The notes beneath the pieces are model-generated. The model did no database searches. It was not told where the DNA came from and saw only the letters and a program-made list of their open reading frames with translations. The position numbers and the translations under genes are program-made. From Candidatus Thorarchaeota archaeon (lineage in GTDB: Archaea; Asgardarchaeota; Thorarchaeia; Thorarchaeales; Thorarchaeaceae): a DNA stretch of 64,000 nt. The stretch is taken from positions 96,001 through 160,000 of the forward strand of contig JAGSHN010000004.1 of the NCBI GenBank assembly GCA_029855935.1. The letters are read 5' to 3'. This document shows positions 1 to 64,000 of the stretch, piece by piece (position 1 is the first letter of the stretch; each line of letters opens with the position of its first letter).

Positions 1-430
1 GTCGTCCCCGGCCACGGCCGTGACCCATGCCTCCCCCCATTCCACGAATTCCACGACTGGCCCCACGACCGGCGCCAGCGTATGCCGGACCGGGTGCGAC
101 TGTTTCTCTCAGGGATCCCGCGAGGAACTGTTCCACTGCGTCTTTCACTGTACCGTTGATGAATATCATCACACGAATTCCCTGGCTCTGGAGTGCAGGA
201 TAAGCATTGGGTCCCACACTGCCCGTGATCAGGACCTCAACCCCTCTATCAGAAATCATCTGGGCTGCCCGAATCCCAGCACCACCCGATGCCATCGCGG
301 CAGCATTGGGCACAGCGTCAAATGCCATAGTATCGGTGTCCACAAAGACAAAGTACGCACAGCGCCCGAATCGCGGATCGACGAATGACTCAAGTGTCGG
401 TCCCGTTGATGTCACACAGACACGTGTCAA
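1..430 (-). CDS. NifB/NifX (dinitrogenase FeMo-cofactor biosynthesis) family protein with Gly/Arg-rich tail; runs off the window edge
   Basis: Not in the ORF track. Manual translation from TTG at 430 (GGTGA SD upstream): MTRVCVTSTGPTLESFVDPRFGRCAYFVFVD...GGAGIRAAQ...LITGSVGPNAY, with the family RFGR and GxGxxA motifs; ends in ...GMGGGMGHGRGRGR. Confidence 0.85.
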   Translation of the reverse strand, partial: MTRVCVTSTGPTLESFVDPRFGRCAYFVFVDTDTMAFDAVPNAAAMASGGAGIRAAQMISDRGVEVLITGSVGPNAYPALQSQGIRVMIFINGTVKDAVEQFLAGSLRETVAPGPAYAGAGRGASRGIRGMGGGMGHGRGRGR

Positions 431-554
431 TAGAATCACCACTCTACTTTGAATCATTATCTGCATTATTATTCATAAAAATCCTGCGATGGGGCCCTGA
501 CACCACGTTTATCTCTTTGCTCTACAAGGATGTTCACAGTGGATGTGGAACCCC

Positions 555-1772
555 ATGGGATTCAGCATAGGGATTGTTGGAAAGCCGTCATGTGGGAAGA
601 CCTCCTTCACAAATGCCGCATGTATGACAGAGTTCAAGGAGGGAAGCTATCCCTTCACCACCATTGAGGCGAACGTTGGAGTGGCACACGTCAGGACACA
701 GTGTGTGTGCACCGAGTTTGGTGTGAAGGACAACCCGAAGAACTCAATCTGCATCGATGGCATAAGGCTGATACCGGTCAAGCTCATCGATGTGGCAGGA
801 CTGGTCCCTGGCGCTCACGAGGGGAGAGGAATGGGCAACCAGTTCTTGGACGATCTCAGGCAGGCCGACGTACTGATTCACATAGTGGATGCAAGCGGCT
901 CTCTCGATGTGGAGGGTCAGGAGGTGGCGGCAGGGAGCCACGACCCCATCGAGGATGTCAAGTTCCTCGAGGATGAGATTGCGGAGTGGATTCTGGGAAT
1001 TCTCCTCAAAGACTGGAGACGCATATCCGGCAGAGTGCGTGCAGAAGGGGCGAAAGTAGACGAACTCTTGGTAGACAAACTGTCTGGACTAAAGATAACG
1101 CGAGCCCAGATCTTGAGGGCCATCAGGGATGCCAATCTGTCCCAGGACAGCGCAGACAAGTGGTCGGAGGAGGAGTTACGAGTACTTGCTCACAGCATCC
1201 AACGTGTAGCCAAACCTATCATCATTGCAGCAAACAAGATTGATCGTCCAAATGCCCACGAGAACTATGAGCGTCTGAAGAAGGCCTTCCCTGACTTGCT
1301 AGTGGTCCCAGTCAGCGCACTGGCAGAGAAGGTCCTTAGAGACCTCGACAAGCGGGGGATCATCAGATATGTCCCAGGAAGCGACGACTTTGAGATTCTC
1401 AGGAGGGACCAGCTCAAAGAGAGCGAGATTGCGCAGCTGGAGAAGCTGAGAGAGAATATATTGAAGAGGTATGGTGGGACGGGGGTTCAGCAGGCCCTGA
1501 ACGGTGCAGTCTTCGACTTCCTCAAGATGATCACGGTCTATCCAGTGCACGATGTCAACACTCTCAGTGACAGCGAGGGAAATGTACTTCCGGACGTCTA
1601 CCTCGTTCCGGAGGGGACTACAGCCAAAGAGTTCGCAGGCTACATCCATACCGACCTGATGGAAACCTTCATTCATGCTATAGATGCGAGGACAAAGATG
1701 AGAATCTCCGACAAGCACGTATTGAAGGATCGGGATGTCATCAAGATAGTCAGTGCAAAGGGCGCGAAATGA
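555..1772 (+). CDS. ychF: Obg-family YchF-type GTPase/ATPase with C-terminal TGS domain
   Basis: GKPSCGKT P-loop, YPFTT, DVAGLV, NKID, TGS (AGYIHTD); start probably ATG 555. Confidence 0.92.
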   Translation: MGFSIGIVGKPSCGKTSFTNAACMTEFKEGSYPFTTIEANVGVAHVRTQCVCTEFGVKDNPKNSICIDGIRLIPVKLIDVAGLVPGAHEGRGMGNQFLDDLRQADVLIHIVDASGSLDVEGQEVAAGSHDPIEDVKFLEDEIAEWILGILLKDWRRISGRVRAEGAKVDELLVDKLSGLKITRAQILRAIRDANLSQDSADKWSEEELRVLAHSIQRVAKPIIIAANKIDRPNAHENYERLKKAFPDLLVVPVSALAEKVLRDLDKRGIIRYVPGSDDFEILRRDQLKESEIAQLEKLRENILKRYGGTGVQQALNGAVFDFLKMITVYPVHDVNTLSDSEGNVLPDVYLVPEGTTAKEFAGYIHTDLMETFIHAIDARTKMRISDKHVLKDRDVIKIVSAKGAK

Positions 1773-1792
1773 TAGGACTCAGGCACGGGCAT

Positions 1793-2329
1793 CTATCGGA
1801 GAGGCTTGCCGAGGCCCCAGTACTCCCCTGTGAGAGGGATATACGTGAAAAGGTGTAGATGAGTCAGGTCAGGATTGCCGTTCGAGTCTAGTAACGCCTC
1901 ATCAATATGTACAGCAAGAACCTCCGCAATCACAAGATTGTGGGCGCCGAGATTCACTGTTTCCTTCACCCTGCACTCTATATTGATGGGACACTCTGCG
2001 ATGAGTGGACTGTTGATCTGCGACGACGCGAGAGGCGTGAGATTGCACTCCTCGAACTTGTCATGGTCGCGACCAGACTTTGTACCACAAAACACTGTAG
2101 CCTCAAGCTGCTCAGCAGTCGGTACGTTGAGAACGAATTCACCAGCTGCGCTGATTAGTTCGTGACTGTGCCGCTCTGGACGTATCCCGACTGCCACGGT
2201 GGGAGGGCGGCTGCACACATTTGCCACCCAAGAAACTGTGATTATGTTGGGACGCTCTTGACCCGCCACACTCAAGAGTATCACAGGGCATGGAATGACG
2301 GCCGTTGTGGGACTTAGGATACGCTTCAT
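1793..2329 (-). CDS. Flavin reductase-like FMN-binding protein
   Basis: PCPVILLS, PNIITVSW, GTKSGRDHDKF, ECPINIEC, GAHNLVIAEV. Confidence 0.9.
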   Translation of the reverse strand: MKRILSPTTAVIPCPVILLSVAGQERPNIITVSWVANVCSRPPTVAVGIRPERHSHELISAAGEFVLNVPTAEQLEATVFCGTKSGRDHDKFEECNLTPLASSQINSPLIAECPINIECRVKETVNLGAHNLVIAEVLAVHIDEALLDSNGNPDLTHLHLFTYIPLTGEYWGLGKPLR

Positions 2330-2484
2330 ATCGAACTGCAAGGTGGGCGCCCCTTATCAGTATTGACACGAAGCGCGACAGTTAGTCAGTACGATCAAGC
2401 TCGTAATCTGACGACAGGTTTGTGAGCGCCAACTTTAAGAAAAGATGACGAGGGCAACTTCATCGAAGTCAGAGGTGTTACGAG

Positions 2485-3393
2485 TTGGCACGCATACTGA
2501 TTGCGGATCCGATAGCCGAGCCAGCGATACAGAAGATGAGGAACGCTGGGCTTGAGATTGAGATGTGGAACAAAGAAACACCGCTCACAGAGCAAATCAA
2601 GGGTTTTGACTGCGTAGTCGTTCGTAGTGCTACCAAGGTCACTCGTGAGGTCGTTGAGGCAGCAGACAGACTCCGGCTCATCGTGAGAGCTGGTGTTGGC
2701 CTGGACAACGTCGACCAAGAGGCGGCGCGAGAGAGAAACATCAAGGTACTGAACACACCTGAGGCGCCCTCGGTGTCTGTTGCCGAGATGGTCTTCGCCC
2801 ATATGTTCGCTCTTGCACGCAGAATATCCGAGGCTGACGCGTCCATGAAGGCCGAGCGGTGGGAAAAGAAGAAGCTGAAAGGGATTGAGCTATGGAGAAA
2901 GACAATCGGCATCATTGGCTTCGGTAGGATAGGCGTCGAGGTGGCAAAACGGGCCAAGGCCCTCGGAATGAGTGTGCTTGCCTATGACGTCGTTGACATA
3001 GATGCTCGTTGCAAAGAGGTTGGAGCCGAGCGCGCCACATTCGATAAGATGATCGAAGAGTCGGACTTCATCACTGTTCACGTGCCACTACTGCCTCAGA
3101 CCCGGGGTCTGATTGGGAGAGCAGAGTTCGCCAAGATGAAGAACACAGCATTCATAATCAACACCGCCCGGGGCGGCGTGGTGGATGAAGCAGCCCTGTT
3201 GGAGGCACTGAATGAGGGAGAGATTGCAGGTGCAGGTCTTGATGTCTTTGAAACAGAGCCTCCCACGGACTGGACTTTGGTGAAGCATCCACGGGTGGTG
3301 GCCACACCTCACATTGCCTCGTCCACCAGTGAGGCACAGGCGCGTGTTGGGGAGCTGACTGCAGAGAAGATAATCAAGGAACTCACGCGATGA
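2485..3393 (+). CDS. D-2-hydroxyacid dehydrogenase (short SerA-like 3-phosphoglycerate dehydrogenase)
   Basis: VVRSAT, RAGVGLDNVD, GFGRIG, INTARG, LDVFETEP, TPHIA; no ACT domain. Confidence 0.9.
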   Translation: MARILIADPIAEPAIQKMRNAGLEIEMWNKETPLTEQIKGFDCVVVRSATKVTREVVEAADRLRLIVRAGVGLDNVDQEAARERNIKVLNTPEAPSVSVAEMVFAHMFALARRISEADASMKAERWEKKKLKGIELWRKTIGIIGFGRIGVEVAKRAKALGMSVLAYDVVDIDARCKEVGAERATFDKMIEESDFITVHVPLLPQTRGLIGRAEFAKMKNTAFIINTARGGVVDEAALLEALNEGEIAGAGLDVFETEPPTDWTLVKHPRVVATPHIASSTSEAQARVGELTAEKIIKELTR

Positions 3394-3430
3394 CAACCTT
3401 CGCATATCGCTATATCTTTAAGCAGAGACG

Positions 3431-3513
3431 ATGGGACCTGGAGTAGGCCCTCTCTCAAGAGGGTGAGCCATTCCTTTGTGTTGGCGGATGCGTCCGCACG
3501 GGATGTGGCCCAT
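3431..3513 (+). promoter_or_regulatory. Candidate structured leader upstream of rpl15e
   Basis: Hairpins GCCCTCT-ctca-AGAGGGT (3447-3464) and GCCATTCC...GCGGA-tgcg-TCCGC...GGATGTGGC (3467-3509), closed by ATGGG/CCCAT; TATA-like TTTAA near 3417. Confidence 0.35.
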
Positions 3514-3566
3514 AGGGGCTGAACCAAAAACACGAAGATTGACAAGCTGCAAAGGATGGAGTTGCG

Positions 3567-4145
3567 TTGGCATACAAATACATGAACGATGCCTGGATTG
3601 AGGAACAGAGAGAGCGTTCCGAGCTGGTGAGGAGCAGACTAATTGTCTGGAGAAAACAGGCCAGTATAGTCCGTCTTGAACGGCCAACACGTCTAGGGAG
3701 AGCACGATCTCTCGGATACAAGGCTAAGCAGGGCTATGTAGTGGTCCGTGTCAAGACTGGAAGGGGGCCACGAGAGAAGCCTCGTCCGAGAATGGGCAGA
3801 AAGCCTAGGAGCCTCGGTGTGAGAAAGTACACTCCGCAGAAGTCCAGACAGTGGATTGCAGAAGAGCGCGCTGCCCGCAAGTATCCAAACCTTCGAGTCC
3901 TCAACTCCTACTGGGTCGGCTCTGACCACAAGTGGGTGTTCTATGAGGTCATCCTCGTTGATCCCAATCATCCGTCAATCTACAATGACCCCGACATCAA
4001 CTGGATCTGCGATCCGGTGCATAAAGGGAGAGTCCATCGGGGCCTCACATCAGCAGGTAAGAAGAGCAGGGGGCTCCGAAGGAGAGGGCGTGGCGCTGAG
4101 AAAATCAGACCATCTCTGGCTGCTCACGGCAATCGTGGAAAGTAG
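3567..4145 (+). CDS. rpl15e: 50S ribosomal protein L15e (eL15)
   Basis: [47 protein letters not shown]. Confidence 0.98.
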
Positions 4146-4148
4146 GGT

Positions 4149-4673
4149 ATGAGAAGGGGGCCAATGATGCCATCGGCAATCAGGGTGGAGGCCCGTGCCC
4201 ACTCACGAGCGACAGAAATACTTGAGAGAGTCGTCACGGCAGTTCTGAACATCTTTCCGGACTCTCTCAGAGAGAAAGTCGTGGTTTCAACGACAGACAC
4301 AGAGGGATATGGCGGGCTACCCATAGTGGTAGTCACCGCAGTGGTTGAAGGAGAGAAGGCTGCAAGCACCACCCTTAGCCATATACTGAAATCACTGACG
4401 GAGAGCGACCGAGAATGGCTGGCCAACACATTGGAGAGGCGGGTGGATGAGAAATGCACGCTATTTCTTAGGGCCGACAAGCAAGATGCATTTCGGGGGC
4501 GTGTCAGTCTGGCAACCGGCCCGGACATCATAAGTATCCAAGTTCAGTTCCAGGATCACCCCCGGTGTCAGAGAGGAAGAGCGGTCGAATTCATTAGAGA
4601 GGCCATCATACAGGGGGCCTGGGATGACGGCAGACCTCAATGTCAGAGCGAAGACACTGCAGCAGGTCAGTGA
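4149..4673 (+). CDS. RNA-binding protein of the exosome/RNase P superoperon (COG1325-like)
   Basis: HSRATE..RV, EGYGGLPI, FLRADKQ motifs; conserved position between rpl15e and Rpp30. Confidence 0.8.
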   Translation: MRRGPMMPSAIRVEARAHSRATEILERVVTAVLNIFPDSLREKVVVSTTDTEGYGGLPIVVVTAVVEGEKAASTTLSHILKSLTESDREWLANTLERRVDEKCTLFLRADKQDAFRGRVSLATGPDIISIQVQFQDHPRCQRGRAVEFIREAIIQGAWDDGRPQCQSEDTAAGQ

Positions 4674-5334
4674 GTTCAAGGCCCTCGCAGAGGCACTTGG
4701 CATAGAGATCATAGTCACATGCTGTGATGAACTAGCACATCCATCGCAGGATCAGGGCTCCGATAAGGCCACTGTGAGGGTCTTCACGCGGAGAGATCTC
4801 CACGGTCGGACTGTCAACGCTCTGAAGACTCAGACAAATCAGTTCAGGAGAAGAAACGCAATACTCGCTGTTCCGCTTGGAGCGACCAGTGCGACTAACT
4901 GGGCCGCTGAGGACCCACGAGTCGACCTTCTGACAGTCACCAACCTCGACCGCAAGGCCCAGCTCAAGCGTAGTACCGCGAGATTTGCAGCATCATCGGA
5001 CACAGCCCTTGAGATTCCAATACGCCCGCTGATACGGACTGTGGGGCTTGACAGATCACGTTACCTTAAAGCGTACAGGGAAACCATCGAAACCGCACTC
5101 ACCGCCGAGATGCAGGTGGTACTGAGCAGTAGTGCCGCCGACGCATACGAACTCAGGTCGCCAGCCGGATTGTGTTACATTGGAACGGTACTCGGGCTTG
5201 ATAGGAAATATGTGAAGGACAGTCTCGAGTGGGCAAAGAGACGTGTTCTGAGAAACGTGGATAGGTTCAGACCGGAGTTCATAGCACCCGGAGTCGAGAT
5301 AGTCCGGGGGAGGCCTAGTGATGAAGACGTATAG
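4624..5334 (+). CDS. rnp3: Ribonuclease P protein component 3 (Rpp30)
   Basis: AAEDPRVDLL, ALEI, VVLSSSAADAYELRSP; rpl15e operon context. Confidence 0.85.
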   Translation: MTADLNVRAKTLQQVSEFKALAEALGIEIIVTCCDELAHPSQDQGSDKATVRVFTRRDLHGRTVNALKTQTNQFRRRNAILAVPLGATSATNWAAEDPRVDLLTVTNLDRKAQLKRSTARFAASSDTALEIPIRPLIRTVGLDRSRYLKAYRETIETALTAEMQVVLSSSAADAYELRSPAGLCYIGTVLGLDRKYVKDSLEWAKRRVLRNVDRFRPEFIAPGVEIVRGRPSDEDV

Positions 5335-5656
5335 AAGACGCTATGTCCTGTTTCGACTCCTATCTGAAGACAATGGGGCGATTGACGATAAGCAGATAGC
5401 AGATGCCATTCGTCACAGCCTACTGTCACTGTTCGGAGAGATTATCGTCGCTGAGTCAAGGCTCTATGTTCAGGCCTTCGACAACAATACTGGATTTGGG
5501 GTTCTACAGGTGAGTCAGCAGGCACTTGAGAAGACTCTGGCCGCTGCAGCACTCATCAGGTCAATTGGAGATGTTGGCGTCATATTTCATCCAATCAGGA
5601 CCTCTGGAACCCTCAGAGCACTTTTGAGAAAGGTTTCTATAGAACTTCAAGTCTGA
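5318..5656 (+). CDS. rnp2: Ribonuclease P protein component 2 (Pop5/Rpp14)
   Basis: RRRYVLF, LFGE, RTSGTLRAL. Confidence 0.88.
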   Translation: MMKTYRRRYVLFRLLSEDNGAIDDKQIADAIRHSLLSLFGEIIVAESRLYVQAFDNNTGFGVLQVSQQALEKTLAAAALIRSIGDVGVIFHPIRTSGTLRALLRKVSIELQV

Positions 5657-6062
5657 CCTCAGTCATCTGATCTGTCGTACCCTGGGCGAGAGCAAAACAT
5701 CGTAGACTCCACTCACCTTTCGACCTTCCCGAGATCAGCCATGGTACAGGATTGAAACGCATATTCCGAACGTCGAGGGATGAGGGGGTAGGATCTGATG
5801 GATGCGAGTGGAAGATTCCTACAACTTCAAGCCCACGTTCCTCTGCATCCAAGAGTAGTCTGTAGTGCGTATGTGGATCAACTTCGAATAGACTAGGTGC
5901 GTCTGCAACGTTCTCCACAGGGTGTGTCTGTAACACTGTTGCGACAGTGTTTCGTACAATACCAAGGAGAAATGCCACGGCCTCGTGGGGCCAGCATTGG
6001 GATGCGTGCTCGAGCAACTGTTGAAGATGCAATTCCTGTATTCTGAGGACCTCAATCCTCAT
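5637..6062 (-). CDS. JAMM/MPN+ (M67) metalloprotease, desampylase/deubiquitinase-like
   Basis: PHEAVAFLLG and GIFHSHPSDPTPSSLD match E-x(n)-HSH-x7-S-x2-D. Confidence 0.9.
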   Translation of the reverse strand: MRIEVLRIQELHLQQLLEHASQCWPHEAVAFLLGIVRNTVATVLQTHPVENVADAPSLFEVDPHTHYRLLLDAEERGLEVVGIFHSHPSDPTPSSLDVRNMRFNPVPWLISGRSKGEWSLRCFALAQGTTDQMTEVRLEVL

Positions 6063-6072
6063 CAGATGTACC

Positions 6073-6510
6073 TCAATATGGGGACTTGATGGTTTCGAGG
6101 ACTATACAGGTTTCCACTTCTCCAACGCCAGGCACCTTGCCAAGACGCCGTTCGAGAAAATCGCGGAGCTCACTGAGATCGTTCACCGTGACCTTGAGCA
6201 TCAGTCCACACGCGCCGTCCAAGAAATAGGCCTCATCAACCTCGCTATAGTCGCGCACCTTCTCGGCTATCAGCGAGGCCTGCTTCATCATGGCCTTGAC
6301 GCGAATCATCGCGCAGATCCGACGACCCATCTTGAGCGGGTCCAACACGACCGTGAACCGCTTTATAACGCCCTCGCGCAACAGACGACGCACACGTCTC
6401 CTTACCGTCACCTCTGTCTTTCCCACAATCTCAGCGATGTCGGAGTAAGACATACGCCCATCTTTCTGCAATAGAGAGATTATGGTTAAATCGGTGTTGT
6501 CGAGATTCAC
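6073..6510 (-). CDS. Lrp/AsnC family transcriptional regulator
   Basis: LDNTDLTIISLLQKDGRMSYSDIA..TVRRRVRRL HTH plus RAM domain; GTG at 6510 with GAGG SD. Confidence 0.92.
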   Translation of the reverse strand: MNLDNTDLTIISLLQKDGRMSYSDIAEIVGKTEVTVRRRVRRLLREGVIKRFTVVLDPLKMGRRICAMIRVKAMMKQASLIAEKVRDYSEVDEAYFLDGACGLMLKVTVNDLSELRDFLERRLGKVPGVGEVETCIVLETIKSPY

Positions 6511-6568
6511 TGATCTGACCTCGTGGTCAGGCCCTCTATACGGGGCGCTCTTCCTCGGACTGTGCCAA

Positions 6569-6600
6569 TTCGTACATATACCTTCCGAAATGTGTACGAA
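6569..6600. promoter_or_regulatory. Inverted repeat upstream of the Lrp gene (candidate operator)
   Basis: TTCGTACATAT-N10-ATGTGTACGAA, 10 of 11 arm positions match. Confidence 0.4.
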
Positions 6601-6672
6601 GTCGGTAATGTGGGCGTACCGAATGACCGAGACCGCATCTATTCCTGACATCACTATGGCATGAAAAGTGGA

Positions 6673-7491
6673 CTACAGAACGCGAATCTCCGACTCCAAG
6701 ATGCGTTCCTCTTGAGAGGACATCACCGCGTACAACTCTATGTGATCCAAGAGCTGGGGGGCGCTTCGAATCTTCTTCTCTAGCAGCTCTTGAATCTGGA
6801 ATATGCCGGATGCATTGTTCATCTCAACGACTATACGCACCGGCTTCTCCGTGCCCCGTACGATACGAACCCGACGGATTGCCATGGCTGATGCCGAATG
6901 GATGTTCACCTTGCCGGCCTCAAAGGGGATTCTAGCCCTGCCTGAAGTCATGTCCAGTGCATCGGCAACACCGACAACCCCAGCCTCGACTGTTGTCGGA
7001 CGGATTAGCTTGTCATGAGCATAGATTGCGTGTAGTGCATGGCCTCTAATATGAACCTGCTTGTGCCGATCATCAGGGCAGACCTTTGTGAGAATTCTGT
7101 CGATGATTGGGATTGCCAAAGTGACCGAGAACTCGTTGTGGCGCTCGCGATGTACGCTCATGCCAATGTCATGAAGATAACACGCTAGAAGAACAACTAG
7201 CTGTGAGTCCTCGAAGACACCTGTTCCCTCTTCGACTATTGTCGGCTGGACCCTCGCGGCAAGGGCCTTCAGAAGTTCCATGCCGTTCTTTGTGACGATT
7301 AGTGAGTGTATGTGTCCGTGATCAGAGTAACCGAGACGGTCTATGGCCATCCGGTTGGTGTCTTCAAGCATTGTCTGGATCTCGATGTCTGCCTCGAGCT
7401 CATCAAATGCCGCCAGACAGATTGGCGAGTCCCGAAAGAGCGACCGAACGCGCGCGCGCAAGGTACGTCTGCTGTGCTTCTGTTTCGACAA
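6673..7491 (-). CDS. HD-domain phosphohydrolase (COG3294-like)
   Basis: GYSDHGHIH, YLHDIG, ADALDMTSGRARIP, IHSASA. Confidence 0.88.
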   Translation of the reverse strand: MSKQKHSRRTLRARVRSLFRDSPICLAAFDELEADIEIQTMLEDTNRMAIDRLGYSDHGHIHSLIVTKNGMELLKALAARVQPTIVEEGTGVFEDSQLVVLLACYLHDIGMSVHRERHNEFSVTLAIPIIDRILTKVCPDDRHKQVHIRGHALHAIYAHDKLIRPTTVEAGVVGVADALDMTSGRARIPFEAGKVNIHSASAMAIRRVRIVRGTEKPVRIVVEMNNASGIFQIQELLEKKIRSAPQLLDHIELYAVMSSQEERILESEIRVL

Positions 7492-7526
7492 TTCATCTCG
7501 CCTCTACAGGTCATCTACACAATGAA

Positions 7527-8369
7527 TCAAGCGGCTGATAGTGTTCTAGAGCTGCGGTTCCTTATGAAGAGCACAATCGTAAACAGCAAATAGAGGGAAT
7601 AGGCCACTACCTCTAGAGCTGACGGATTACCATTGTACCCGAATAGTCCCTTGAGAATCCCGCCAACAAGCCCGTTCTCGTGAAGGAGCGGGAATGTTCC
7701 GTCATCCATCAGGGGAGGGTTGAGATTCCAGACCTCAAGTGGACCGATAAGGAGAAGGCCTGCCTCCTGTAGTTCGTGGATTCCGTAGCTGAACATCCCA
7801 GCTGCTATGAAGATGAGCATGATAGAGCTCCACTTAAGCATGGAGGACGGGCTCAACCGGATTGATCCACGGACCACCGCAAACCCAATCAGCGCTGCAA
7901 GGAGTATCCCGGCCGTGACTGCAATGACAGATGAGGACAGACCCTCAGTAGAGAATGCCATCGTGAATAGGGCCATCTCCACCCCCTCTCGCAAGATTAG
8001 TACGAATCCCAACGAGAAGATGCCGATACGACTGCCCGTCATAGTCTGTTGCTCGACTGAGGTTTCAATCTCCTGACGCATCTGTGACCCCCTGCGGGCC
8101 ATCCACACCAGCATCGTCGTCAGCAGGATGGCTGCAAATATCATCAGAAGACCTTCGAATACTGGAAGAACCTCAGGGTCGATACTCGCCCAAGAGAGTG
8201 CCAGAAGAGCGCCGAAACCAATGCTCACAAGTGCCGCTGTCACAACACTCGAAACTACAGCGGGTAGCAGGCTGTACCTCCCCGTCCTCACCAGATAGGA
8301 AACGATTGTCGCGACTATAAGGGCGGCCTCTAACCCTTCACGGAATATTATGAGCATGAGTGCAATCAT
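7527..8369 (-). CDS. FTR1 family high-affinity iron permease
   Basis: Two REGxE motifs (FREGLEA, LREGVEM), multiple TM helices, GIHELQEAG, LFGY. Confidence 0.93.
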   Translation of the reverse strand: MIALMLIIFREGLEAALIVATIVSYLVRTGRYSLLPAVVSSVVTAALVSIGFGALLALSWASIDPEVLPVFEGLLMIFAAILLTTMLVWMARRGSQMRQEIETSVEQQTMTGSRIGIFSLGFVLILREGVEMALFTMAFSTEGLSSSVIAVTAGILLAALIGFAVVRGSIRLSPSSMLKWSSIMLIFIAAGMFSYGIHELQEAGLLLIGPLEVWNLNPPLMDDGTFPLLHENGLVGGILKGLFGYNGNPSALEVVAYSLYLLFTIVLFIRNRSSRTLSAA

Positions 8370-8447
8370 TATCAACAGACCGTTAACAATGGTTAATATC
8401 TTAAGTGATTTGGTGCGCACGTAAAATGGAGGCCAATAGGACGGAGA

Positions 8448-8535
8448 TGGTGCGGAGGGCGAGATTTGAACTCGCGAACTTCTACAAGACCAGATCCTAA
8501 GTCTGGCGCCTTTGACCTGGCTTGGCTACCTCCGC
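8448..8535 (-). tRNA. tRNA-Leu(UAG), CCA encoded
   Basis: GCGGAGG acceptor; CCAGA-CTTAGGA-TCTGG anticodon arm; long variable arm; GTTCAAATC; CCTCCGCACCA. Confidence 0.96.
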
Positions 8536-8611
8536 ATAGACAGGGGTGGCAACCGGGGAACGACGTATCAACTCCGCAGACAGGGAATTATAACCATTTG
8601 GGCGGGGTCAA

Positions 8612-8746
8612 TCACGCCTCAACAGTCCATACCTTTTTGCAGCGGGGACAGCGATAGTTCTTTCTATACCGACCATTCCCGACAAGTTCCCGCTTCACAA
8701 GTGCTACATCCCGATTGCCACATCTTGGACAAACAACTTCAGTCAT
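8612..8746 (-). CDS. Small (44 aa) Zn-ribbon protein
   Basis: MTEVVCPRCGNRD...YRCPRCKKVW: two CPxC pairs, basic. Confidence 0.6.
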   Translation of the reverse strand: MTEVVCPRCGNRDVALVKRELVGNGRYRKNYRCPRCKKVWTVEA

Positions 8747-8984
8747 GAGGCTAGGCACCCTGCACTCGCCTACACAGATGTGAATATCTAGTTTGTTGCG
8801 ATGGCATGTGCCTGGCAGTCGGAAGACTATCGGACCACGAGAGCAGTGAGTCATGTCACAACGTTTTTATTGGCCTCGTAGAAAGTCGCGCAGACCCCTG
8901 CCTAAAGAAGAAGAGTGGGGCCTTGCCATTCCCTGGACCGCCCTAATTGTTGGTCCGATGGTCCAGTGAGAGAGTGATGTCGAC

Positions 8985-9635
8985 ATGTCCTCAAGAAGTA
9001 GACAGGCATCTGCACGGACACGTGACAAGTGGAGAGAGAAAGAGTGGTACACGATACTGGCACCAGACTACTTCGATAACAAGGAGATAGGTCTCACTCC
9101 AGCCAGTGACCCAGGCCTGCTCATCGGCCGGACTGTCCAACCCACCCTCTACGAACTCACCGGGGACTATATCAAGAATCACGATCGCGTCAAGATCAAG
9201 TTCAAGATCGTAGAGGTCGTGGGTAAACAGGCCAAGACCGTCTTCCACGGCCACGACTGGAGCTCTGATTATCTGCGAGGACTAATCAGACGAGGAACAT
9301 CACGAATAGACTGGATTGGCCCAATCCTCACCAAGGACGACTACCTGATGAGGATATCGGTCATCGTCTTTACGACAAAGAGAGCAAAGACCAGCCAAGA
9401 ACACGCCGTACGAAAGGCCATCGAGAAGGTGATCAGAGCTCACGCCAAGAAGCACTCGTTTGACGAGCTGGTCCAGAAGGTTGTGCTGGGCGATTTGGCG
9501 GCGGAGGTGCGCCAAGAGGTAGAGCCCATCATTCCAATAAGAGAGTGCGAGATTCGCAAGAGCAAGGTGCTCAAGGGGCCGGAGGAGGTCAAGGCCCGGC
9601 GCGCTAGACTCCGCAGAGGGGCGTCGGCAGGCTGA
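8985..9635 (+). CDS. rps3ae: 30S ribosomal protein S3Ae (eS1)
   Basis: DKWREKEWY, LIGRTV, DYLRGLIRRGTSRID, PIRECEIRKSKVL. Confidence 0.97.
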   Translation: MSSRSRQASARTRDKWREKEWYTILAPDYFDNKEIGLTPASDPGLLIGRTVQPTLYELTGDYIKNHDRVKIKFKIVEVVGKQAKTVFHGHDWSSDYLRGLIRRGTSRIDWIGPILTKDDYLMRISVIVFTTKRAKTSQEHAVRKAIEKVIRAHAKKHSFDELVQKVVLGDLAAEVRQEVEPIIPIRECEIRKSKVLKGPEEVKARRARLRRGASAG

Positions 9636-9827
9636 AACTCACAGTCGAGCTCTGAGGAGCATACTACCAGTCAGAGACATATGAGTCCGCGACGACATTC
9701 ATAGATTGTGTACCACAAACGAACCGAGTTTCAGTCTGAGGGCCGCCTCAAGTTCCGAGGGGGCATCTGAAAGAATATATGGTGCGCCGGGGTCTGCACA
9801 CTGGACTCATCGAGTTGGTGTCCCAGA

Positions 9828-10238
9828 ATGCCTCCAAAGGACATGAACATCATAGTCTTTGGCTGTATGCAATGCATGTATGCCGCCGCCGACCTAGCCG
9901 GAACGATGAAGCTCCAATATGATGCCAGCGCCAGAATAATCAGGATGCCGTGTACTGCGCGGCTGGACATCAATTTCATTCTCAAAGCATTGCAGGAGGG
10001 CGCCGATGGGGTCCTTGTTGTCGGATGCCATCCGGGCGACTGCGCATACAAGACTGGCAACTTGGGGGCAGAGAGACGAGTCCGTTTTGCGAGAAAGCTG
10101 ATTGGACAACTTGGTCTGAATGAGGACCGTGTCAAGATGGTCTTCGTCAGTGCAGCAGAGGGGGACAAGTTCGCTGCAGAGGTCAATAAGTTTGCAGATC
10201 AGATTCGCAAGATAGGTCCAAATCCAATCCGTCTATGA
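9828..10238 (+). CDS. mvhD: Hydrogenase/heterodisulfide reductase [2Fe-2S] subunit MvhD (Cys form)
   Basis: FGCMQCMYAAAD, RMPCTAR, GADGVLVVGCHPGDC, SAAEG, GPNP. Confidence 0.93.
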   Translation: MPPKDMNIIVFGCMQCMYAAADLAGTMKLQYDASARIIRMPCTARLDINFILKALQEGADGVLVVGCHPGDCAYKTGNLGAERRVRFARKLIGQLGLNEDRVKMVFVSAAEGDKFAAEVNKFADQIRKIGPNPIRL

Positions 10239-10331
10239 TAGATTCCACACCCGACTAGGACACCGCAATGAAGCTGTGTAGTTGGAGGGTGTACCAAGAT
10301 CAAGGACCGAGTCATTCATAGAAGAGAGATA

Positions 10332-10416
10332 TGGCGCCGAGGACGAGATTCGAACTCGCGAGCCACAAGGGCAACGGTTTTCGAGACCGTCTCCGTAACC
10401 ACTTGGATACCTCGGC
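10332..10416 (-). tRNA. tRNA-Ser(CGA), CCA encoded
   Basis: GCCGAGG acceptor; ACGGT-CTCGAAA-ACCGT; long variable arm; GTTCGAATC; CCTCGGCGCCA. Confidence 0.96.
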
Positions 10417-10507
10417 GCAGTTGGAAGGCCTAGGGGGTGGGTTCCCAAGTATAAGAGATTCGTAAATAGGATTTAATGTTAATGCTAGTGCACGTGTCAA
10501 TGGATTG

Positions 10508-11905
10508 TTAATGAGTGCGCTGTGCGGAATCGATGGCTCTGTGCATGACCGATCGTGCGATTGAAACAACTCGGTTGAGTGCATGTTCCGTTCTTGCTCC
10601 AGCATATAGACGTGCCTTGGGCTCTGTTCCAGAAACCCTGACAAGTACGTAGGAGCCATCACTGCACTCGACGCGTACCCCATCTATGTCGAGGACACGA
10701 TCAACGTGCGGGATCTCCTCAGGTAGAGTCTTCAGAACGAAATCCATGAAGGGACGTTTGACGTCATCGGGACAGTCGATATGCTCACGCAGCATCGGAT
10801 ACTTGGGAATAGACGCCATCAGACGCTTGCAGCTACCGTACCCAATCTCTTTGACGAGCTGGGCGAAACGTACAGCACCGACAGTTCCATCCATCCATAG
10901 GCCTAGGTCTACGAATATGGGTTTCCACGGTTCAGAGGCAAAGACAATCTCATCTGCACGTACACCAACGAACTGCTCCTGAAGTGATCCCAAGGGGACG
11001 CGCACCACTTCTCCCCCAGCACGTGAAACAATCTCGTCAATCACACTTGAGGTGTCAATCGATACAACAATCACGCCTGACCCTCTGCGTTCCAACTCGT
11101 CACGTGCAAAGACCGCGATGACGCGGTTCTGGTCGATGAACGAGCCATCTTCATCTAGCACGGCGACCCGATCCCCATCACCGTCATGACAAAGCGCCAC
11201 CGAAACGTTCAATTCTGCGGTCATCTGCATGGTATCTTCAAGGTTCTTCGGGGATGGTTCGGCGGGGCGGCCGGGAAAATGACCATCCTGATGGGAGTTG
11301 ACGGCTACCACCGAGAAACCAAAGCTTCCGAGTAGCCTAGGCGTATAGGATGATGCGGCCCCATTGGCGAGATCAACCAACACCCTCGTTCCCTCGCCAC
11401 TGCCTCCACGAGAGGCGAGGAACTCCCGGACGTGACGCATGTAAGGGACAGACGGCTCTTGGCGGAGAACCCTACCAATGCGGTGCCATGGGGCCGAGCG
11501 GAAGTCGTGACTAAAGATGCGGTTCTCTATGTGACTTTCTTCTGCGTGAGTGAATTCACGACCAGCCTTGAAGAACTTGAAGCCATTGTCGGATGGAGGA
11601 TTGTGACTGGCCGTGATGATGACAGATGCGTCAATACCATTGACTGAACTGAAGAATGCCACATTAGGCATCGATGCGACACCCAGATTGACGACATTCA
11701 CTCCCGTGGACAAAGCACCGCTGACGAAAGCGTTCAGAAGCATTGTACGCGAGGTTCGTGCGTCCGTTGCAACGGCAATGGTGGCATTGCCGTTCAACTC
11801 GCTTCCTAGAGCACGACCAAGGCCAAGTGCCAAGTCGATGTCTACGCGATCGAGGCCGCCTCGAATTCCTGAGGTTCCAAAGAGGCGTCGTCGTCTTCGA
11901 GCCAT
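10508..11905 (-). CDS. Phosphoglucosamine mutase / phosphomannomutase family
   Basis: LFGTSGIRG, ITASHNP, DGDGDR, RVSGTEP; start probably 11905. Confidence 0.92.
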   Translation of the reverse strand: MARRRRRLFGTSGIRGGLDRVDIDLALGLGRALGSELNGNATIAVATDARTSRTMLLNAFVSGALSTGVNVVNLGVASMPNVAFFSSVNGIDASVIITASHNPPSDNGFKFFKAGREFTHAEESHIENRIFSHDFRSAPWHRIGRVLRQEPSVPYMRHVREFLASRGGSGEGTRVLVDLANGAASSYTPRLLGSFGFSVVAVNSHQDGHFPGRPAEPSPKNLEDTMQMTAELNVSVALCHDGDGDRVAVLDEDGSFIDQNRVIAVFARDELERRGSGVIVVSIDTSSVIDEIVSRAGGEVVRVPLGSLQEQFVGVRADEIVFASEPWKPIFVDLGLWMDGTVGAVRFAQLVKEIGYGSCKRLMASIPKYPMLREHIDCPDDVKRPFMDFVLKTLPEEIPHVDRVLDIDGVRVECSDGSYVLVRVSGTEPKARLYAGARTEHALNRVVSIARSVMHRAIDSAQRTH

Positions 11906-11964
11906 TGTACGAAAAGCCTCGTCAGCGGACTGTAGCATGCACAAGATGAGTCTTCCGAAACGCA

Positions 11965-12939
11965 TTAGTCGCGAGGTAACGCCAAATCCACTATGTCCTT
12001 TGCGGCCTCACCAATCTTCTGTAGACTGTCAATCACCAGCAGGAGGGGTTGCAGGAACTCGCTCGAAGAGCCGATTAAATCCTGTCTGAGGGAAGCAGTC
12101 GACTTCGTGAGATTCTTCTCCGCATTCATGACCCACGCCACCTTCTCAGCATCGAATCTGAAGAGATTGGTCACTGACCGTGAGAGCATCTCCTGAGCCA
12201 GATCAGCAATCTCACGAACACGATCCACCAGCGCAGATGAGATAGGTCGCTCCGTCTGAGAGGCGATGTCAACAGCCAAGTCAGCGACTCTCTCGATATA
12301 CTGCACTGCGAGACGAAAGTCCAGCGCCTCGACAGGTGCAATGCTCATCTTCTCGGATACGCTGGGGTATTGAATAGCCGATCTAAGCTCACGGACTATC
12401 AGGAAGAACAGTCGGTCAACCTCCTCATCACGCATCTGTACTGCCGATGCAAGAGATCTGTCCCCTGAGAGGAACGCCGTAAGAGCATCGCGTAACATTC
12501 TCGTTGCCAACAGGTTCATCCGCTTCATGGCCTTGTTGACAGGGATTGTGGAGGGGTCGACCAGACATTGTACAACCAGCTGTCGCTCATCCTCATCGGT
12601 AATCTCGAGCGCCACAAACCGCTTGATTATTGTTTCGAGTTCTTCGCGTTGTTCATCGGTTATTGGAGAGTCACTGATGACTCTGATTTCATCAAATCCC
12701 AGCAGGTACTTACTTGTGATACTCCAGCGAAGGTTGGAACTGATGCTGACAGTAGTTGTGCGCGGCTCTCCTGCCTTGGGCAATCGTGGGTCCACAATCA
12801 GACAGCCGTCCTCGCGTTCTGACACAACAACAGGGTCACCCTTCTTTAGATTCTGTCTGACGACCCATTCCTTGGGCAGGATTATGAGGAATGAGCTGCC
12901 ATTCTTTCCGCCAGTCTGTTGCAATCTTCTAATGTCCAT
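11965..12939 (-). CDS. AbrB-PhoU phosphate uptake regulator
   Basis: RRLQQTGG..SFLIILPKEW AbrB domain plus two PhoU repeats (DEEVDRL, IERVAD). Confidence 0.9.
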   Translation of the reverse strand: MDIRRLQQTGGKNGSSFLIILPKEWVVRQNLKKGDPVVVSEREDGCLIVDPRLPKAGEPRTTTVSISSNLRWSITSKYLLGFDEIRVISDSPITDEQREELETIIKRFVALEITDEDERQLVVQCLVDPSTIPVNKAMKRMNLLATRMLRDALTAFLSGDRSLASAVQMRDEEVDRLFFLIVRELRSAIQYPSVSEKMSIAPVEALDFRLAVQYIERVADLAVDIASQTERPISSALVDRVREIADLAQEMLSRSVTNLFRFDAEKVAWVMNAEKNLTKSTASLRQDLIGSSSEFLQPLLLVIDSLQKIGEAAKDIVDLALPRD

Positions 12940-13097
12940 ATTCTAACCGCCTGTCACTCCGTATCCAGACAACGCTCCAATGGTTTACACCGATACTCCT
13001 GAGTCAAGTACCTTGTTGTCAGCACATAGCGTCTGACTCGGGACATCTGCGCCTGAACCTTTAAGACGAATTGACAAATCACAGTTGCGATGGATAA

Positions 13098-14852
13098 TTG
13101 AATCCCAAGGTACGAAAGACAATTCTGAAGAGATTTGTGACTTCGGGCTTTCAGATTGCTCCTGACGCGCTTGACCTCATCACCAACTCCGATGGACCAG
13201 CAGAAACTGCGGAACGCGTGCTGAGGGCAATCACAGGACACAGCACAGGCGTCGTCATCTCACGGTCAGTTGTTGAGAGAATCCTCAGTGGGACCTGGGG
13301 AGAAGAAGAGAAGGAAGAGAGCCAAGCGGAGAACACAGGCCGTGTGACCGTAGCAATGATGGATAATACCGAGACCTGTACAGAGAAGAGCGGTACCGCT
13401 TGTGTAGATGGTGCGATTGTAGCAAGCGAAGAAACGGAAAACGAGGCTCACGAACAAGATAAGGAAGAGCCACAGCAGACGGACAGGACACCAATAAGGA
13501 AGATTAAGAACCCAACACTTGATTCCCTCACTGCCGAGGGGACAATTGAGGATTTTCACGCTCTGTTCCTAGATCGATTTGAGAGGATAAAATCGCTGTA
13601 CTCACGGCGTGTTGACACACAGGGCGCCCTCTCACTGTCTGCGGCAAAGTCGCTGAGATATGAGGCATACAGGCGTAAGGCACTGAGAAAGGGAGGCGGC
13701 CCTCCAGAGAGGTCACTCTCAATCAAGGTTATTGGAATGGTGAGAAACAAGAGGGTCTCTCGGTCGAGGAACACAATCATTGAACTGGAGGACTTGGAGG
13801 ACACTCTCACTTGCATCATACCCAACAACCGACCAGGCAAGGAGGGGCAGATGCTTGCAGAGAGTGGGAATCTTCTACTTCTTGACGAGGTGATATGCAT
13901 CTCTGGTACGATTGATCAGGATGGCCGCCTAATAGCAGATGGTGTGATCTTTCCAGATATTCCAGTTTCACGCTTAGGAGGACGCGCCCAGAGAGACACC
14001 TATGCTGCATTCATTTCGGATATCCACTATGGCTCAAAGGAGTTCCTAGAGGACGAGTTTGACCGGTTCATCGATTGGTTGAGAGGCGTGGATGTAGATA
14101 CCCAAGACAGATCTATGGTGTCGAGAGTCGAATATCTGTTCATAGCTGGCGACTTGTGCGATGGGGTTGGTGTCTATCCAACGCAACAGGAGGATCTCCT
14201 CATCACAAGTGTCCGTGAGCAGTATGAAGAGCTCGCCCGCAAGCTCAGACGGCTACCAGAGCGAATCAAGATAATCTGTATCCCCGGAAACCACGATGCG
14301 AGCCGACAGGCTCTCCCGAGACCGCCAATACCGGAGGAGTTTGCAGAGGGACTGTACAGACTCGGGGATCGGGTGGTAATGCTCGGAGATCCCAGTCAGA
14401 TTGTTGTTGAGGGGGTCAATGTGCTTCTTGTGCATGGTGATTCACTTGATGACCTTGTGACTCAGATTCCGGGAGCATCATACAGGAGGCCTGCCCTTGC
14501 AATGAAAGAACTCCTGCGCAAGAGGCATCTCGCTCCACTCTATGGGGGCAAGACAGAGCTGGCACCAGGCCATCGTGACTGGCTTGTGATAGAGGACGTT
14601 CCGGACATAGTGCATTTCGGTCACGCACATCACAACGCAGTGGACAACTATCGTGGAGTACAGATCATCAATTCTGGAACATTTCAGTCTCAGACAGACT
14701 TTATGAGAAAGCAGGGAATAGAACCAACACCGGGAATAGTGACACTTGTCAATCTCCATACCGGCGCTCCCACTGTACGGGTGTTCTACGACTTTGCCAC
14801 ATCAGGAGATGTGGCTGTGAGAGCAAGTGGTCGGACAGTGTCATCCTCCTAG
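13098..14852 (+). CDS. DNA polymerase D small (proofreading) subunit DP1
   Basis: OB fold plus phosphoesterase motifs ISDIHYGS, AGDLCDG, PGNHD, HGDS, RHLAP, GHAH, NSGTFQ. Confidence 0.96.
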   Translation: MNPKVRKTILKRFVTSGFQIAPDALDLITNSDGPAETAERVLRAITGHSTGVVISRSVVERILSGTWGEEEKEESQAENTGRVTVAMMDNTETCTEKSGTACVDGAIVASEETENEAHEQDKEEPQQTDRTPIRKIKNPTLDSLTAEGTIEDFHALFLDRFERIKSLYSRRVDTQGALSLSAAKSLRYEAYRRKALRKGGGPPERSLSIKVIGMVRNKRVSRSRNTIIELEDLEDTLTCIIPNNRPGKEGQMLAESGNLLLLDEVICISGTIDQDGRLIADGVIFPDIPVSRLGGRAQRDTYAAFISDIHYGSKEFLEDEFDRFIDWLRGVDVDTQDRSMVSRVEYLFIAGDLCDGVGVYPTQQEDLLITSVREQYEELARKLRRLPERIKIICIPGNHDASRQALPRPPIPEEFAEGLYRLGDRVVMLGDPSQIVVEGVNVLLVHGDSLDDLVTQIPGASYRRPALAMKELLRKRHLAPLYGGKTELAPGHRDWLVIEDVPDIVHFGHAHHNAVDNYRGVQIINSGTFQSQTDFMRKQGIEPTPGIVTLVNLHTGAPTVRVFYDFATSGDVAVRASGRTVSSS

Positions 14853-14861
14853 GCTCAGGCA

Positions 14862-16574
14862 CTATGGGGCATGTTGATGTCTAAACGTGTGCCCAGGTGA
14901 TGAGTCAACAGTCGATACTCTCCTAGAATCGGATGAAGACACGGTCGGCAGGGGAGCTGTGACTGCAACCGAACTCGACTCCTGGGGCTGTGCAACATGC
15001 AAACTGGCCCGCCATATCAAGATGGACATGATTGCCAGCGAGCCGACAAAGATTATGGCTGTGAGAGTGATGAGAAGGGGATTAGACGGGGGAGTGTCCG
15101 GACCCTGCATGGTCGACGGGAAACCTACTTTGAGGAATTCGTTCAGGAAGTTGATGAGAGTGTGTGCTGTGATTGTGCCGACTAGCGATTGTTTCGCGCT
15201 AAAGTATACATAGTAGATAGCAAAGAATACGCCCAGAAGAGCTGAGAATACCACCGATATGCCCATTTCAACCAGCAGCCTCGTACCTTGAAAACCATTT
15301 GCAATGGGCCACACAATGTGCCAGAAACCGAACAAGACTGATGACAGTACAATGGCACGTCCGGCATTCATTCGGAGATTGAGTGTGTTGAACAGCAGGC
15401 CGCGGAAATAGGTTTCCTCCATGATTGCATTTGTGAGAAAGAAGACGAATCCGTACCAGAGAAGGTCCGCATTGACTATCCCAATTCCTAGAGGCTCGGA
15501 TGTAAAGAGTGAGAAGAGTGCCTGAGGAACCACCACCCCTGCGGAGTATAGAACGATTCCAACCGCGGTACCAACTACAAGATGTGTCCTGAGAGAGGCC
15601 GAACTCAAGCCGAGGATTGATGAAACCTCATTGCGTCGAAAGAACCAGAATGTGGCGAGAAGGATGAGAAGCGGGAATAGCTTCGATGGAAGTATGTTGA
15701 TGGGCGTGGACCCCAGATCAAACACGAAGATATCAGCAAGACGCCACAGTGTTGCTACAGAGAAGAGTGCGAGTGTGAGTCGGAGGAGTCCACTACGAGA
15801 CAACAAGACTGTTTCATCCAGGGTTTCGACTGTACCAAGCGAGCTGTCGTGGAGTAGACCGCCGATATCATTCGAGGTAGTCATCAAGTTGCCCTCAGAG
15901 GGGAATTCGCTGACAAGAGGGCTCGTCACCTCACCGGGAACGGGCGTGCGGGAGGACGACCGATGCCAGGGATTCGTTAGGGCGATGGCGGCAGTAACCG
16001 TTCCCAGCCCGTTGCAAAGGCCATTGACAATGGGGTTTGTAGCCGTAATCTGCCCGATAGAGATTAGCGCCAATGCAATGACCATAAGGCCACTGCGCAC
16101 CTCCCTGAGGCGCCTCGTCTTCCATGTGATGAGGAAGGTCAGAGCCAGAAGAAGCGTCACAGTCAATACAATGGGTATGCATAGTAACAGGATTGTCAAC
16201 TGGCTTGCAGAGAAGAACACTGCGCCAACCCAATAGATTGTCATCAGTCCAATCAGACGGGGGTGGTGGCGTCGGTACTGAGGAGTCCAGATCTCCAGCA
16301 GGGCCACCATGAGGGGTAGGACAGTTCCAAGAATGACGAGGGACCTGATCTTGAAGACCCATAACGAGTCCGGAAGCACATTGTCCATCACAAGAGCCCG
16401 AAGCAGGTTGTTCAGGCCGTGCGACAGGAAAGTGATGCCGAAAACAAGAGGAAGGTCCGAATACAGACGGACCTCTTGGCGACTCCACGATTGAAGTAGA
16501 TAGAGTCCAACGAGAAAGGACACAAGAGTGGTTGCTATCGTGAGGGGGAGATAGGTAAGGGTCACAGACTGCAA
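14862..16574 (-). CDS. Multi-TM N-terminal domain fused to CPBP (Abi/CAAX type II) intramembrane glutamic protease
   Basis: EETYFRG, FGFWH, AHTLIN CPBP motifs in the C-terminal half; about 6 TM helices N-terminally. Confidence 0.8.
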   Translation of the reverse strand: MQSVTLTYLPLTIATTLVSFLVGLYLLQSWSRQEVRLYSDLPLVFGITFLSHGLNNLLRALVMDNVLPDSLWVFKIRSLVILGTVLPLMVALLEIWTPQYRRHHPRLIGLMTIYWVGAVFFSASQLTILLLCIPIVLTVTLLLALTFLITWKTRRLREVRSGLMVIALALISIGQITATNPIVNGLCNGLGTVTAAIALTNPWHRSSSRTPVPGEVTSPLVSEFPSEGNLMTTSNDIGGLLHDSSLGTVETLDETVLLSRSGLLRLTLALFSVATLWRLADIFVFDLGSTPINILPSKLFPLLILLATFWFFRRNEVSSILGLSSASLRTHLVVGTAVGIVLYSAGVVVPQALFSLFTSEPLGIGIVNADLLWYGFVFFLTNAIMEETYFRGLLFNTLNLRMNAGRAIVLSSVLFGFWHIVWPIANGFQGTRLLVEMGISVVFSALLGVFFAIYYVYFSAKQSLVGTITAHTLINFLNEFLKVGFPSTMQGPDTPPSNPLLITLTAIIFVGSLAIMSILIWRASLHVAQPQESSSVAVTAPLPTVSSSDSRRVSTVDSSPGHTFRHQHAP

Positions 16575-16819
16575 GGATACTCACCCGTGCCGCAATAGTA
16601 GTTCCGATATCACGTGCTGACCGCACTACTTAAGGTCCTACAGGGAATAGAGCAACAGTCCGCAGGCTCGCAGACTGTCAAGTTGATAGAAGACTTCTGC
16701 TCGGTGACTCCGTTCAGCAACTTTAAGTGACTTGCAGCGAAGAGCCCGATGAATAGTGCTGGGATGATAGTTCACGACTGTTCCGGCCATCTCTAACTGA
16801 GATGGAGAGATGATGACGG

Positions 16820-18886
16820 ATGTACGTGCTGGAAGACCTACAGGAGCGGATTGAGGAGTTTCTTCGCGGATTCAAGGATGAAGAGGGGAACCTAGTTTAT
16901 CTTCCCCGAATTCAGGCAATGTCGCTCGATCGCATGACCTCGCTCACGGTGGACTTTCAGGACTTGGTGACTTTTGACAACGTGTTTCTGGACGTTGCAA
17001 ACAAGGATCCCAGCACGTTTCTGAGGGCCGGGACCAATGCCCTTCTAGCAATCCTAGAGTTGGAGGATCCAGACTATGTCGACGATATGGACCGAAGGAC
17101 ATTCAGGTTCCGAATCGTGAACTATCCGGATCACGTGCCGCTGCGGGCAATACGTTCGAAGCATATCGGACGGCTCATCCATATCAGTGGAATTATGATG
17201 CGGGCAAGCGAGGTAAAGCCATTGCTCGTCGAGGCAGTCTTCATGTGTAGAGTCTGCGGAAGCGAGATTCATCAGATACAGGAGGAGGGGAGGTACACTG
17301 AGCCGCTCCAATGTGACACCTGTCAGAAGAAGACACCCATGAAGTTGATTCCCGAGAAGTCTAGGTTCATAGACTGGCAGAAGGTCAGGATTCAGGAGTC
17401 GCCGGAGGAACTTCCACCGGGTCAGATGCCACGCTCAGTTGACGTAATCCTCGACGGCGATATCGTCGATCTCTCAAGACCAGGGGACCTCGTCAAGGTG
17501 ACTGGAATTCTTCGGACATCTCCCGACTTCTCAAGACGAGGTGGACGACTTGCGACATTCAATGTCTACATTGAGGCCAATGGAATAGAAATCTCGGAGA
17601 AGGAGTTCGAGGAACTCAATATCTCTGAGGAGGATGAGAGAAGAATCAGGGAACTTGCAGACGATCCGTATGTCCACGAGAGAATATACGCTTCAATAGC
17701 GCCCTCCATCCACGGCCACGAACTCATAAAAGAGTCGATAGCCCTGTTGTTGTTTGGCGGGGTAGGGAAAGTCTTGCCCGATGGGACCCGCCTCAGAGGA
17801 CGCTCGAACATCCTCATAATAGGCGACCCCGGGACGGGGAAGAGCCAGATGCTGAAGTTTGTTGCGAGTCTTGCACAGCGGGGGCTATACACCTCTGGCA
17901 AGGGAACAACTGCTGCAGGCCTCACAGCCGCAGTAGTCAGGGACACCGAAACAGGCGCGATGACGCTGGAGGCGGGCGCTCTTGTCTTGGCCGACCAAGG
18001 GATAGCATGTATTGATGAGTTCGACAAGATGGATCCAAACGACCGTACGGCAATACACGAGGCAATGGAACAGCACACGGTCAGCATCGCGAAGGCGGGG
18101 ATTGTTGCGACACTGAATGCTCGAACGTCGATTCTTGCGGCTGCAAATCCGGCCCTAGGACGATACGAGCCCTCGCTCTCCGTTCAAGACAATATCAAGC
18201 TTCCATTCACAATACTCTCTAGGTTTGACCTCATCTGGATACTCGTTGACACGGTTGAGGTCGAGAGGGACAGGGACCTTGCACGGTTCATATTGGGGAT
18301 GCATCAGAGGCAGAGAACGCCAATCCAAGAAAAAGTCGAAACAGTACACCCCGACTTTCTGAGAAAGTATATCGCCTATGCAAGTAGAGAGAATCCCGTT
18401 CTCACCTCGGAGGCCGCAGAAGTGATTGAGAATTTCTACGTCGACCTCCGCAAGACCGCGGAGGGTGGCAATGCGCCGGTTCCAATCACCGCAAGACAGC
18501 TGGAGTCGCTTGTCCGCTTGGCCGAGGCGCGAGCAAGAATGGCTCTGCGCCCGAAAGTGACAAGAGAGGATGCAGAGGCTGCAGTGCGGCTTATGGAGGA
18601 GTCATTGAGGATGGTGGCCTTTGATAGGGTGACAGGAAAGATTGACATCGACCGTCTGGTATCCACTATGAGCGCATCCCAACGTAATGTTTCAGATTTG
18701 ATAATCAAGGTCATGAAGGACTTTGAGAAAGAGGGCATATCCACGGTTGACGAGGAAACGCTGATCAAGCGGGTGACGGACATGGGAGTGGCCAGAGAAC
18801 GTGTAGAGGAAACGCTGAGAAAGCTCTTGGCCGAGGGGATTTTGTTCAACCCACGTGGGGGGAAAATAAAGCGGGCCCAGACTTGA
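16820..18886 (+). CDS. mcm: Replicative helicase MCM
   Basis: Zn finger CRVC..CDTC, GDPGTGKSQ, IDEFDKM, SRFD, C-terminal wH; no intein. Confidence 0.98.
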   Translation: MYVLEDLQERIEEFLRGFKDEEGNLVYLPRIQAMSLDRMTSLTVDFQDLVTFDNVFLDVANKDPSTFLRAGTNALLAILELEDPDYVDDMDRRTFRFRIVNYPDHVPLRAIRSKHIGRLIHISGIMMRASEVKPLLVEAVFMCRVCGSEIHQIQEEGRYTEPLQCDTCQKKTPMKLIPEKSRFIDWQKVRIQESPEELPPGQMPRSVDVILDGDIVDLSRPGDLVKVTGILRTSPDFSRRGGRLATFNVYIEANGIEISEKEFEELNISEEDERRIRELADDPYVHERIYASIAPSIHGHELIKESIALLLFGGVGKVLPDGTRLRGRSNILIIGDPGTGKSQMLKFVASLAQRGLYTSGKGTTAAGLTAAVVRDTETGAMTLEAGALVLADQGIACIDEFDKMDPNDRTAIHEAMEQHTVSIAKAGIVATLNARTSILAAANPALGRYEPSLSVQDNIKLPFTILSRFDLIWILVDTVEVERDRDLARFILGMHQRQRTPIQEKVETVHPDFLRKYIAYASRENPVLTSEAAEVIENFYVDLRKTAEGGNAPVPITARQLESLVRLAEARARMALRPKVTREDAEAAVRLMEESLRMVAFDRVTGKIDIDRLVSTMSASQRNVSDLIIKVMKDFEKEGISTVDEETLIKRVTDMGVARERVEETLRKLLAEGILFNPRGGKIKRAQT

Positions 18887-18898
18887 ACGGTGTTATAG

Positions 18899-21115
18899 AT
18901 GAGAGTAGAGGAACTGCCCCTTCATCACTCACTCTTGGCTGCTGTCAGAAACAGTGGAATCTCGACACTATTCCCACCACAGGAAGAGGCGTTTAGGAGC
19001 GGCGTCCTGGAAGGGGATAATCTTGTTTTGGCAGTTCCAACCAGCGCTGGGAAGACTTTGGTGGCAGAGGTTGCAATTCTGAAGTCCATATCTGAAGGTA
19101 GAGGACGCGCGCTGTATCTGGTTCCGCTAAGATCTCTCGCTAGGGAGAAGTATCTAGACTTCAACAAGTACGAGGAAATAGGGATTCGTGTTGCAATCTC
19201 AATAGGGGACTACGACTCTGCAGTTTCAGACCTACGCCAAGCGGACATAGTCGTGATGACGACGGAGCGGGCTGATGCCCTACTGCGTCACTATCCGGAC
19301 TATATGACGGGTGTTGGCATAGTGATTGTTGATGAGGTACATCTCATCAACGACACTCACCGCGGGCCAACGCTTGAAGTTCTTGTAGCAAAGATGCGTA
19401 GGCTGGCACCTCAGATTCAGATTGTGGCCCTGAGCGCGACCATATCCAATGCCGACGAGATAGCCAAATGGCTTGATGCTCGGCTTGTTCGAAGTGACTG
19501 GCGCCCTGTTCCTCTGGAGGAGGGCGTCGTCCTAGAAGGGGATATCTATTTTGCAAATGGAAGAGTCGAGTCCTTTCGGCGGAGAAGGTATGACGACGTA
19601 CTCGACCTGGTCATGGACACGCTGGACGGGGCAGGACAGATACTCATTTTCGTGTCGAGCCGACGGAATACGATGGCCCTTGCAAGAAGGGTTGCTCCTG
19701 TCGTCCGAACCTATCTTCAGGAAAGTGATGCGAGAACATTGGAGAAGATAGCACAACGGTTGGTCGCTCGCCCGTCGGTTTCCGAGACAACAGTAGCTTT
19801 GGCCAATGTCGTGAGAGGCGGCGCGGCATTCCATCATGCGGGGTTGACGAATAGCGAGCGTGCTGTAATAGAGGAGCTGTTCAAGGCCAATGCACTCAAG
19901 GCAATCGTCGCCACCCCTACGCTGGCTGCAGGTGTCAATCTTCCTGCGAGACGTGTCGTGATAAGGGACTATCGCCGCTATGAGGCTGACAGGGGAAACA
20001 GGCCCATCCCCGTGCTGGAGTACAAGCAGATGGCGGGGCGCGCTGGACGCCCAAGTTATGATGAGAGAGGGGAGGCACTGCTCATTGCCAAGACGCCAGA
20101 GGAATGCGATGGGCTGCTGGAGAGATACGTCCTCGCCGAAACCGAGAGGATTCGCTCTCGCCTAGCCGACCAAGATGTGTTGCAGTTTCATCTGCTTGCA
20201 ACAATAGCAAGCGGACTGACGCAGAAGCGCAGAGAGATAGACGATCTTGTGGCACAGACTTTCTACGGACACCAGTACAAGATTCATCAGATTGAGTACG
20301 AGATAGACTCGGCCATCGAGTTTCTCATAGCGGGGGAGCTCGTCAAACTTGATGGTCAGCAGTACCTTGCAACGCCGCTCGGAGAACGCGTGTCTCAGCT
20401 CTATATCGCACCAAGCACAGCACTCCTGTTCAGGGATTTGCTTGGCAAAAGGCGGGACATCACCGAGATTGGTGCGCTGCATATGCTATGTCACTCGCAA
20501 GACCAGCCCTTGGCATACGTCACACGGTCGGAGATTGATGAGTTAGAACTGTTTCTTGAAACCCACCTTGACGAGCTGTTACTCAGTCCACCGGATAGTT
20601 GGGATGAGGAGGAATATGGTCGATTCCTTGGTGAACTAAAGACTGCGCGCATTCTGATGAGCTGGATCTCAGAGGAAACAGAGAGATCGATCACAGAGCA
20701 ATTCAGTGTTGGCATGGGCGATGTGCACAGATTTGCACAGTCAGCGGAGTGGCTGGCATACTCGGCAAGCGAGATATCTCACTTGATTGGAGCATTTGAC
20801 CTAGTGAGGCCATTCCGGGAGCTCCAGTCGCGCCTGAAGTATGGAGTGCGCGCAGAACTCCTCCCTCTTGTCAGGCTGAGAGGTATAGGGCGGGTTCGTG
20901 GTCGAATGTTGTACCAACATGGCTTCAAGAGCGTGAGCAATCTTGTGGAGGCGTCTGTCGAGGCCATTGCGCGTGTGCCTGCAATAGGGACACGTGTAGC
21001 GGAGGCATTGAAGGCGCAGATCACAGAGTATGATTCAGCGGGTGGGAATGCTGCAGTGGAGATAGAGGATGGAGAGTTGTCGGACCTTCAGCTTTCTCTT
21101 GAGGACTTCCTGTGA
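18899..21115 (+). CDS. hel308: Ski2-like helicase Hel308/Hjm
   Basis: PTSAGKT, DEVH, SAT, TPTLAAGVNLPAR, QMAGRAGR, HhH RGIGRVRGR. Confidence 0.95.
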   Translation: MRVEELPLHHSLLAAVRNSGISTLFPPQEEAFRSGVLEGDNLVLAVPTSAGKTLVAEVAILKSISEGRGRALYLVPLRSLAREKYLDFNKYEEIGIRVAISIGDYDSAVSDLRQADIVVMTTERADALLRHYPDYMTGVGIVIVDEVHLINDTHRGPTLEVLVAKMRRLAPQIQIVALSATISNADEIAKWLDARLVRSDWRPVPLEEGVVLEGDIYFANGRVESFRRRRYDDVLDLVMDTLDGAGQILIFVSSRRNTMALARRVAPVVRTYLQESDARTLEKIAQRLVARPSVSETTVALANVVRGGAAFHHAGLTNSERAVIEELFKANALKAIVATPTLAAGVNLPARRVVIRDYRRYEADRGNRPIPVLEYKQMAGRAGRPSYDERGEALLIAKTPEECDGLLERYVLAETERIRSRLADQDVLQFHLLATIASGLTQKRREIDDLVAQTFYGHQYKIHQIEYEIDSAIEFLIAGELVKLDGQQYLATPLGERVSQLYIAPSTALLFRDLLGKRRDITEIGALHMLCHSQDQPLAYVTRSEIDELELFLETHLDELLLSPPDSWDEEEYGRFLGELKTARILMSWISEETERSITEQFSVGMGDVHRFAQSAEWLAYSASEISHLIGAFDLVRPFRELQSRLKYGVRAELLPLVRLRGIGRVRGRMLYQHGFKSVSNLVEASVEAIARVPAIGTRVAEALKAQITEYDSAGGNAAVEIEDGELSDLQLSLEDFL

Positions 21116-21118
21116 CTC

Positions 21119-22174
21119 TCAGAGCAGGATACCTTCCTGTCGGTCCTTTACACTCTCGATTGTTGCAAGTACGTAATCGATACATGTCTTGCTCTCACGA
21201 TACTCCTCTCTATGGCTCTGCGGCCTAGTACCTGCAAAACGCTCCACAAGGTCACGAGAGGCCTGGCCAACAACATCGAGGTTGTACCCGCCTTCAAGAA
21301 ATGCCACAAGATGGCCATCGGCGTAGTTGGAGGCGATTTCGCACAGATAGTTATTCATCATAGAGATATCATCGAGTGTGAGACCGAGATTCGTTAGCGG
21401 ATCTTCAAAGTGGCAGTCGAAGCCGACCGAGGCCAACACGAACTGAGGCCTGAACGAGGCCACGAGAGGGAGTATCACGTCCTCGAATGCATGCCTGTAG
21501 GAGGTGTGGCCTGCACCAGGATACATTGGTATGTTGACAGTGTAGCCATATCCTTTGCCACGCCCCATCTCATCAACAAACCCGCTCCCAGGGAATAGGG
21601 TGCGCCCATCCTGATGAAGTCCAATGTAGAGCACCTCATCGGAAGAGTAGAAGGCGTTCTGTGTGCCATTCCCGTGGTGGGCATCGTAGTCGATTATCAC
21701 CACGCGCTTCAACTGCCTACGTCGAACGAGGTGATTTGCAGCCACAGCGACGTTGTTAATGAAGCAGAAACCAAAAGCTCGATCATACTCCGCGTGATGA
21801 CCAGGAGGCCGGCATAGGACAAATGCATTCTCAGAAATCCCATCCAAAACACGATCCACGGCAACAAGACCGCCTCCTGCAGCGAATAGTGCCGCCTTGT
21901 ACGTGAACCTGTTGACCGATGTGTCGAGCGTGAAGAACCCACCGCCCCTCTCGGACATGCTCTTGAGTGACAGTAGGTACTCGTTACTGTGAAGTGAGAT
22001 GACCTCGTCCAGTGGAGCCTCCCTCGCCTCGATCAGTCGTATTGTTTCCCCATCGAAGACAGGAGATTGCCGAATCTCTGATAGTGCGGTCTGCAGTCGT
22101 TCGGGGCGTTCTGGATGTCCGACAGACATCTTGTGTTTGATAAAGTAGTCATGATAAATGATGTCCGTTGTCAT
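21119..22174 (-). CDS. Zn-dependent histone deacetylase family protein
   Basis: HPERPERL, RPPGHHA, GFCFINN, DAHHGNGT, GFDCH, EGGY. Confidence 0.95.
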   Translation of the reverse strand: MTTDIIYHDYFIKHKMSVGHPERPERLQTALSEIRQSPVFDGETIRLIEAREAPLDEVISLHSNEYLLSLKSMSERGGGFFTLDTSVNRFTYKAALFAAGGGLVAVDRVLDGISENAFVLCRPPGHHAEYDRAFGFCFINNVAVAANHLVRRRQLKRVVIIDYDAHHGNGTQNAFYSSDEVLYIGLHQDGRTLFPGSGFVDEMGRGKGYGYTVNIPMYPGAGHTSYRHAFEDVILPLVASFRPQFVLASVGFDCHFEDPLTNLGLTLDDISMMNNYLCEIASNYADGHLVAFLEGGYNLDVVGQASRDLVERFAGTRPQSHREEYRESKTCIDYVLATIESVKDRQEGILL

Positions 22175-22299
22175 TTGACCGACTCCTCGGGATTAGAGTA
22201 CTAGAACAAAACCATCTCTTCTTCGTTCATAGATAAGTCATTCACATCCCGAAAGCAATCTTTATCTTGGAACCAGCCGCGAAAGTATTACTGTAGAAT

Positions 22300-22405
22300 G
22301 GGTCGGTAGTCTAGCTTGGTATGATTCTTGCTTGGGGTGGCTCAAGTCATCGCTTGAGTCACAGATTGCAAGAGGTCGGGCGTTCAAGTCGCCCCCGGCC
22401 CACCA
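22300..22405 (+). tRNA. tRNA-Pro(GGG) with canonical 37/38 intron (22338-22366, 29 nt)
   Basis: GGGTCGG/CCGGCCC acceptor; CTTGC-TTGGGG^intron^T-GCAAG; intron hairpin GGCTCAAG/CTTGAGTC; BHB with one G.A mismatch; CCA encoded. Confidence 0.9.
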
Positions 22406-22493
22406 TCATCAATTTTCTTCCTCTGTTGCCAGTCGACTGTTCCAAGGTCTTGTGTTTCCAATAAGCGAACAGGCGTACCTAGGGTAGGAGTCA

Positions 22494-23054
22494 CTAGAGG
22501 GGAATCTCCCATAACGTTTCGTAGATTGGACCTGCGGGCGTTAGTGTGCTCTTTTTCATCCTTATGCAGGTGACAGACATAGTTCCAACAACCTCGTTCC
22601 TCAATGACTCTATGTTGCGAAGGAACCGGTCCCGGTCACGAACACTACGCACACGAGCAATGGTCAGATGAGTCTTGAACCTCTTGTCTGGAGGATAACC
22701 CAGATTTCCCAAGAGATCGTCTATCTGTGACTTTAGCGAAACCATCTTGTCGTGACCATCACTCACACCGACCCAGATCACTCGTGCACGGGTTAGCGTC
22801 GGGAATGCACCAACGCCCTCCATCCGTACTGCGAACGGCCTGGCTTGGAGCGACTGTAGACTATCACGGATTATGTCCGTCTTGGATAAGGGAGTATCCC
22901 CGAAGAATCGCAGGGTGAAATGCACATTCTGTATTTCGACCAACTTGAGCTTGGCGGCATGCTGATCAAGGCGGCTCTGAAGGTGATGAATCCTATCGCG
23001 TAGTGATGGTTCTTCAACATCGATGCTTAGAAAGGCTCGGACGGTGGAACTCAT
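22494..23054 (-). CDS. thpR: RNA 2',3'-cyclic phosphodiesterase (2H family)
   Basis: RAFLSID, HFTLRF and HLTIAR (two HxT motifs), STLTPAGPIY. Confidence 0.93.
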   Translation of the reverse strand: MSSTVRAFLSIDVEEPSLRDRIHHLQSRLDQHAAKLKLVEIQNVHFTLRFFGDTPLSKTDIIRDSLQSLQARPFAVRMEGVGAFPTLTRARVIWVGVSDGHDKMVSLKSQIDDLLGNLGYPPDKRFKTHLTIARVRSVRDRDRFLRNIESLRNEVVGTMSVTCIRMKKSTLTPAGPIYETLWEIPL

Positions 23055-23195
23055 CGCAATCACATGGACTCCATTTGGGGTGGCATTCAACTTCAATGTG
23101 CCGACCCACAGATGATGTAGTACGTATGTGAAACGTTACAGTTCGCTAGTCTTAAAGGCACACACCTGAGGAATTGACAGTCGAAGGGTTTCAAG

Positions 23196-24323
23196 TTGAC
23201 AAGAAAGGAGTCAGGTGTCGATCTACCGGCCTCCACAAGGGGCACCGTGAAGAAGTCATCTCGGAGAGGGAGGGCGGAAACGTACGGTGCAAGGAGAGTA
23301 GTGTTGCGGCCGATTGGGTATCCGTTTAGACTGAGGGGGGACCCTCAGCCATCAGGGATAGAAATAGATGACGATGGACTCTTTCAGGACTATGCACGCG
23401 AGCAGTGGATTGGAAGCGTCGTGAGAAAGGGGATGTACCTCTTTGACCGTTACGTTATGCCAGACTTCGCCTTTCACGTTCTTGATGTTGTTCCCGAGGG
23501 GTCTGTGATAACGAGGGACACGGAGATAGTGCTGCAGAATGGGCGAAGTGGTAAGCCAAATGCCTCCTTGAAACCAGTGCCGTTTGAAGATATCATCGGA
23601 CACGACGATGTGAAGTCCAAATGTCAAATCATTCTTCGATACCTGAACGACCCGACATTATATGAGGAGTGGGCTCCGCGTGCCGTCCTTTTCTATGGTC
23701 CACCTGGCACAGGAAAGACTATGACAGCTGTTGCCCTCGCCAGTAAGGCCAAGGCTAATGTTATCATCGTAAAAGCACCGGACCTCATAGGCGCCCATGT
23801 GGGCGACGGAGCAAGACGCATAGCAGCTGTCTTCGATGAGGCAAGAGGAGCGGCACCAAGCATCGTGTTCATAGACGAGATTGATGCTATTGCACTCCAT
23901 AGATCATTTCAGTCAGTCCGTGGAGACGTATCGGAGATAGTCACGACACTGCTGGGAGAGATCGACCGGACTGTAGATGATGTGCCAGTGGTGGTCATTG
24001 CTGCAACTAATGCAATTGAACTGTTGGATCCCGCAGTGAGAAGTAGATTTGACGCCGCCTTTGAGTTCCGGCTACCAACAGATGAAGAGAGATACCAGAT
24101 TCTTGAGATGTATGCCTCTCGCCTGCCCCTGCCTGTGAGGGCGGACCTCAAGCTCATAGCAAGGAGATCACATGGACTATCGGGACGCGACCTTCGCAAC
24201 CGCCTTCTAAAGGAGGCGTTCCATCTTGCCGTTGTTGAGGGACTGGATCACGTTCCAGCACGAATCTTGATGTCAGTACTTCAAAAGATAATGTCGAGGA
24301 AACGACCAGACTATGTCTTGTAA
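23196..24323 (+). CDS. AAA+ ATPase (archaeal COG1223-type)
   Basis: YAREQW N-domain, GPPGTGKT, FIDEID, AATN, DPAVRSRF. Confidence 0.9.
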   Translation: MTRKESGVDLPASTRGTVKKSSRRGRAETYGARRVVLRPIGYPFRLRGDPQPSGIEIDDDGLFQDYAREQWIGSVVRKGMYLFDRYVMPDFAFHVLDVVPEGSVITRDTEIVLQNGRSGKPNASLKPVPFEDIIGHDDVKSKCQIILRYLNDPTLYEEWAPRAVLFYGPPGTGKTMTAVALASKAKANVIIVKAPDLIGAHVGDGARRIAAVFDEARGAAPSIVFIDEIDAIALHRSFQSVRGDVSEIVTTLLGEIDRTVDDVPVVVIAATNAIELLDPAVRSRFDAAFEFRLPTDEERYQILEMYASRLPLPVRADLKLIARRSHGLSGRDLRNRLLKEAFHLAVVEGLDHVPARILMSVLQKIMSRKRPDYVL

Positions 24324-24347
24324 AGGAGGCACAGGAGAACGCACAGA

Positions 24348-24908
24348 ATGAGAGTGATAATAGTGACTGGCATGCCCGGCTCTGGAAAGAGTGAGGCCGC
24401 GCGTCTGCTAAACGAGGAATACGGCATCCCCATCGTTGTGATGGGCGATGTTGTCCGCGACGTCATTCGTGAGAGGGGGCTGGAGCCGACACCTGAGCTC
24501 ACGAGGGAAACTATGCTGCGTCTGCGGGAGGAGGATGGCCCGGGCGCCATTGCAATGAGATGTCTGGACAAACTCCGTGACTGTGGTTCCGATGTGGTTG
24601 TCATCGAGGGCTGCAGAAGCTTGGCCGAGGTGGAGGTATTTGAGAGAGAGGCGCGGACGATCACAATCGTATGTATTCATTCATCACCCACGACCAGATT
24701 CACGCGACTGAAACTCAGAGGCAGATCCGATGCTCCGCTGGACTACCAATCGTTCCGTAGACGGGATCTGACGGAGTTGTCAGTGGGCATCGGGGGGGTG
24801 ATAGCGCTCGCAGACTTCATGATAGTCAATGAGGGCACACTCGAAGAATTCTGTGCACGAGTACGACAGATTGCGGAGAGGATACTTGGAAATGAGGGTT
24901 GTTGTTGA
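24348..24908 (+). CDS. P-loop nucleotide kinase (UPF0200 / dephospho-CoA kinase-like)
   Basis: GMPGSGKS, MGDVVR, RGRSD, RRDLTEL. Confidence 0.85.
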   Translation: MRVIIVTGMPGSGKSEAARLLNEEYGIPIVVMGDVVRDVIRERGLEPTPELTRETMLRLREEDGPGAIAMRCLDKLRDCGSDVVVIEGCRSLAEVEVFEREARTITIVCIHSSPTTRFTRLKLRGRSDAPLDYQSFRRRDLTELSVGIGGVIALADFMIVNEGTLEEFCARVRQIAERILGNEGCC

Positions 24909-25302
24909 TTGTCCCACGTATCCAACCGAGGATCCAGAAAAGGTCCTCTTGGCGGTCACAAGCCTCTTTCCAGACTTAGAGTTCAGACCCACCGAGAACG
25001 GCGTACGAGCCGAGACAAGCGGGAGAAGCGGTCTCGAGTGGCTCCGGTCGAGAATCTTCGAACGACGTATAATCGACGCCACTCGCGCTCGTCTCTACTC
25101 AAACGCTGACGATGATCACACCAGACTTCACCTTGACAAACAGGCCGGACTGCACGGCCGCGTACGCATAGTTGATGAGTTCGAGGAGGAACCCCCGCTC
25201 GGAACCATTGTGGTAGACTTCTTCTTTGAGTCCACGAGAGAGATGGAGGAGTTCATCAAGTGGATTGCTCCACCCACAGAAGATGGACGCGCGTTAATCT
25301 AG
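24892..25302 (+). CDS. UPF0201/DUF54 RNA-binding protein
   Basis: YPTEDPEKV, LDKQA, PPLGTI; follows UPF0200. Confidence 0.82.
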   Translation: MRVVVDCPTYPTEDPEKVLLAVTSLFPDLEFRPTENGVRAETSGRSGLEWLRSRIFERRIIDATRARLYSNADDDHTRLHLDKQAGLHGRVRIVDEFEEEPPLGTIVVDFFFESTREMEEFIKWIAPPTEDGRALI

Positions 25303-26309
25303 TGATGTTGAACCACAAAGATCTCTCTTGTCAGTGCAGCATGGACACGGACCTCCACCTGAACCTCAATGGATAGAGCATGTCTGCGAATCATCTCTTC
25401 CGCCCGCATCCTGCTATCAGTACAGAGGCACATTCGCCCCCCAGCACGTAGGAGCGATGACAGTTGGCTCAACAGGGAGTCCACTAGCAGTCGTGCGTGC
25501 TCGCCCCTTGTCGAGCTTACTCGGCCATAGGGAGGGTCGGTGACTATCGAGTCACATTGAGCCAAGGGAATCTGTCGCGCGTCCCCCTGAATCAGAGAGA
25601 AGTCCACTCCACCCGTGTCTGACAAGTTGGCACGTGCACCTTGAAGCAGTTTCCAATTGATTTCAAGACCGATCACGCGTGCCCCAAGGTCAGCCGCCTC
25701 ACAGAGGATTCCTCCAGCCCCACAGAATGGGTCAAGAACCACATTGCCAGGGAGAAGACGCGCAAGATTGCACATTGCACGAGCAAGTGGGGCATTCATG
25801 ATTGATGGGTGAAAAAAGGGGCGCTTGCGCGACTTTCGCAGCATTACTTCTCTACGGGTCACGGAGCGCTGGAGGTCCCCCAAGAGGAGTGTGCCATTGC
25901 AGTCGATTGCCAACAGGGGCAGGTCGGGACTGTCTAGATTAACTCGTAGGCCAGTATTGCGCTTCACAACGGCTCCAACCTCTACGGCCAGCTCGCGACC
26001 AGAGGACCGTGGTTGACTGACGATGAAGCCTCTCAGTGCAAACGACCTTGCATTACCCAGAAACTCTGACAACGTGACAAGTCGAAGGTCCTCCGGTCTG
26101 TCGGCCTCTTCAAAGATTCTACCAGTGACCTGAAGAAATGCAGCTCGATGCAGAAGCGGTACTGTGACATCAATCTTGCTGTTAATCAGACACAGTCGCC
26201 CGCACCAGCTTGTATCGGCGGAAGGGTCGTAAGTATGTACGATTGACTCAACTTCGGCTCTTGCAAGGTCAGGTAGTTCCCCACTCACAATGGCGTACTG
26301 TCTTCTCAA
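25299..26309 (-). CDS. THUMP-domain tRNA (guanine-10-N2) methyltransferase (Trm11/TIGR01177-like)
   Basis: RPFFHPS, LDPFCGAGG, VTDPPYG, RVHAALTR. Confidence 0.9.
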   Translation of the reverse strand: MRRQYAIVSGELPDLARAEVESIVHTYDPSADTSWCGRLCLINSKIDVTVPLLHRAAFLQVTGRIFEEADRPEDLRLVTLSEFLGNARSFALRGFIVSQPRSSGRELAVEVGAVVKRNTGLRVNLDSPDLPLLAIDCNGTLLLGDLQRSVTRREVMLRKSRKRPFFHPSIMNAPLARAMCNLARLLPGNVVLDPFCGAGGILCEAADLGARVIGLEINWKLLQGARANLSDTGGVDFSLIQGDARQIPLAQCDSIVTDPPYGRVSSTRGEHARLLVDSLLSQLSSLLRAGGRMCLCTDSRMRAEEMIRRHALSIEVQVEVRVHAALTREIFVVQHH

Positions 26310-26319
26310 TGCAATCAGC

Positions 26320-27084
26320 TCATCGGACGAGATTGTCGCCAGCAAGAAAGATACGCTGCATAGCACCGTAGAGATGGCCAATGCCAGTCATCTGCTTTGC
26401 AGATACTGGAAGAAGGACGGGGCCGCCTCCTAGGTCCTGTAGCATCCTCAGAATTGCTGTGGCATACTCCCTGTTAAGCCCTCTCGAAGACTCCAGCAAT
26501 GCCTCCTCCAGGACATACGGATCCTCAGACCAAGACACTATCTCTTCGACTTTGTCATCTGACAGGATGTCAGACTTGCTTAACAGGTTGAGCTGGGGCA
26601 ACCCAAAACGGAGATTGATAGACAGGCCCAGCAGCATCGATGATAGATATCCCTCGGGAGTGCGGGCAATATTGGCATCAAGAAGATGCAGTGTGAGAGA
26701 TGGCTCACGCTCGGCAATGGACGACACCATCAGAGGGCCAGAGTTGCGATAGGCGAACAGCTCCATCTGGCCCGGACAGTCAACAATCGCGTAGTCCACA
26801 CCCGTTTCAAAGACCTCATCACGTAGGTCCTGCACATGGTTCACAGCCATATCCAATGCGGCCACCAGACCACCATTAGGACCAAGACCGAAAGTGCGGA
26901 CTATCTCGTCATAGTCAACATACTCGCGTATATCCACATCACTGGTATAGGGGGGGCTGTCCACCCCGGGATCCAAGTTCACAATTGCAACGCTCAGCTC
27001 CATTCCGAGGAGCCACTTTTCCAGGGACGCGGTAAGTAGCGACTTTCCCGAACCAGCTGTACCAACCACAAATGTGAAGAACAT
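26320..27084 (-). CDS. GPN-loop GTPase
   Basis: GTAGSGKS, NLDPG, LGPNGG, DCPGQMELF, SKSD. Confidence 0.95.
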   Translation of the reverse strand: MFFTFVVGTAGSGKSLLTASLEKWLLGMELSVAIVNLDPGVDSPPYTSDVDIREYVDYDEIVRTFGLGPNGGLVAALDMAVNHVQDLRDEVFETGVDYAIVDCPGQMELFAYRNSGPLMVSSIAEREPSLTLHLLDANIARTPEGYLSSMLLGLSINLRFGLPQLNLLSKSDILSDDKVEEIVSWSEDPYVLEEALLESSRGLNREYATAILRMLQDLGGGPVLLPVSAKQMTGIGHLYGAMQRIFLAGDNLVR

Positions 27085-27192
27085 GGCACTCTGATGGTTT
27101 CAGACCAACAATTCGCTCTTAGATGCTTCGGACCAGACGGCGCTGGCAGTTGGAGAGAAAGGCATAACAGACAGTCGGACTGTGTGACTGCT

Positions 27193-27942
27193 ATGGTGAG
27201 AGGCGAAACGCTCAGGCGCCTTGCCGAGATAATGGCAGGAGACATCTGCTTGGCAGACGAGGATCCAGGAACCGTGATGAAACGATGGCGAGAGCGTTTT
27301 CATGTATCTCAGAAGGACCTTGCAAGGCAACTTGGTGTTTCCCCCTCCGTGATTAGTGACTATGAGAGCGGGCGAAGAAAGTCCCCACGTGTCGAAACCA
27401 TAAAGAGATTTGTCGAGGGTCTCCTTGAGATAGATGCCGCAAACGGTGGGCGTGTCGCAGCGGCAATGGAGAAGCTAGTGACGCCGGCAATCGCATCCGA
27501 CGCGATCCTAGATAGCCGAGAGTTCCGGGTGCCCGTGTTGGCACGGCTCTTTGTCGATTGGCTCAGATGCCGGGTGTTGACACATGCCCCCCTGCTAGAA
27601 AGAGAGATTTATGGCTATACGGCCCTCGACAGCATTAAGGCAATAGTTTCACTTAGCCCTAAGCAACTCCTGAGATTGTATGGAGGCACAACACGTAGAG
27701 CGGCCGTACTCACGAACGTGTCAACGGGCCGGTCTCCGATGGTGGCCATAAAGGCGAGCCAGATAGGAACATCGACAGCTGTGAAACCCGCAGTGGTCAT
27801 ACTACAGGGGGTGAAAGAGCTCGATCCACTGGCTGTCAAGATCGCAGATGGAATTCACGTTCCGCTCTGCGTTTCGGACATTCCAACACAAGAGGAGCTG
27901 GTTCGGCGATTGCGAGGATTTGACCCTATTGAGCGGAGGTAG
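27193..27942 (+). CDS. XRE-type HTH transcriptional regulator (COG1709-like)
   Basis: SQKDLA..SPSVISDYESGRRKSP, IYGYT, STGRSPMVA. Confidence 0.88.
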   Translation: MVRGETLRRLAEIMAGDICLADEDPGTVMKRWRERFHVSQKDLARQLGVSPSVISDYESGRRKSPRVETIKRFVEGLLEIDAANGGRVAAAMEKLVTPAIASDAILDSREFRVPVLARLFVDWLRCRVLTHAPLLEREIYGYTALDSIKAIVSLSPKQLLRLYGGTTRRAAVLTNVSTGRSPMVAIKASQIGTSTAVKPAVVILQGVKELDPLAVKIADGIHVPLCVSDIPTQEELVRRLRGFDPIERR

Positions 27943-27947
27943 AAGAA

Positions 27948-29246
27948 TTGTTGGAACAGGCGATTGAAATAAACGACCCTATTCTTGGATTCATAGGAGT
28001 TACCGAGCTCGAAAAGAGAGTTATCGACTCGGAGCCATATCAACGGCTTCGTAGAATCAAGCAACTCTCTGGGGGGCATTTTGTATATCCTACTGCCGAA
28101 CATACGAGATTTGGCCACTGCCTCGGAGCTATGCATCTTGCATCTCGCCTGGGCGAGAAACTGTTGCCACACCTAGGTCTTGGAGATGACGATCTGCAGG
28201 AAGTTCGCGTGGCAAGCCTCCTCCACGACATTGGTCACGGGCCGTTCAGCCACGTCTTTGAGGAAGTTCTACTAGAGCATAGAGGAATGAATCATGAGGA
28301 TATGACCGAGTGGATAATCGAGGAGAGTGTAGTCGGGGATTTATTGAGTGATTTTGGGATAGTGCCCTCTCGAGTTGCTGATTTGGTTCGAGGAAGAAGG
28401 AAGAAGAAAGTGGATGCAGTCTTGGCGGGCATTGTAGCTGGGCAAATCGATGCGGACAAGATGGACTATCTCGTTCGAGATTCCTTCTACTGCGGGGTTA
28501 ATTACGGGCTCATTGACCAAGACAGGCTCTTGGACAATGTTGAGATAGGAGAGGACTATGCTATGGAGTTCTCCCTTGCCACTAGGGGCACCCTAGAGGC
28601 ATTTCTCGTGGCACGCTATGAGATGTTCATGAATGTCTACTACCACAAGACTGTGCGGAGTGTTGAGGTGATGCTCGTCAAGCTGATGACGGCGGCAAAC
28701 GATGTCTTGCAGTTGGTCGACTTTGGGAGCCCTGAGGAGTTTCTGAAACTGGACGACATCTCTGTAGTGTCGAGAATCAGAAAAGTCGATCCATCTGAGT
28801 CCGCCGAGGCGGCGGAAGCCTTGGAGATGGTCAGGCGGTTAGACTCACGCGTCCTCTACAAGCCAGCATTTGAGAAGATCCTTTACACTGGGGACAAGTT
28901 TGTTTCCAAACTGCTCACGAAACGAAAAGTGAGAGAAACCATCGAGGAAGAGATAGCGGAAGAGGCGCATGTCCCACGGGAGGAGGTGATAGTTGATGTT
29001 CCAACACTGCCGTCCGTTCCGCACAACCCCCACCAAGAGGACCCAATGGAGATCTATATTTTCGAGATTGTGGAGGGTGAGAAGAAGCGGAGAAATCTCT
29101 CAGAGTTGTCCAACATAGCAGAGATGATGAAGGGATACCTTGATGTGATACGTGTCTATACACATGCCAAATATAGAAGAAGGGTTGAGCGGGCTGCACG
29201 GGCGGTCTTCAAGGGAGTGCCCGCGAGCGCAGAGATTCATATGTGA
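27948..29246 (+). CDS. HD-domain dNTP triphosphohydrolase-like protein (SAMHD1/COG1078)
   Basis: QRLRRIKQL, HTRFGHCLG, LLHDIGHGPFSH, DADKMDYLVRD, VYYHK. Confidence 0.92.
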   Translation: MLEQAIEINDPILGFIGVTELEKRVIDSEPYQRLRRIKQLSGGHFVYPTAEHTRFGHCLGAMHLASRLGEKLLPHLGLGDDDLQEVRVASLLHDIGHGPFSHVFEEVLLEHRGMNHEDMTEWIIEESVVGDLLSDFGIVPSRVADLVRGRRKKKVDAVLAGIVAGQIDADKMDYLVRDSFYCGVNYGLIDQDRLLDNVEIGEDYAMEFSLATRGTLEAFLVARYEMFMNVYYHKTVRSVEVMLVKLMTAANDVLQLVDFGSPEEFLKLDDISVVSRIRKVDPSESAEAAEALEMVRRLDSRVLYKPAFEKILYTGDKFVSKLLTKRKVRETIEEEIAEEAHVPREEVIVDVPTLPSVPHNPHQEDPMEIYIFEIVEGEKKRRNLSELSNIAEMMKGYLDVIRVYTHAKYRRRVERAARAVFKGVPASAEIHM

Positions 29247-29263
29247 TGAGGCGAGCGAGTTTT

Positions 29264-29848
29264 TCAGTCCACGGATGCCTGGGGAAGAATACTGGCACGT
29301 ATCGCATTCTGGAACAGCATCTGAAAGGCCTCCAGAATGTTGGTGCCGTTACGGGCTACGCTCGGGAAAATTGGAACAGCAAGAGGAATCTTCACCGAGG
29401 AACGGAACTCTTGCTCACCAATCGGATTCGGCATATCATACTTGTTCAGTAGTATGACCACTGGGACTATCCTCTCGGCTGAGTCTATCATATCTACAAG
29501 CTCATTCCAGCTAGCGATGTTGTCATCCAGAAGATGCCTCTGTGAGTCGGCCACAAATACCACCCCATCGGTTCCGGTCATAACAACATCGCGAGTCGCA
29601 CGATAGAAGTCTTGACCTGTTGCAGTCCATACATGGGCACTGATACTCCACCCAGAAGATATGGGGATGGAGAGTGTGCCGTAGTCGCAGAACATCGTTC
29701 TGCCAAGAGTGTTCTCGATGGAGCTGAGTCTGTCTGGACAACCCAGCGCCTTGAACAGCCAGCGTACCGATGTCGTCTTTCCACTCATTGCTGGACCAAA
29801 GAAGACAATCTTCAGGCCAATGTTCCGATTTCCATAGTCAACAATCAT
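29264..29848 (-). CDS. MglA-type small GTPase
   Basis: KIVFFGPAMSGKTT (G1), RTMFCD (MglA RTLFFD-like), TATGQ (MglA TVPGQ-like G3), DGVVFVADS, NKYD (G4), SVA (G5). Confidence 0.9.
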   Translation of the reverse strand: MIVDYGNRNIGLKIVFFGPAMSGKTTSVRWLFKALGCPDRLSSIENTLGRTMFCDYGTLSIPISSGWSISAHVWTATGQDFYRATRDVVMTGTDGVVFVADSQRHLLDDNIASWNELVDMIDSAERIVPVVILLNKYDMPNPIGEQEFRSSVKIPLAVPIFPSVARNGTNILEAFQMLFQNAIRASILPQASVD

Positions 29849-29862
29849 GTCATCTTATCCTC

Positions 29863-30783
29863 CTAAGCGCCCCACATACTATCCACCCACGACCCCAACC
29901 CCAGGAGAGTATCGTCTGTGACGCAATCAGAGAAATCCTCGTGCCACTCAGCACCAATGAAGCGGACAAAACTGGAGAGACCACCAATGTTCCATCCAGC
30001 CGCCTCAAACAGGTTTCTCTCAGTCAACCGTACATTAATGCCAAACTCGCGAACAAGACGAACTCTCGTCAGAATCGTCACAGCACGACGAGCAGCGTGA
30101 ACAAAGGCGGAAATCTCCTCGACAAACATGTCACGTGTCACCATCTCAGCCTCTTCTTCCAGATCAAGGAAAGAGTCGATGAAATTGCCAGCGAGAGATT
30201 GACCACGCAGGGACTTTCTCAGGAGACGGCGAATACGCTCCAAAGCCTGTTTCTTGCGCCCCAGAATCTTGGAGAGGATGTGCGATTCTATCGTGGGTTT
30301 GGCAGGAAGGGGACGAGCCATCTTGAATTCCGCGTCGGAGGGGCCATACACCCGTAGAATGCCACAGTTGGGGGAAGAAGCCAAGATGACAGTGAGTAGA
30401 CGGTCGACCATCAGTTCGTCTATTGTTAGACCTAGCGATTTCTCGCCCAGTGAAACTCCTATTATCCAAGCCGTGAAGGAAGTTATTCTATCGATTACGA
30501 GGCGCAATGAGTTGGAGAGAGAGCAAACTATGACTCTAGAGGCCTCGAAGTCGTGACGCTCTTCTTCCAACAGGGAAAGCAGCTCATCTTCTGTCGTGAA
30601 GTCCCGCCAGAAAACGACTCGGTGTCTATGCGGGGCAATCTCAGCTAGACTCTTTACAAAATCGTCAACGACCTCCGAGTCACTGCCAACAACGAGTATG
30701 GGGTACCTGTGAAGAACAGCATGTAGCATCAATGGAAACTGTCTATCGAAGAGGGTCATCAGTTTCAGTATTGAGTACGACAT
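29863..30783 (-). CDS. Hypothetical protein, DENN/folliculin-C-like domain suspected
   Basis: FPLMLHAVLHRYPILVVGSDSEVVDDFVKSLAEIAP resembles the cDENN helix-strand-helix-Pro core; operon with roadblock and GTPase genes. Confidence 0.55.
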   Translation of the reverse strand: MSYSILKLMTLFDRQFPLMLHAVLHRYPILVVGSDSEVVDDFVKSLAEIAPHRHRVVFWRDFTTEDELLSLLEEERHDFEASRVIVCSLSNSLRLVIDRITSFTAWIIGVSLGEKSLGLTIDELMVDRLLTVILASSPNCGILRVYGPSDAEFKMARPLPAKPTIESHILSKILGRKKQALERIRRLLRKSLRGQSLAGNFIDSFLDLEEEAEMVTRDMFVEEISAFVHAARRAVTILTRVRLVREFGINVRLTERNLFEAAGWNIGGLSSFVRFIGAEWHEDFSDCVTDDTLLGLGSWVDSMWGA

Positions 30784-31727
30784 CAGTCATTACCTCCCAG
30801 TACTAATCGTGGCTCGGCTATTCCTGACATCAGGAGCTCGCGCAAGTCCTCCGGTATGCTCGTGGATGCCCTAGACAGCGATTCCAGAACTTGAGAGGCC
30901 TCGGCAAGATAGTGGCGCAATAGAAGACGAATGAGACCAAGCTTCTGGTTTGTGTGACCGACCCAGAGACTAAAGACTCCGTTGGGAACGGAGTAGAGAA
31001 AGTGGCGGCCACGTTCAGCCTCACAGAGAACTCGTTGAAGAGAGGCGTTCCTGAGGGTTCGCACAACACGTTCAGATGCCCCGTGCAGGGCAAATGACAT
31101 GGCAGCGAATCTGTCGTCTGTGAATCCCGTCAGAGATATTCGGATTCCACCATTGAGAGCAAAGAAGGCAGAGTGAGTCCCAGGAATTGTGTCACTGATC
31201 TGTTGGAGAATATTACGAAGGCCGAGAGCATGTGCGCGATCTAGAGAAAGGATGGGGTACGAGGTCGGGTTGTGAGCAACAATACCATCTGTCACGGAGA
31301 ACCCGCTGAGCACCTCACGCGTATCGTCTGGTGAATAGGATCTCAATGGGGGCCGCCTGCCCTCAAGGTGCTCTTGGAGAAGAAACGTGATCCGTGACAG
31401 GTTCTGCTTCATTTCCATGAAGAGCGCGGCCAGATTGACACGTGGAGCGGTTGTCACTGTGAGGAAGAAGTGCGGATTCTTGGGAAGCGACGCTAGAAAG
31501 ATCTTTGAGGTGTCGGTTTCCATCAGTAGATACTTGAATGCCCCATGTACGAGTCTTGCCACTCCAAAGATTGCACAAGTGGCTGACGCGACTGAGAAGA
31601 CTTCATCTCTGCTGAACCAGACTCCGGCACTGGCGACAGGTAGCCCATCTTGCTGGATGAGTACTACGTTCTCAACGCCGACTATCTCGCGAATGTCCTG
31701 TAGTGCTTCGTTGAGCTCGCTCGTCAA
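30783..31727 (-). CDS. Tandem roadblock/LC7 (MglB/LAMTOR-like) domain protein
   Basis: Two repeats: LQDIREIVGVENVVLIQQDGLPVAS and LQQISDTIPGTHSAFFALNGGIRIS..FAAMSFAL; each ends in a NLAAL/KLGLI-type motif; start probably TTG 31727. Confidence 0.82.
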   Translation of the reverse strand: MTSELNEALQDIREIVGVENVVLIQQDGLPVASAGVWFSRDEVFSVASATCAIFGVARLVHGAFKYLLMETDTSKIFLASLPKNPHFFLTVTTAPRVNLAALFMEMKQNLSRITFLLQEHLEGRRPPLRSYSPDDTREVLSGFSVTDGIVAHNPTSYPILSLDRAHALGLRNILQQISDTIPGTHSAFFALNGGIRISLTGFTDDRFAAMSFALHGASERVVRTLRNASLQRVLCEAERGRHFLYSVPNGVFSLWVGHTNQKLGLIRLLLRHYLAEASQVLESLSRASTSIPEDLRELLMSGIAEPRLVLGGND

Positions 31728-31863
31728 TCTATGGGCCTCACATAACAATGGTCTGCAGTAGGGTTTGGTAGAACAGTATATAATCACCACACAGCACAGT
31801 CCATATAGTCACACACAATGACAATGCCAGATTGAACCATAGCGAATTGGAAGACAGTACTGT

Positions 31864-32682
31864 ATGAGAGATGGTGGTCAATTGGTTAGTGATCTCACAA
31901 TTGTAAAACTTGGAGGGTCCGTAATCACATACAAGGATAAAGTGCCCCCCAAGACAGACATTGATGCACTAGACCGAATAGCGCAGGAGTTGAGGGCGTG
32001 TCGAGGCCCCTTGATTGTCGTGCTTGGCGGAGGGGCACACGGCCATCAAGCCGCGAAGCACTATGGATACGACACGCCAGAGGGGATGGAGCGACGGCTT
32101 GAGGGTGTCCCGCTAATTCGTCACAACATGACCTTGCTTTGTCAGGATGTGCAGGACTCATTGGCGAGAGCGGGCATTTCAACCGTCAGCATTCCACCAT
32201 TTTGCACATTTGTCTTGAACGCTGAGAAGATTGATGAATACTTTATAGAGCCCATAGTGATGTCACTCGAGTCGGGGTTGACCGTTGTCACACACGGCGA
32301 CGTGTGTTTCGATAGAAGCCATGGTGCATCGATTCTCAGTGGGGACACCCTTGTTTCGTGGCTGTCAGCACAACTGGGTGCGCCTAGGGTTCTAGTGGGA
32401 ACTGATGTCGATGGCATCTACGACTCCGACCCTCGTATGAACCCTGATGCAAAACTAGTTCGCCGAGTTGACAACTCGAATGAATTATTTGTGCTGGATG
32501 GCCTTGGGCCGTCGGCCTCAATTGATGTCACAGGCGGGATGCTAAAGAAGGTGAGGGAATTGATAGAGGCGGCACAACATGGCGCTACCGTGACCATCTT
32601 CAATCTCAGCGTCGAGGGGCGGCTAGAGGCACTGCTTCGAGGAGAGGAAACTATCTGTACGAGAATTGCTTTCAATCATTGA
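31864..32682 (+). CDS. Isopentenyl phosphate kinase
   Basis: KLGGSVITYK, GGGAHGH, HGDV, SGD, DVDGIY, DVTGGM. Confidence 0.92.
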   Translation: MRDGGQLVSDLTIVKLGGSVITYKDKVPPKTDIDALDRIAQELRACRGPLIVVLGGGAHGHQAAKHYGYDTPEGMERRLEGVPLIRHNMTLLCQDVQDSLARAGISTVSIPPFCTFVLNAEKIDEYFIEPIVMSLESGLTVVTHGDVCFDRSHGASILSGDTLVSWLSAQLGAPRVLVGTDVDGIYDSDPRMNPDAKLVRRVDNSNELFVLDGLGPSASIDVTGGMLKKVRELIEAAQHGATVTIFNLSVEGRLEALLRGEETICTRIAFNH

Positions 32683-32774
32683 TGGGAAGGCGTTGGATGT
32701 GTTAGAAGATAAGGTTTTTATCACAAGTGGTTGACGGACGCGAGGACGCAACAGCTAAGAGTGGCGAGGTCCCT

Positions 32775-33086
32775 ATGACTCAGAAAGCGCGCATTCGACT
32801 TTCGAGCACGAACACGGAGCATCTGGATAGCGTATGCAACCAGATTCGTAGGATAACTCGGAAGACTGGAGTGAGGATGTCAGGTCCAATCCCCCTCCCC
32901 ACGAGGCGTATGGTAGTCCCAACTCGGAAGACTCCGTGTGGCCAAGGATCTGAGTCATGGGATAAGTGGGAGATGCGCATTCACAAGCGGCTGATTGATA
33001 TCGATGCAGACGAACGGGCAATGCGCCAGATAATGAGAGTCCGTATTCCAGACTCTGTCTATATTGAGATTGAGCTGACGGGCTAA
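32775..33086 (+). CDS. rpsJ: 30S ribosomal protein S10 (uS10)
   Basis: [34 protein letters not shown]. Confidence 0.98.
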
Positions 33087-33296
33087 TACGGCCCCTATCA
33101 CTAAGCGCAAGGCGGACAGCCATACTGTGGACAGCTTGAGCTGAAACATACCATTGCTGGCAACAGCATTCAACCTGCCTTTAGGAGGCTGGCGGACTCA
33201 GTCTGAGCAATCTGACAAGCATTCTTTCTGTCCCAGTCACAAACTCCTTTTGTATTTGAAACAAATAGTGCATCAGCATAGCGGAGAAACACGACA

Positions 33297-35120
33297 ATGT
33301 GTGGAATCATCGGCGTAGTACAGAGAAAAGGTCTTGTTGCACCATTTCTTTACCAAGCGCTAAAACGTCTCGAGTACAGAGGATATGATTCAGTCGGTGT
33401 GACAACGATAGCCAATGGGAAACTCTACACAAAGAAGGATAAGGGTAAGATAGAGGAGGTGCACAAGAGGCTCAATCTTGACGATCTTCCAGGCTCAATA
33501 GGAATTGGACACACAAGATGGGCAACCCACGGAATTCCATCCATGTATAATGCCCATCCTCACTTCGACTGCTCCGGAAAGATTGCCGTGGTACACAACG
33601 GAGTGATTGACAACTTCTTGGAACTCAGACGAGAGCTCGCTGGAAGAGGACACAGATTCAACTCAGATACAGACACAGAGGTCATCCCTCACCTAATAGA
33701 GGAATATATGGAGGAGGGGTTGAACATTGTTGAGGCTGTCAGACAGGTGACAAAGCGAATTAGGGGGACATACGCGATTGTTGCAATGACAGCGCAAGAA
33801 CCTGAAAAGATTGTATGCACTCGGGACGGGAATCCACTTGTCATTGGGCAGGGGGATGGAGCGGCATATGTCTCCTCCGATATTCCGGCGTTTCTCCCGG
33901 CCACAAACAACATGATTCTACTGCTTGATGGAGAAATTGCCACACTCACGCCCGACGGAATCAGAATAGAGAACCTGTCCACTGGAGAAGTATTGACTAG
34001 GGACCCCATTAAGATCAGCTGGACTGCCGACCAAGCACAGAAAGGTGGCTACCCGCATTTCATGCTGAAGGAAATACATGAGCAGCCCGAGGCAATACGG
34101 AATACCCTCCGCATCCGCCAAGAGGTCCTGGACGCAGCTGCAGAGATAATTAGCAAGTCGGATAGGCTCTTCCTCACCGCTATGGGTACATCAGGCCACG
34201 CAGCTCTAGCTGGTCGCTTCATGTTTGCATCCATTGCAGGAATTCTCCCCATATTTGAGATAGCAAGTGATTTTCCTGACACGGTCGGTGATGTGCTGCA
34301 GCCAAGTGACTGCGTAGTTGCGATTACTCAGTCTGGCGAAACTAGTGATACCATTTTCGCTGTAAAGCATGCGAGAGAGCGAGGCGCAAAGGTGCTTGCA
34401 CTCACGAATGTCGTTGGTAGCTCCATCACACGAGCCGCAGACCGTACAATTATCACGCAGGCAGGACCAGAAATTGGTGTTGCAGCAACCAAGACGTTCA
34501 TGGTTCAGCTAACGGCCTTGGCCCTCTTGTCTATCGCCCTAGGAAGGCGCATGGAGGCCAGACAAGCCTCATTCTTTGATGCGAAGAGTGAAGCGCTTCA
34601 ACGAATGCCAGACATAGTATCTGAAACGATTGTTCGGAATGAGGAAGTCGCACGTAGGGTCGCCGAGAGATACCATGACCGTGGCAGCTTTTTGTTCTTA
34701 GGCCGGGGGATATCTATAGCCACAGCTCTTGAGGGAGCATTGAAGCTGAAAGAGATATCATACAATCACGCGGAGGGGTACTCAGCTGGGGAGTCGAAAC
34801 ACGGCCCAATTGCATTGATTGAGCCGGGTTTCCCAGTTGTGTTCATAGCTCCGAGGGATAACACCCGAGACAGGCTTATGGGCAATATCATGGAGATGAG
34901 AGCAAGAGGCGCCTCAATCATCAGTGTGATAGAACGAAACGACAAGGAACTGGCGAGTCTATCTGACGATGTCTTCGAGGTGCCACAGAATGTTGACGCG
35001 GAGTTTTCAACCATGCCGTTCGTTGTGCCGCTGCAGTTGTTGAGCTATTATATGGCCACAAAGAGGGGGTACGATCCGGACAAGCCGAGGAATCTAGCCA
35101 AGTCGGTCACTGTCCTGTAG
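33297..35120 (+). CDS. glmS: Glutamine-fructose-6-phosphate transaminase
   Basis: MCGIIG, LEYRGYDS, GHTRWATHG, TQSGET, PRNLAKSVT. Confidence 0.98.
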   Translation: MCGIIGVVQRKGLVAPFLYQALKRLEYRGYDSVGVTTIANGKLYTKKDKGKIEEVHKRLNLDDLPGSIGIGHTRWATHGIPSMYNAHPHFDCSGKIAVVHNGVIDNFLELRRELAGRGHRFNSDTDTEVIPHLIEEYMEEGLNIVEAVRQVTKRIRGTYAIVAMTAQEPEKIVCTRDGNPLVIGQGDGAAYVSSDIPAFLPATNNMILLLDGEIATLTPDGIRIENLSTGEVLTRDPIKISWTADQAQKGGYPHFMLKEIHEQPEAIRNTLRIRQEVLDAAAEIISKSDRLFLTAMGTSGHAALAGRFMFASIAGILPIFEIASDFPDTVGDVLQPSDCVVAITQSGETSDTIFAVKHARERGAKVLALTNVVGSSITRAADRTIITQAGPEIGVAATKTFMVQLTALALLSIALGRRMEARQASFFDAKSEALQRMPDIVSETIVRNEEVARRVAERYHDRGSFLFLGRGISIATALEGALKLKEISYNHAEGYSAGESKHGPIALIEPGFPVVFIAPRDNTRDRLMGNIMEMRARGASIISVIERNDKELASLSDDVFEVPQNVDAEFSTMPFVVPLQLLSYYMATKRGYDPDKPRNLAKSVTVL

Positions 35121-35294
35121 GTTCCAAATACGGGCTTAAATACCTCAGCAGGTAGATGACAGTGACGGTGACTTGACCCCTCTCGACGTGATAGGAGAGT
35201 GATAGGTCCTCCTACGGCGACACACGAGGAGGGCGCAGTTTCAGATCCGTCCGTAACGCTGACCATACAAGATCAAGAGGAGAACTGGAAAGGC

Positions 35295-35555
35295 ATGTCA
35301 GGTGGGCTTACAATCTCGGCACTCTCGGACTTTGCACGTATCGTGGCCCAGTATCTGGCGGAGATTTGGCAGTTCCTGATATTCATCGGTCAGGTCGCTA
35401 GCGTAGTTGTCATCCTTGTGGGAGCAATCCTCTGGCTGACCCAAGTCAATGTATCGAAGGGAAAGGCCATGGTCCTAAGTGGGGTGATACTTGCCATAAT
35501 AGTGCAGTACTTTGTAATGTATCCGCCTGCCCTAGTCGCTCGGCTCAGTCCATAG
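35295..35555 (+). CDS. Small 2-TM protein, VirB2/TrbC/CedA1-like pilin candidate
   Basis: 86 aa: amphipathic helix, TM1 (FLIFIGQVASVVVILVGAILWL), basic loop SKGK, TM2 (MVLSGVILAIIVQYFV). Confidence 0.5.
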   Translation: MSGGLTISALSDFARIVAQYLAEIWQFLIFIGQVASVVVILVGAILWLTQVNVSKGKAMVLSGVILAIIVQYFVMYPPALVARLSP

Positions 35556-35561
35556 TGTTCA

Positions 35562-36128
35562 CTATGTGCTGAGCACCCCATCACTCCACTCCCGCACCAA
35601 ACGGTCAATTCTCTTACACAGCCACTTCTCTTCGGGAGTCATCTGACGCAGTCTTTCTTGTGTAACTCCAGCTCGGGCAGCGCGAAGAATCTTGGAGAGA
35701 CGAGTGTTACTTAGCGACTCCGTCAATCTTTGTATTCCATCAATCTCCTCAAGTATTCGAGGATCGAGGGCGCTTCTATCGCGTTGCAGTCGCCTAATCT
35801 TCTCGGCAACAGCTACGTACAATGGAGCAGGCGGGATGCCTCCGTAGAGATCGCGCGGGTGCTTTCGTTCTTGTTGAAAGATATTACGAAGGCGTTGAAT
35901 TGAGTCGAATGCGTCGTTTGGGTCCAGCTCGACAGTATTGTGAAGCAGAAGAACGTTGAGTGCCCAATTCGGCAGCTCGGTCTGTGTATCGGGTGACAGG
36001 GGGCCGACATCCTTACCGCCAATAGTAATCGACCCGAGTGCACGTGTAAGTCGACATCTTCGGCCACTGTTCAGGAAGGCCATTCGGAGACGAGAGAATG
36101 CTTCTTGGGCAGTAGTTTCCAGTTTCAT
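35562..36128 (-). CDS. GINS complex subunit Gins23 (Psf2/Psf3-like)
   Basis: N-terminal B domain (GPL..TELPNWALNVL), helical A domain with RLSKI and MTPEE. Confidence 0.75.
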   Translation of the reverse strand: MKLETTAQEAFSRLRMAFLNSGRRCRLTRALGSITIGGKDVGPLSPDTQTELPNWALNVLLLHNTVELDPNDAFDSIQRLRNIFQQERKHPRDLYGGIPPAPLYVAVAEKIRRLQRDRSALDPRILEEIDGIQRLTESLSNTRLSKILRAARAGVTQERLRQMTPEEKWLCKRIDRLVREWSDGVLST

Positions 36129-36263
36129 TCGTGACCACTAGGAGCTGTTGGTTGTCAGCTCATTAAAAGATGATGGGATATCCGGTGTGACAAGTTTGTT
36201 GCATACACAGTTTCTTGAGAACGCAGGTGGTTCGTAGAAAAGCCGTGCTCACGTCGAGGGATA

Positions 36264-39200
36264 TTAGAGATCCAGTAGTGATGGACACTGACCAGGAACC
36301 CAGCTGTTTTCCATCAAATTGCTCAGTGAGATGATACGGCACCCGCGCGGGATATTGTCCAAGTTATCAGCATACTCGGCAGCTGGAAGGATAATAGTAA
36401 GTATGGAGGGAGGGCACTCTTCACCGTGCGGGCCGCCATCGTGCCGAACTGAATCATAGATCTCGGAGCGAGAAGGGAAGACTAGGTATGTCATACTCCC
36501 GTCACAGATTGATTTCCCACACACTGTGGGGCTCTCACTTCCCTGTTTTCTGAGCGAGTCCAACAGATGAGCAAGGCAGTAGTCCCGAAGTTGATTCAGA
36601 AAGCTCTGGGTTGCGACCCAGAGACCCCTGTCTATAGAGAGATCATCGATGCTATACGGCACGCGAATCGCGAACAACTTCTCATCTAGTAGCAGCTCTG
36701 ACAATGCACGACGCCCACCACTCTTATTGAGTTCGACACTATGCGCGCCCGTGGATTGTACTGCGACTGTGTCCAGAAACTCCAGCAGTTCACCCCATCG
36801 TACGCGTCCGTTATTAATCGTGACGTAACGCAGAAGGAGATTGCTCCAGACTTCATCGGCCATTGCAGGAGAAGGTTCTGTGGATGAGGGCGCATCCAGC
36901 TCTATTCCTGCATTGAGCCCACCATCTTGGTAGGCACGAGTTGCAATCGTGGTGTCGGAAAACGTGGACTCACGACTGGATAATGCGTCCGCTATGTCAA
37001 GGATCATACGGTCGATTGAAGAGGGAAAGGCAGGAATGACTTGGAATTCACTAGGGTGGGGAGCGTTTATGATGACCTCACGTACTTTTGCAGCCGCAAC
37101 GCTTCCCCTCACGATAACGAACAACCTAGAATCCTTTCCTACTGTTGCAACTAACGATTCCAGAGACTCAAGCGAGTCGGAGAGGGTAGCTGCCCGTAGT
37201 GAATCTGGGAACACAATAATGCGCACCTGATCGCCCACAGTAATTATACTACCGTTGACTCTAGTCTGTTGCCCAAACCCCACTTCTTCTAGCCTACGAC
37301 AGACGTAGTTCTTGATGATCTCCAGAACAACGGAGCGTCCCTCTCCGGGAAGAGTATAGATGAAGCCATCTCTAACAAGCCCAATTGCTTGGCGCTCAAT
37401 AGTCCCGAGAGTAATCAGCTCTGTTTTCAGCTCTGAGATCTCCTGTTTGGAAACGGATGTAATTGAAACTAGGACGGAGTGCAGCTCGGACTCGGTTAGG
37501 TATCTCCTGCTTTCCAGTGCATCAATGACATGCTCGGTGATTCTCGCAAATTGGTCGTACACAACAGTGGGCGGTTCGTTTCTCACGCCGTAACTGGCTT
37601 GGAGCAAGGTTGGTTGTACTCCAGACATTGGTACATCCTCTTGAGAATCGACTGAAACGGCGGAACCAGTAGGTGCAGGAAACGCGGTCGGAACAGTCAT
37701 CAACTCAAACGCATCGGTGACAGGTGTTGTCATTATTGCACGCCCTCTCCTCAGAGTGCGCAGATATCTCTCTTGTTCCGAATCCAACGAAAGAAGACGT
37801 GCTCCCACAAGGCTGTCGTAGGGCAATTTGAAGACTATCTTGGTGCCAGTATTGGCAAGTATGTTTGACGATACGGTAGGACGTGTCGCGACAACTATTA
37901 CCCCCTGCCCCGTTGCTCTCTGAAGCATAACCATTGACTCACCTGTAGTCACATCGGCGGCGGTAGAACGCGTGTAGCTCTCGGGGACGAGGTTATTGGC
38001 TTCTTCAAGAACAACGACATGGTGCAAGCCGTCCGAGATTCCACGTCTGAGAGCGGCCTCGAAGACTCTCTTCGCAATGAGATTATACAAGATGCGGGCA
38101 GCGTCCATCCCGCCAACCCGGGCCACGTGGCTCAAATCAAGAACTACACGCCGTTTCATGAGGGAGCTGAAGTGTACAGAGGCGCGTCCCCCGGCAAGGA
38201 TTGATGCCAATGGCTCCCTGCGTAGTATCTCCAAACGGTTCAACAATGCGTCAATTGTAAGGCTATTTGTGGAGTCCTTTCCCCTCTTGCCCTCGATTAC
38301 GCGGATCAGTGCTTTCGCCGAACGGTCTGGCAGCCTAGCAACCTCTTCCAGACAGACTAGTAACATTCGCTCCATCGCGGGGGAAAGATCAGAGCTTGAG
38401 CTACGTTCGTGAAGGATTTCTCTCAAGATTGCAAAGGTTGTGTGAGCAGCATTTTGGAGGTCGTCGGTTTCTTCGTCAATCAAACTCATTACAAAAACAT
38501 CATCCAGGCCGGGCTTGAATACGAGGACTTCGCCCGGTGAGAACGCCGCCAAATCGGCGTATTCAGACCCTTTCACATCGAAGACCCACCATGGAATCGT
38601 TGTCTTAACCGTGAGCTCCCAGATAATCCGTTTTACCACGGTCGTCTTCCCCATCCCGGTGGCACCAAGTACGGCAAGATGCTGGCGCAGCCACACTGGT
38701 TTCAAGCCAACAGGATTGAATTGTCGACCCTTGTATACAGACCATCCAATGAAGAGTTCGTTGTCTGTCAGGCTTCTTGATGGAACAGGGAAGTCTGGCA
38801 AGTCTACGGTATCCAGTTCAGGGATATGCTGAACTGGAGTATTGACGAACGTGACGAGCCTACTTGTGTGTAGACGTTGTGGTTTGATGTGTCGGCGCAT
38901 CAACACGCGGAGCAAGAACGCGGGATTTGGACGCTTGAGTACAAACCGGAATGAATCGTCCTCGCCCCAGATTGAATGGACAATTCCGTCCAGACGATTC
39001 GCCGCTCCCTTAGAGCTAGTAGACTGAAGGAGGCGAATAGTTGTTGTTACGCTAAACCACCCCTGATTGTCACGAGCAGCTGCAAACTCTTCCATGAGTC
39101 GTTTCTTACTGGTGTGGTCCTCAAGAGAGTCCTCTCGCCTCTTCTCTCTGGCGCGAATTTGGCGCCATCTGTGTTCTAGCCTCCGGCGTTGGCGACCGGG

Positions 39201-40154
39201 AGTTGTAGGCGAGAATACACAAGAAACGCAAGCATCAATCCCCTGTTTCAGTAGAGCTGACAGGAAGGCTCCAATCTGTGCTGAGTCGCTTGTCACGTGA
39301 ACTCGGGGTCTGCCTCGTATCACATAGAAGTTGGAAGAGAGATCTGTCTGATGAATAGAGCTCCAATGCGCATCCACTGGAACAATCTCCAAGTTCGTCA
39401 ATGTAGTGAGAGCGTTACAGAGTGCGCTCCCTTCAAGCTGGATTAGCTGGACACTGTCAAGGGCTGCCACGAGAATTGCCTCGGCACGGGCAGCCTCTCG
39501 TTGGAGGACATGACTGACATCATTAGCTGAGGGGCCAACGGACGTGATGAACAAGCGGAGAAATGGATGACCAGATTCAACGCCCGCCTCAAAGCACATA
39601 GTGACTGATGGACTCATACCAGTGCGAAGCGATTGAACAATGGTGGGATCATATTCGACACCCTCGTCTGACTTGGTGACACTTGCTCTGACAGAGAGCA
39701 ATTCTAGGCAGCGGATGCCAACGACATTTCCATCAATATGGAGGAGAAACGTGTTAGAGTCACATCGACAGCGTATGACAGGGGGGGTTAGACCAGAAAC
39801 AGCCAGAAGCATCCCACTGGCGACGGTTGACATGCACAGCACAATCTCGACAATAGGGCGCCCAAGGTAGGTGGGGGTGTGAAGTAGTCTAAACAAGGGT
39901 GCCACGTATACGAGAAGGAAATAGCACAATGCAACAACCGTTTGGGCCAGCCAAATCCGTTTGTGAAGCCGTAGTCGGAGGTGACGGGCCCAACCGGATG
40001 ACTGCTCATGGGGAAAGAGGGGAGTTGTGACACGGCCTTCGCGAGCGGGGGTGGTTGTGGCGTCCACGACCGCCCGTTGCAATCCTGTATATTGATCCTG
40101 CACGAGAAGCCCTCCGGTGAGTGTTTGACCGAGTTCGTTTCTTGAGGGAGTCAT
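36264..40154 (-). CDS. Large membrane-anchored HerA/VirB4-family ATPase (CedB-like architecture) with long C-terminal extension
   Basis: Two N-terminal TM helices; QHLAVLGATGMGKT, FDVKGSEY, VVLEEANNL, QRATGQG, ILANTGT. Confidence 0.85.
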   Translation of the reverse strand: MTPSRNELGQTLTGGLLVQDQYTGLQRAVVDATTTPAREGRVTTPLFPHEQSSGWARHLRLRLHKRIWLAQTVVALCYFLLVYVAPLFRLLHTPTYLGRPIVEIVLCMSTVASGMLLAVSGLTPPVIRCRCDSNTFLLHIDGNVVGIRCLELLSVRASVTKSDEGVEYDPTIVQSLRTGMSPSVTMCFEAGVESGHPFLRLFITSVGPSANDVSHVLQREAARAEAILVAALDSVQLIQLEGSALCNALTTLTNLEIVPVDAHWSSIHQTDLSSNFYVIRGRPRVHVTSDSAQIGAFLSALLKQGIDACVSCVFSPTTPGRQRRRLEHRWRQIRAREKRREDSLEDHTSKKRLMEEFAAARDNQGWFSVTTTIRLLQSTSSKGAANRLDGIVHSIWGEDDSFRFVLKRPNPAFLLRVLMRRHIKPQRLHTSRLVTFVNTPVQHIPELDTVDLPDFPVPSRSLTDNELFIGWSVYKGRQFNPVGLKPVWLRQHLAVLGATGMGKTTVVKRIIWELTVKTTIPWWVFDVKGSEYADLAAFSPGEVLVFKPGLDDVFVMSLIDEETDDLQNAAHTTFAILREILHERSSSSDLSPAMERMLLVCLEEVARLPDRSAKALIRVIEGKRGKDSTNSLTIDALLNRLEILRREPLASILAGGRASVHFSSLMKRRVVLDLSHVARVGGMDAARILYNLIAKRVFEAALRRGISDGLHHVVVLEEANNLVPESYTRSTAADVTTGESMVMLQRATGQGVIVVATRPTVSSNILANTGTKIVFKLPYDSLVGARLLSLDSEQERYLRTLRRGRAIMTTPVTDAFELMTVPTAFPAPTGSAVSVDSQEDVPMSGVQPTLLQASYGVRNEPPTVVYDQFARITEHVIDALESRRYLTESELHSVLVSITSVSKQEISELKTELITLGTIERQAIGLVRDGFIYTLPGEGRSVVLEIIKNYVCRRLEEVGFGQQTRVNGSIITVGDQVRIIVFPDSLRAATLSDSLESLESLVATVGKDSRLFVIVRGSVAAAKVREVIINAPHPSEFQVIPAFPSSIDRMILDIADALSSRESTFSDTTIATRAYQDGGLNAGIELDAPSSTEPSPAMADEVWSNLLLRYVTINNGRVRWGELLEFLDTVAVQSTGAHSVELNKSGGRRALSELLLDEKLFAIRVPYSIDDLSIDRGLWVATQSFLNQLRDYCLAHLLDSLRKQGSESPTVCGKSICDGSMTYLVFPSRSEIYDSVRHDGGPHGEECPPSILTIILPAAEYADNLDNIPRGCRIISLSNLMENSWVPGQCPSLLDL

Positions 40155-40259
40155 CGAGTTTCGCTGTGCTCGTCCGGTGAATCCAGACAGTCCTAGGTTT
40201 ACATACTACCATAGATAAGGCCCACATCTCTCCATCTGACAAACAGGACTCGGATTAGT

Positions 40260-42332
40260 TCAAGGTGAGAATGCCCTACGTTTCATCAGGACGGCCGTGA
40301 CAGGAGCAAATGATGCAATCAGGCTGTAGAAGAATGTTCTAATCCCGACACCTTGTGAGGATAGTATATCGTTTGCCTTCAACACTATTTCGAGGAACCC
40401 GCTTGATGCAGCCAACCCTCTACCGGATGGCGTTTCATAGAATAATACGTAGGTACCCGGTCTATTTGGAACAGGGAGATGAAGCATAGCAAAACCTTCG
40501 GCATCAGTCTGTGCCACGACTGATCGACTGAGCCAGGTAAACTGAACCGTGACGAAACCCAAACTTGTACCGTTGAGCGCTTGTGCCTGAACATAGGCGT
40601 GGATCTCTTGGAGAGGCGGTTCTACAGTATATTCAACGAGCCCAAGACGGGCCGGAATCTCAGTGCGTACTCTGAGGATGTATGTGGAAGTGGCATTTAG
40701 TTCATACTGACTACGTCCACTCAGAACAACCATGTATTCGTAGGTTCCAATCGAAGACGGAGCCCAGATTGGAAAGGAGGCTGTGCCCTCAGAACTAATA
40801 TCTTGTGCGCCCAGTAGGTGGCCGTCAAGTAGTAGAGAAGCTGTTTCTCCCGCGAGGGGACCTGTTTCATTCGTCACTTCCACGAGAAAGACGACTTCCT
40901 GGTGTGGACATGAGAAGCCAAGTGTGTTCGTTCGCACTGAAACTCTATGTTGATAGGCATAGTCGACGGAGAATACGCAGGAAACGTTCTCGAGAAACTC
41001 GTTCAGACGCACCTTGAGAAGCAGTGTATGTTTCCCGGGTGAACCCTGTACTCTGAGAGAGAACTCAACCGATGTGCGGTTCTCAACAACGGGCTCCACA
41101 CAGTAGAGAGACAGCTCGGGACTTTCCAGTACCACGAGCGCGGGGGATACGGATCGGCCGAGCGCATCAGTCACGGAAACATTGAGGAGGGCCCAAGACC
41201 CGATAAGCCACCTTGAGTCGGACTGGATATCCAGTAGGGTGGGGGAGGTCACAGCGAAAGAAAGAGAGTACGAGGCTGGATCGTATCTGTCGGATCCTTC
41301 AAAGAAGACGGTTAGCGAGTGGTTTCCAAGACCAAGTTCTTGATCGGCGTGGATAGTGATGTTGATCATTCCTGCGTGGTCAGTACGGAACGTGCCAATA
41401 GTGCGATCATCCAGAGTAGCCAAGACGTCGGCATTCTCGATGGGCTGCGACAACGAATCCAGCACCGTTGTCACCATTACTGTCGTGTTGACGGTGACTT
41501 GATACGGCACGGAAATAGGAGTGAATTGCGATGTGCGCCTAGCAATACTCACCGAGCAATATGCATGTGATGAAGCGTAGTATTGGGATGTATTATCGCC
41601 AAGATAACAAACACTGAGTTCGTTTTCGCCAATCACCGCCCATGACAGACTGACTGAGATGTTTAGACTCACCGAACCATTGGCATCAGTTGTGCCGTAG
41701 CCAATCACCTGCTCATTTGAGGCAACTGTGATTCGTTTACCCGCAAGTGGAGCTCCCCGATCATCTTGGAGTGATGCTCTGAGCACGAAGAAATCGCCGG
41801 GAGCCAGAGTAATATTCACAGGGTCTAGCTGAATCGTGATAGTGGTCGATGCAAGAACAACAAGTTCGAATTGTTCGTAACACGGGGCCAGTGCGAGTGA
41901 CTCATTTCCACGGTAGGTGGCATTGAGCACGATAGGGCCTACAGGAAAGTCGTATGGGATGGTCCATTGAAAATCTACACGGCCGCTTTCATCAGTGAGT
42001 CCAGTACCGAGAAACAGATCGTATGTTTCAACATAGAACTCCACTTCTTGATTGGCAACTGATGTTCCGGGCAGGCTGGAGGGAAGTAGCGAAACAGACA
42101 GGAGAAGGGTTTCACCTCGGCACACCAATAAGGTCGAGCGGCCATTGGTAGATACGGCACCAGACAGTACAATAGCAAATATTAGAATGCCAATGATTGC
42201 ATACTCGCGGTCATTCATCTCTTGGGTCACCTCCCGCGTATTAGCGCTGAGCATTGCACCCCGTTCATACTTGTGGAGCGGGGTGTGTCGACACATTCCA
42301 ATTGTCAACAGCTGGAGTTTCGTTCTTTCCAC
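40260..42332 (-). CDS. Surface protein with repeated Ig-like beta domains, N-terminal signal/TM and C-terminal TM anchor
   Basis: Repeats of G.TD..G...F/I and Y/F.G...Y..S, many N-x-S/T sequons; true start may be 42254 or 42218. Confidence 0.75.
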   Translation of the reverse strand: MERTKLQLLTIGMCRHTPLHKYERGAMLSANTREVTQEMNDREYAIIGILIFAIVLSGAVSTNGRSTLLVCRGETLLLSVSLLPSSLPGTSVANQEVEFYVETYDLFLGTGLTDESGRVDFQWTIPYDFPVGPIVLNATYRGNESLALAPCYEQFELVVLASTTITIQLDPVNITLAPGDFFVLRASLQDDRGAPLAGKRITVASNEQVIGYGTTDANGSVSLNISVSLSWAVIGENELSVCYLGDNTSQYYASSHAYCSVSIARRTSQFTPISVPYQVTVNTTVMVTTVLDSLSQPIENADVLATLDDRTIGTFRTDHAGMINITIHADQELGLGNHSLTVFFEGSDRYDPASYSLSFAVTSPTLLDIQSDSRWLIGSWALLNVSVTDALGRSVSPALVVLESPELSLYCVEPVVENRTSVEFSLRVQGSPGKHTLLLKVRLNEFLENVSCVFSVDYAYQHRVSVRTNTLGFSCPHQEVVFLVEVTNETGPLAGETASLLLDGHLLGAQDISSEGTASFPIWAPSSIGTYEYMVVLSGRSQYELNATSTYILRVRTEIPARLGLVEYTVEPPLQEIHAYVQAQALNGTSLGFVTVQFTWLSRSVVAQTDAEGFAMLHLPVPNRPGTYVLFYETPSGRGLAASSGFLEIVLKANDILSSQGVGIRTFFYSLIASFAPVTAVLMKRRAFSP

Positions 42333-42516
42333 TAGGTCGATTTGACTAGTCCTTATAGACTCCTACACGAGAGATGTTCTGATGAGGACCATAGTTTGTA
42401 ATGCTGCCACTTCCATGGGACACACGAAGAGGAGCATAGAACACGTCACTACCACCAACGACATGTTTAATTCAAGAACCGAACCCGTCAATACGAGAAA
42501 CTGGAGTGAGAACAGA

Positions 42517-42885
42517 TTGGTGGTCAGGATAAGAAATGCTACCATCGAGCAGATAAGAGGGCTTGAAACCCGACGAGTGAAAGAGTTGACGATGGTTTCT
42601 GGGGGGCAGGGAGTGTCGCTGGCGCTTGAGCTGCCTGATGCCCTCTGCGAGGGGTTCAAACAAAAAGAAACGACTACAGTCCTTGTAGACGCAGAGCCAA
42701 TTTCCAAGGGGGATGATGCACGATTCTACGCTGAGGCATCCGTGTTCAAAATCACCACGGATGCGGGGCAGTTGCACGTTGTGAGCACCATTGGTGGATT
42801 ACGGGTGGCAATCACATTTGTTAAACCCACACCATCACAGAAACGCGTCTTCTCATCAGGGAAGTTCTACATTGCCATCATCTGA
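42517..42885 (+). CDS. RNA polymerase subunit Rpo8 (RpoG/Rpb8-like OB fold)
   Basis: 122 aa from TTG 42517 (GGAG SD); beta-rich; VFKI and STIGGL resemble the Rpb8 GGL motif. Confidence 0.6.
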   Translation: MVVRIRNATIEQIRGLETRRVKELTMVSGGQGVSLALELPDALCEGFKQKETTTVLVDAEPISKGDDARFYAEASVFKITTDAGQLHVVSTIGGLRVAITFVKPTPSQKRVFSSGKFYIAII

Positions 42886-44682
42886 CTGAGATCCATACCG
42901 GAACGGATGACCATTTTTCCACAGTAAATCTCCAAAGGTTTCCGATTGAGAAGTGCGACCTGACAGAGCCTGCTGCAGCAGGCGGTCTACTGCCAAGAGC
43001 GGCCCTTCGATGCTCTTCACATCCCATCGCTGTGCCATCAGGTTCATTGCACCATATCGGGCCCATTGCGATGGCGGTTTCAGGCCAGATTTGAGATCAT
43101 ATATCGTGCCCGTACCGGCAAAGTGAAGACGACCATTGTCATATCGACGCAAGATCTCAACTACTTCCGATACTATTCGCCAAGATTGAGCAGGTCTTGG
43201 TCGTGAGAGAACTACGATGAGATCCATCAGGGCAATTGCGGACTCATCGATGCCGTGGTCGCACTGCCATCTTGAGATTAGGGCTGCAGCAGAGGAACTA
43301 TGGCAGGTCTGTATGCACCGGAGCCCCGCCATTAGTGAGGCAAATAGAGATGCACTATGTTCCCTAGTTTGTATCTCCCCAAGGATGACATAGTCTGGAG
43401 ACCTGTGAAGCGTCTTAACAATCTCATCGGACTTTGAGAGCGTAGTCGTTACTTCATCTACAGAGTCGACACTGAATCTCAGTTGGTGGGTCCCAGGCTG
43501 TACTCTACTCTCAATAGTATCCTCAATATAGATTCTGCGCCATCTGGTGGGTGAGCACATGTCCAAGGCGTTAAGCAGCGTCGTCTTTCCAGATCCTGGT
43601 TCCCCCACAATTGTAATGTTCATCCGAGACGCGTGTGCAAGAAGTAAGAGTGCTGCAACTGTGGTTGACATTGTGCCGTTCCGAATAAGGCTGAGTAACG
43701 TTAGTGGCCGCAGGCGCGCACGTCTGATTTCGAGATGTAGGCCATCTGGGCTCAGGGGTCTGATTGTGGCGGAGAAACGTAGTGGTACTCCAGCAATCGA
43801 GAAACTGGTCTTCAGAGACGGATTGTGGCGGTCGAGATGACTGTTACTTTCGAGACGGAGGAGCGTTTCGATTCGGGATGCCGTGTCCTCATCTACTACG
43901 ATGGATGTTCTTACTCGACCAAAGAGATGGTGATCAAAGTAGACTGGAAACTTCGGTCGATCTAGGAATACGTCTTCCACGAACTCGTCCAGAATTAGCG
44001 GGACAAGGGGACCGAACACGTACGCGTTGTGAGCAACGATGAATGCAATCACTGATCTAGTCGCCGTGTCAATCTCAGGGAGGTCATTGGCGATTCGTTG
44101 TGTAACTGCCTCCTGGAGGGAGGAAACACGGTCCATGTAGGCGGTCCTAGACGTGGGCGTGGGACGATTCGTCGCATACTCGGATAAGAGGCTCGAGAGA
44201 ACCTCTGCCTCAAGGGCGGATCTTAGGCGAGGCACTGCTCTATAAGTCAAATCGGGGATGGTAGCGAGATTGTCGCGGTCAGTATCGGCGGGTAGGTCAG
44301 CTCTCGCCGTCGTATGATCTTGTGAAGAAGGAAATCTAAAGAACAGAGCCAAATAGGGGCCCACGGTGTAGGCATACAGAACAGCCTGCATCATCTGCAT
44401 GATTTCCTTTCCAACGAATATGGTATTCCACTCTGAACTGTCCCAAGGCGGTGAGGAGGGGACACTGTGCTGCGAGCGCGGGATACTCAACAACCCCTGT
44501 GCTTTTTGGCCGATAATGACCGCCTTATGTTGTGTTAAGGCGTCGACTAAGATTTGACACTCTGCGGGCCCAAGACGGTGGGAGCATCTCTGGCAGTCGC
44601 GCTTTGAACATTCAAGAAGAAGAGCTCTAGGAACGCGTCGAAACTGTACCGTGAAGATCCTGTCCTTGTCGGATATGGTCAC
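42856..44682 (-). CDS. VirB11/TadA(CpaF)-type secretion/pilus ATPase
   Basis: GPLVPLILDEFVEDV, GEPGSGKTTLLNAL, IEDTIE (Asp box), HRSPDYVILGEI (Walker B), QTCHS (His box). Confidence 0.88.
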   Translation of the reverse strand: MTISDKDRIFTVQFRRVPRALLLECSKRDCQRCSHRLGPAECQILVDALTQHKAVIIGQKAQGLLSIPRSQHSVPSSPPWDSSEWNTIFVGKEIMQMMQAVLYAYTVGPYLALFFRFPSSQDHTTARADLPADTDRDNLATIPDLTYRAVPRLRSALEAEVLSSLLSEYATNRPTPTSRTAYMDRVSSLQEAVTQRIANDLPEIDTATRSVIAFIVAHNAYVFGPLVPLILDEFVEDVFLDRPKFPVYFDHHLFGRVRTSIVVDEDTASRIETLLRLESNSHLDRHNPSLKTSFSIAGVPLRFSATIRPLSPDGLHLEIRRARLRPLTLLSLIRNGTMSTTVAALLLLAHASRMNITIVGEPGSGKTTLLNALDMCSPTRWRRIYIEDTIESRVQPGTHQLRFSVDSVDEVTTTLSKSDEIVKTLHRSPDYVILGEIQTREHSASLFASLMAGLRCIQTCHSSSAAALISRWQCDHGIDESAIALMDLIVVLSRPRPAQSWRIVSEVVEILRRYDNGRLHFAGTGTIYDLKSGLKPPSQWARYGAMNLMAQRWDVKSIEGPLLAVDRLLQQALSGRTSQSETFGDLLWKNGHPFRYGSQSDDGNVELP

Positions 44683-44906
44683 TATTGGTCACCTTTGCAG
44701 GTTCACAAGGCGTTGACTTCTATGTAGGGGTGGCAGCATGAGATGGACTGTTCTCTATCGAGCAATCTTGTGGCCCCCTAATAACCTCGTAGTGTGCAGA
44801 TGTAGAAGATGACACATCACTTGGGAGAACGGACGCGGAGCTGAAATGCTTTTGAGCGATTCACTGCGATATTCTTTAATACTCAGGGTAAGTGCCTGAT
44901 TCTTGA

Positions 44907-45001
44907 GCGGCCGTGGTCTAGCATGGTTAGGACGGAAGCCTCCCAAGCTTCCAACCCGAGACGGCATTGCCGCGGGAGTTCAAATCCCGGCGGCCGCACC
45001 A
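44907..45001 (+). tRNA. tRNA-Gly(CCC) with non-canonical 53/54 intron (44961-44978, 18 nt)
   Basis: GCGGCCG/CGGCCGC acceptor; GAAGC-CTCCCAA-GCTTC; BHB-like CCCG-AG^A-CGGC-att-GCCG-CGGG-AG^T; CCA encoded. Confidence 0.88.
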
Positions 45002-45213
45002 TCCATTCCCATCCTATCTGTGATAGTCATACTTATTGGTGGATTGTATAACAGACAAGAATGGCGAGTGATGACAGAAATGACCCCAATGAGTCGATTT
45101 GGACAATGATTGGGATCTTGAGTGAGGAGCTCGCCACTAATATTTTCGGTCACCCCTGACTCCTATGTCCGATTAATAGTACAGCCACAAACTCTTTTAA
45201 GCCCACAAAAGAA

Positions 45214-46440
45214 GTGTCGGAATGGTTCGTGATGCCGAGCGGATATATGAACTATATTGAAGATGAGTTGAACAAAGAGTCTGTATTCAAAGCGGAACAT
45301 GTTCTTTCGATAGACTATGTCCCAAGAAATTTGCCCCATCGCGGACGAGAGATGCAGATACTTGCGCAGGGTTTCAAATCGTTAATCACGGCACCAGGCC
45401 AGACGAGCCCGAGATTCATCATAGAGGGGCCAGTTGGAACTGGAAAGACTGCAGTGGCGAAGTTGCTCACTGAACAGATAGTGGAGGCAGCACAACGACG
45501 CGGGATCAACCTATACAAGATTCATATCAACTGTAGAGTCAGCAAGACGATGTATTTGGTCTATCTGCGTATGCTCCGCGAGTTCAAACCAAGGTTCCCA
45601 CGGAGAGGACACTCTCCACACGAGCTATTGCAGGTACTTGTAGATGTTCTAGACGAGAGAGATTGCTATCTCCTCGTTGTTCTTGATGAGTTAGACTACT
45701 TCATCCGTCACAATGGGGCAGATATAATCTATGATCTGACTAGGCTGATGGATGACCGTCTCAATGCACCACAGCGTCTTTCTTTCATCGGGATTGGCAG
45801 GGAAATCTCTCTCGATAGAGGCCTACTCGACGCGAGTACGACGAGTACACTCCAGAGGAACATCTTGCACTTTCAGAAGTATAGCGCGCCTGAGTTGTAT
45901 GATATTCTGAAGGAGCGTGTTGATGAGGCATTCATCGAGAATGCTGTACTCGATGAAACAATTCAGCTGATATGTGACATCGCAGCGCAGCATGGAGACG
46001 CCCGTTATGCGATAGAACTCCTGTGGCGGGCAGGAAAGCAGGCAGACAGAGAGGGAGCTCGTGTGGTAATCCCGGACTTTGTGCGTCAGGCCAAGGCAGA
46101 CACACATCCTGAGTTGCGTAAAGAGGTCTTCTTGACTCTGCCTATGCATAATCGACTCCTGTTACTCGCTATTGCGCGTTGTCTCAAAGATAACAGAGAG
46201 GCGTATGTCACTATGGGAGAGGTCGAGAGAATATATCATTCGGTCTGTGAAGAGTACGGAGAAGCACCACGTGCGCACACCCAAGTCTGGGAGTGGATTC
46301 AGGACCTATCTGCTCACGGGGTTATCGATGCAAAAAGATCGGGTGCCGGCCATCGGGGTCAGACTACGCTAATTGGAGTGTCAGATGTACCTGCCGAGAT
46401 GTTGGAACGGTTTCTGCTGGACATGATTGAAACAACGTGA
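45214..46440 (+). CDS. cdc6: Orc1/Cdc6 replication initiator
   Basis: LSIDYVP..LPHR, GPVGTGKT, HINC, VLDELD, GDARYAIELL, C-terminal wH; true start may be 45232 or 45247. Confidence 0.96.
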   Translation: MSEWFVMPSGYMNYIEDELNKESVFKAEHVLSIDYVPRNLPHRGREMQILAQGFKSLITAPGQTSPRFIIEGPVGTGKTAVAKLLTEQIVEAAQRRGINLYKIHINCRVSKTMYLVYLRMLREFKPRFPRRGHSPHELLQVLVDVLDERDCYLLVVLDELDYFIRHNGADIIYDLTRLMDDRLNAPQRLSFIGIGREISLDRGLLDASTTSTLQRNILHFQKYSAPELYDILKERVDEAFIENAVLDETIQLICDIAAQHGDARYAIELLWRAGKQADREGARVVIPDFVRQAKADTHPELRKEVFLTLPMHNRLLLLAIARCLKDNREAYVTMGEVERIYHSVCEEYGEAPRAHTQVWEWIQDLSAHGVIDAKRSGAGHRGQTTLIGVSDVPAEMLERFLLDMIETT

Positions 46441-46741
46441 GATGATAGGAATGCGTACTGCGTCAACGCCACAAATACCCATTGAAGAAATGTTCTCTTC
46501 TCGTGGGCGAGTCAGAATTCTCAAGGAGCTTGCAATGGCGGAGGAGCTCAATATATCGGAGGTATGCCGGCGCACTGGACTCAACCACAGTACGACCAAG
46601 GCACATCTGCGGGTCCTAATAGCATCCGGCCTCATTGAGGAGAAGACTTTCGGACGGATAAGGATATACCGCTATAGGATTGAGGACATAAGAGCGCGCT
46701 CACTAAGAAATCTCTTTCAGCTCTGGGAGTCGGGAGCGTAG
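46427..46741 (+). CDS. ArsR-like winged-helix protein coupled to cdc6
   Basis: FSSRGRVRILKEL, LNISEVCRRTGLNHSTTKAHL, FGRIRIY. Confidence 0.85.
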   Translation: MKQREMIGMRTASTPQIPIEEMFSSRGRVRILKELAMAEELNISEVCRRTGLNHSTTKAHLRVLIASGLIEEKTFGRIRIYRYRIEDIRARSLRNLFQLWESGA

Positions 46742-46747
46742 ACGCCG

Positions 46748-47602
46748 ATGGAATATCTAGCACGTCTGTTCTATATTGGAGACCAGTTTCACGGATCGCA
46801 GGCACAACCAGGGCTAAGGACCGTTCAGGGAGAACTCATTCATGCCATCCAACAGTGGAGTGGAGAGGAACATTCAACTGCGACTGTTCGATTGTCAGGC
46901 AGAACAGATAGAGGAGTCCATAGTATCGGCCAAATAGTGTCAATCACTACTGGGAGCTCATTCGACATCAATGGCATAAACAAACGTCTGCCCCGAGACA
47001 TATGCCTCTGGGCGCACACAAGGGCTCCAGACGGGTTTGATCCAAGACGCGATGTTCTGATGCGGCACTATAGATATGTCCTGACTGAGGGAGAAGAAAC
47101 GAACATAGGATTGATGCGAGAGGCTGCACAGATAATCGCCGGGTTCCACGACTTTGTGTGTCTTTCTAAGCGAGACGGCGACAGACCTACGGTCACAACC
47201 TTGTTGAACATTGCTATCTCCCAACACGACGACGTGACTGTTGTCGATGCCTTTGGGTCGAGTTTTCTTTGGAAACTTGTCCGCAAGATCGTGACGCTGC
47301 TATACTGGGTTGGAATTGCCTCAAGTAGCCTTGAAAACGTCCGCGCAATATTGGAACAAGGGCAGTGCCCCAGTGGAGGAATCCGACCAGCCCCTCCGGA
47401 GGCCTTATTCCTTGTAGAAGTCATAGTGCCATTCCAGCTCATCCCTAACAAATATGCTCTGAAACGTGTCAGAAAGACCCTTGCGTCGAAATTGTCGTTT
47501 CTAAGAAGGTCGTATCATGCAATGAGAGCTATTTTCGCTTCAGAAGTAATGAGAACAGGTCCTCTTTCAAACCAAGCCAATTCCGAATCTCTTTGGCCAT
47601 AG
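46748..47602 (+). CDS. truA: tRNA pseudouridine(38-40) synthase
   Basis: FHGSQAQP..RTVQG, SGRTDRGVHS, RHYRY, SFLWKLVRKIV. Confidence 0.93.
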   Translation: MEYLARLFYIGDQFHGSQAQPGLRTVQGELIHAIQQWSGEEHSTATVRLSGRTDRGVHSIGQIVSITTGSSFDINGINKRLPRDICLWAHTRAPDGFDPRRDVLMRHYRYVLTEGEETNIGLMREAAQIIAGFHDFVCLSKRDGDRPTVTTLLNIAISQHDDVTVVDAFGSSFLWKLVRKIVTLLYWVGIASSSLENVRAILEQGQCPSGGIRPAPPEALFLVEVIVPFQLIPNKYALKRVRKTLASKLSFLRRSYHAMRAIFASEVMRTGPLSNQANSESLWP

Positions 47603-48740
47603 AATCAGATGCCTGTGACAGGAACTGCAGCGTGTGCCAATAGACGTGCTGAATACGATATCGTGAGATGCCACTGATTCTTGCGATTTTTGAGAGGAGT
47701 GCCACCCGCTTCTCACCAATCTTATTACCTTTCCATACTAGCAGAGGCAGCGAGGGTCGGGAGTACCTAGACTTTCGAAATGGGGTTTTCGTTCGGCTCT
47801 GCGTGAGGCCAGTTCCTAGAAGGTCGTAGAAATATGACAGTAATTTCCATGTCTGTCCGCGCGTAATTCGTCCGAGGACCAAATCCGCAAGGGAGAATGC
47901 CTCATATCCTACATCAAGCTCCGAGCTTGCCTGGAGATGGAGGGGACAGTTCTCCTCGACCCAAAGGAGAACCTGCTCATAATCTACATCTGTATTGGAG
48001 AGGATTCGACGCGCCACTGATGGATCGACGCTCGAGAATAGGCGAGGAAGCATCTCTGTTATAGGCCATAACGTATCACGAGGGGCCGGAGCGCTCGACA
48101 CGGATCCTAGGGTTCCGGATGCAATTGCCTCTAGGTCGGATATTGCTGCACGGAGGTCACCGCTTGCTCGCTCAGCAATACTGCTAAGAGACTCCTCAGA
48201 CAACTCTATCCGCTCAGCGCGACAGATTCGTTTCAACACTTCAATGATGTCACTGTGGCTGACTGGTGAGAAAGAGAGGAGCTTGCACTTCCTGACAACA
48301 TCCTTCATTCTGTCATCGTCGGCGCTATTGGCAGTCATGACAATTGGATACGCTGTTTCGTCAACCAGTTTTAGGATCGAGCGGAGCCCCCCACGGTCTC
48401 CTGCCCCTGATAGACCATCGACTTCATCAAGCAGGATTATCCGCATTCGCCCGTCCAGCGTTCCTTGTGTTGCAGAGCGCCGTATCAGAGTGTCAACCAC
48501 TTCTCGGTTCCGTTGGTCACTGGCGTTGAACTCCACAAGTTCGGCATCCAGAGCGTTGGCGATAGCGTGAACAGATGCGGTCTTCCCCACACCGGGAGGA
48601 CCGACAAGTAATATCGCTCTCTTCCTAGGAGGGGACGACACCCACTGTCGTAGCCAATCCTCCAATTCTTTTCGAGCGGTACCGTTACCCACCAGTTGCG
48701 CGGGGTTTCTGGGACGATACTTTTCCGTCCATGGAACCAT
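47529..48740 (-). CDS. rfcL: Replication factor C large subunit
   Basis: PWTEKYRP, GPPGVGKT, EFNASDQR, LLDEVDGL, GDLRAAISDL. Confidence 0.94.
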   Translation of the reverse strand: MVPWTEKYRPRNPAQLVGNGTARKELEDWLRQWVSSPPRKRAILLVGPPGVGKTASVHAIANALDAELVEFNASDQRNREVVDTLIRRSATQGTLDGRMRIILLDEVDGLSGAGDRGGLRSILKLVDETAYPIVMTANSADDDRMKDVVRKCKLLSFSPVSHSDIIEVLKRICRAERIELSEESLSSIAERASGDLRAAISDLEAIASGTLGSVSSAPAPRDTLWPITEMLPRLFSSVDPSVARRILSNTDVDYEQVLLWVEENCPLHLQASSELDVGYEAFSLADLVLGRITRGQTWKLLSYFYDLLGTGLTQSRTKTPFRKSRYSRPSLPLLVWKGNKIGEKRVALLSKIARISGISRYRIQHVYWHTLQFLSQASDSMAKEIRNWLGLKEDLFSLLLKRK

Positions 48741-48746
48741 CCGTCA

Positions 48747-49703
48747 TCACGCCCGGTTTCCCGCCGACTGACGAAGTGCACTCAAGAGCGCAGTGAGTTG
48801 TATCTCTCCATTGGACCCCTCTGTGATTCGGAATTCGGTGTCAGCAATACTCTGAAGTGTGTCGATAGAAACAGTATCCACCACATTTCTCAGCTCCTTG
48901 TGAATCTGTCGCACAAGGTCAAGCGGTGCCACTCCAACTTCAAGAAGAAGATGACGCATCGTATTAGTGGCTTGTTCGGTTTCGCCGCGGAGAGCGCTCC
49001 ACAGCATATTTCGAATAGTTTCGGGGCTGGCTCGACCAGAGATTGAGAAGACAATGTTGTCATCGATAGGACGCCCTGTAGCCGATGCGCCCTGTAGAAG
49101 ATTGATTGCAGCCCGCATGTCCCCCTCGGCCAAGTAGAGGATTGCATCTAGTCCGTCATTCTTTATTGGAACGCCCTCCTTCTTGGCAATGTACCTTAGG
49201 CGTTGTCCTATCACATCATCACTCAATCGGGAGAACCTGAAAATTGTGCATCGGGATTGGAGTGGAGGAATAATGCGACTTGAATAGTTACAGATGAGAA
49301 TCATTCTGCAAGATGATGCATAGGATTCCATAGTTCGACGAAGTGCGTGTTGTGCATCGGCTGTGAGATGGTCCGCTTCATCTAGGACAAGAATCTTGAA
49401 CGGCGCTCCACCAGCCGGCATGGACCTAGCAAACATCTTTACTTGATTCCGCACGACATCAATACCACGTTCGTCACTTGCATTCAATTCCATAAAGTTC
49501 TGCTCGAAAGAGGACTGAAACAGATCCCGCGCCATGGCCATTGCAGCGGTTGTCTTGCTTGTGCCAGGTGGTCCGCTGAACAAACAGTGAGGGACTCTAC
49601 GTTCCTCTACGAAACGCATTAGACTCTCAACTATCGCATCCTGCCCAACTATCTCGCTAAGAGTCTTGGGCCTGTATTTCTCTGTCCATAGGCCGTTTTC
49701 CAT
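48747..49703 (-). CDS. rfcS: Replication factor C small subunit
   Basis: WTEKYRP, GPPGTSKT, ELNASDERG, LDEAD, QSRC. Confidence 0.96.
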   Translation of the reverse strand: MENGLWTEKYRPKTLSEIVGQDAIVESLMRFVEERRVPHCLFSGPPGTSKTTAAMAMARDLFQSSFEQNFMELNASDERGIDVVRNQVKMFARSMPAGGAPFKILVLDEADHLTADAQHALRRTMESYASSCRMILICNYSSRIIPPLQSRCTIFRFSRLSDDVIGQRLRYIAKKEGVPIKNDGLDAILYLAEGDMRAAINLLQGASATGRPIDDNIVFSISGRASPETIRNMLWSALRGETEQATNTMRHLLLEVGVAPLDLVRQIHKELRNVVDTVSIDTLQSIADTEFRITEGSNGEIQLTALLSALRQSAGNRA

Positions 49704-49756
49704 TAGGCAGTCCCACCATTTATGGAACGTCTAGGTCTTCTGGGTGGAGGTTGAAC

Positions 49757-50878
49757 TTAAAGTTGGTGTGCCGAGGAGTCATTGGAGGCAGCTATGGGGG
49801 ACATGACTATTCGTTTGATGATGCCATAGTGATCGCGAATACTGTACTCGGCAACACCTGTTGCAAGCGACGTGAGCTTTTGCGTTAGGATGGGCCTTCG
49901 ACTATACTCTGCTGCGATTAGTTGATCAGCCGCGTACGCGGCTGATGCGGCGAATATGAAGGGATTGCGACCTCCTCTCTTCGAGGACGGTATTCTCCTG
50001 ATGAGACGGAGAGTCTGATCACGAAGTAGAGTTTCATATTTCGAGGGATCCCACCCACGCGAAACAGTCTTCTCATGGACTTGCGAATTCTTCATCAACA
50101 TGGACACGATACGTGGGACATAGTCCGCAGGGTCCCTGGCGGAGGGGATGCGACCAGTGAGACTCCGCAGGGTCAATAATTGACGAACGATAGCCCGAAC
50201 ACTAACACGATGACCACATCGCGCAAACACATCAGCAATTTCATCAAGAGTGATTGGAGCGTCTTCTCCGAATTCGCGCACCGCCAATAGGAGACACACT
50301 GCCACAAGTAGTATATTATTGTTGGAAACAGATGCGTGAGCCTCGGATAGTATCTTCTTGTAGAGATACGCTGCACGATCACGCACCTGCGTGCTCACCA
50401 TCAATAGTCTGGACACGCGGTTCAACGTCCGTAGTGCGCGATATTGTGTTTCGTTAGTTCCAATCCGGGCCCTGGTCCCGTATATTGTCTTAAGGCGGTG
50501 AAACCGCCGTTGATTCATACCACTAAGTGCGTGCCCACGAGCGTCTCTGAGAAAGCGAGCTCGGTGGAATCCGATGTAGCTACCCATTCCGTCTACGATA
50601 TGAAGACGATTTCCAAGCGAAACGTAGACGCTGCTGTCCGAATGGTGCGCTTCCGATTCCTTTAGCATGTGGTAAGAGGGGGAAACGTAGGCTCGCGAAA
50701 CTACGAGCCCGCATGCGGTGCACACGATGAATCCACGGCTGCTAGTCAGCAACCCACCGCACTCAGGGCATTGTTGAATTATGTCGTGTCTGATCTCTTC
50801 CTCGGTCAATGACCACACCCGAGGAAGAGGTGTGATCTTAGCTGCTAACTGAGTTTCACACACGTTCTGTCTGTTCAA
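49757..50878 (-). CDS. Divergent transcription factor B (TFIIB) family paralogue
   Basis: Zn ribbon CPECGG..CTACGLV plus two cyclin-like repeats (RDRAAYLY; GRNPFIFAASAAY..LTQK..GVAEYSIR); true start may lie downstream. Confidence 0.82.
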   Translation of the reverse strand: MNRQNVCETQLAAKITPLPRVWSLTEEEIRHDIIQQCPECGGLLTSSRGFIVCTACGLVVSRAYVSPSYHMLKESEAHHSDSSVYVSLGNRLHIVDGMGSYIGFHRARFLRDARGHALSGMNQRRFHRLKTIYGTRARIGTNETQYRALRTLNRVSRLLMVSTQVRDRAAYLYKKILSEAHASVSNNNILLVAVCLLLAVREFGEDAPITLDEIADVFARCGHRVSVRAIVRQLLTLRSLTGRIPSARDPADYVPRIVSMLMKNSQVHEKTVSRGWDPSKYETLLRDQTLRLIRRIPSSKRGGRNPFIFAASAAYAADQLIAAEYSRRPILTQKLTSLATGVAEYSIRDHYGIIKRIVMSPIAASNDSSAHQL

Positions 50879-51058
50879 CTGTGCAGAGTGTCCATCCTAT
50901 CGTATCACTCCGGCGCTAGATAGGATGGACGTTACGTGCTCTGAGGGCGAGGAGCAGAGTAGAGCGAAAGTATTCCCAGTGGATGAGGCAATGGACCTTG
51001 TAGGAGCTTATAACACACCAACCAAGGGGGAGTATGAGTCAGTACCTCAACACGGTGC

Positions 51059-51274
51059 GTGGATGTCATGAAACGAGATGAAACGTTAATCCGAAACAAG
51101 AGAGGTGGCCCTCTGGTTGAAGAGAGCCTGCTCCTTGGTCTTGCAGTTGTCACTGTTTCTATTGTCATAGCCGTAATACTGCAAGCAACGGGGTGGGCAC
51201 AAGAGGTCATCAATAATTTAATCGGAGTCCTTCAGAGTAGCTGGGACGGTCTGACACAGCTATTCACGCCCTAG
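51059..51274 (+). CDS. Flp-like / class III signal peptide prepilin
   Basis: RNKRG^GPLVEE followed by a hydrophobic stretch; Glu at +5; about 55 aa mature. Confidence 0.65.
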   Translation: MDVMKRDETLIRNKRGGPLVEESLLLGLAVVTVSIVIAVILQATGWAQEVINNLIGVLQSSWDGLTQLFTP

Positions 51275-51398
51275 TCTCGACCTTCACATATCTCCCTTGC
51301 CTGAAACCTTTATTCCCACTGCTCAGGAATCAAGGATCAAGGGAAACCCTTATCTGGCCTTATAGAGGGGCCTAGGTCGCTCCGGGCTGGTGTCGACG

Positions 51399-51510
51399 GC
51401 CCCGGTAGAGTCTTCACGAATACACATCGTGAGGCCACCGAGTGTAGTCCGGCCCAGCATAGGGGACTCTCGATCCCCTGACCCGGGTTCAAATCCCGGC
51501 CGGGGCACCA
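51399..51510 (+). tRNA. tRNA-Glu(CUC) with non-canonical 10/11 intron (51409-51442, 34 nt)
   Basis: GCCCCGG/CCGGGGC acceptor; GGGGA-CTCTCGA-TCCCC; BHB CGGT-AG^A..hairpin..ACCG-AG^T; CCA encoded. Confidence 0.9.
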
Positions 51511-51658
51511 TCGTTCTCTTATTCTGAGTTTAACCATGAAGTGATTGAATCCTTTGGAGGTTCCAAGGCCAACCAAATCCGTGTGGGCCTTAAATTAAGT
51601 CTAGTTGGACTAACTGCCGGAACATCAGGAACAGGTTTAGACTTGTGGTGATACATCA

Positions 51659-54322
51659 GTGACAGCTGCCTCAGGAGTTCGGTTGGGTGCCGTAGGAGTC
51701 CTTGCAGTTCTTGCAGTGGCCGTCTGCGCTGCCGCATTCAGCTTCGAATTCTACTATTTTGAAACCGATAAGCAGGTCTACGAGGTTGGCGAAACTGTAC
51801 ATATGACTGCAAAGATGACAGCTGACTTTGACGACGGTGGTTGGTGTTACGTTTCGTTTTCGGTGGTGTTGAACGAAACAAGTGTGCACCAAGACGGATT
51901 CTATCTCCGCCCCTCGCCTCTTCCCCAGTATCCGTCGTCCACCTTCCTAATCACCCCGGAAAGCGTTCATCCAGGCGAGAATGGGCTGTCGGGATTTGCG
52001 ATCTTTGACTACGACTTCTACGACCCCAGATACTCGGAGGCATCTTCCGTATCCATAGAAATCAACGTGACGAGAGGTCATCTGGAGGCTGTGCCCTTAG
52101 AGCCTCTCGAGGCCAAGACAGGTGCCAACGTCAGCTTCTCGTTTCGGGTGACGAGCATTCACACCGAGCAGGTGGTCATGAAGGATGAAGCTGTTTACAT
52201 GAGTATAGCCAATGGTTCTGACACTCTTCTAGAATCGCAGGTGCAGTCAGACAGTGAGGGTGTGGCCACGTTTCCAATCTCGACAACCGGATTCTTGCCC
52301 GGACAGTATGATCTGACAATAGCGACAAATGGAACGAGTGCGTTTCTTCCGCTAGAGCAGAGATTCGTTCTGAATATCACCCCACAGCATTCGCGCATTG
52401 ACACCACGTACTCACCGTCGTGGGCGTACTGTAGGAGCCCAACTGGAGAATACCAAAACGTGACGGTCAGAGTCAAACACTCGGACGACACAGGAAACCC
52501 GATAACGAAGAGCAATGTGACGTGGTCGCTCGGCAACTATACGGGCGTTCTCTTTGAGTCGCCGATAGGGGAGTACTCTGCACAAATACCTGTTCTTCTG
52601 TCTCCGGGTGACTACCAAATTACGATACAGGCAACGAACCCATTGTTCGAAACTGTGTCAGAGAACCTTTCACTTCGAGTCGACGCCAGACCACTCGCCT
52701 CTAACTGGATTGTGCGGAACAAAACCCCCGTAGCAGGCGAAATCATGTCATTTGCGGTCTGTGTGGCTGACAACCTATCCGGAAAAGGAGTCGGCTCAGC
52801 GTTGGTTTCATTTAGCATTCATGACCTCGCGGGGCAGACAGTATTCTGCAATGGGACTACCAATTCTACTGGGTGGATGGTTGGTTCAATCGTGCTTCCA
52901 AGTGACACGTGGGGAAGAGTAGCGGCATTGCTTGTCATCGAGCCTACAGAGTACTTCCGCTCTATTCAGAAAAACGTGACGCTCGACATATGGTATCGCC
53001 CCAGTCTTGTGACAAACCATTCGCTCAGAGCAGTCGTCGGGTATGATACCAACTTCTCCTGCCTTGTTGCAGATCCTCTTGGCAGGCCAATCAGTGGGGT
53101 GTCCATCACGGTCTATAATGCGAGCATGGTGGCGGTTGGTTCGGGAACGACTAACGAACAGGGGATAGCAAAGCTGAGCTTTTTCGTTCCACACCCGCTC
53201 AGCACCAGTATCAAGATGAGCGTAGGTATTGGCTATGTGGATAGTCTCTGGATAGCTCCCACGAAAGAGAACATCTCAGTCGATGTGCTAACTCCAGTCA
53301 ACATCTTGATTCAAAACGCGTGTGCTGGGGTACGCGGAGAAAATGCAACGATACGATTTCATATCGACTCGGAGTGGTTGAACAAAGGGGTGGTTTCGTT
53401 GCTAGTCACCGGACCAAGCACAAATCAGTCAGTATCTCTCTTTGCAACACTAGGCACGAACGTTTCTATCGACATTCCAATCAACAGCTCTCTCCCCGTC
53501 GGAGTTCATCCACTCAGAATTACCACGACAAACGCAACACTTGAGGTCCTTGGCAATAACGTCGTTCCACTCGTCGTGAGAGGATTGTTGACCGTGACTC
53601 CCACCGCAACTCTATCATTCTTCGGCGAGCCTCTGATACTCGATGTCCAAGTTGTGGATGACCTTGGCACACCGCTCGCAATGGCCAACTTGAGTATCCT
53701 TCTTGATGAGCAGGAAACAGTACCATGGTGGACCAGCGAAGTTTCGCTCCTTGCCCCCATAGAGGGGCCAATACTAAACACTACACCGGGCCTTCATACG
53801 ATGATCCTCGTGGTCAATGTGACAAACTACTCCACGGTGAATGTATCTCTAAGTCTGTTCGTATGGATACGGGTCAACATGGTGTTCGATGTTTCGCGGA
53901 TGGCGGCTAGTAGTACAGGACAGACACAAACTGCTCACTCAAGTTCTTCAATTCTGTCAAGTATCTCACCGGGTTCGATAAGCCGACCCCCACCAACCTT
54001 GGTCAACGTTGCAACCTCAACAACGCCTCTCACGGCGTGCTCTACAGCCCATACGAGCTGTCCCAGGCTCAGTTCCGGCACCAAGATCCTATCAACCGAT
54101 TTGGCAAATGACAGCAAGGCCTCATCAGGAAATGGCCACAAAGTTCGCAGTCTGAATGACCTCACGGTACTGGGGGACATCTGGACCACCTCTTCGACGC
54201 TTCTAGCGGTGCTACCAAAGGAAACAATGCCCCACTGTGCTCTCTTGGGGCCCGTGACAACTGGCCCGGGAAACAGATGTTTGTGCAATGACACCTTTTC
54301 GTCCAGACGTCGCACCAGATAA
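51659..54322 (+). CDS. Large secreted Ig-like repeat (glyco)protein; C-terminal ~129 codons overlap the OFOR alpha gene antisense
   Basis: Signal peptide, TDKQVYEVGETV (MG2/Ig-like start), repeated D..G.P and G.T...G motifs, many sequons. Confidence 0.75.
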   Translation: MTAASGVRLGAVGVLAVLAVAVCAAAFSFEFYYFETDKQVYEVGETVHMTAKMTADFDDGGWCYVSFSVVLNETSVHQDGFYLRPSPLPQYPSSTFLITPESVHPGENGLSGFAIFDYDFYDPRYSEASSVSIEINVTRGHLEAVPLEPLEAKTGANVSFSFRVTSIHTEQVVMKDEAVYMSIANGSDTLLESQVQSDSEGVATFPISTTGFLPGQYDLTIATNGTSAFLPLEQRFVLNITPQHSRIDTTYSPSWAYCRSPTGEYQNVTVRVKHSDDTGNPITKSNVTWSLGNYTGVLFESPIGEYSAQIPVLLSPGDYQITIQATNPLFETVSENLSLRVDARPLASNWIVRNKTPVAGEIMSFAVCVADNLSGKGVGSALVSFSIHDLAGQTVFCNGTTNSTGWMVGSIVLPSDTWGRVAALLVIEPTEYFRSIQKNVTLDIWYRPSLVTNHSLRAVVGYDTNFSCLVADPLGRPISGVSITVYNASMVAVGSGTTNEQGIAKLSFFVPHPLSTSIKMSVGIGYVDSLWIAPTKENISVDVLTPVNILIQNACAGVRGENATIRFHIDSEWLNKGVVSLLVTGPSTNQSVSLFATLGTNVSIDIPINSSLPVGVHPLRITTTNATLEVLGNNVVPLVVRGLLTVTPTATLSFFGEPLILDVQVVDDLGTPLAMANLSILLDEQETVPWWTSEVSLLAPIEGPILNTTPGLHTMILVVNVTNYSTVNVSLSLFVWIRVNMVFDVSRMAASSTGQTQTAHSSSSILSSISPGSISRPPPTLVNVATSTTPLTACSTAHTSCPRLSSGTKILSTDLANDSKASSGNGHKVRSLNDLTVLGDIWTTSSTLLAVLPKETMPHCALLGPVTTGPGNRCLCNDTFSSRRRTR

Positions 54323-55068
54323 TCATGGACTGATGCGTCAGAGGTCTTCCTGAACCCCCTATCGTCATGCGTCGAGCCCGTGATCAGTAGGTTGTGTCCA
54401 TCACCAAAACGCGGCATTATTGCCCAGTCGTTATCCCAACCGTTGTACGGGGGCTCTCCCCCTCGGGCAAATCTTCGACAAACGGTGTAGTCCCTGCTGT
54501 GATCCACTACGACTCGTTCGCGAGAGTGAGCGACTATTTCATCCGACAGGAGAACAACAGGATGTCTAAGCTGCTCTGCAATCTCGAAACCTCGAATAGT
54601 CAGCTCGAATGTTTCTTGAGCAGAGTATGGCGCCAACACTATGCTCTGATGGTCACCGTGTGTTCCCCATCTAGCCTGCATGAAGTCACCTTGAGCGGCC
54701 TTTGTTGCCTGCCCAGTGCTGGGACCTGTCCTCTGAACATCGACGATAAGGCAAGGGGTTTCTGTCATTATTGCATACCCAATGTTCTCTTGCATCAGAC
54801 TAAAGCCGGGCCCTGACGTTGCGGTCATAGAGAGAGCACCGCCCCATGATGCGCCAATTACGGCTGCAACGGCGGATAGCTCGTCTTCCATCTGAATATA
54901 GGTTCCCCCTAACTTGGGCAAGCGCTGAGCCATCATCTCAGCAATTTCGGATGCGGGAGTGATGGGGTAGCCTGCGAAGAAGCGACAGCCAGCCGCAATA
55001 GCTCCTTCTGCACAGGCTTGATTTCCCTGCCAGAAGTGGACATGGGTCGATTCCTGTAATGGTGTCAT
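53935..55068 (-). CDS. 2-oxoacid:ferredoxin oxidoreductase alpha subunit
   Basis: QGNQACAEG, GYPITPASEI, QMEDE, TATSGPG, QRTGPSTG. Confidence 0.95.
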   Translation of the reverse strand: MTPLQESTHVHFWQGNQACAEGAIAAGCRFFAGYPITPASEIAEMMAQRLPKLGGTYIQMEDELSAVAAVIGASWGGALSMTATSGPGFSLMQENIGYAIMTETPCLIVDVQRTGPSTGQATKAAQGDFMQARWGTHGDHQSIVLAPYSAQETFELTIRGFEIAEQLRHPVVLLSDEIVAHSRERVVVDHSRDYTVCRRFARGGEPPYNGWDNDWAIMPRFGDGHNLLITGSTHDDRGFRKTSDASVHDYLVRRLDEKVSLHKHLFPGPVVTGPKRAQWGIVSFGSTARSVEEVVQMSPSTVRSFRLRTLWPFPDEALLSFAKSVDRILVPELSLGQLVWAVEHAVRGVVEVATLTKVGGGRLIEPGEILDRIEELE

Positions 55069-55252
55069 ACGCCGTCGTAGCTTCGGAAGGGGCCAGCTAG
55101 ATAAGCATTGGGATGGTGACCCTATTTGATGGTGTATCCTTCCACTGCAGCCTCTGACAAGGTGGAAGACTTAAAACTGAGATTCGGGCCGGGCAGTCTA
55201 TCAGTCACCCTACAGGATAGGTCCGGTGCGGTGCTGTTGGAGGTACGCCCCG

Positions 55253-56560
55253 TTGAACAAAGTTGGTATCCGGCAGGAAGAGAAGGCTTTTGAAACAAGG
55301 GCGCCCCTTATTCCTAGTCACGTCCGACAACTGCGAGAACAGTACGGGATACATTTTGTGGTGGAGCCAAGTCAGCAGCGGGCGTTTGGTGCCGAGCAGT
55401 ATGAAACCGCGGGCGCGGAGATTGGTGAACTAAAGGGATCTGACGTCGGTGTCATTCTTGGCATAAAAGAGATGCCCGTTGACTTCTTTGAGGGAGGAAA
55501 AGTATACGCGTTCTTCAGCCATACCGTCAAAGGACAAGAACATAATATGGCGATGCTGAAAAGAATCCTAGAGGTTGGTGCCACTCTTCTTGACTACGAG
55601 CGAATTGTCGATGAAACAGGGCGCAGACTGGTCTACTTTGGCAATTGGGCTGGCTTTGCAGGTATGTCGGATACGTTACGTGTGTTAGGGCAGCGTCTTG
55701 ATTACGAGGGTCTCGAGCCTAATCCTTTCAGAAACATAAAGCCGACACTAGAATGTGGGAATCTGGAGGAACTCCGCACCGAGATGAAGAAGCTTGGAGA
55801 ACGAATCTCGCAAGAGGGCATACCAGATGAGTTAAGCCCCTTCATAGTCGGGTTCGCTGGTTATGGGAATGTTTCGCGTGGCGCACAGGAGATTTTTGAC
55901 ATTCTACCTCACAAAGAGATAGATCCGAGCGAGCTCGGTCAAGCGGAGCCCTCTCCTACGACCCTCTACAAGTGCGTGTTCAAGGAGGAGCACATGGTCG
56001 AGCCGATTGAGAGGGGCCACATTTTTGACCTCCAAGAATACTATAGGTATGGAACCCTTCGATACCGAGGGGTATTCGAGAGATACATACCGTATCTGAC
56101 AGTTCTAATGAACTGTATCTACTGGTCGGACAAGTATCCGAGACTCCTGACCAAGGAGTACATTCGTGACCATTGGCAATCACCCAACCGTAGGCTGAGA
56201 GTCATAGGAGACATTTCCTGCGACATCGAGGGCGCTATAGAGATGACTGTGATGGCCACGAAGCCCGACAATCCAGCATTCACTTACATTGTTTCTGAGG
56301 ATCGGGTTCAGTTAGGAGTGGCCGGGGATGGTCCGGTAATCATAGCGGTCGATAATCTCCCTTGTGAACTTCCAAGGGAGTCATCTGCCTCATTTAGTCA
56401 GTCATTGAAACCGTTCATACCACACCTTGCGGAAACAGACTTCTCGGTGACATTCGAGAGTCTTGACCTCCCACGTGCTCTAAAGAACGCCATAGTAGTG
56501 TTCCGTGGGGAGCTGACAGAGGCATATCGCTATCTTGACAAGTATGTTTCAAGGAAGTGA
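55253..56560 (+). CDS. Lysine-2-oxoglutarate reductase / saccharopine dehydrogenase (lysine-forming) domain protein
   Basis: GIRQEEK..ETRAPL, GIKEMP, FFSHTVKGQ, DYERI, GYGNVSRGA, DISCD, VDNLPCELP; TTG 55253 with GGAGG SD. Confidence 0.9.
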   Translation: MNKVGIRQEEKAFETRAPLIPSHVRQLREQYGIHFVVEPSQQRAFGAEQYETAGAEIGELKGSDVGVILGIKEMPVDFFEGGKVYAFFSHTVKGQEHNMAMLKRILEVGATLLDYERIVDETGRRLVYFGNWAGFAGMSDTLRVLGQRLDYEGLEPNPFRNIKPTLECGNLEELRTEMKKLGERISQEGIPDELSPFIVGFAGYGNVSRGAQEIFDILPHKEIDPSELGQAEPSPTTLYKCVFKEEHMVEPIERGHIFDLQEYYRYGTLRYRGVFERYIPYLTVLMNCIYWSDKYPRLLTKEYIRDHWQSPNRRLRVIGDISCDIEGAIEMTVMATKPDNPAFTYIVSEDRVQLGVAGDGPVIIAVDNLPCELPRESSASFSQSLKPFIPHLAETDFSVTFESLDLPRALKNAIVVFRGELTEAYRYLDKYVSRK

Positions 56561-57888
56561 ATCAAATGAAGAGAGTGTTGTGCTTGGGCGCAGGTCTCGT
56601 AGCAAGACCATATGTGCAGTATCTGTCGGACAAGGGACATCATGTTGTTGTTGCCAGCAGAACTCTGAAGAAGGCGGAACGTCTTATCGAGGGGTGCGAC
56701 AATACCGAGGCTGTGACCTTTGATATAGAGAAGGATGACGAGCTACTGAGGAGGCTGACACGGGAGGCCGACCTTGTCTGCTCCCTTCTTCCATATACGT
56801 ACCACGTTAAGGCTGCTCGGGCCGCCGTAGATGAGGGGAAACACTTCTGCACCACGTCGTACATCTCGGACCAAATGAAACAACTCGATACAGATGCTAA
56901 GAAGGCAGGTATCCTGCTCCTCAACGAGTGTGGGGTGGATCCTGGGATTGACCATATGAGCGCCAAGAAAATTATTGATAACGTGCATGCTCAGGGAGGG
57001 GAAATAGTGAGCTTCACATCCTTCACGGGCGGGCTTCCCGCTCCAGAGGCGAATACCAATCCGCTCGGATACAAGTTGTCGTGGAGCCCTCGAGGCGTCT
57101 TGCTGGCTGGTAGAAATGATGCACACTTCCTGAGGGACGGAAAAGAGGTACGGATACCTGGAAAGGAGCTTTTTGCTAATTGCGAAACAATAGAGGTTCC
57201 GGGCATGGGAGAGTTCGAGGGGTATCCTAATCGAGATAGCATAGCATACATCGCTATCTATGACATACCGGAAACAAGGACCATGCTCAGGGGAACTCTG
57301 CGCTACAAGGGCTGGTGCTCTCTAATGAAGAGCATCGCGGACCTGGGCCTACTCGACTTACAAACAAGAAACCTTTCAGGATACACATACAAGGACATAA
57401 TGCTCGAACTTGCTGGACGCCGAAACAGAGATGCAAAAGCTGCTGTTTCAGAGGCCTTGGGATTGAGCCTTGAAGACTCAGTGATAGAGAAGCTTGAGTG
57501 GCTGGGACTGTTTGAAAACACCCCTGTCCCAGAGGGCATAGACACCTACCTAGACGTCCTATGTCATCTGTTCGAACAGAAACTACAGTACGGGCCGCAG
57601 GAGCGGGATATGATAGTGATGCATCACGAGTTCTTGGCCAAATACGATGACCGGGTGGAGATGATCACATCTACTCTCGTGGACTATGGAATTCCAGGCG
57701 GCGACACATCGATGTCACGGACAGTCGCGTTGCCGGTAGCTATAGCGTCGAGATTGATTCTTGAGGGGAAAATCTCGCTGGCTGGCGTCCATCGGCCCAC
57801 AATGCCTGAGCTCTACGAGCCCATTCTTCAGGAGCTGGAGTCTCTTGGGATTAAGTTTTGTGAGAGGAAGAATACAGTGACAAGCTGA
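56557..57888 (+). CDS. Saccharopine dehydrogenase (glutamate-forming, Lys9/SDH type)
   Basis: LGAGLV, SLLPY, TTSY, ECGVDPGIDHM, GGLPAPE, YKLSWSP, YPNRDS, RGTLRY, MSRTV. Confidence 0.93.
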   Translation: MNQMKRVLCLGAGLVARPYVQYLSDKGHHVVVASRTLKKAERLIEGCDNTEAVTFDIEKDDELLRRLTREADLVCSLLPYTYHVKAARAAVDEGKHFCTTSYISDQMKQLDTDAKKAGILLLNECGVDPGIDHMSAKKIIDNVHAQGGEIVSFTSFTGGLPAPEANTNPLGYKLSWSPRGVLLAGRNDAHFLRDGKEVRIPGKELFANCETIEVPGMGEFEGYPNRDSIAYIAIYDIPETRTMLRGTLRYKGWCSLMKSIADLGLLDLQTRNLSGYTYKDIMLELAGRRNRDAKAAVSEALGLSLEDSVIEKLEWLGLFENTPVPEGIDTYLDVLCHLFEQKLQYGPQERDMIVMHHEFLAKYDDRVEMITSTLVDYGIPGGDTSMSRTVALPVAIASRLILEGKISLAGVHRPTMPELYEPILQELESLGIKFCERKNTVTS

Positions 57889-57945
57889 GGGGACCGAAAT
57901 CCTTCCAACCCCGACGTGTAGTAAGAGCTGTCACGACCAGCACGG

Positions 57946-58560
57946 TCATATCTTGACCTGAGCGGCTGATAGTATTGCCTCTGCTCGTTCGACCTCTCTC
58001 TGCACTTCAGGCAGCTCTATCTTTAGCCGGTAGGTGTAGCGCGATCTATTGCCGAATCTCTCAAGATGGCCCTTGCCGTTGTTCCACATCCTTGAGAGAT
58101 AGGTAGATGCGGTGCTCTTAGGTAGCGGCTCCTCAAAGGTTGCCTCGTAAATCTCAACGACGTCTAGGGACGAAAACTTGCCGTGCTTGAAGGATGCATA
58201 TATCACTAGCTGCATCTTTTCAAAACTGCTCAAATCTTGAATCTCGTAGATGGAAGACTCTGTGGACTCGGCCTTCTGACCAGTGCTTACACTAATGCCA
58301 GTTGTAGTCTCTAGAAAGACCCTGAACTTCTCAAGAGTCTTTTCAACGTCGTCATCCACTTGATAACTGGACTCTTCTTTTGTTGCTTCGTTGCGAACAA
58401 CGAGCTTGAATGCGAATGGAGAGTTTGTAAGAGAGAGAATACGTCTGAACCTTTTCAGAGCCTCTGCGGGGTCCACGTACTTACATTCGAAGACCTCACG
58501 GCGACCAGGACCAGAGCTATAGGTGAACTGGTACGTGAAGTTAGTTCGATCCGTCGTCAT
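57946..58560 (-). CDS. Hypothetical protein with C-terminal winged-helix DNA-binding domain
   Basis: FSSLDVVEIYEATFEEPLPKSTASTYLSRM..LERFGNRSRYTY; start 58560 (or 58677). Confidence 0.7.
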   Translation of the reverse strand: MTTDRTNFTYQFTYSSGPGRREVFECKYVDPAEALKRFRRILSLTNSPFAFKLVVRNEATKEESSYQVDDDVEKTLEKFRVFLETTTGISVSTGQKAESTESSIYEIQDLSSFEKMQLVIYASFKHGKFSSLDVVEIYEATFEEPLPKSTASTYLSRMWNNGKGHLERFGNRSRYTYRLKIELPEVQREVERAEAILSAAQVKI

Positions 58561-58851
58561 AGACAGTTCCGTCCTGGCCGACTCTGGTATGTTCACATTC
58601 ACATTCTCAAATAAGTGTGAGTATGTGAATGAGCCATATGTCCATAACGCCCGGATAATCCCAAAGATGACCCTCATCCCGGAGCCTCAGTCAGCAATCG
58701 GGAATAAACACGTCTAAACTCTCTATGTCGGACCTCGCTGGCGGATATCGCCGATTAGTAGCCGTAGAGGGCATACTCCAAGTTATAGTGAATTCACACT
58801 CCAGATATGGCTGTGAATAGCTCACGACCAGGTTAGATGTCTTGTTTCTCT

Positions 58852-58873
58852 GTTCCAGTGGAAACGAAGGGGT
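58852..58873 (+). promoter_or_regulatory. ORB element (Orc1/Cdc6 binding site)
   Basis: GTTCCAGTGGAAACGAAGGGGT closely matches the archaeal ORB consensus (TCCAxTGGAAA plus G-string); intergenic. Confidence 0.8.
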
Positions 58874-58974
58874 GGCCCTATTCACGCCACACTGGGTTCT
58901 TCATCACGTCCTATCTGCGATTCTGCGTTCTATGAAGACTATTTTGTGTAGGATATTCACACAAACCGCGCCAT

Positions 58975-59997
58975 TCACAACGTCGCATTGCGAATTGTGT
59001 GAGGGAGCATATAGTCTGAGGGACTATTGCCCATTACCACCCATAGCTCCTCGCTTTCAGTGCGGGTATCGTATACTCTCTCAAGTGTACCTCTGACCTG
59101 TACCACTTCTCCTTCCACGGCATGTTCACAAAATCGTCCCCTATAGCTTACAAGCCGTGAAACTGGTGGGCCCGAAACAGTGGTGACTCTGTACTCGCAT
59201 GGGGTGAAAAGGGCGTTACTCGCGTCATCGATGATGCATTGGACTATTACCGTACAGACGGGGGTGTAGATGAGGTCACCAAATGACGATCCCACGTCGC
59301 TTGTGTGCATCACAGCTCTGATGTAGACCTCAGTATTTCCGAAGTGCCCCTGAAACTTCTTTCTTTCCTCGATGGGAACAAGTTTCTCCCTAAGAAACTG
59401 TGGGAGGCGGCTCCAACGAAATCTCACGTGCTCTCTGAGTTGCTGACCGCTGTAGGGCCGCAGAACGTTCCCCGCTGACGTGTCTGCCAAGAAGTTGTGA
59501 AGTTCTACGGCAGACCGACGCCCGTATACAACAATGTCGATGTCGGACTGGTCCGTGCTTAGACCTGTAAGCAGAGAACCAGTTATCCCAAGGTCGTCCC
59601 AATCGAGATTGGTTGACTCAACGATGAGTTGGCACAAGCGCACTGCGTTTCGGAGAATGGCACTTGACGGACCCTTAAGCCGTGCCAGGTTCAGGCATCT
59701 GACAGGATCAAGAATCCGCTTGACATCTTGGACCCTTACTGACTGCAGGACACGATGGTGAACGGGGCTGTACCACAAATATGAACGGCAGTACGTTTCG
59801 AGGAAGTGTATCTTTTGGGCCAAGTCTGCTATCTTTGTGTAGTGTTGCCCTGTCGATGATACTCGCGAACCCGAATCTCTTGGAATGTAGCGCAGATATG
59901 CGATGATTCGGCTTGGCGGATGTCTGATCCCTTTGACCTCAAACACAAGGTCGTCATTCGTCCAGACGAACTGCCCTTCCAAATACAACTGAAACAC
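58975..59997 (-). CDS. Archaeal nucleotidyltransferase (COG1665-like)
   Basis: FEVKG..HP..IIAYLRY, GITGSLL..SDIDIVVYG, SYRGRF. Confidence 0.85.
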   Translation of the reverse strand: MFQLYLEGQFVWTNDDLVFEVKGIRHPPSRIIAYLRYIPRDSGSRVSSTGQHYTKIADLAQKIHFLETYCRSYLWYSPVHHRVLQSVRVQDVKRILDPVRCLNLARLKGPSSAILRNAVRLCQLIVESTNLDWDDLGITGSLLTGLSTDQSDIDIVVYGRRSAVELHNFLADTSAGNVLRPYSGQQLREHVRFRWSRLPQFLREKLVPIEERKKFQGHFGNTEVYIRAVMHTSDVGSSFGDLIYTPVCTVIVQCIIDDASNALFTPCEYRVTTVSGPPVSRLVSYRGRFCEHAVEGEVVQVRGTLERVYDTRTESEELWVVMGNSPSDYMLPHTIRNATL

Positions 59998-60324
59998 AAT
60001 CCAGAGCGTGTACCGAATGAATGTATAGATTATTGTCTTTGGACGCCCGTGCGTTGTTGAGCTCCGTAGAGTTCTTCATAGGTACTTGGGCCGCTACTGC
60101 ACTATGTAAACCAGATGCGACTATTCTCACGGGCTATCTCATAATCACGCATAGCGGCTTCCTCAAATGATGCTGTACTCCGGGAAACACGATCCGGCTT
60201 TCTCTGCGATCGGCTAGTCCAGAGTCACTAGGGCCGTGAGCCCCCCAAATGTGCTCTCAGGACGGTGCGAAGTGAGCTCGATCCGCCCATAGAGTAAAAT
60301 AGTCTCGACGTCACGACGCTCCCG

Positions 60325-61551
60325 ATGTCGTTGATCGACCCGAGTGTCCGGAGTGACTTTACAATCCTGAGAAGCAGTCCTGAGCTAGTCTTTCTCGATT
60401 CAGTTAGTACTACTTTAGTCCCCTCAGTGGTTTCACAGGCGACGCACATTTTTCTCGAGGAAATAGTGGTTTCGTCCAGGAGGGGTGCCTACTCGCTTGC
60501 GGTACGCGGGAACGAGGTTGTCGAGGCAACAAGGAAGGAGATGGCTGAGCATATACGTTGTAGTCCTAGGGAGATCTCGTTTCAGTCAACCATCAGTCAA
60601 GCACTGCTTTCAATACTGTTTGGTGATGGGTGGCAACGAGGAAGGGACGCCGAAATAGTCATAGTGGAAAACGTTCCCAATGATGTGTTGGGTCCTGTAT
60701 TAGCCGTATCACAGTCCCGTGGTATTCCCGTTAGGAGCATTCCATTCCATGGTGACTACACTGACGTGGTTGACAGGCTTCAGTCTGTTGTGGGTAATCG
60801 GACGTCGATGGTGATTGCAAGTATTGTTCCCATGGGCTTTGGTGTGCTGGCTCCGACTCAGGACATTGCTAGGATTGTCCATGAGCATAATTCACTGTTC
60901 CTAGCGGAGGCTGTCGGCGATATTGGACTCTCGGTGTTCAGTAGTACGAGTGAAGGGAGCAAACCGGATATCGTATTGACCTCTGCGAACACTGTATTCT
61001 TTGCGCCTCCGGGCCTAGTTGTGCAGTGGAGTAACGCTCGGACAACTGGAAACCTAAGACCAGCATTGATCGGCAGTTCCTCCATAGCTGATATTGAGGG
61101 CAGATCTATCAACCTTGCGAACCAGCCAGATCGTTTCGAAACGGGTATACTTAACGTGCCTGCGATAGCGGGACTCCGAGAAGGAGTTCGGTATGCGGAA
61201 CGATTCGGCAGGGAGAGGATTCACCAACACATCATCAAGCTCGCATCCGAGATTGAGCGGGGGCTCCGCGAGATTGATAGTGTGCGAGTATATGGGCCAG
61301 GAGGACAGGAGCGAACCTTGGTTGGATTTAATCTAGATGATCGTTTTGGGGTTGGCTGTCATGATGTCGCGCTCTTCCTAGAACAGGCAGGGATAGCGGT
61401 ACGTAGTGGACTTCTGTGTGCGCACTCGCTGATACGTGCTCTTGCCCGAGACGGGGTAGTACAGGTGTCGCCGCATGTCTATAATTCAAGAGAGGATATT
61501 TCGAGATTCCTTGAAGTCGTGGCGGAGATAGGTTCAGCGCTCGCTGTGTGA
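60325..61551 (+). CDS. SufS/cysteine desulfurase-like class V aminotransferase-fold protein lacking the PLP lysine
   Basis: FLDSVSTT, RFETG..N, HDVA..L, VRSGLLCA, HVYN; SxHK replaced by SANT. Confidence 0.8.
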   Translation: MSLIDPSVRSDFTILRSSPELVFLDSVSTTLVPSVVSQATHIFLEEIVVSSRRGAYSLAVRGNEVVEATRKEMAEHIRCSPREISFQSTISQALLSILFGDGWQRGRDAEIVIVENVPNDVLGPVLAVSQSRGIPVRSIPFHGDYTDVVDRLQSVVGNRTSMVIASIVPMGFGVLAPTQDIARIVHEHNSLFLAEAVGDIGLSVFSSTSEGSKPDIVLTSANTVFFAPPGLVVQWSNARTTGNLRPALIGSSSIADIEGRSINLANQPDRFETGILNVPAIAGLREGVRYAERFGRERIHQHIIKLASEIERGLREIDSVRVYGPGGQERTLVGFNLDDRFGVGCHDVALFLEQAGIAVRSGLLCAHSLIRALARDGVVQVSPHVYNSREDISRFLEVVAEIGSALAV

Positions 61552-61916
61552 TCCGTCGTTGTAATACCATAATTGAAGAGTTCAGAACAGGTGTTCTATC
61601 GCTTGAGGACCTATCGGTGTATATTCTGTATGTATACGATTGCATCTCTACGGGAGCAAAGAATGCTAGACGTATATCGTTCACTAAGAGGCTCTTTGGG
61701 TATACCTACAGATGGCGTACTCGAGGCGGTTGGAAGACAAAACGCAAAGACGGGTTGTTGGATCTCTGTCCTGGTGCTAGACGAATCACCGATTCTGCGA
61801 TCCTAGTCCCTGAAGAATGCCAATCAACATTCGACACACTCTTCACACAGTATCGTGATATTCTCAAAGTTTCCAGCTTTGCAGTTATGGAGATTATCTC
61901 AGAACACGTGTTCTAG
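61548..61916 (+). CDS. Small hypothetical protein, Cas2/VapD-like pattern
   Basis: YILYVYD..RRISFTKRLFG..GLL..ITDSAILVP; start uncertain. Confidence 0.5.
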   Translation: MIRRCNTIIEEFRTGVLSLEDLSVYILYVYDCISTGAKNARRISFTKRLFGYTYRWRTRGGWKTKRKDGLLDLCPGARRITDSAILVPEECQSTFDTLFTQYRDILKVSSFAVMEIISEHVF

Positions 61917-62110
61917 AGCCTGTGGACCCCCTTATTTCGTGTGGAAACGATGGATCCTCTCGAGTCTGAAAGATGACCAAAAATATAAATAGCTGATTCT
62001 GCAGCTGATAATCATCTACATTTCATTCACGACTTAGAAGTCACTGAAAGAAACTACATTTTGATTCTCCACTGGAAGTAGAGGGGAGTTGGGGTAGAAC
62101 ACGTGTTCTA
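61901..62110. other. Candidate replication origin: palindrome - ORB(-) - AT-rich spacer - ORB(+) - palindrome
   Basis: AGAACACGTGTTCT 61901-61914; reverse-strand GTTTCCACACGAAATAAGGGGGT 61926-61948; 61979-62066 about 30% GC by hand count; CTCCACTGGAAGTAGAGGGGAG 62067-62088; TAGAACACGTGTTCTA 62095-62110. Confidence 0.6.
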
Positions 62111-62180
62111 ACTCCATCCGACCGCAAGCTTGATAGACTCGTTGTAGCGCGTCGGGAGTGAACGAAGCGGAGGTCGTTGT

Positions 62181-64000
62181 TTGGCAAAGCTAGAGGATCT
62201 CCTGGATACGACGATTGGAAGACGAGTATTGCTCTTGGCTAACGAGGCCATCGCTCGGGGAGTACTGGAAGCTGGTGTCCGCTTAGTTGCTCTGTATCCT
62301 GGGACACCGAGTAGCGAGATTGGAAACAGTCTGTTCAAGATGGCTCCACATATTCCCAATTTCTATTTTGAATTCAGTACAAACGAGAAGGTCGCTCTTG
62401 AGGTGGCCGGTGCTGCTGCAATTGCTGGCGTCCGTGCGATGATGGTCTGCAAGGGTCCCGGCCTCAACGTCGCGGCTGATCCTTTCTTTTCGCTTGCATA
62501 CGTCGGAGTGCGGGCTGGGCTGGTCATAGTCGTTGCTGACGACCCCGGGATGTGGAGCTCACAGAATGAGAACGACTCGAGATACTACGCTCTGATGGGA
62601 AACATGCCTATGGTAGAGCCAGCCGATCCCGCTGAGGCCAAGTCCCTATTATTGGCAGCATACGATCTGTCGGAGGAGCTCGAGCTTCCTGTTTTATTCA
62701 GAACCACAACACGAGTGAACCACTCGCGGGCAGGTGTTGAGCTCGGCCCCATCCGTGACCGTCCCGACAAAGTGGAATTTGTCAAAGAACCGTTCCGTTT
62801 TGTTCCCGTTCCGGCAGTCGCTAGGACACGGCATCCATGGTTACTGAAACAAATGGAACAGGCCCGTGAAATCTCTGAGTCCTCTTCCCTGAACTTCTGT
62901 ATCGGCCGTGAAGAATGCGAAGTTGGTATCATCACGTCGGGGGTTTCCTATAACTACGTCCTCGAGGCCATTCAAGAGCTCGACCTCGAGGCAGAGGTCT
63001 TCAAGATAGGCATCACCAATCCGTTGCCACGTGACAGTATCGTCGATTTTCTGAGGCGTCACAAGAGGATCATTGTTGTAGAGGAGCTTGAACCCTATCT
63101 GGAGCGACAGGTGAGGGCCTTTGCTCAACATCAGGATGTTGCTGTGAATATCTATGGAAAGGAGGACGGATTGTTCCCACGTGTCTACGAATACAGCACC
63201 CAGACCGTAGTTGATGCATTGACCAAGATCTTGGGTAGGCCAGCGCCGATTGATCTGACCTCGATACAAGAAAAGGAAAAGCGATTGCCCGACCTCCCTC
63301 CGCGTCCGCCACTACTTTGTCCTGGCTGCCCTCACAGGGCGACATATTACGCAATCCGCGTTGTAACTCGCGGAAAGGCTGTATACCCCTCTGATATTGG
63401 ATGCTACACATTGAGTATCGCACCGCCATTGGAAACAGCCGATATTCTGTTTGACATGGGCTCGTCTGTTACGACTGCCTGCGGAATTGCACAAGTGACC
63501 GGTCAAGATGTCGTGGCGACAATCGGGGACTCGACGTTTTTTGCGTCTGGGCTTCCAGGCCTTGTGAACGCTGTCTACAACCAGCATCCAATCGCTCTTG
63601 TTGTACTGGACAATCGCACGACTGCAATGACCGGGCACCAGCCACATCCTGGTACTGGAGTTACGGGGATGCACCAGAAGGTAAATCCTATTGATATCGA
63701 AAAGGTCTGTCGTGGTCTGGGTGTGGAGTGGGTGCGAACCGTTCGTCCTTTTGAGTCACTAGCAAAACTTGTGGCGGATGTCCGCGAGATGTTGGAGTGG
63801 GTGCGCGAGAACAAAGCACCCGCAGTACTTGTTTCGCGTGAGCCCTGCGCATTGCTAACTGCTGCAGAGCGCAGACGTAGTGGGGAATCACCGCCTCCAT
63901 ATTACGTTGATCCTGAAGTCTGCACTGCCTGCGGCCGTTGCCTGAATCGTTTCGCCTGCCCAGCGATGTATCTTGATACCGAAACTGGCAAGGCCGTGAT
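62181..64000 (+). CDS. iorA: Indolepyruvate:ferredoxin oxidoreductase alpha subunit (runs off the window)
   Basis: Not in the ORF track. TTG 62181 after GGAGG; ANEAIARG, YPGTPSSEI, NEKVA, SSQNE, LCPGCPHR, DIGCY, IGDSTF, AMTGHQP, CTACGRC. Confidence 0.95.
   Translation, partial: MAKLEDLLDTTIGRRVLLLANEAIARGVLEAGVRLVALYPGTPSSEIGNSLFKMAPHIPNFYFEFSTNEKVALEVAGAAAIAGVRAMMVCKGPGLNVAADPFFSLAYVGVRAGLVIVVADDPGMWSSQNENDSRYYALMGNMPMVEPADPAEAKSLLLAAYDLSEELELPVLFRTTTRVNHSRAGVELGPIRDRPDKVEFVKEPFRFVPVPAVARTRHPWLLKQMEQAREISESSSLNFCIGREECEVGIITSGVSYNYVLEAIQELDLEAEVFKIGITNPLPRDSIVDFLRRHKRIIVVEELEPYLERQVRAFAQHQDVAVNIYGKEDGLFPRVYEYSTQTVVDALTKILGRPAPIDLTSIQEKEKRLPDLPPRPPLLCPGCPHRATYYAIRVVTRGKAVYPSDIGCYTLSIAPPLETADILFDMGSSVTTACGIAQVTGQDVVATIGDSTFFASGLPGLVNAVYNQHPIALVVLDNRTTAMTGHQPHPGTGVTGMHQKVNPIDIEKVCRGLGVEWVRTVRPFESLAKLVADVREMLEWVRENKAPAVLVSREPCALLTAAERRRSGESPPPYYVDPEVCTACGRCLNRFACPAMYLDTETGKAV

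Follow-up and report, generated by a model that had tools for sequence, protein, structure and literature searches.

Several described systems come close to parts of the locus studied here. In the Pyrobaculum-Thermoproteus group, the loci of archaeal subclade 4D encode an ATPase with a Cys N-domain together with a single-cyclin TFIIB and RPB8 (PMC4858521). Makarova, Koonin and Albers suspected in 2016 that these 4D systems were not pili at all (PMC4858521). Asgard T4F genes have been published as scattered, and a T4F survey of 2026 considered scattered 4D parts a remnant (PMC13705601). The Ced (CedA, CedA1, CedA2, CedB, CedD, and CedE) and Ted (TedA, TedB, and TedC) systems are the DNA-import systems of Thermoproteota (PMC9905601, PMC11868833). 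TedC has a signal peptide ahead of its hairpin (PMC9905601).

The window, which is the whole stretch of 64,000 nucleotides that was analysed, comes from a Thorarchaeota (Asgard) genome. A sequence-only reading had described six genes in it as one dispersed, undescribed apparatus for DNA transfer or cell contact. All six genes were present as intact ORFs within 19 kb (Table 1). The interleaved genes were also as stated: GINS23, the Rpo8-like gene, Orc1/Cdc6, an ArsR-type HTH gene, TruA, RFC large and small, the divergent TFB, and tRNAs. The GC content was flat across the window (0.50-0.53), and no integrase-like ORF was found in it. The tRNA-Gly and tRNA-Glu genes share 26 nt at their 3' ends, and this was the sole notable direct repeat in the window.

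Table 1. Positions of the features in the window.
Feature	Position	Strand	Basis
TM2, two-TM protein, 86 aa	35295..35555	+	ORF call
VirB4-fold ATPase, DUF87/HerA-type, 1296 aa	36264..40154	-	Pfam, Foldseek
Ig690, Ig-repeat surface protein, 690 aa	40260..42332	-	Pfam Big_3_5
Small protein resembling Rpo8 (RpoG), with an approximate start	42463..42885	+	PF16992, borderline in orthologues
Secretion ATPase, T2SSE/FlaI/TadA-type (FlaI/GspE2/CpaF class), 608 aa	42856..44682	-	Pfam, NCBIfam, PDB matches
tRNA-Gly(CCC), context	44907..45001	+	ARAGORN
Orc1/Cdc6, ArsR-type HTH, TruA, RFC large, RFC small, context block	45214..49703	.	Pfam/NCBIfam
Divergent TFB paralogue	49757..50878	-	Pfam Zn_Ribbon_TF, TFIIB
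Flp-like prepilin, 71 aa	51059..51274	+	ORF call, family alignment; no Pfam match
tRNA-Glu(CUC), context	51434..51510	+	ARAGORN
Ig887, Ig/MG-repeat protein, 887 aa	51659..54322	+	Pfam Big_1, MG4

In 17 other genera of the Thorarchaeaceae, orthologues of all six genes are grouped together. The clustering is far beyond chance. In these relatives, the genes are contiguous in the order Ig887 / Rpo8-TFB paralogue-secretion ATPase-Flp / Ig690 / VirB4-like ATPase ... glmS-TM2. The cdc6-RFC block splits them in this genome only, which is a scrambled outlier among Thorarchaeaceae. The reported dispersal holds for this genome and not for these relatives. Despite heavy local scrambling, all parts remain within 19 kb here. 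The tRNA-Gly(CCC) gene lies at the edge of a segment displaced in this genome. In other Asgard families, the cdc6-RFC block adjoins the secretion ATPase (f5), or cdc6-ArsR lies near it (f9 and f22). The interleaving with cdc6/RFC results from an old Asgard-wide synteny around cdc6 and from rearrangements private to this genome. The context block belongs to neither machine discussed below but to the same ancient neighbourhood. The genes sit in the chromosome, are passed on vertically and are not mobile; inheritance across genera, the missing integrase and the flat GC agree with the earlier view that the set is domesticated.

The search of the 81 genomes of the class detected the VirB4-like gene in 76 and the secretion ATPase in 74, nearly always on the same contig and a few kb apart. 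Outside the Thor group, 14 genomes from six further families carry both ATPase genes on a single contig, separated by 7-25 kb. In total, the two are within 25 kb of each other in seven Asgard families. In f15 and f7, they are far apart or on different contigs. The blocks [Ig887 / Rpo8-TFB-ATPase-Flp] and [Ig690 / VirB4-like ... glmS-TM2] shift independently in genomes G001, G074 and G002. The wider linkage is indistinguishable from deep synteny, because cdc6, RFC, ribosomal genes (rpl1/rpl10) and the MglA operon share it. The idea of a single apparatus was not borne out: the locus consists of two separable modules, A and B, and not of one demonstrated apparatus.

Module A forms a reduced set of type IV filament genes, and its architecture fits archaeal subclade 4D. 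The secretion ATPase matched Pfam T2SSE (2.4e-18) and the NCBIfam models of FlaI (2.8e-28) and the TadA family (3.9e-24), both under the cut-off. The best PDB matches were 2oap (1.8e-29), FlaI (2.5e-21) and CpaF (8e-13). Its N-terminal 4-Cys domain (C-x5-C-x2-C...C) is conserved in the Thor orthologues, and the genome holds just one further T2SSE gene, of a different kind. The Rpo8-like gene is the only Rpo8 candidate in the genome and lies upstream of TFB-ATPase in the same orientation in relatives; its orthologues reached 26.9 bits against PF16992 (cut-off 27) and 5e-4 in f12. The dedicated TFB paralogue has a Zn ribbon and only one detected cyclin repeat (Zn_Ribbon_TF, 1.1e-6; TFIIB, 3.7e-5). 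It is the divergent fifth copy among the TFB genes of the genome, the weakest of the five, and adjoins the secretion ATPase in f1, f12 and f5. The Flp-like prepilin has a basic leader, the motif G / G-P-L-V-E-E and then a hydrophobic helix, and its mature form would have about 45 residues. In the family alignment, L19, E21 and G27 are invariant, and the f22 version reads G-S-L-L-E-Y-G. The Pfam search of this protein found no Flp, no Class_IIIsignal and no other match. The identification as a prepilin is upheld by the Flp motif and by the gene position, immediately beside the secretion ATPase in the 17 Thor genera, f12 and f22. The gene order in f12 is TFB-x-ATPase-T2SSF-T2SSF-Flp. The partners reported as missing from the window were partly found on other contigs. 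The genome has a single FlaJ/TadC platform gene (G000:C13:39097-40617) and a single A24 prepilin peptidase gene with GxGD (G000:C14:105837-106313); the search for a VirB6/CedA-like channel was negative, with no TrbL match and no polytopic neighbour that recurred from family to family.

Module B comprises a VirB4-fold ATPase anchored in the membrane, Ig-repeat surface proteins and the TM2 hairpin. The ATPase has N-terminal TM helices, an NTD, a P-loop motor (about aa 456-827) and a C-terminal extension of about 470 aa. Its Walker A/B motifs are intact, and it matched Pfam DUF87. The best NCBIfam match was CedD (5e-11), whose 41.9 bits are far below the cut-off of 600. By sequence, the ATPase groups with HerA-clade entries, not VirB4. 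Foldseek of the ATPase model gave full-length TrwK/VirB4 as the top match (E 2.8e-20, about 800 columns), and HerA was matched at 6e-14. The VIA Z scores of the motor domain were 30.6 for VirB4, 26.2 for HerA and 17.4 for FtsK. The structural model supports a VirB4-type fold, in agreement with the HerA/VirB4 call of the sequence-only reading. Of the 151 Asgard genomes, 117 have homologues, usually as a single copy amid housekeeping genes, and most members of one genus have lost the gene without replacement.

Ig-repeat genes accompany the VirB4-like gene more constantly than any others; they adjoin it in f1, f2 and f12 and lie about 6 kb off in f15. Ig690 (Big_3_5, 1.2e-19) carries a signal/anchor at its N-terminus and, at its C-terminus, a TM anchor with a basic tail; this C-terminal anchor occurs in most orthologues. 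The true start of Ig690 is probably near 42218. In f1 and f2, the gene is next to that of the VirB4-like ATPase; in f12, a relative is found at a distance of about 8 kb. Ig887 (Big_1, 3e-10; also MG4) has a Sec-type signal and is secreted. Overlap analysis placed its last 125 or so codons antisense to korA. In relatives, Ig887 is the divergent neighbour of Rpo8-TFB-ATPase, and its f12 relative lies directly downstream of the VirB4-like gene.

TM2 had been called VirB2/CedA1-like in the sequence-only reading. In f4 and f15, it lies directly upstream of the VirB4-like gene, co-directional and with gaps of 31-66 bp, and in f12 and f1 the two genes are within 5 kb. In the family alignment A1, conserved residues form the motif G-x-I-x-W ... 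G-K ... G-x-x-L ... P. AF2 modelled TM2 as a helical hairpin (pLDDT 88.8), a fold that resembles any helical hairpin. The Pfam TrbC and T4SS_pilin models gave no direct match to TM2. The TM2 profile reached a protein with a PF18895 T4SS_pilin domain (whole-library E 4e-5), a weak link, and the Pfam families matched by the most distant members were TrbC/VirB2 and T4SS_pilin. In several distant members, a signal peptide precedes the hairpin, as in TedC. Against a fixed partnership, TM2 was found in 65 of 151 Asgard genomes and the ATPase in 117. Families f5, f9 and f18 have the ATPase but no TM2, and TM2 is retained in f12 genomes whose syntenic slot is without the ATPase. In Thorarchaeaceae, it lies downstream of the housekeeping gene glmS. 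We regard TM2 as a candidate partner of the VirB4-like motor, VirB2/CedA1-like or else VirB3-like.

The window holds parts of two vertically inherited envelope machines, a 4D-type filament set and a VirB4-like motor. We tentatively believe, with a probability of about 40%, that the two jointly serve cell contact and DNA exchange. An apparatus of the Ced/Ted kind for these purposes is plausible, though unproven, and DNA transfer is something that we purely infer. In such a mechanism, the TFB paralogue would turn the gene set on. The peptidase would cleave the Flp-like protein after the conserved Gly, and the secretion ATPase and platform would extrude a thin Flp filament for cell-cell contact, assisted by the Ig-repeat adhesins. 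The VirB4-like hexamer would be held at the membrane by its own TM helices. Together with TM2, as a pilin-like conduit or anchor, it may move DNA or another polymer across the envelope, a role modelled on CedB/CedD-CedA1 and TedB-TedC of Thermoproteota.

It is possible, though rather unlikely, that the two systems are unrelated and are neighbours only through the old, slowly rearranging cdc6 block. The VirB4-like ATPase would then move no DNA but power the export, anchoring or turnover of Ig proteins or build a TM2 filament, and the Flp set would be an ordinary adhesion pilus. The independent movement of the blocks in three genomes, the separated ATPase genes of f15 and f7, the presence of cdc6, RFC, rpl1/rpl10 and the MglA operon in the neighbourhood, and the constancy of the Ig-repeat neighbours all favour this. 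However, ATPase genes no more than 25 kb apart in seven Asgard families would be unusual without a functional tie, and all parts stayed within 19 kb after the scrambling here. VirB4-family motors are also known from DNA or effector transfer, not from the export of Sec-type surface proteins. We give little credit to Module A as a transcription-linked membrane ATPase device, as Makarova et al. proposed for 4D, which might control or sequester a transcription factor, with the Flp-like protein as a small, non-extruded membrane subunit. In its favour, the gene order Rpo8-TFB-ATPase persists from Thermoproteales (PMC4858521) to Asgard f1 and f12, the Rpo8 candidate is the only one in the genome, the N-terminal Cys domain of the ATPase is conserved, and the Flp-like protein lacks a Pfam pilin match. 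That protein nevertheless combines a hydrophobic helix with the processing motif G / x-x-x-x-E(E/Y). In f12, moreover, the ATPase and Flp genes are separated by those of the T2SSF platform, and the genome studied here retains a GxGD prepilin peptidase.

Even less probable is an FtsK-like role of the VirB4-like ATPase as a chromosome translocase in division. This would explain the proximity to cdc6/RFC and the near-universal single copy in Asgards, which are without FtsK. This genome has no FtsK_SpoIIIE gene, the homologues in 117/151 genomes are usually single and in housekeeping surroundings, and the combination of TM anchor, motor and long C-terminal extension recalls FtsK. For the motor domain, however, the Z scores of VirB4, TrwB and HerA (26-31) far exceed that of FtsK (17.4), and VirB4 is the best full-length match. 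The loss in most of one genus and the surface Ig proteins and pilin-like hairpin among the neighbours also speak against it. The remnant of an integrated conjugative element is close to refuted. The tRNA genes inside the window and the pair of VirB4-like and VirB11-class ATPases, typical of conjugative elements, would suit it, but in 17 genera, with protein identities of 36-47%, the genes are found at one and the same chromosomal location. In addition, the GC is uniform, and neither an integrase nor, besides the tRNA homology, an att-like repeat is present.

Compared with the bacterial T4SS core (VirB2, VirB3, VirB4, VirB6, and VirB11), the locus shares the full-length structural best match to TrwK/VirB4, a small hairpin gene just upstream of the motor (in f4 and f15), in the virB2/virB3 position, and a nearby VirB11-superfamily ATPase. 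It differs in having no VirB6, VirB8, VirD4 or relaxase here. Since the VirB11-class ATPase goes with a T2SSF platform and the Flp-like pilin, it is a type IV filament ATPase and not VirB11 proper. The Tad/Flp pilus and its archaeal Epd-like relatives share the tiny pilin with a G / x-x-x-x-E-Y-type motif (G-S-L-L-E-Y in f22; G-P-L-V-E-E here), an ATPase related to CpaF (E 8e-13), an A24 peptidase and, in f12, a pair of platform genes resembling TadB/TadC. However, the ATPase is nearer to archaeal GspE2/FlaI than to CpaF, the genes are scattered, TadZ, secretin and pseudopilins are absent, and Pfam Flp/Class_IIIsignal is not matched.

Like the Ced and Ted systems, the set is chromosomal and domesticated. 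Its motor likewise joins a TM anchor and an NTD to a HerA/VirB4-type ATPase, and in some lineages the gene of a small two-TM protein adjoins the motor gene. The same genome encodes a type IV pilus system, which may give contact as Ups does, and the nearby TFB paralogue recalls TFB3. Unlike in these systems, no CedA/TedA (VirB6-like) channel was found here, the motor is twice as long, with its 470-aa C-terminal extension, and it has Ig-repeat surface partners. The pilus half is not undescribed, and fits the published 4D architecture with TFIIB and RPB8 (PMC4858521); membership was judged by architecture only, from the Asgard loci and the published 4D description. The likeness lies in an ATPase with a small N-terminal Cys domain, a one-cyclin Zn-ribbon TFB alongside, a co-oriented or divergent RPB8/Rpo8 gene, and a membrane partner that is not always adjacent. 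Whereas 4D loci are described as pilin-free, a Flp-like gene adjoins the ATPase in the Thorarchaeaceae loci and in other Asgard families, and T2SSF platform genes are recognisable, adjacent in f12 and on another contig here.

The gene order in the window was established from ORF lists and from Pfam and NCBIfam scans; the source assembly (Thorarchaeota, 2.97 Mb) has a completeness of 97%. The scans bore out the genes of pilus and T4SS type, lying among replication genes, that the sequence-only reading had picked out. The GC content was flat across the window, and no integrase-like ORF was found in it. The one notable direct repeat was the common 3' end of tRNA-Gly and tRNA-Glu. A mobile element was ruled out by the flat GC, by the conservation of the cluster in relatives, and by the restriction of the repeats to tRNA homology. 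Over 26 nt, the tRNA 3' ends (44978-45003 and 51487-51512) are 88% identical. The segment between them, from cdc6 to Flp, is exactly the one that parts the secretion ATPase from TFB and Flp in the source genome only, and the two ends could be the recombination site behind this rearrangement. The tRNA-Gly(CCC) was called by ARAGORN at 95 nt, which is above the standard tRNA length, and may therefore carry an intron. The source genome has two Orc1/Cdc6 genes, both on the contig of the window.

Features of the window, with positions in nucleotides
Feature	Position	Strand
roadblock-DENN-MglA operon	29267-31790	
S10	32727-33086	+
glmS	33297-35120	+
TM2 (86-aa two-helix protein)	35295-35555	+
GINS23	35562-36128	-
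DUF87 ATPase, 1296 aa	36264-40154	-
Ig690 (Ig-repeat protein)	40260-42332	-
Rpo8-like	~42463-42885	+
T2SSE ATPase	42856-44682	-
tRNA-Gly	44907-45001	+
Orc1/Cdc6	45214-46440	+
ArsR-type HTH	46427-46741	+
TruA	46748-47602	+
RFC large	47529-48740	-
RFC small	48747-49703	-
divergent TFB	49757-50878	-
Flp-like ORF	51059-51274	+
tRNA-Glu	51434-51510	+
Ig887 (Ig-repeat protein)	51659-54322	+
korA	53935-55068	-

Whole-genome searches covered 81 members of the class; 76 had the large ATPase and 74 the T2SSE ATPase. Both genes nearly always shared a contig, at a spacing of 2.5-4.5 kb, and identities were only 36-47%. Twenty loci from 17 other genera were fetched, and all window proteins were mapped onto them. 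The usual order was korA, Ig887 (-), Rpo8-TFB-T2SSE-Flp (+, on a single strand), Ig690 (-) and the large ATPase (+), followed by an isopentenyl-phosphate-kinase-like gene, S10, glmS and TM2, and cdc6 lay just beyond the cluster. The same order was present in G008, the other sampled genome of the source genus. In the source genome (G000), several genes were inverted relative to this order, and the cdc6-ArsR-TruA-RFC-TFB-Flp segment, placed between the two tRNA genes, parted the ATPase from TFB and Flp. Genomes G001, G074 and G002 showed three differing rearrangements, in which two blocks tended to travel as units: Ig887 with Rpo8-TFB-ATPase-Flp, and Ig690 with the large ATPase through to glmS-TM2. 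In the sister family (G015), the large ATPase and Ig690 are all that is kept of the cluster, and the two genes diverge. The genes are conserved, and they combine marks of a pilus machine with those of a VirB4-type motor that has a pilin-like partner, in agreement with the earlier view that they are domesticated and not mobile. The interleaving with replication genes is present in the window, but part of it is a rearrangement confined to this genome and part is synteny of ancient date.

The cluster is best read as two modules. Module A comprises the Rpo8-like gene, the divergent TFB paralogue, the 608-aa secretion ATPase and the 71-aa Flp-like ORF; module B comprises the 1296-aa VirB4-like ATPase (the motor), the Ig-repeat proteins and TM2. 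Outside the Thorarchaeaceae (family f1 of our Asgard sample), 14 genomes have both ATPase genes on one contig at a distance of 7-25 kb. They span six further families (f5, f9, f12, f21, f22 and f24); by chance, such closeness is expected in about 2% of genomes. These neighbourhoods also carry cdc6-ArsR (f5, f9 and f22), TruA and RFC (f5 and f12), the roadblock-DENN-MglA operon and ribosomal protein genes. Because housekeeping neighbours travel along, the linkage may reflect an old block around cdc6 that is slow to break up. That the two modules would cooperate is therefore an inference, drawn by analogy with Ups and Ced of Sulfolobales, where a TFB paralogue, TFB3, also acts. The run of cdc6, ArsR, TruA and the RFC small subunit adjoins the secretion ATPase in f5 as it does in the window (45214-49703; loci L055 and L069), and most Thorarchaeaceae have a different order. 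Either the run is an ancestral arrangement or identical neighbours were joined twice.

The 608-aa ATPase matched T2SSE in Pfam, and its closest PDB entries were Archaeoglobus GspE2 (1.8e-29), FlaI (2.5e-21) and CpaF (8e-13). Its N-terminal C-x5-C-x2-C ... C pattern was conserved in 19 Thorarchaeaceae orthologues, and the N-termini were also Cys-rich in f12, f9 and f22. The source genome contains a full Tad/Flp-type component set: this ATPase, exactly one T2SSF platform gene (contig C13, adjoining an Nre-family gene), one A24 peptidase gene (contig C14, with a GGGD motif) and the Flp-like ORF. Neither a platform gene nor a peptidase gene was found within the Thorarchaeaceae cluster loci. Just one other T2SSE-like gene occurs in the genome. 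It encodes a different protein of 419 aa (G000:C14:203809-205068; 7810-9069 of locus L012), lies directly 3' of a tRNA-splicing endonuclease gene, and is probably not pilus-related.

The platform is part of the locus in three f12 genomes, arranged as TFB-x-ATPase-T2SSF(277 aa)-T2SSF(219 aa)-Flp, and in one of family f12 (G118) the Rpo8-like gene is just upstream of the TFB-ATPase-platform-Flp run. Two genes of the f12 neighbourhood that were suspected of encoding a prepilin peptidase proved to be fumarase subunits. In f5, the ATPase gene is followed by two genes of membrane-protein size and the TFB paralogue on the opposite strand. In f22, the genes for the Flp-like protein and the ATPase are divergently oriented. 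The Flp-like family shows a basic leader followed by G / (G,S)-P-L-V-E-E-x-L-L-L-G, and the f22 member carries G-S-L-L-E-Y-G, the classical Flp motif. The likeness to Flp is one of motif alone, as the protein matched no Pfam family at E <= 1. In whole-genome searches of G000, PF04021 had zero matches and the Class_IIIsignal model did not match the Flp-like gene.

The TFB paralogue has a Zn ribbon (1.1e-6) and a single TFIIB repeat (3.7e-5) in Pfam. It is the fifth TFB copy of the genome, with one cyclin repeat at 22.6 bits, compared with 58-84 bits and two repeats in each of the four canonical TFBs. It adjoins the ATPase gene in f1, f12 and f5 and is 5 kb away in the window. Rpo8, TFB and ATPase have the same orientation in most Thorarchaeaceae genera and in f12; the PF16992 matches of the Rpo8-like orthologues were borderline.

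By sequence, the 1296-aa ATPase matched DUF87/HerA-type profiles only (Pfam DUF87, 2.7e-12). Its best NCBIfam family was CedD, at 41.9 bits against a cut-off of 600, and a profile search of the PDB returned HerA-clade entries only, with VirB4 unmatched by sequence. The Walker motifs were intact, with the G-x-x-G-x-G-K and E-E-A columns, which are invariant, in place. Residues 131-860 were modelled with AF2 (pLDDT 82.7), and the model was compared with known structures. In Foldseek, full-length TrwK/VirB4 of R388 aligned over ~800 columns (E 2.8e-20), ahead of HerA (E 6e-14) and, by nine orders of E-value, of the VirB4 C-terminal domain alone (E 2.5e-11). The full-length alignment covers model residues 1-700 at an rmsd of ~16 A, and the N-terminal domain was matched only within the larger model. 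For the motor domain, VIA gave Z scores of 30.7 for DndH-C, 30.6 for VirB4, 27.5 for TrwB, 26.2 for HerA and 17.4 for FtsK. A motor domain of FtsK/SpoIIIE type was rejected, since PF01580 matched just at the P-loop level (16 bits) and the Z score of FtsK was 17.4 against 30.6 for VirB4. The protein also has N-terminal TM helices and a C-terminal extension of 470 aa, for which nothing credible was found in Pfam. Among 151 sampled Asgard genomes, 117 had homologues; the full-length homologues that were examined were membrane-anchored, 710-1400 aa long and mostly amid housekeeping genes. In one f12 genus, the VirB4-like gene is gone from its syntenic slot in most genomes (L067/L068, G151:C3, compared with L045, G118:C22), and these genomes retain the Ig-repeat gene at its flank, TM2 and the whole TFB-ATPase-platform-Flp operon.

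TM2 was modelled by AF2 as a helical hairpin (helices 3-48 and 53-75, pLDDT 88.8), and the family alignment (A1) shows a conserved loop with G-K. Of 151 Asgard genomes, 65 carry the family, frequently with 2-5 copies each. Gene position ties TM2 to the motor. In f15 (four genomes) and f4 (two), the TM2 gene immediately precedes the VirB4-like gene in the same orientation, with gaps of 31-66 bp. The two genes are ~5 kb apart in f12 and 3-5 kb apart in Thorarchaeaceae, where TM2 is right behind glmS; in the window they are 0.7 kb apart on opposite strands, with GINS23 between them. Against this tie, the motor occurs without TM2 in f5, f9 and f18, and TM2 is kept in f12 genomes in which the syntenic slot of the motor is empty, such as G151. 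A second close TM2 paralogue is found in many Thorarchaeaceae genomes and is missing from the source genome. In most of the loci examined (L080-L084), it has a conserved housekeeping context near rpl1-rpl10.

TM2 shares two hydrophobic helices and a short basic loop with the VirB2/CedA1/TedC pilins. When 1.84 billion representative sequences were searched exhaustively with the TM2 profile, just 50 relatives came up. One of them, matched at E 4e-5 over this whole library, is a PF18895-bearing bacterial protein of 678 aa, in which both matching stretches correspond to the Pfam T4SS_pilin domain (E 2.5e-12). Within a set of 29 distant relatives, the most frequent Pfam matches were TrbC/VirB2 (five members) and T4SS_pilin (four), with weak scores save for two fragments of P0159; a word-indexed search with the T4SS_pilin-like piece of P0159 gave zero matches. 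Several relatives have a signal peptide ahead of the hairpin, and TedC likewise has a signal peptide before its hairpin (PMC9905601). The Pfam TrbC and T4SS_pilin models did not match TM2 itself, including in the whole-genome search, and a profile search of the PDB with TM2 gave zero matches. Fold searches with the model (Foldseek against the PDB; VIA wide) returned generic hairpins only (Snf7, PorM and HAMP-like proteins among them), a fold of such simplicity that these searches cannot tell a pilin from a non-pilin. TM2 is not a copy of the anchor of the motor, since hhalign showed no similarity to the N-terminal TM region of the ATPase. A complex prediction for TM2 with ATPase residues 55-330 scored 0.00 and speaks neither for nor against binding. 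The genomic contexts of four distant relatives were uninformative: housekeeping genes surround each of them, and VirB4 is absent from the vicinity. As a small hairpin gene just upstream of virB4, TM2 could equally be VirB3-like. The sequence relatives point weakly to T4SS pilins, and TM2 may be a pilin-like partner of the motor.

Ig-repeat genes were found near the VirB4-like gene in four families (f1, f2, f12 and f15). The Ig-repeat gene is its divergent neighbour in f1 and f2. In f12, an Ig887-like gene is 58 bp downstream of it on the same strand and an Ig690-like gene is ~8 kb further on; in f15, a 292-aa relative lies ~6 kb away. Most Ig690 orthologues have an N-terminal signal or anchor and a C-terminal TM segment with a basic tail. 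It is plausible that these proteins are adhesins or structural parts. The last ~125 codons of Ig887 are antisense to the 3' end of korA (53935-54322), and this overlap was present in 17 of 17 loci examined, with a length of 142-430 nt, mostly 316-430. When korA was resampled synonymously, the antisense frame stayed open in 25-76% of trials per genome, and selection for the overlap is therefore only weakly indicated.

For a VirB6/CedA-like channel, the TrbL model of Pfam had no match in the source genome, and an all-against-all comparison across Asgard families revealed no recurrent polytopic neighbour of the VirB4-like gene. Even CedA and TedA come to light only in profile-profile searches (PMC9905601). 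In the window, neither a relaxase nor a coupling protein was seen. Outside it, a 172-aa protein with 4-5 TM helices (G000:C14:63045-63560; locus L079) resembles the TM2 hairpin in its C-terminal half. Its gene adjoins the V-type ATPase B subunit gene, and the TM2-VirB4-like operon of f15 is likewise near a V-type ATPase B subunit gene. A similar protein of 171-173 aa is encoded directly 3' of the secretion ATPase in f21. The 172-aa protein is a candidate for the missing membrane partner.

The earlier proposal of an undescribed DNA-exchange or adhesion system is supported in part, as regards the conserved domesticated set, the VirB4-type motor and the pilin-like partner; what changes is that two modules are involved and that the pilus half has already been published. 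Archaeal type IV filament (T4F) subclade 4D of Pyrobaculum and Thermoproteus was described by Makarova, Koonin and Albers (2016, PMC4858521). Its ATPase bears a small N-terminal domain with conserved Cys, and its other components are a 4-5-TM protein, a TFIIB variant that has a single cyclin domain and is encoded in the ATPase operon, and an RPB8 gene in that operon or divergent from it; pilins are absent, and the authors suggest that the system may be linked to transcription. The N-terminal Cys domain is common to the Thorarchaeaceae orthologues, the TFB with a Zn ribbon and one cyclin repeat is also beside the ATPase in Asgard loci (f1, f12 and f5), and the linkage to RPB8/Rpo8 is alike in Thorarchaeaceae and f12. 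Thus, four of the five architectural features of 4D fit, the exception being the Flp-like pilin candidate of the Asgard loci, whereas the 4D loci were described as pilin-free. The pilus half is a system of this published kind, an assignment made by architecture with the Thermoproteales known by description, and is not new in itself. Its range is much widened, a candidate pilin is added, and its function becomes testable.

A 2026 survey found T4F genes scattered in Asgards; most of the subsystem-4 loci in Asgard genomes (17) had 4D-specific components, and the 4D-type loci were read as a probable remnant (PMC13705601). Because the f12 locus is ordered, the scatter in Thorarchaeaceae appears secondary, contrary to the remnant view. 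These genes thus offer one concrete case of scattered Asgard T4F genes, which looks like the break-up of an ordered locus surviving in one family.

For module B, DNA transfer is a putative function. On the fullest reading, Asgards as a whole would keep a T4SS-derived machine for DNA exchange, fixed in the chromosome near cdc6 and made of a VirB4-like motor, a VirB2-like pilin and Ig-repeat adhesins. It would act alongside a Flp pilus of 4D type, governed by a dedicated TFB paralogue. We regard this as unlikely, at roughly one chance in five. If it is true, conjugation-like gene exchange would occur in the closest prokaryotic relatives of eukaryotes, which bears on gene sharing and cell contacts in the lineage leading to eukaryotes; if module B moves DNA between cells, Asgards would own a built-in gene-exchange system, kin to conjugation machinery. 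The N-terminal domains of CedB and CedD resemble parts of the VirB4 N-terminal domain, and both share with the 1296-aa ATPase a layout of TM anchor, N-terminal domain and HerA/VirB4-type ATPase (PMC11868833). Within the same tentative reading, the Asgard machine would be conjugation-like, and related to but distinct from Ced and Ted, the DNA-import systems of Thermoproteota.
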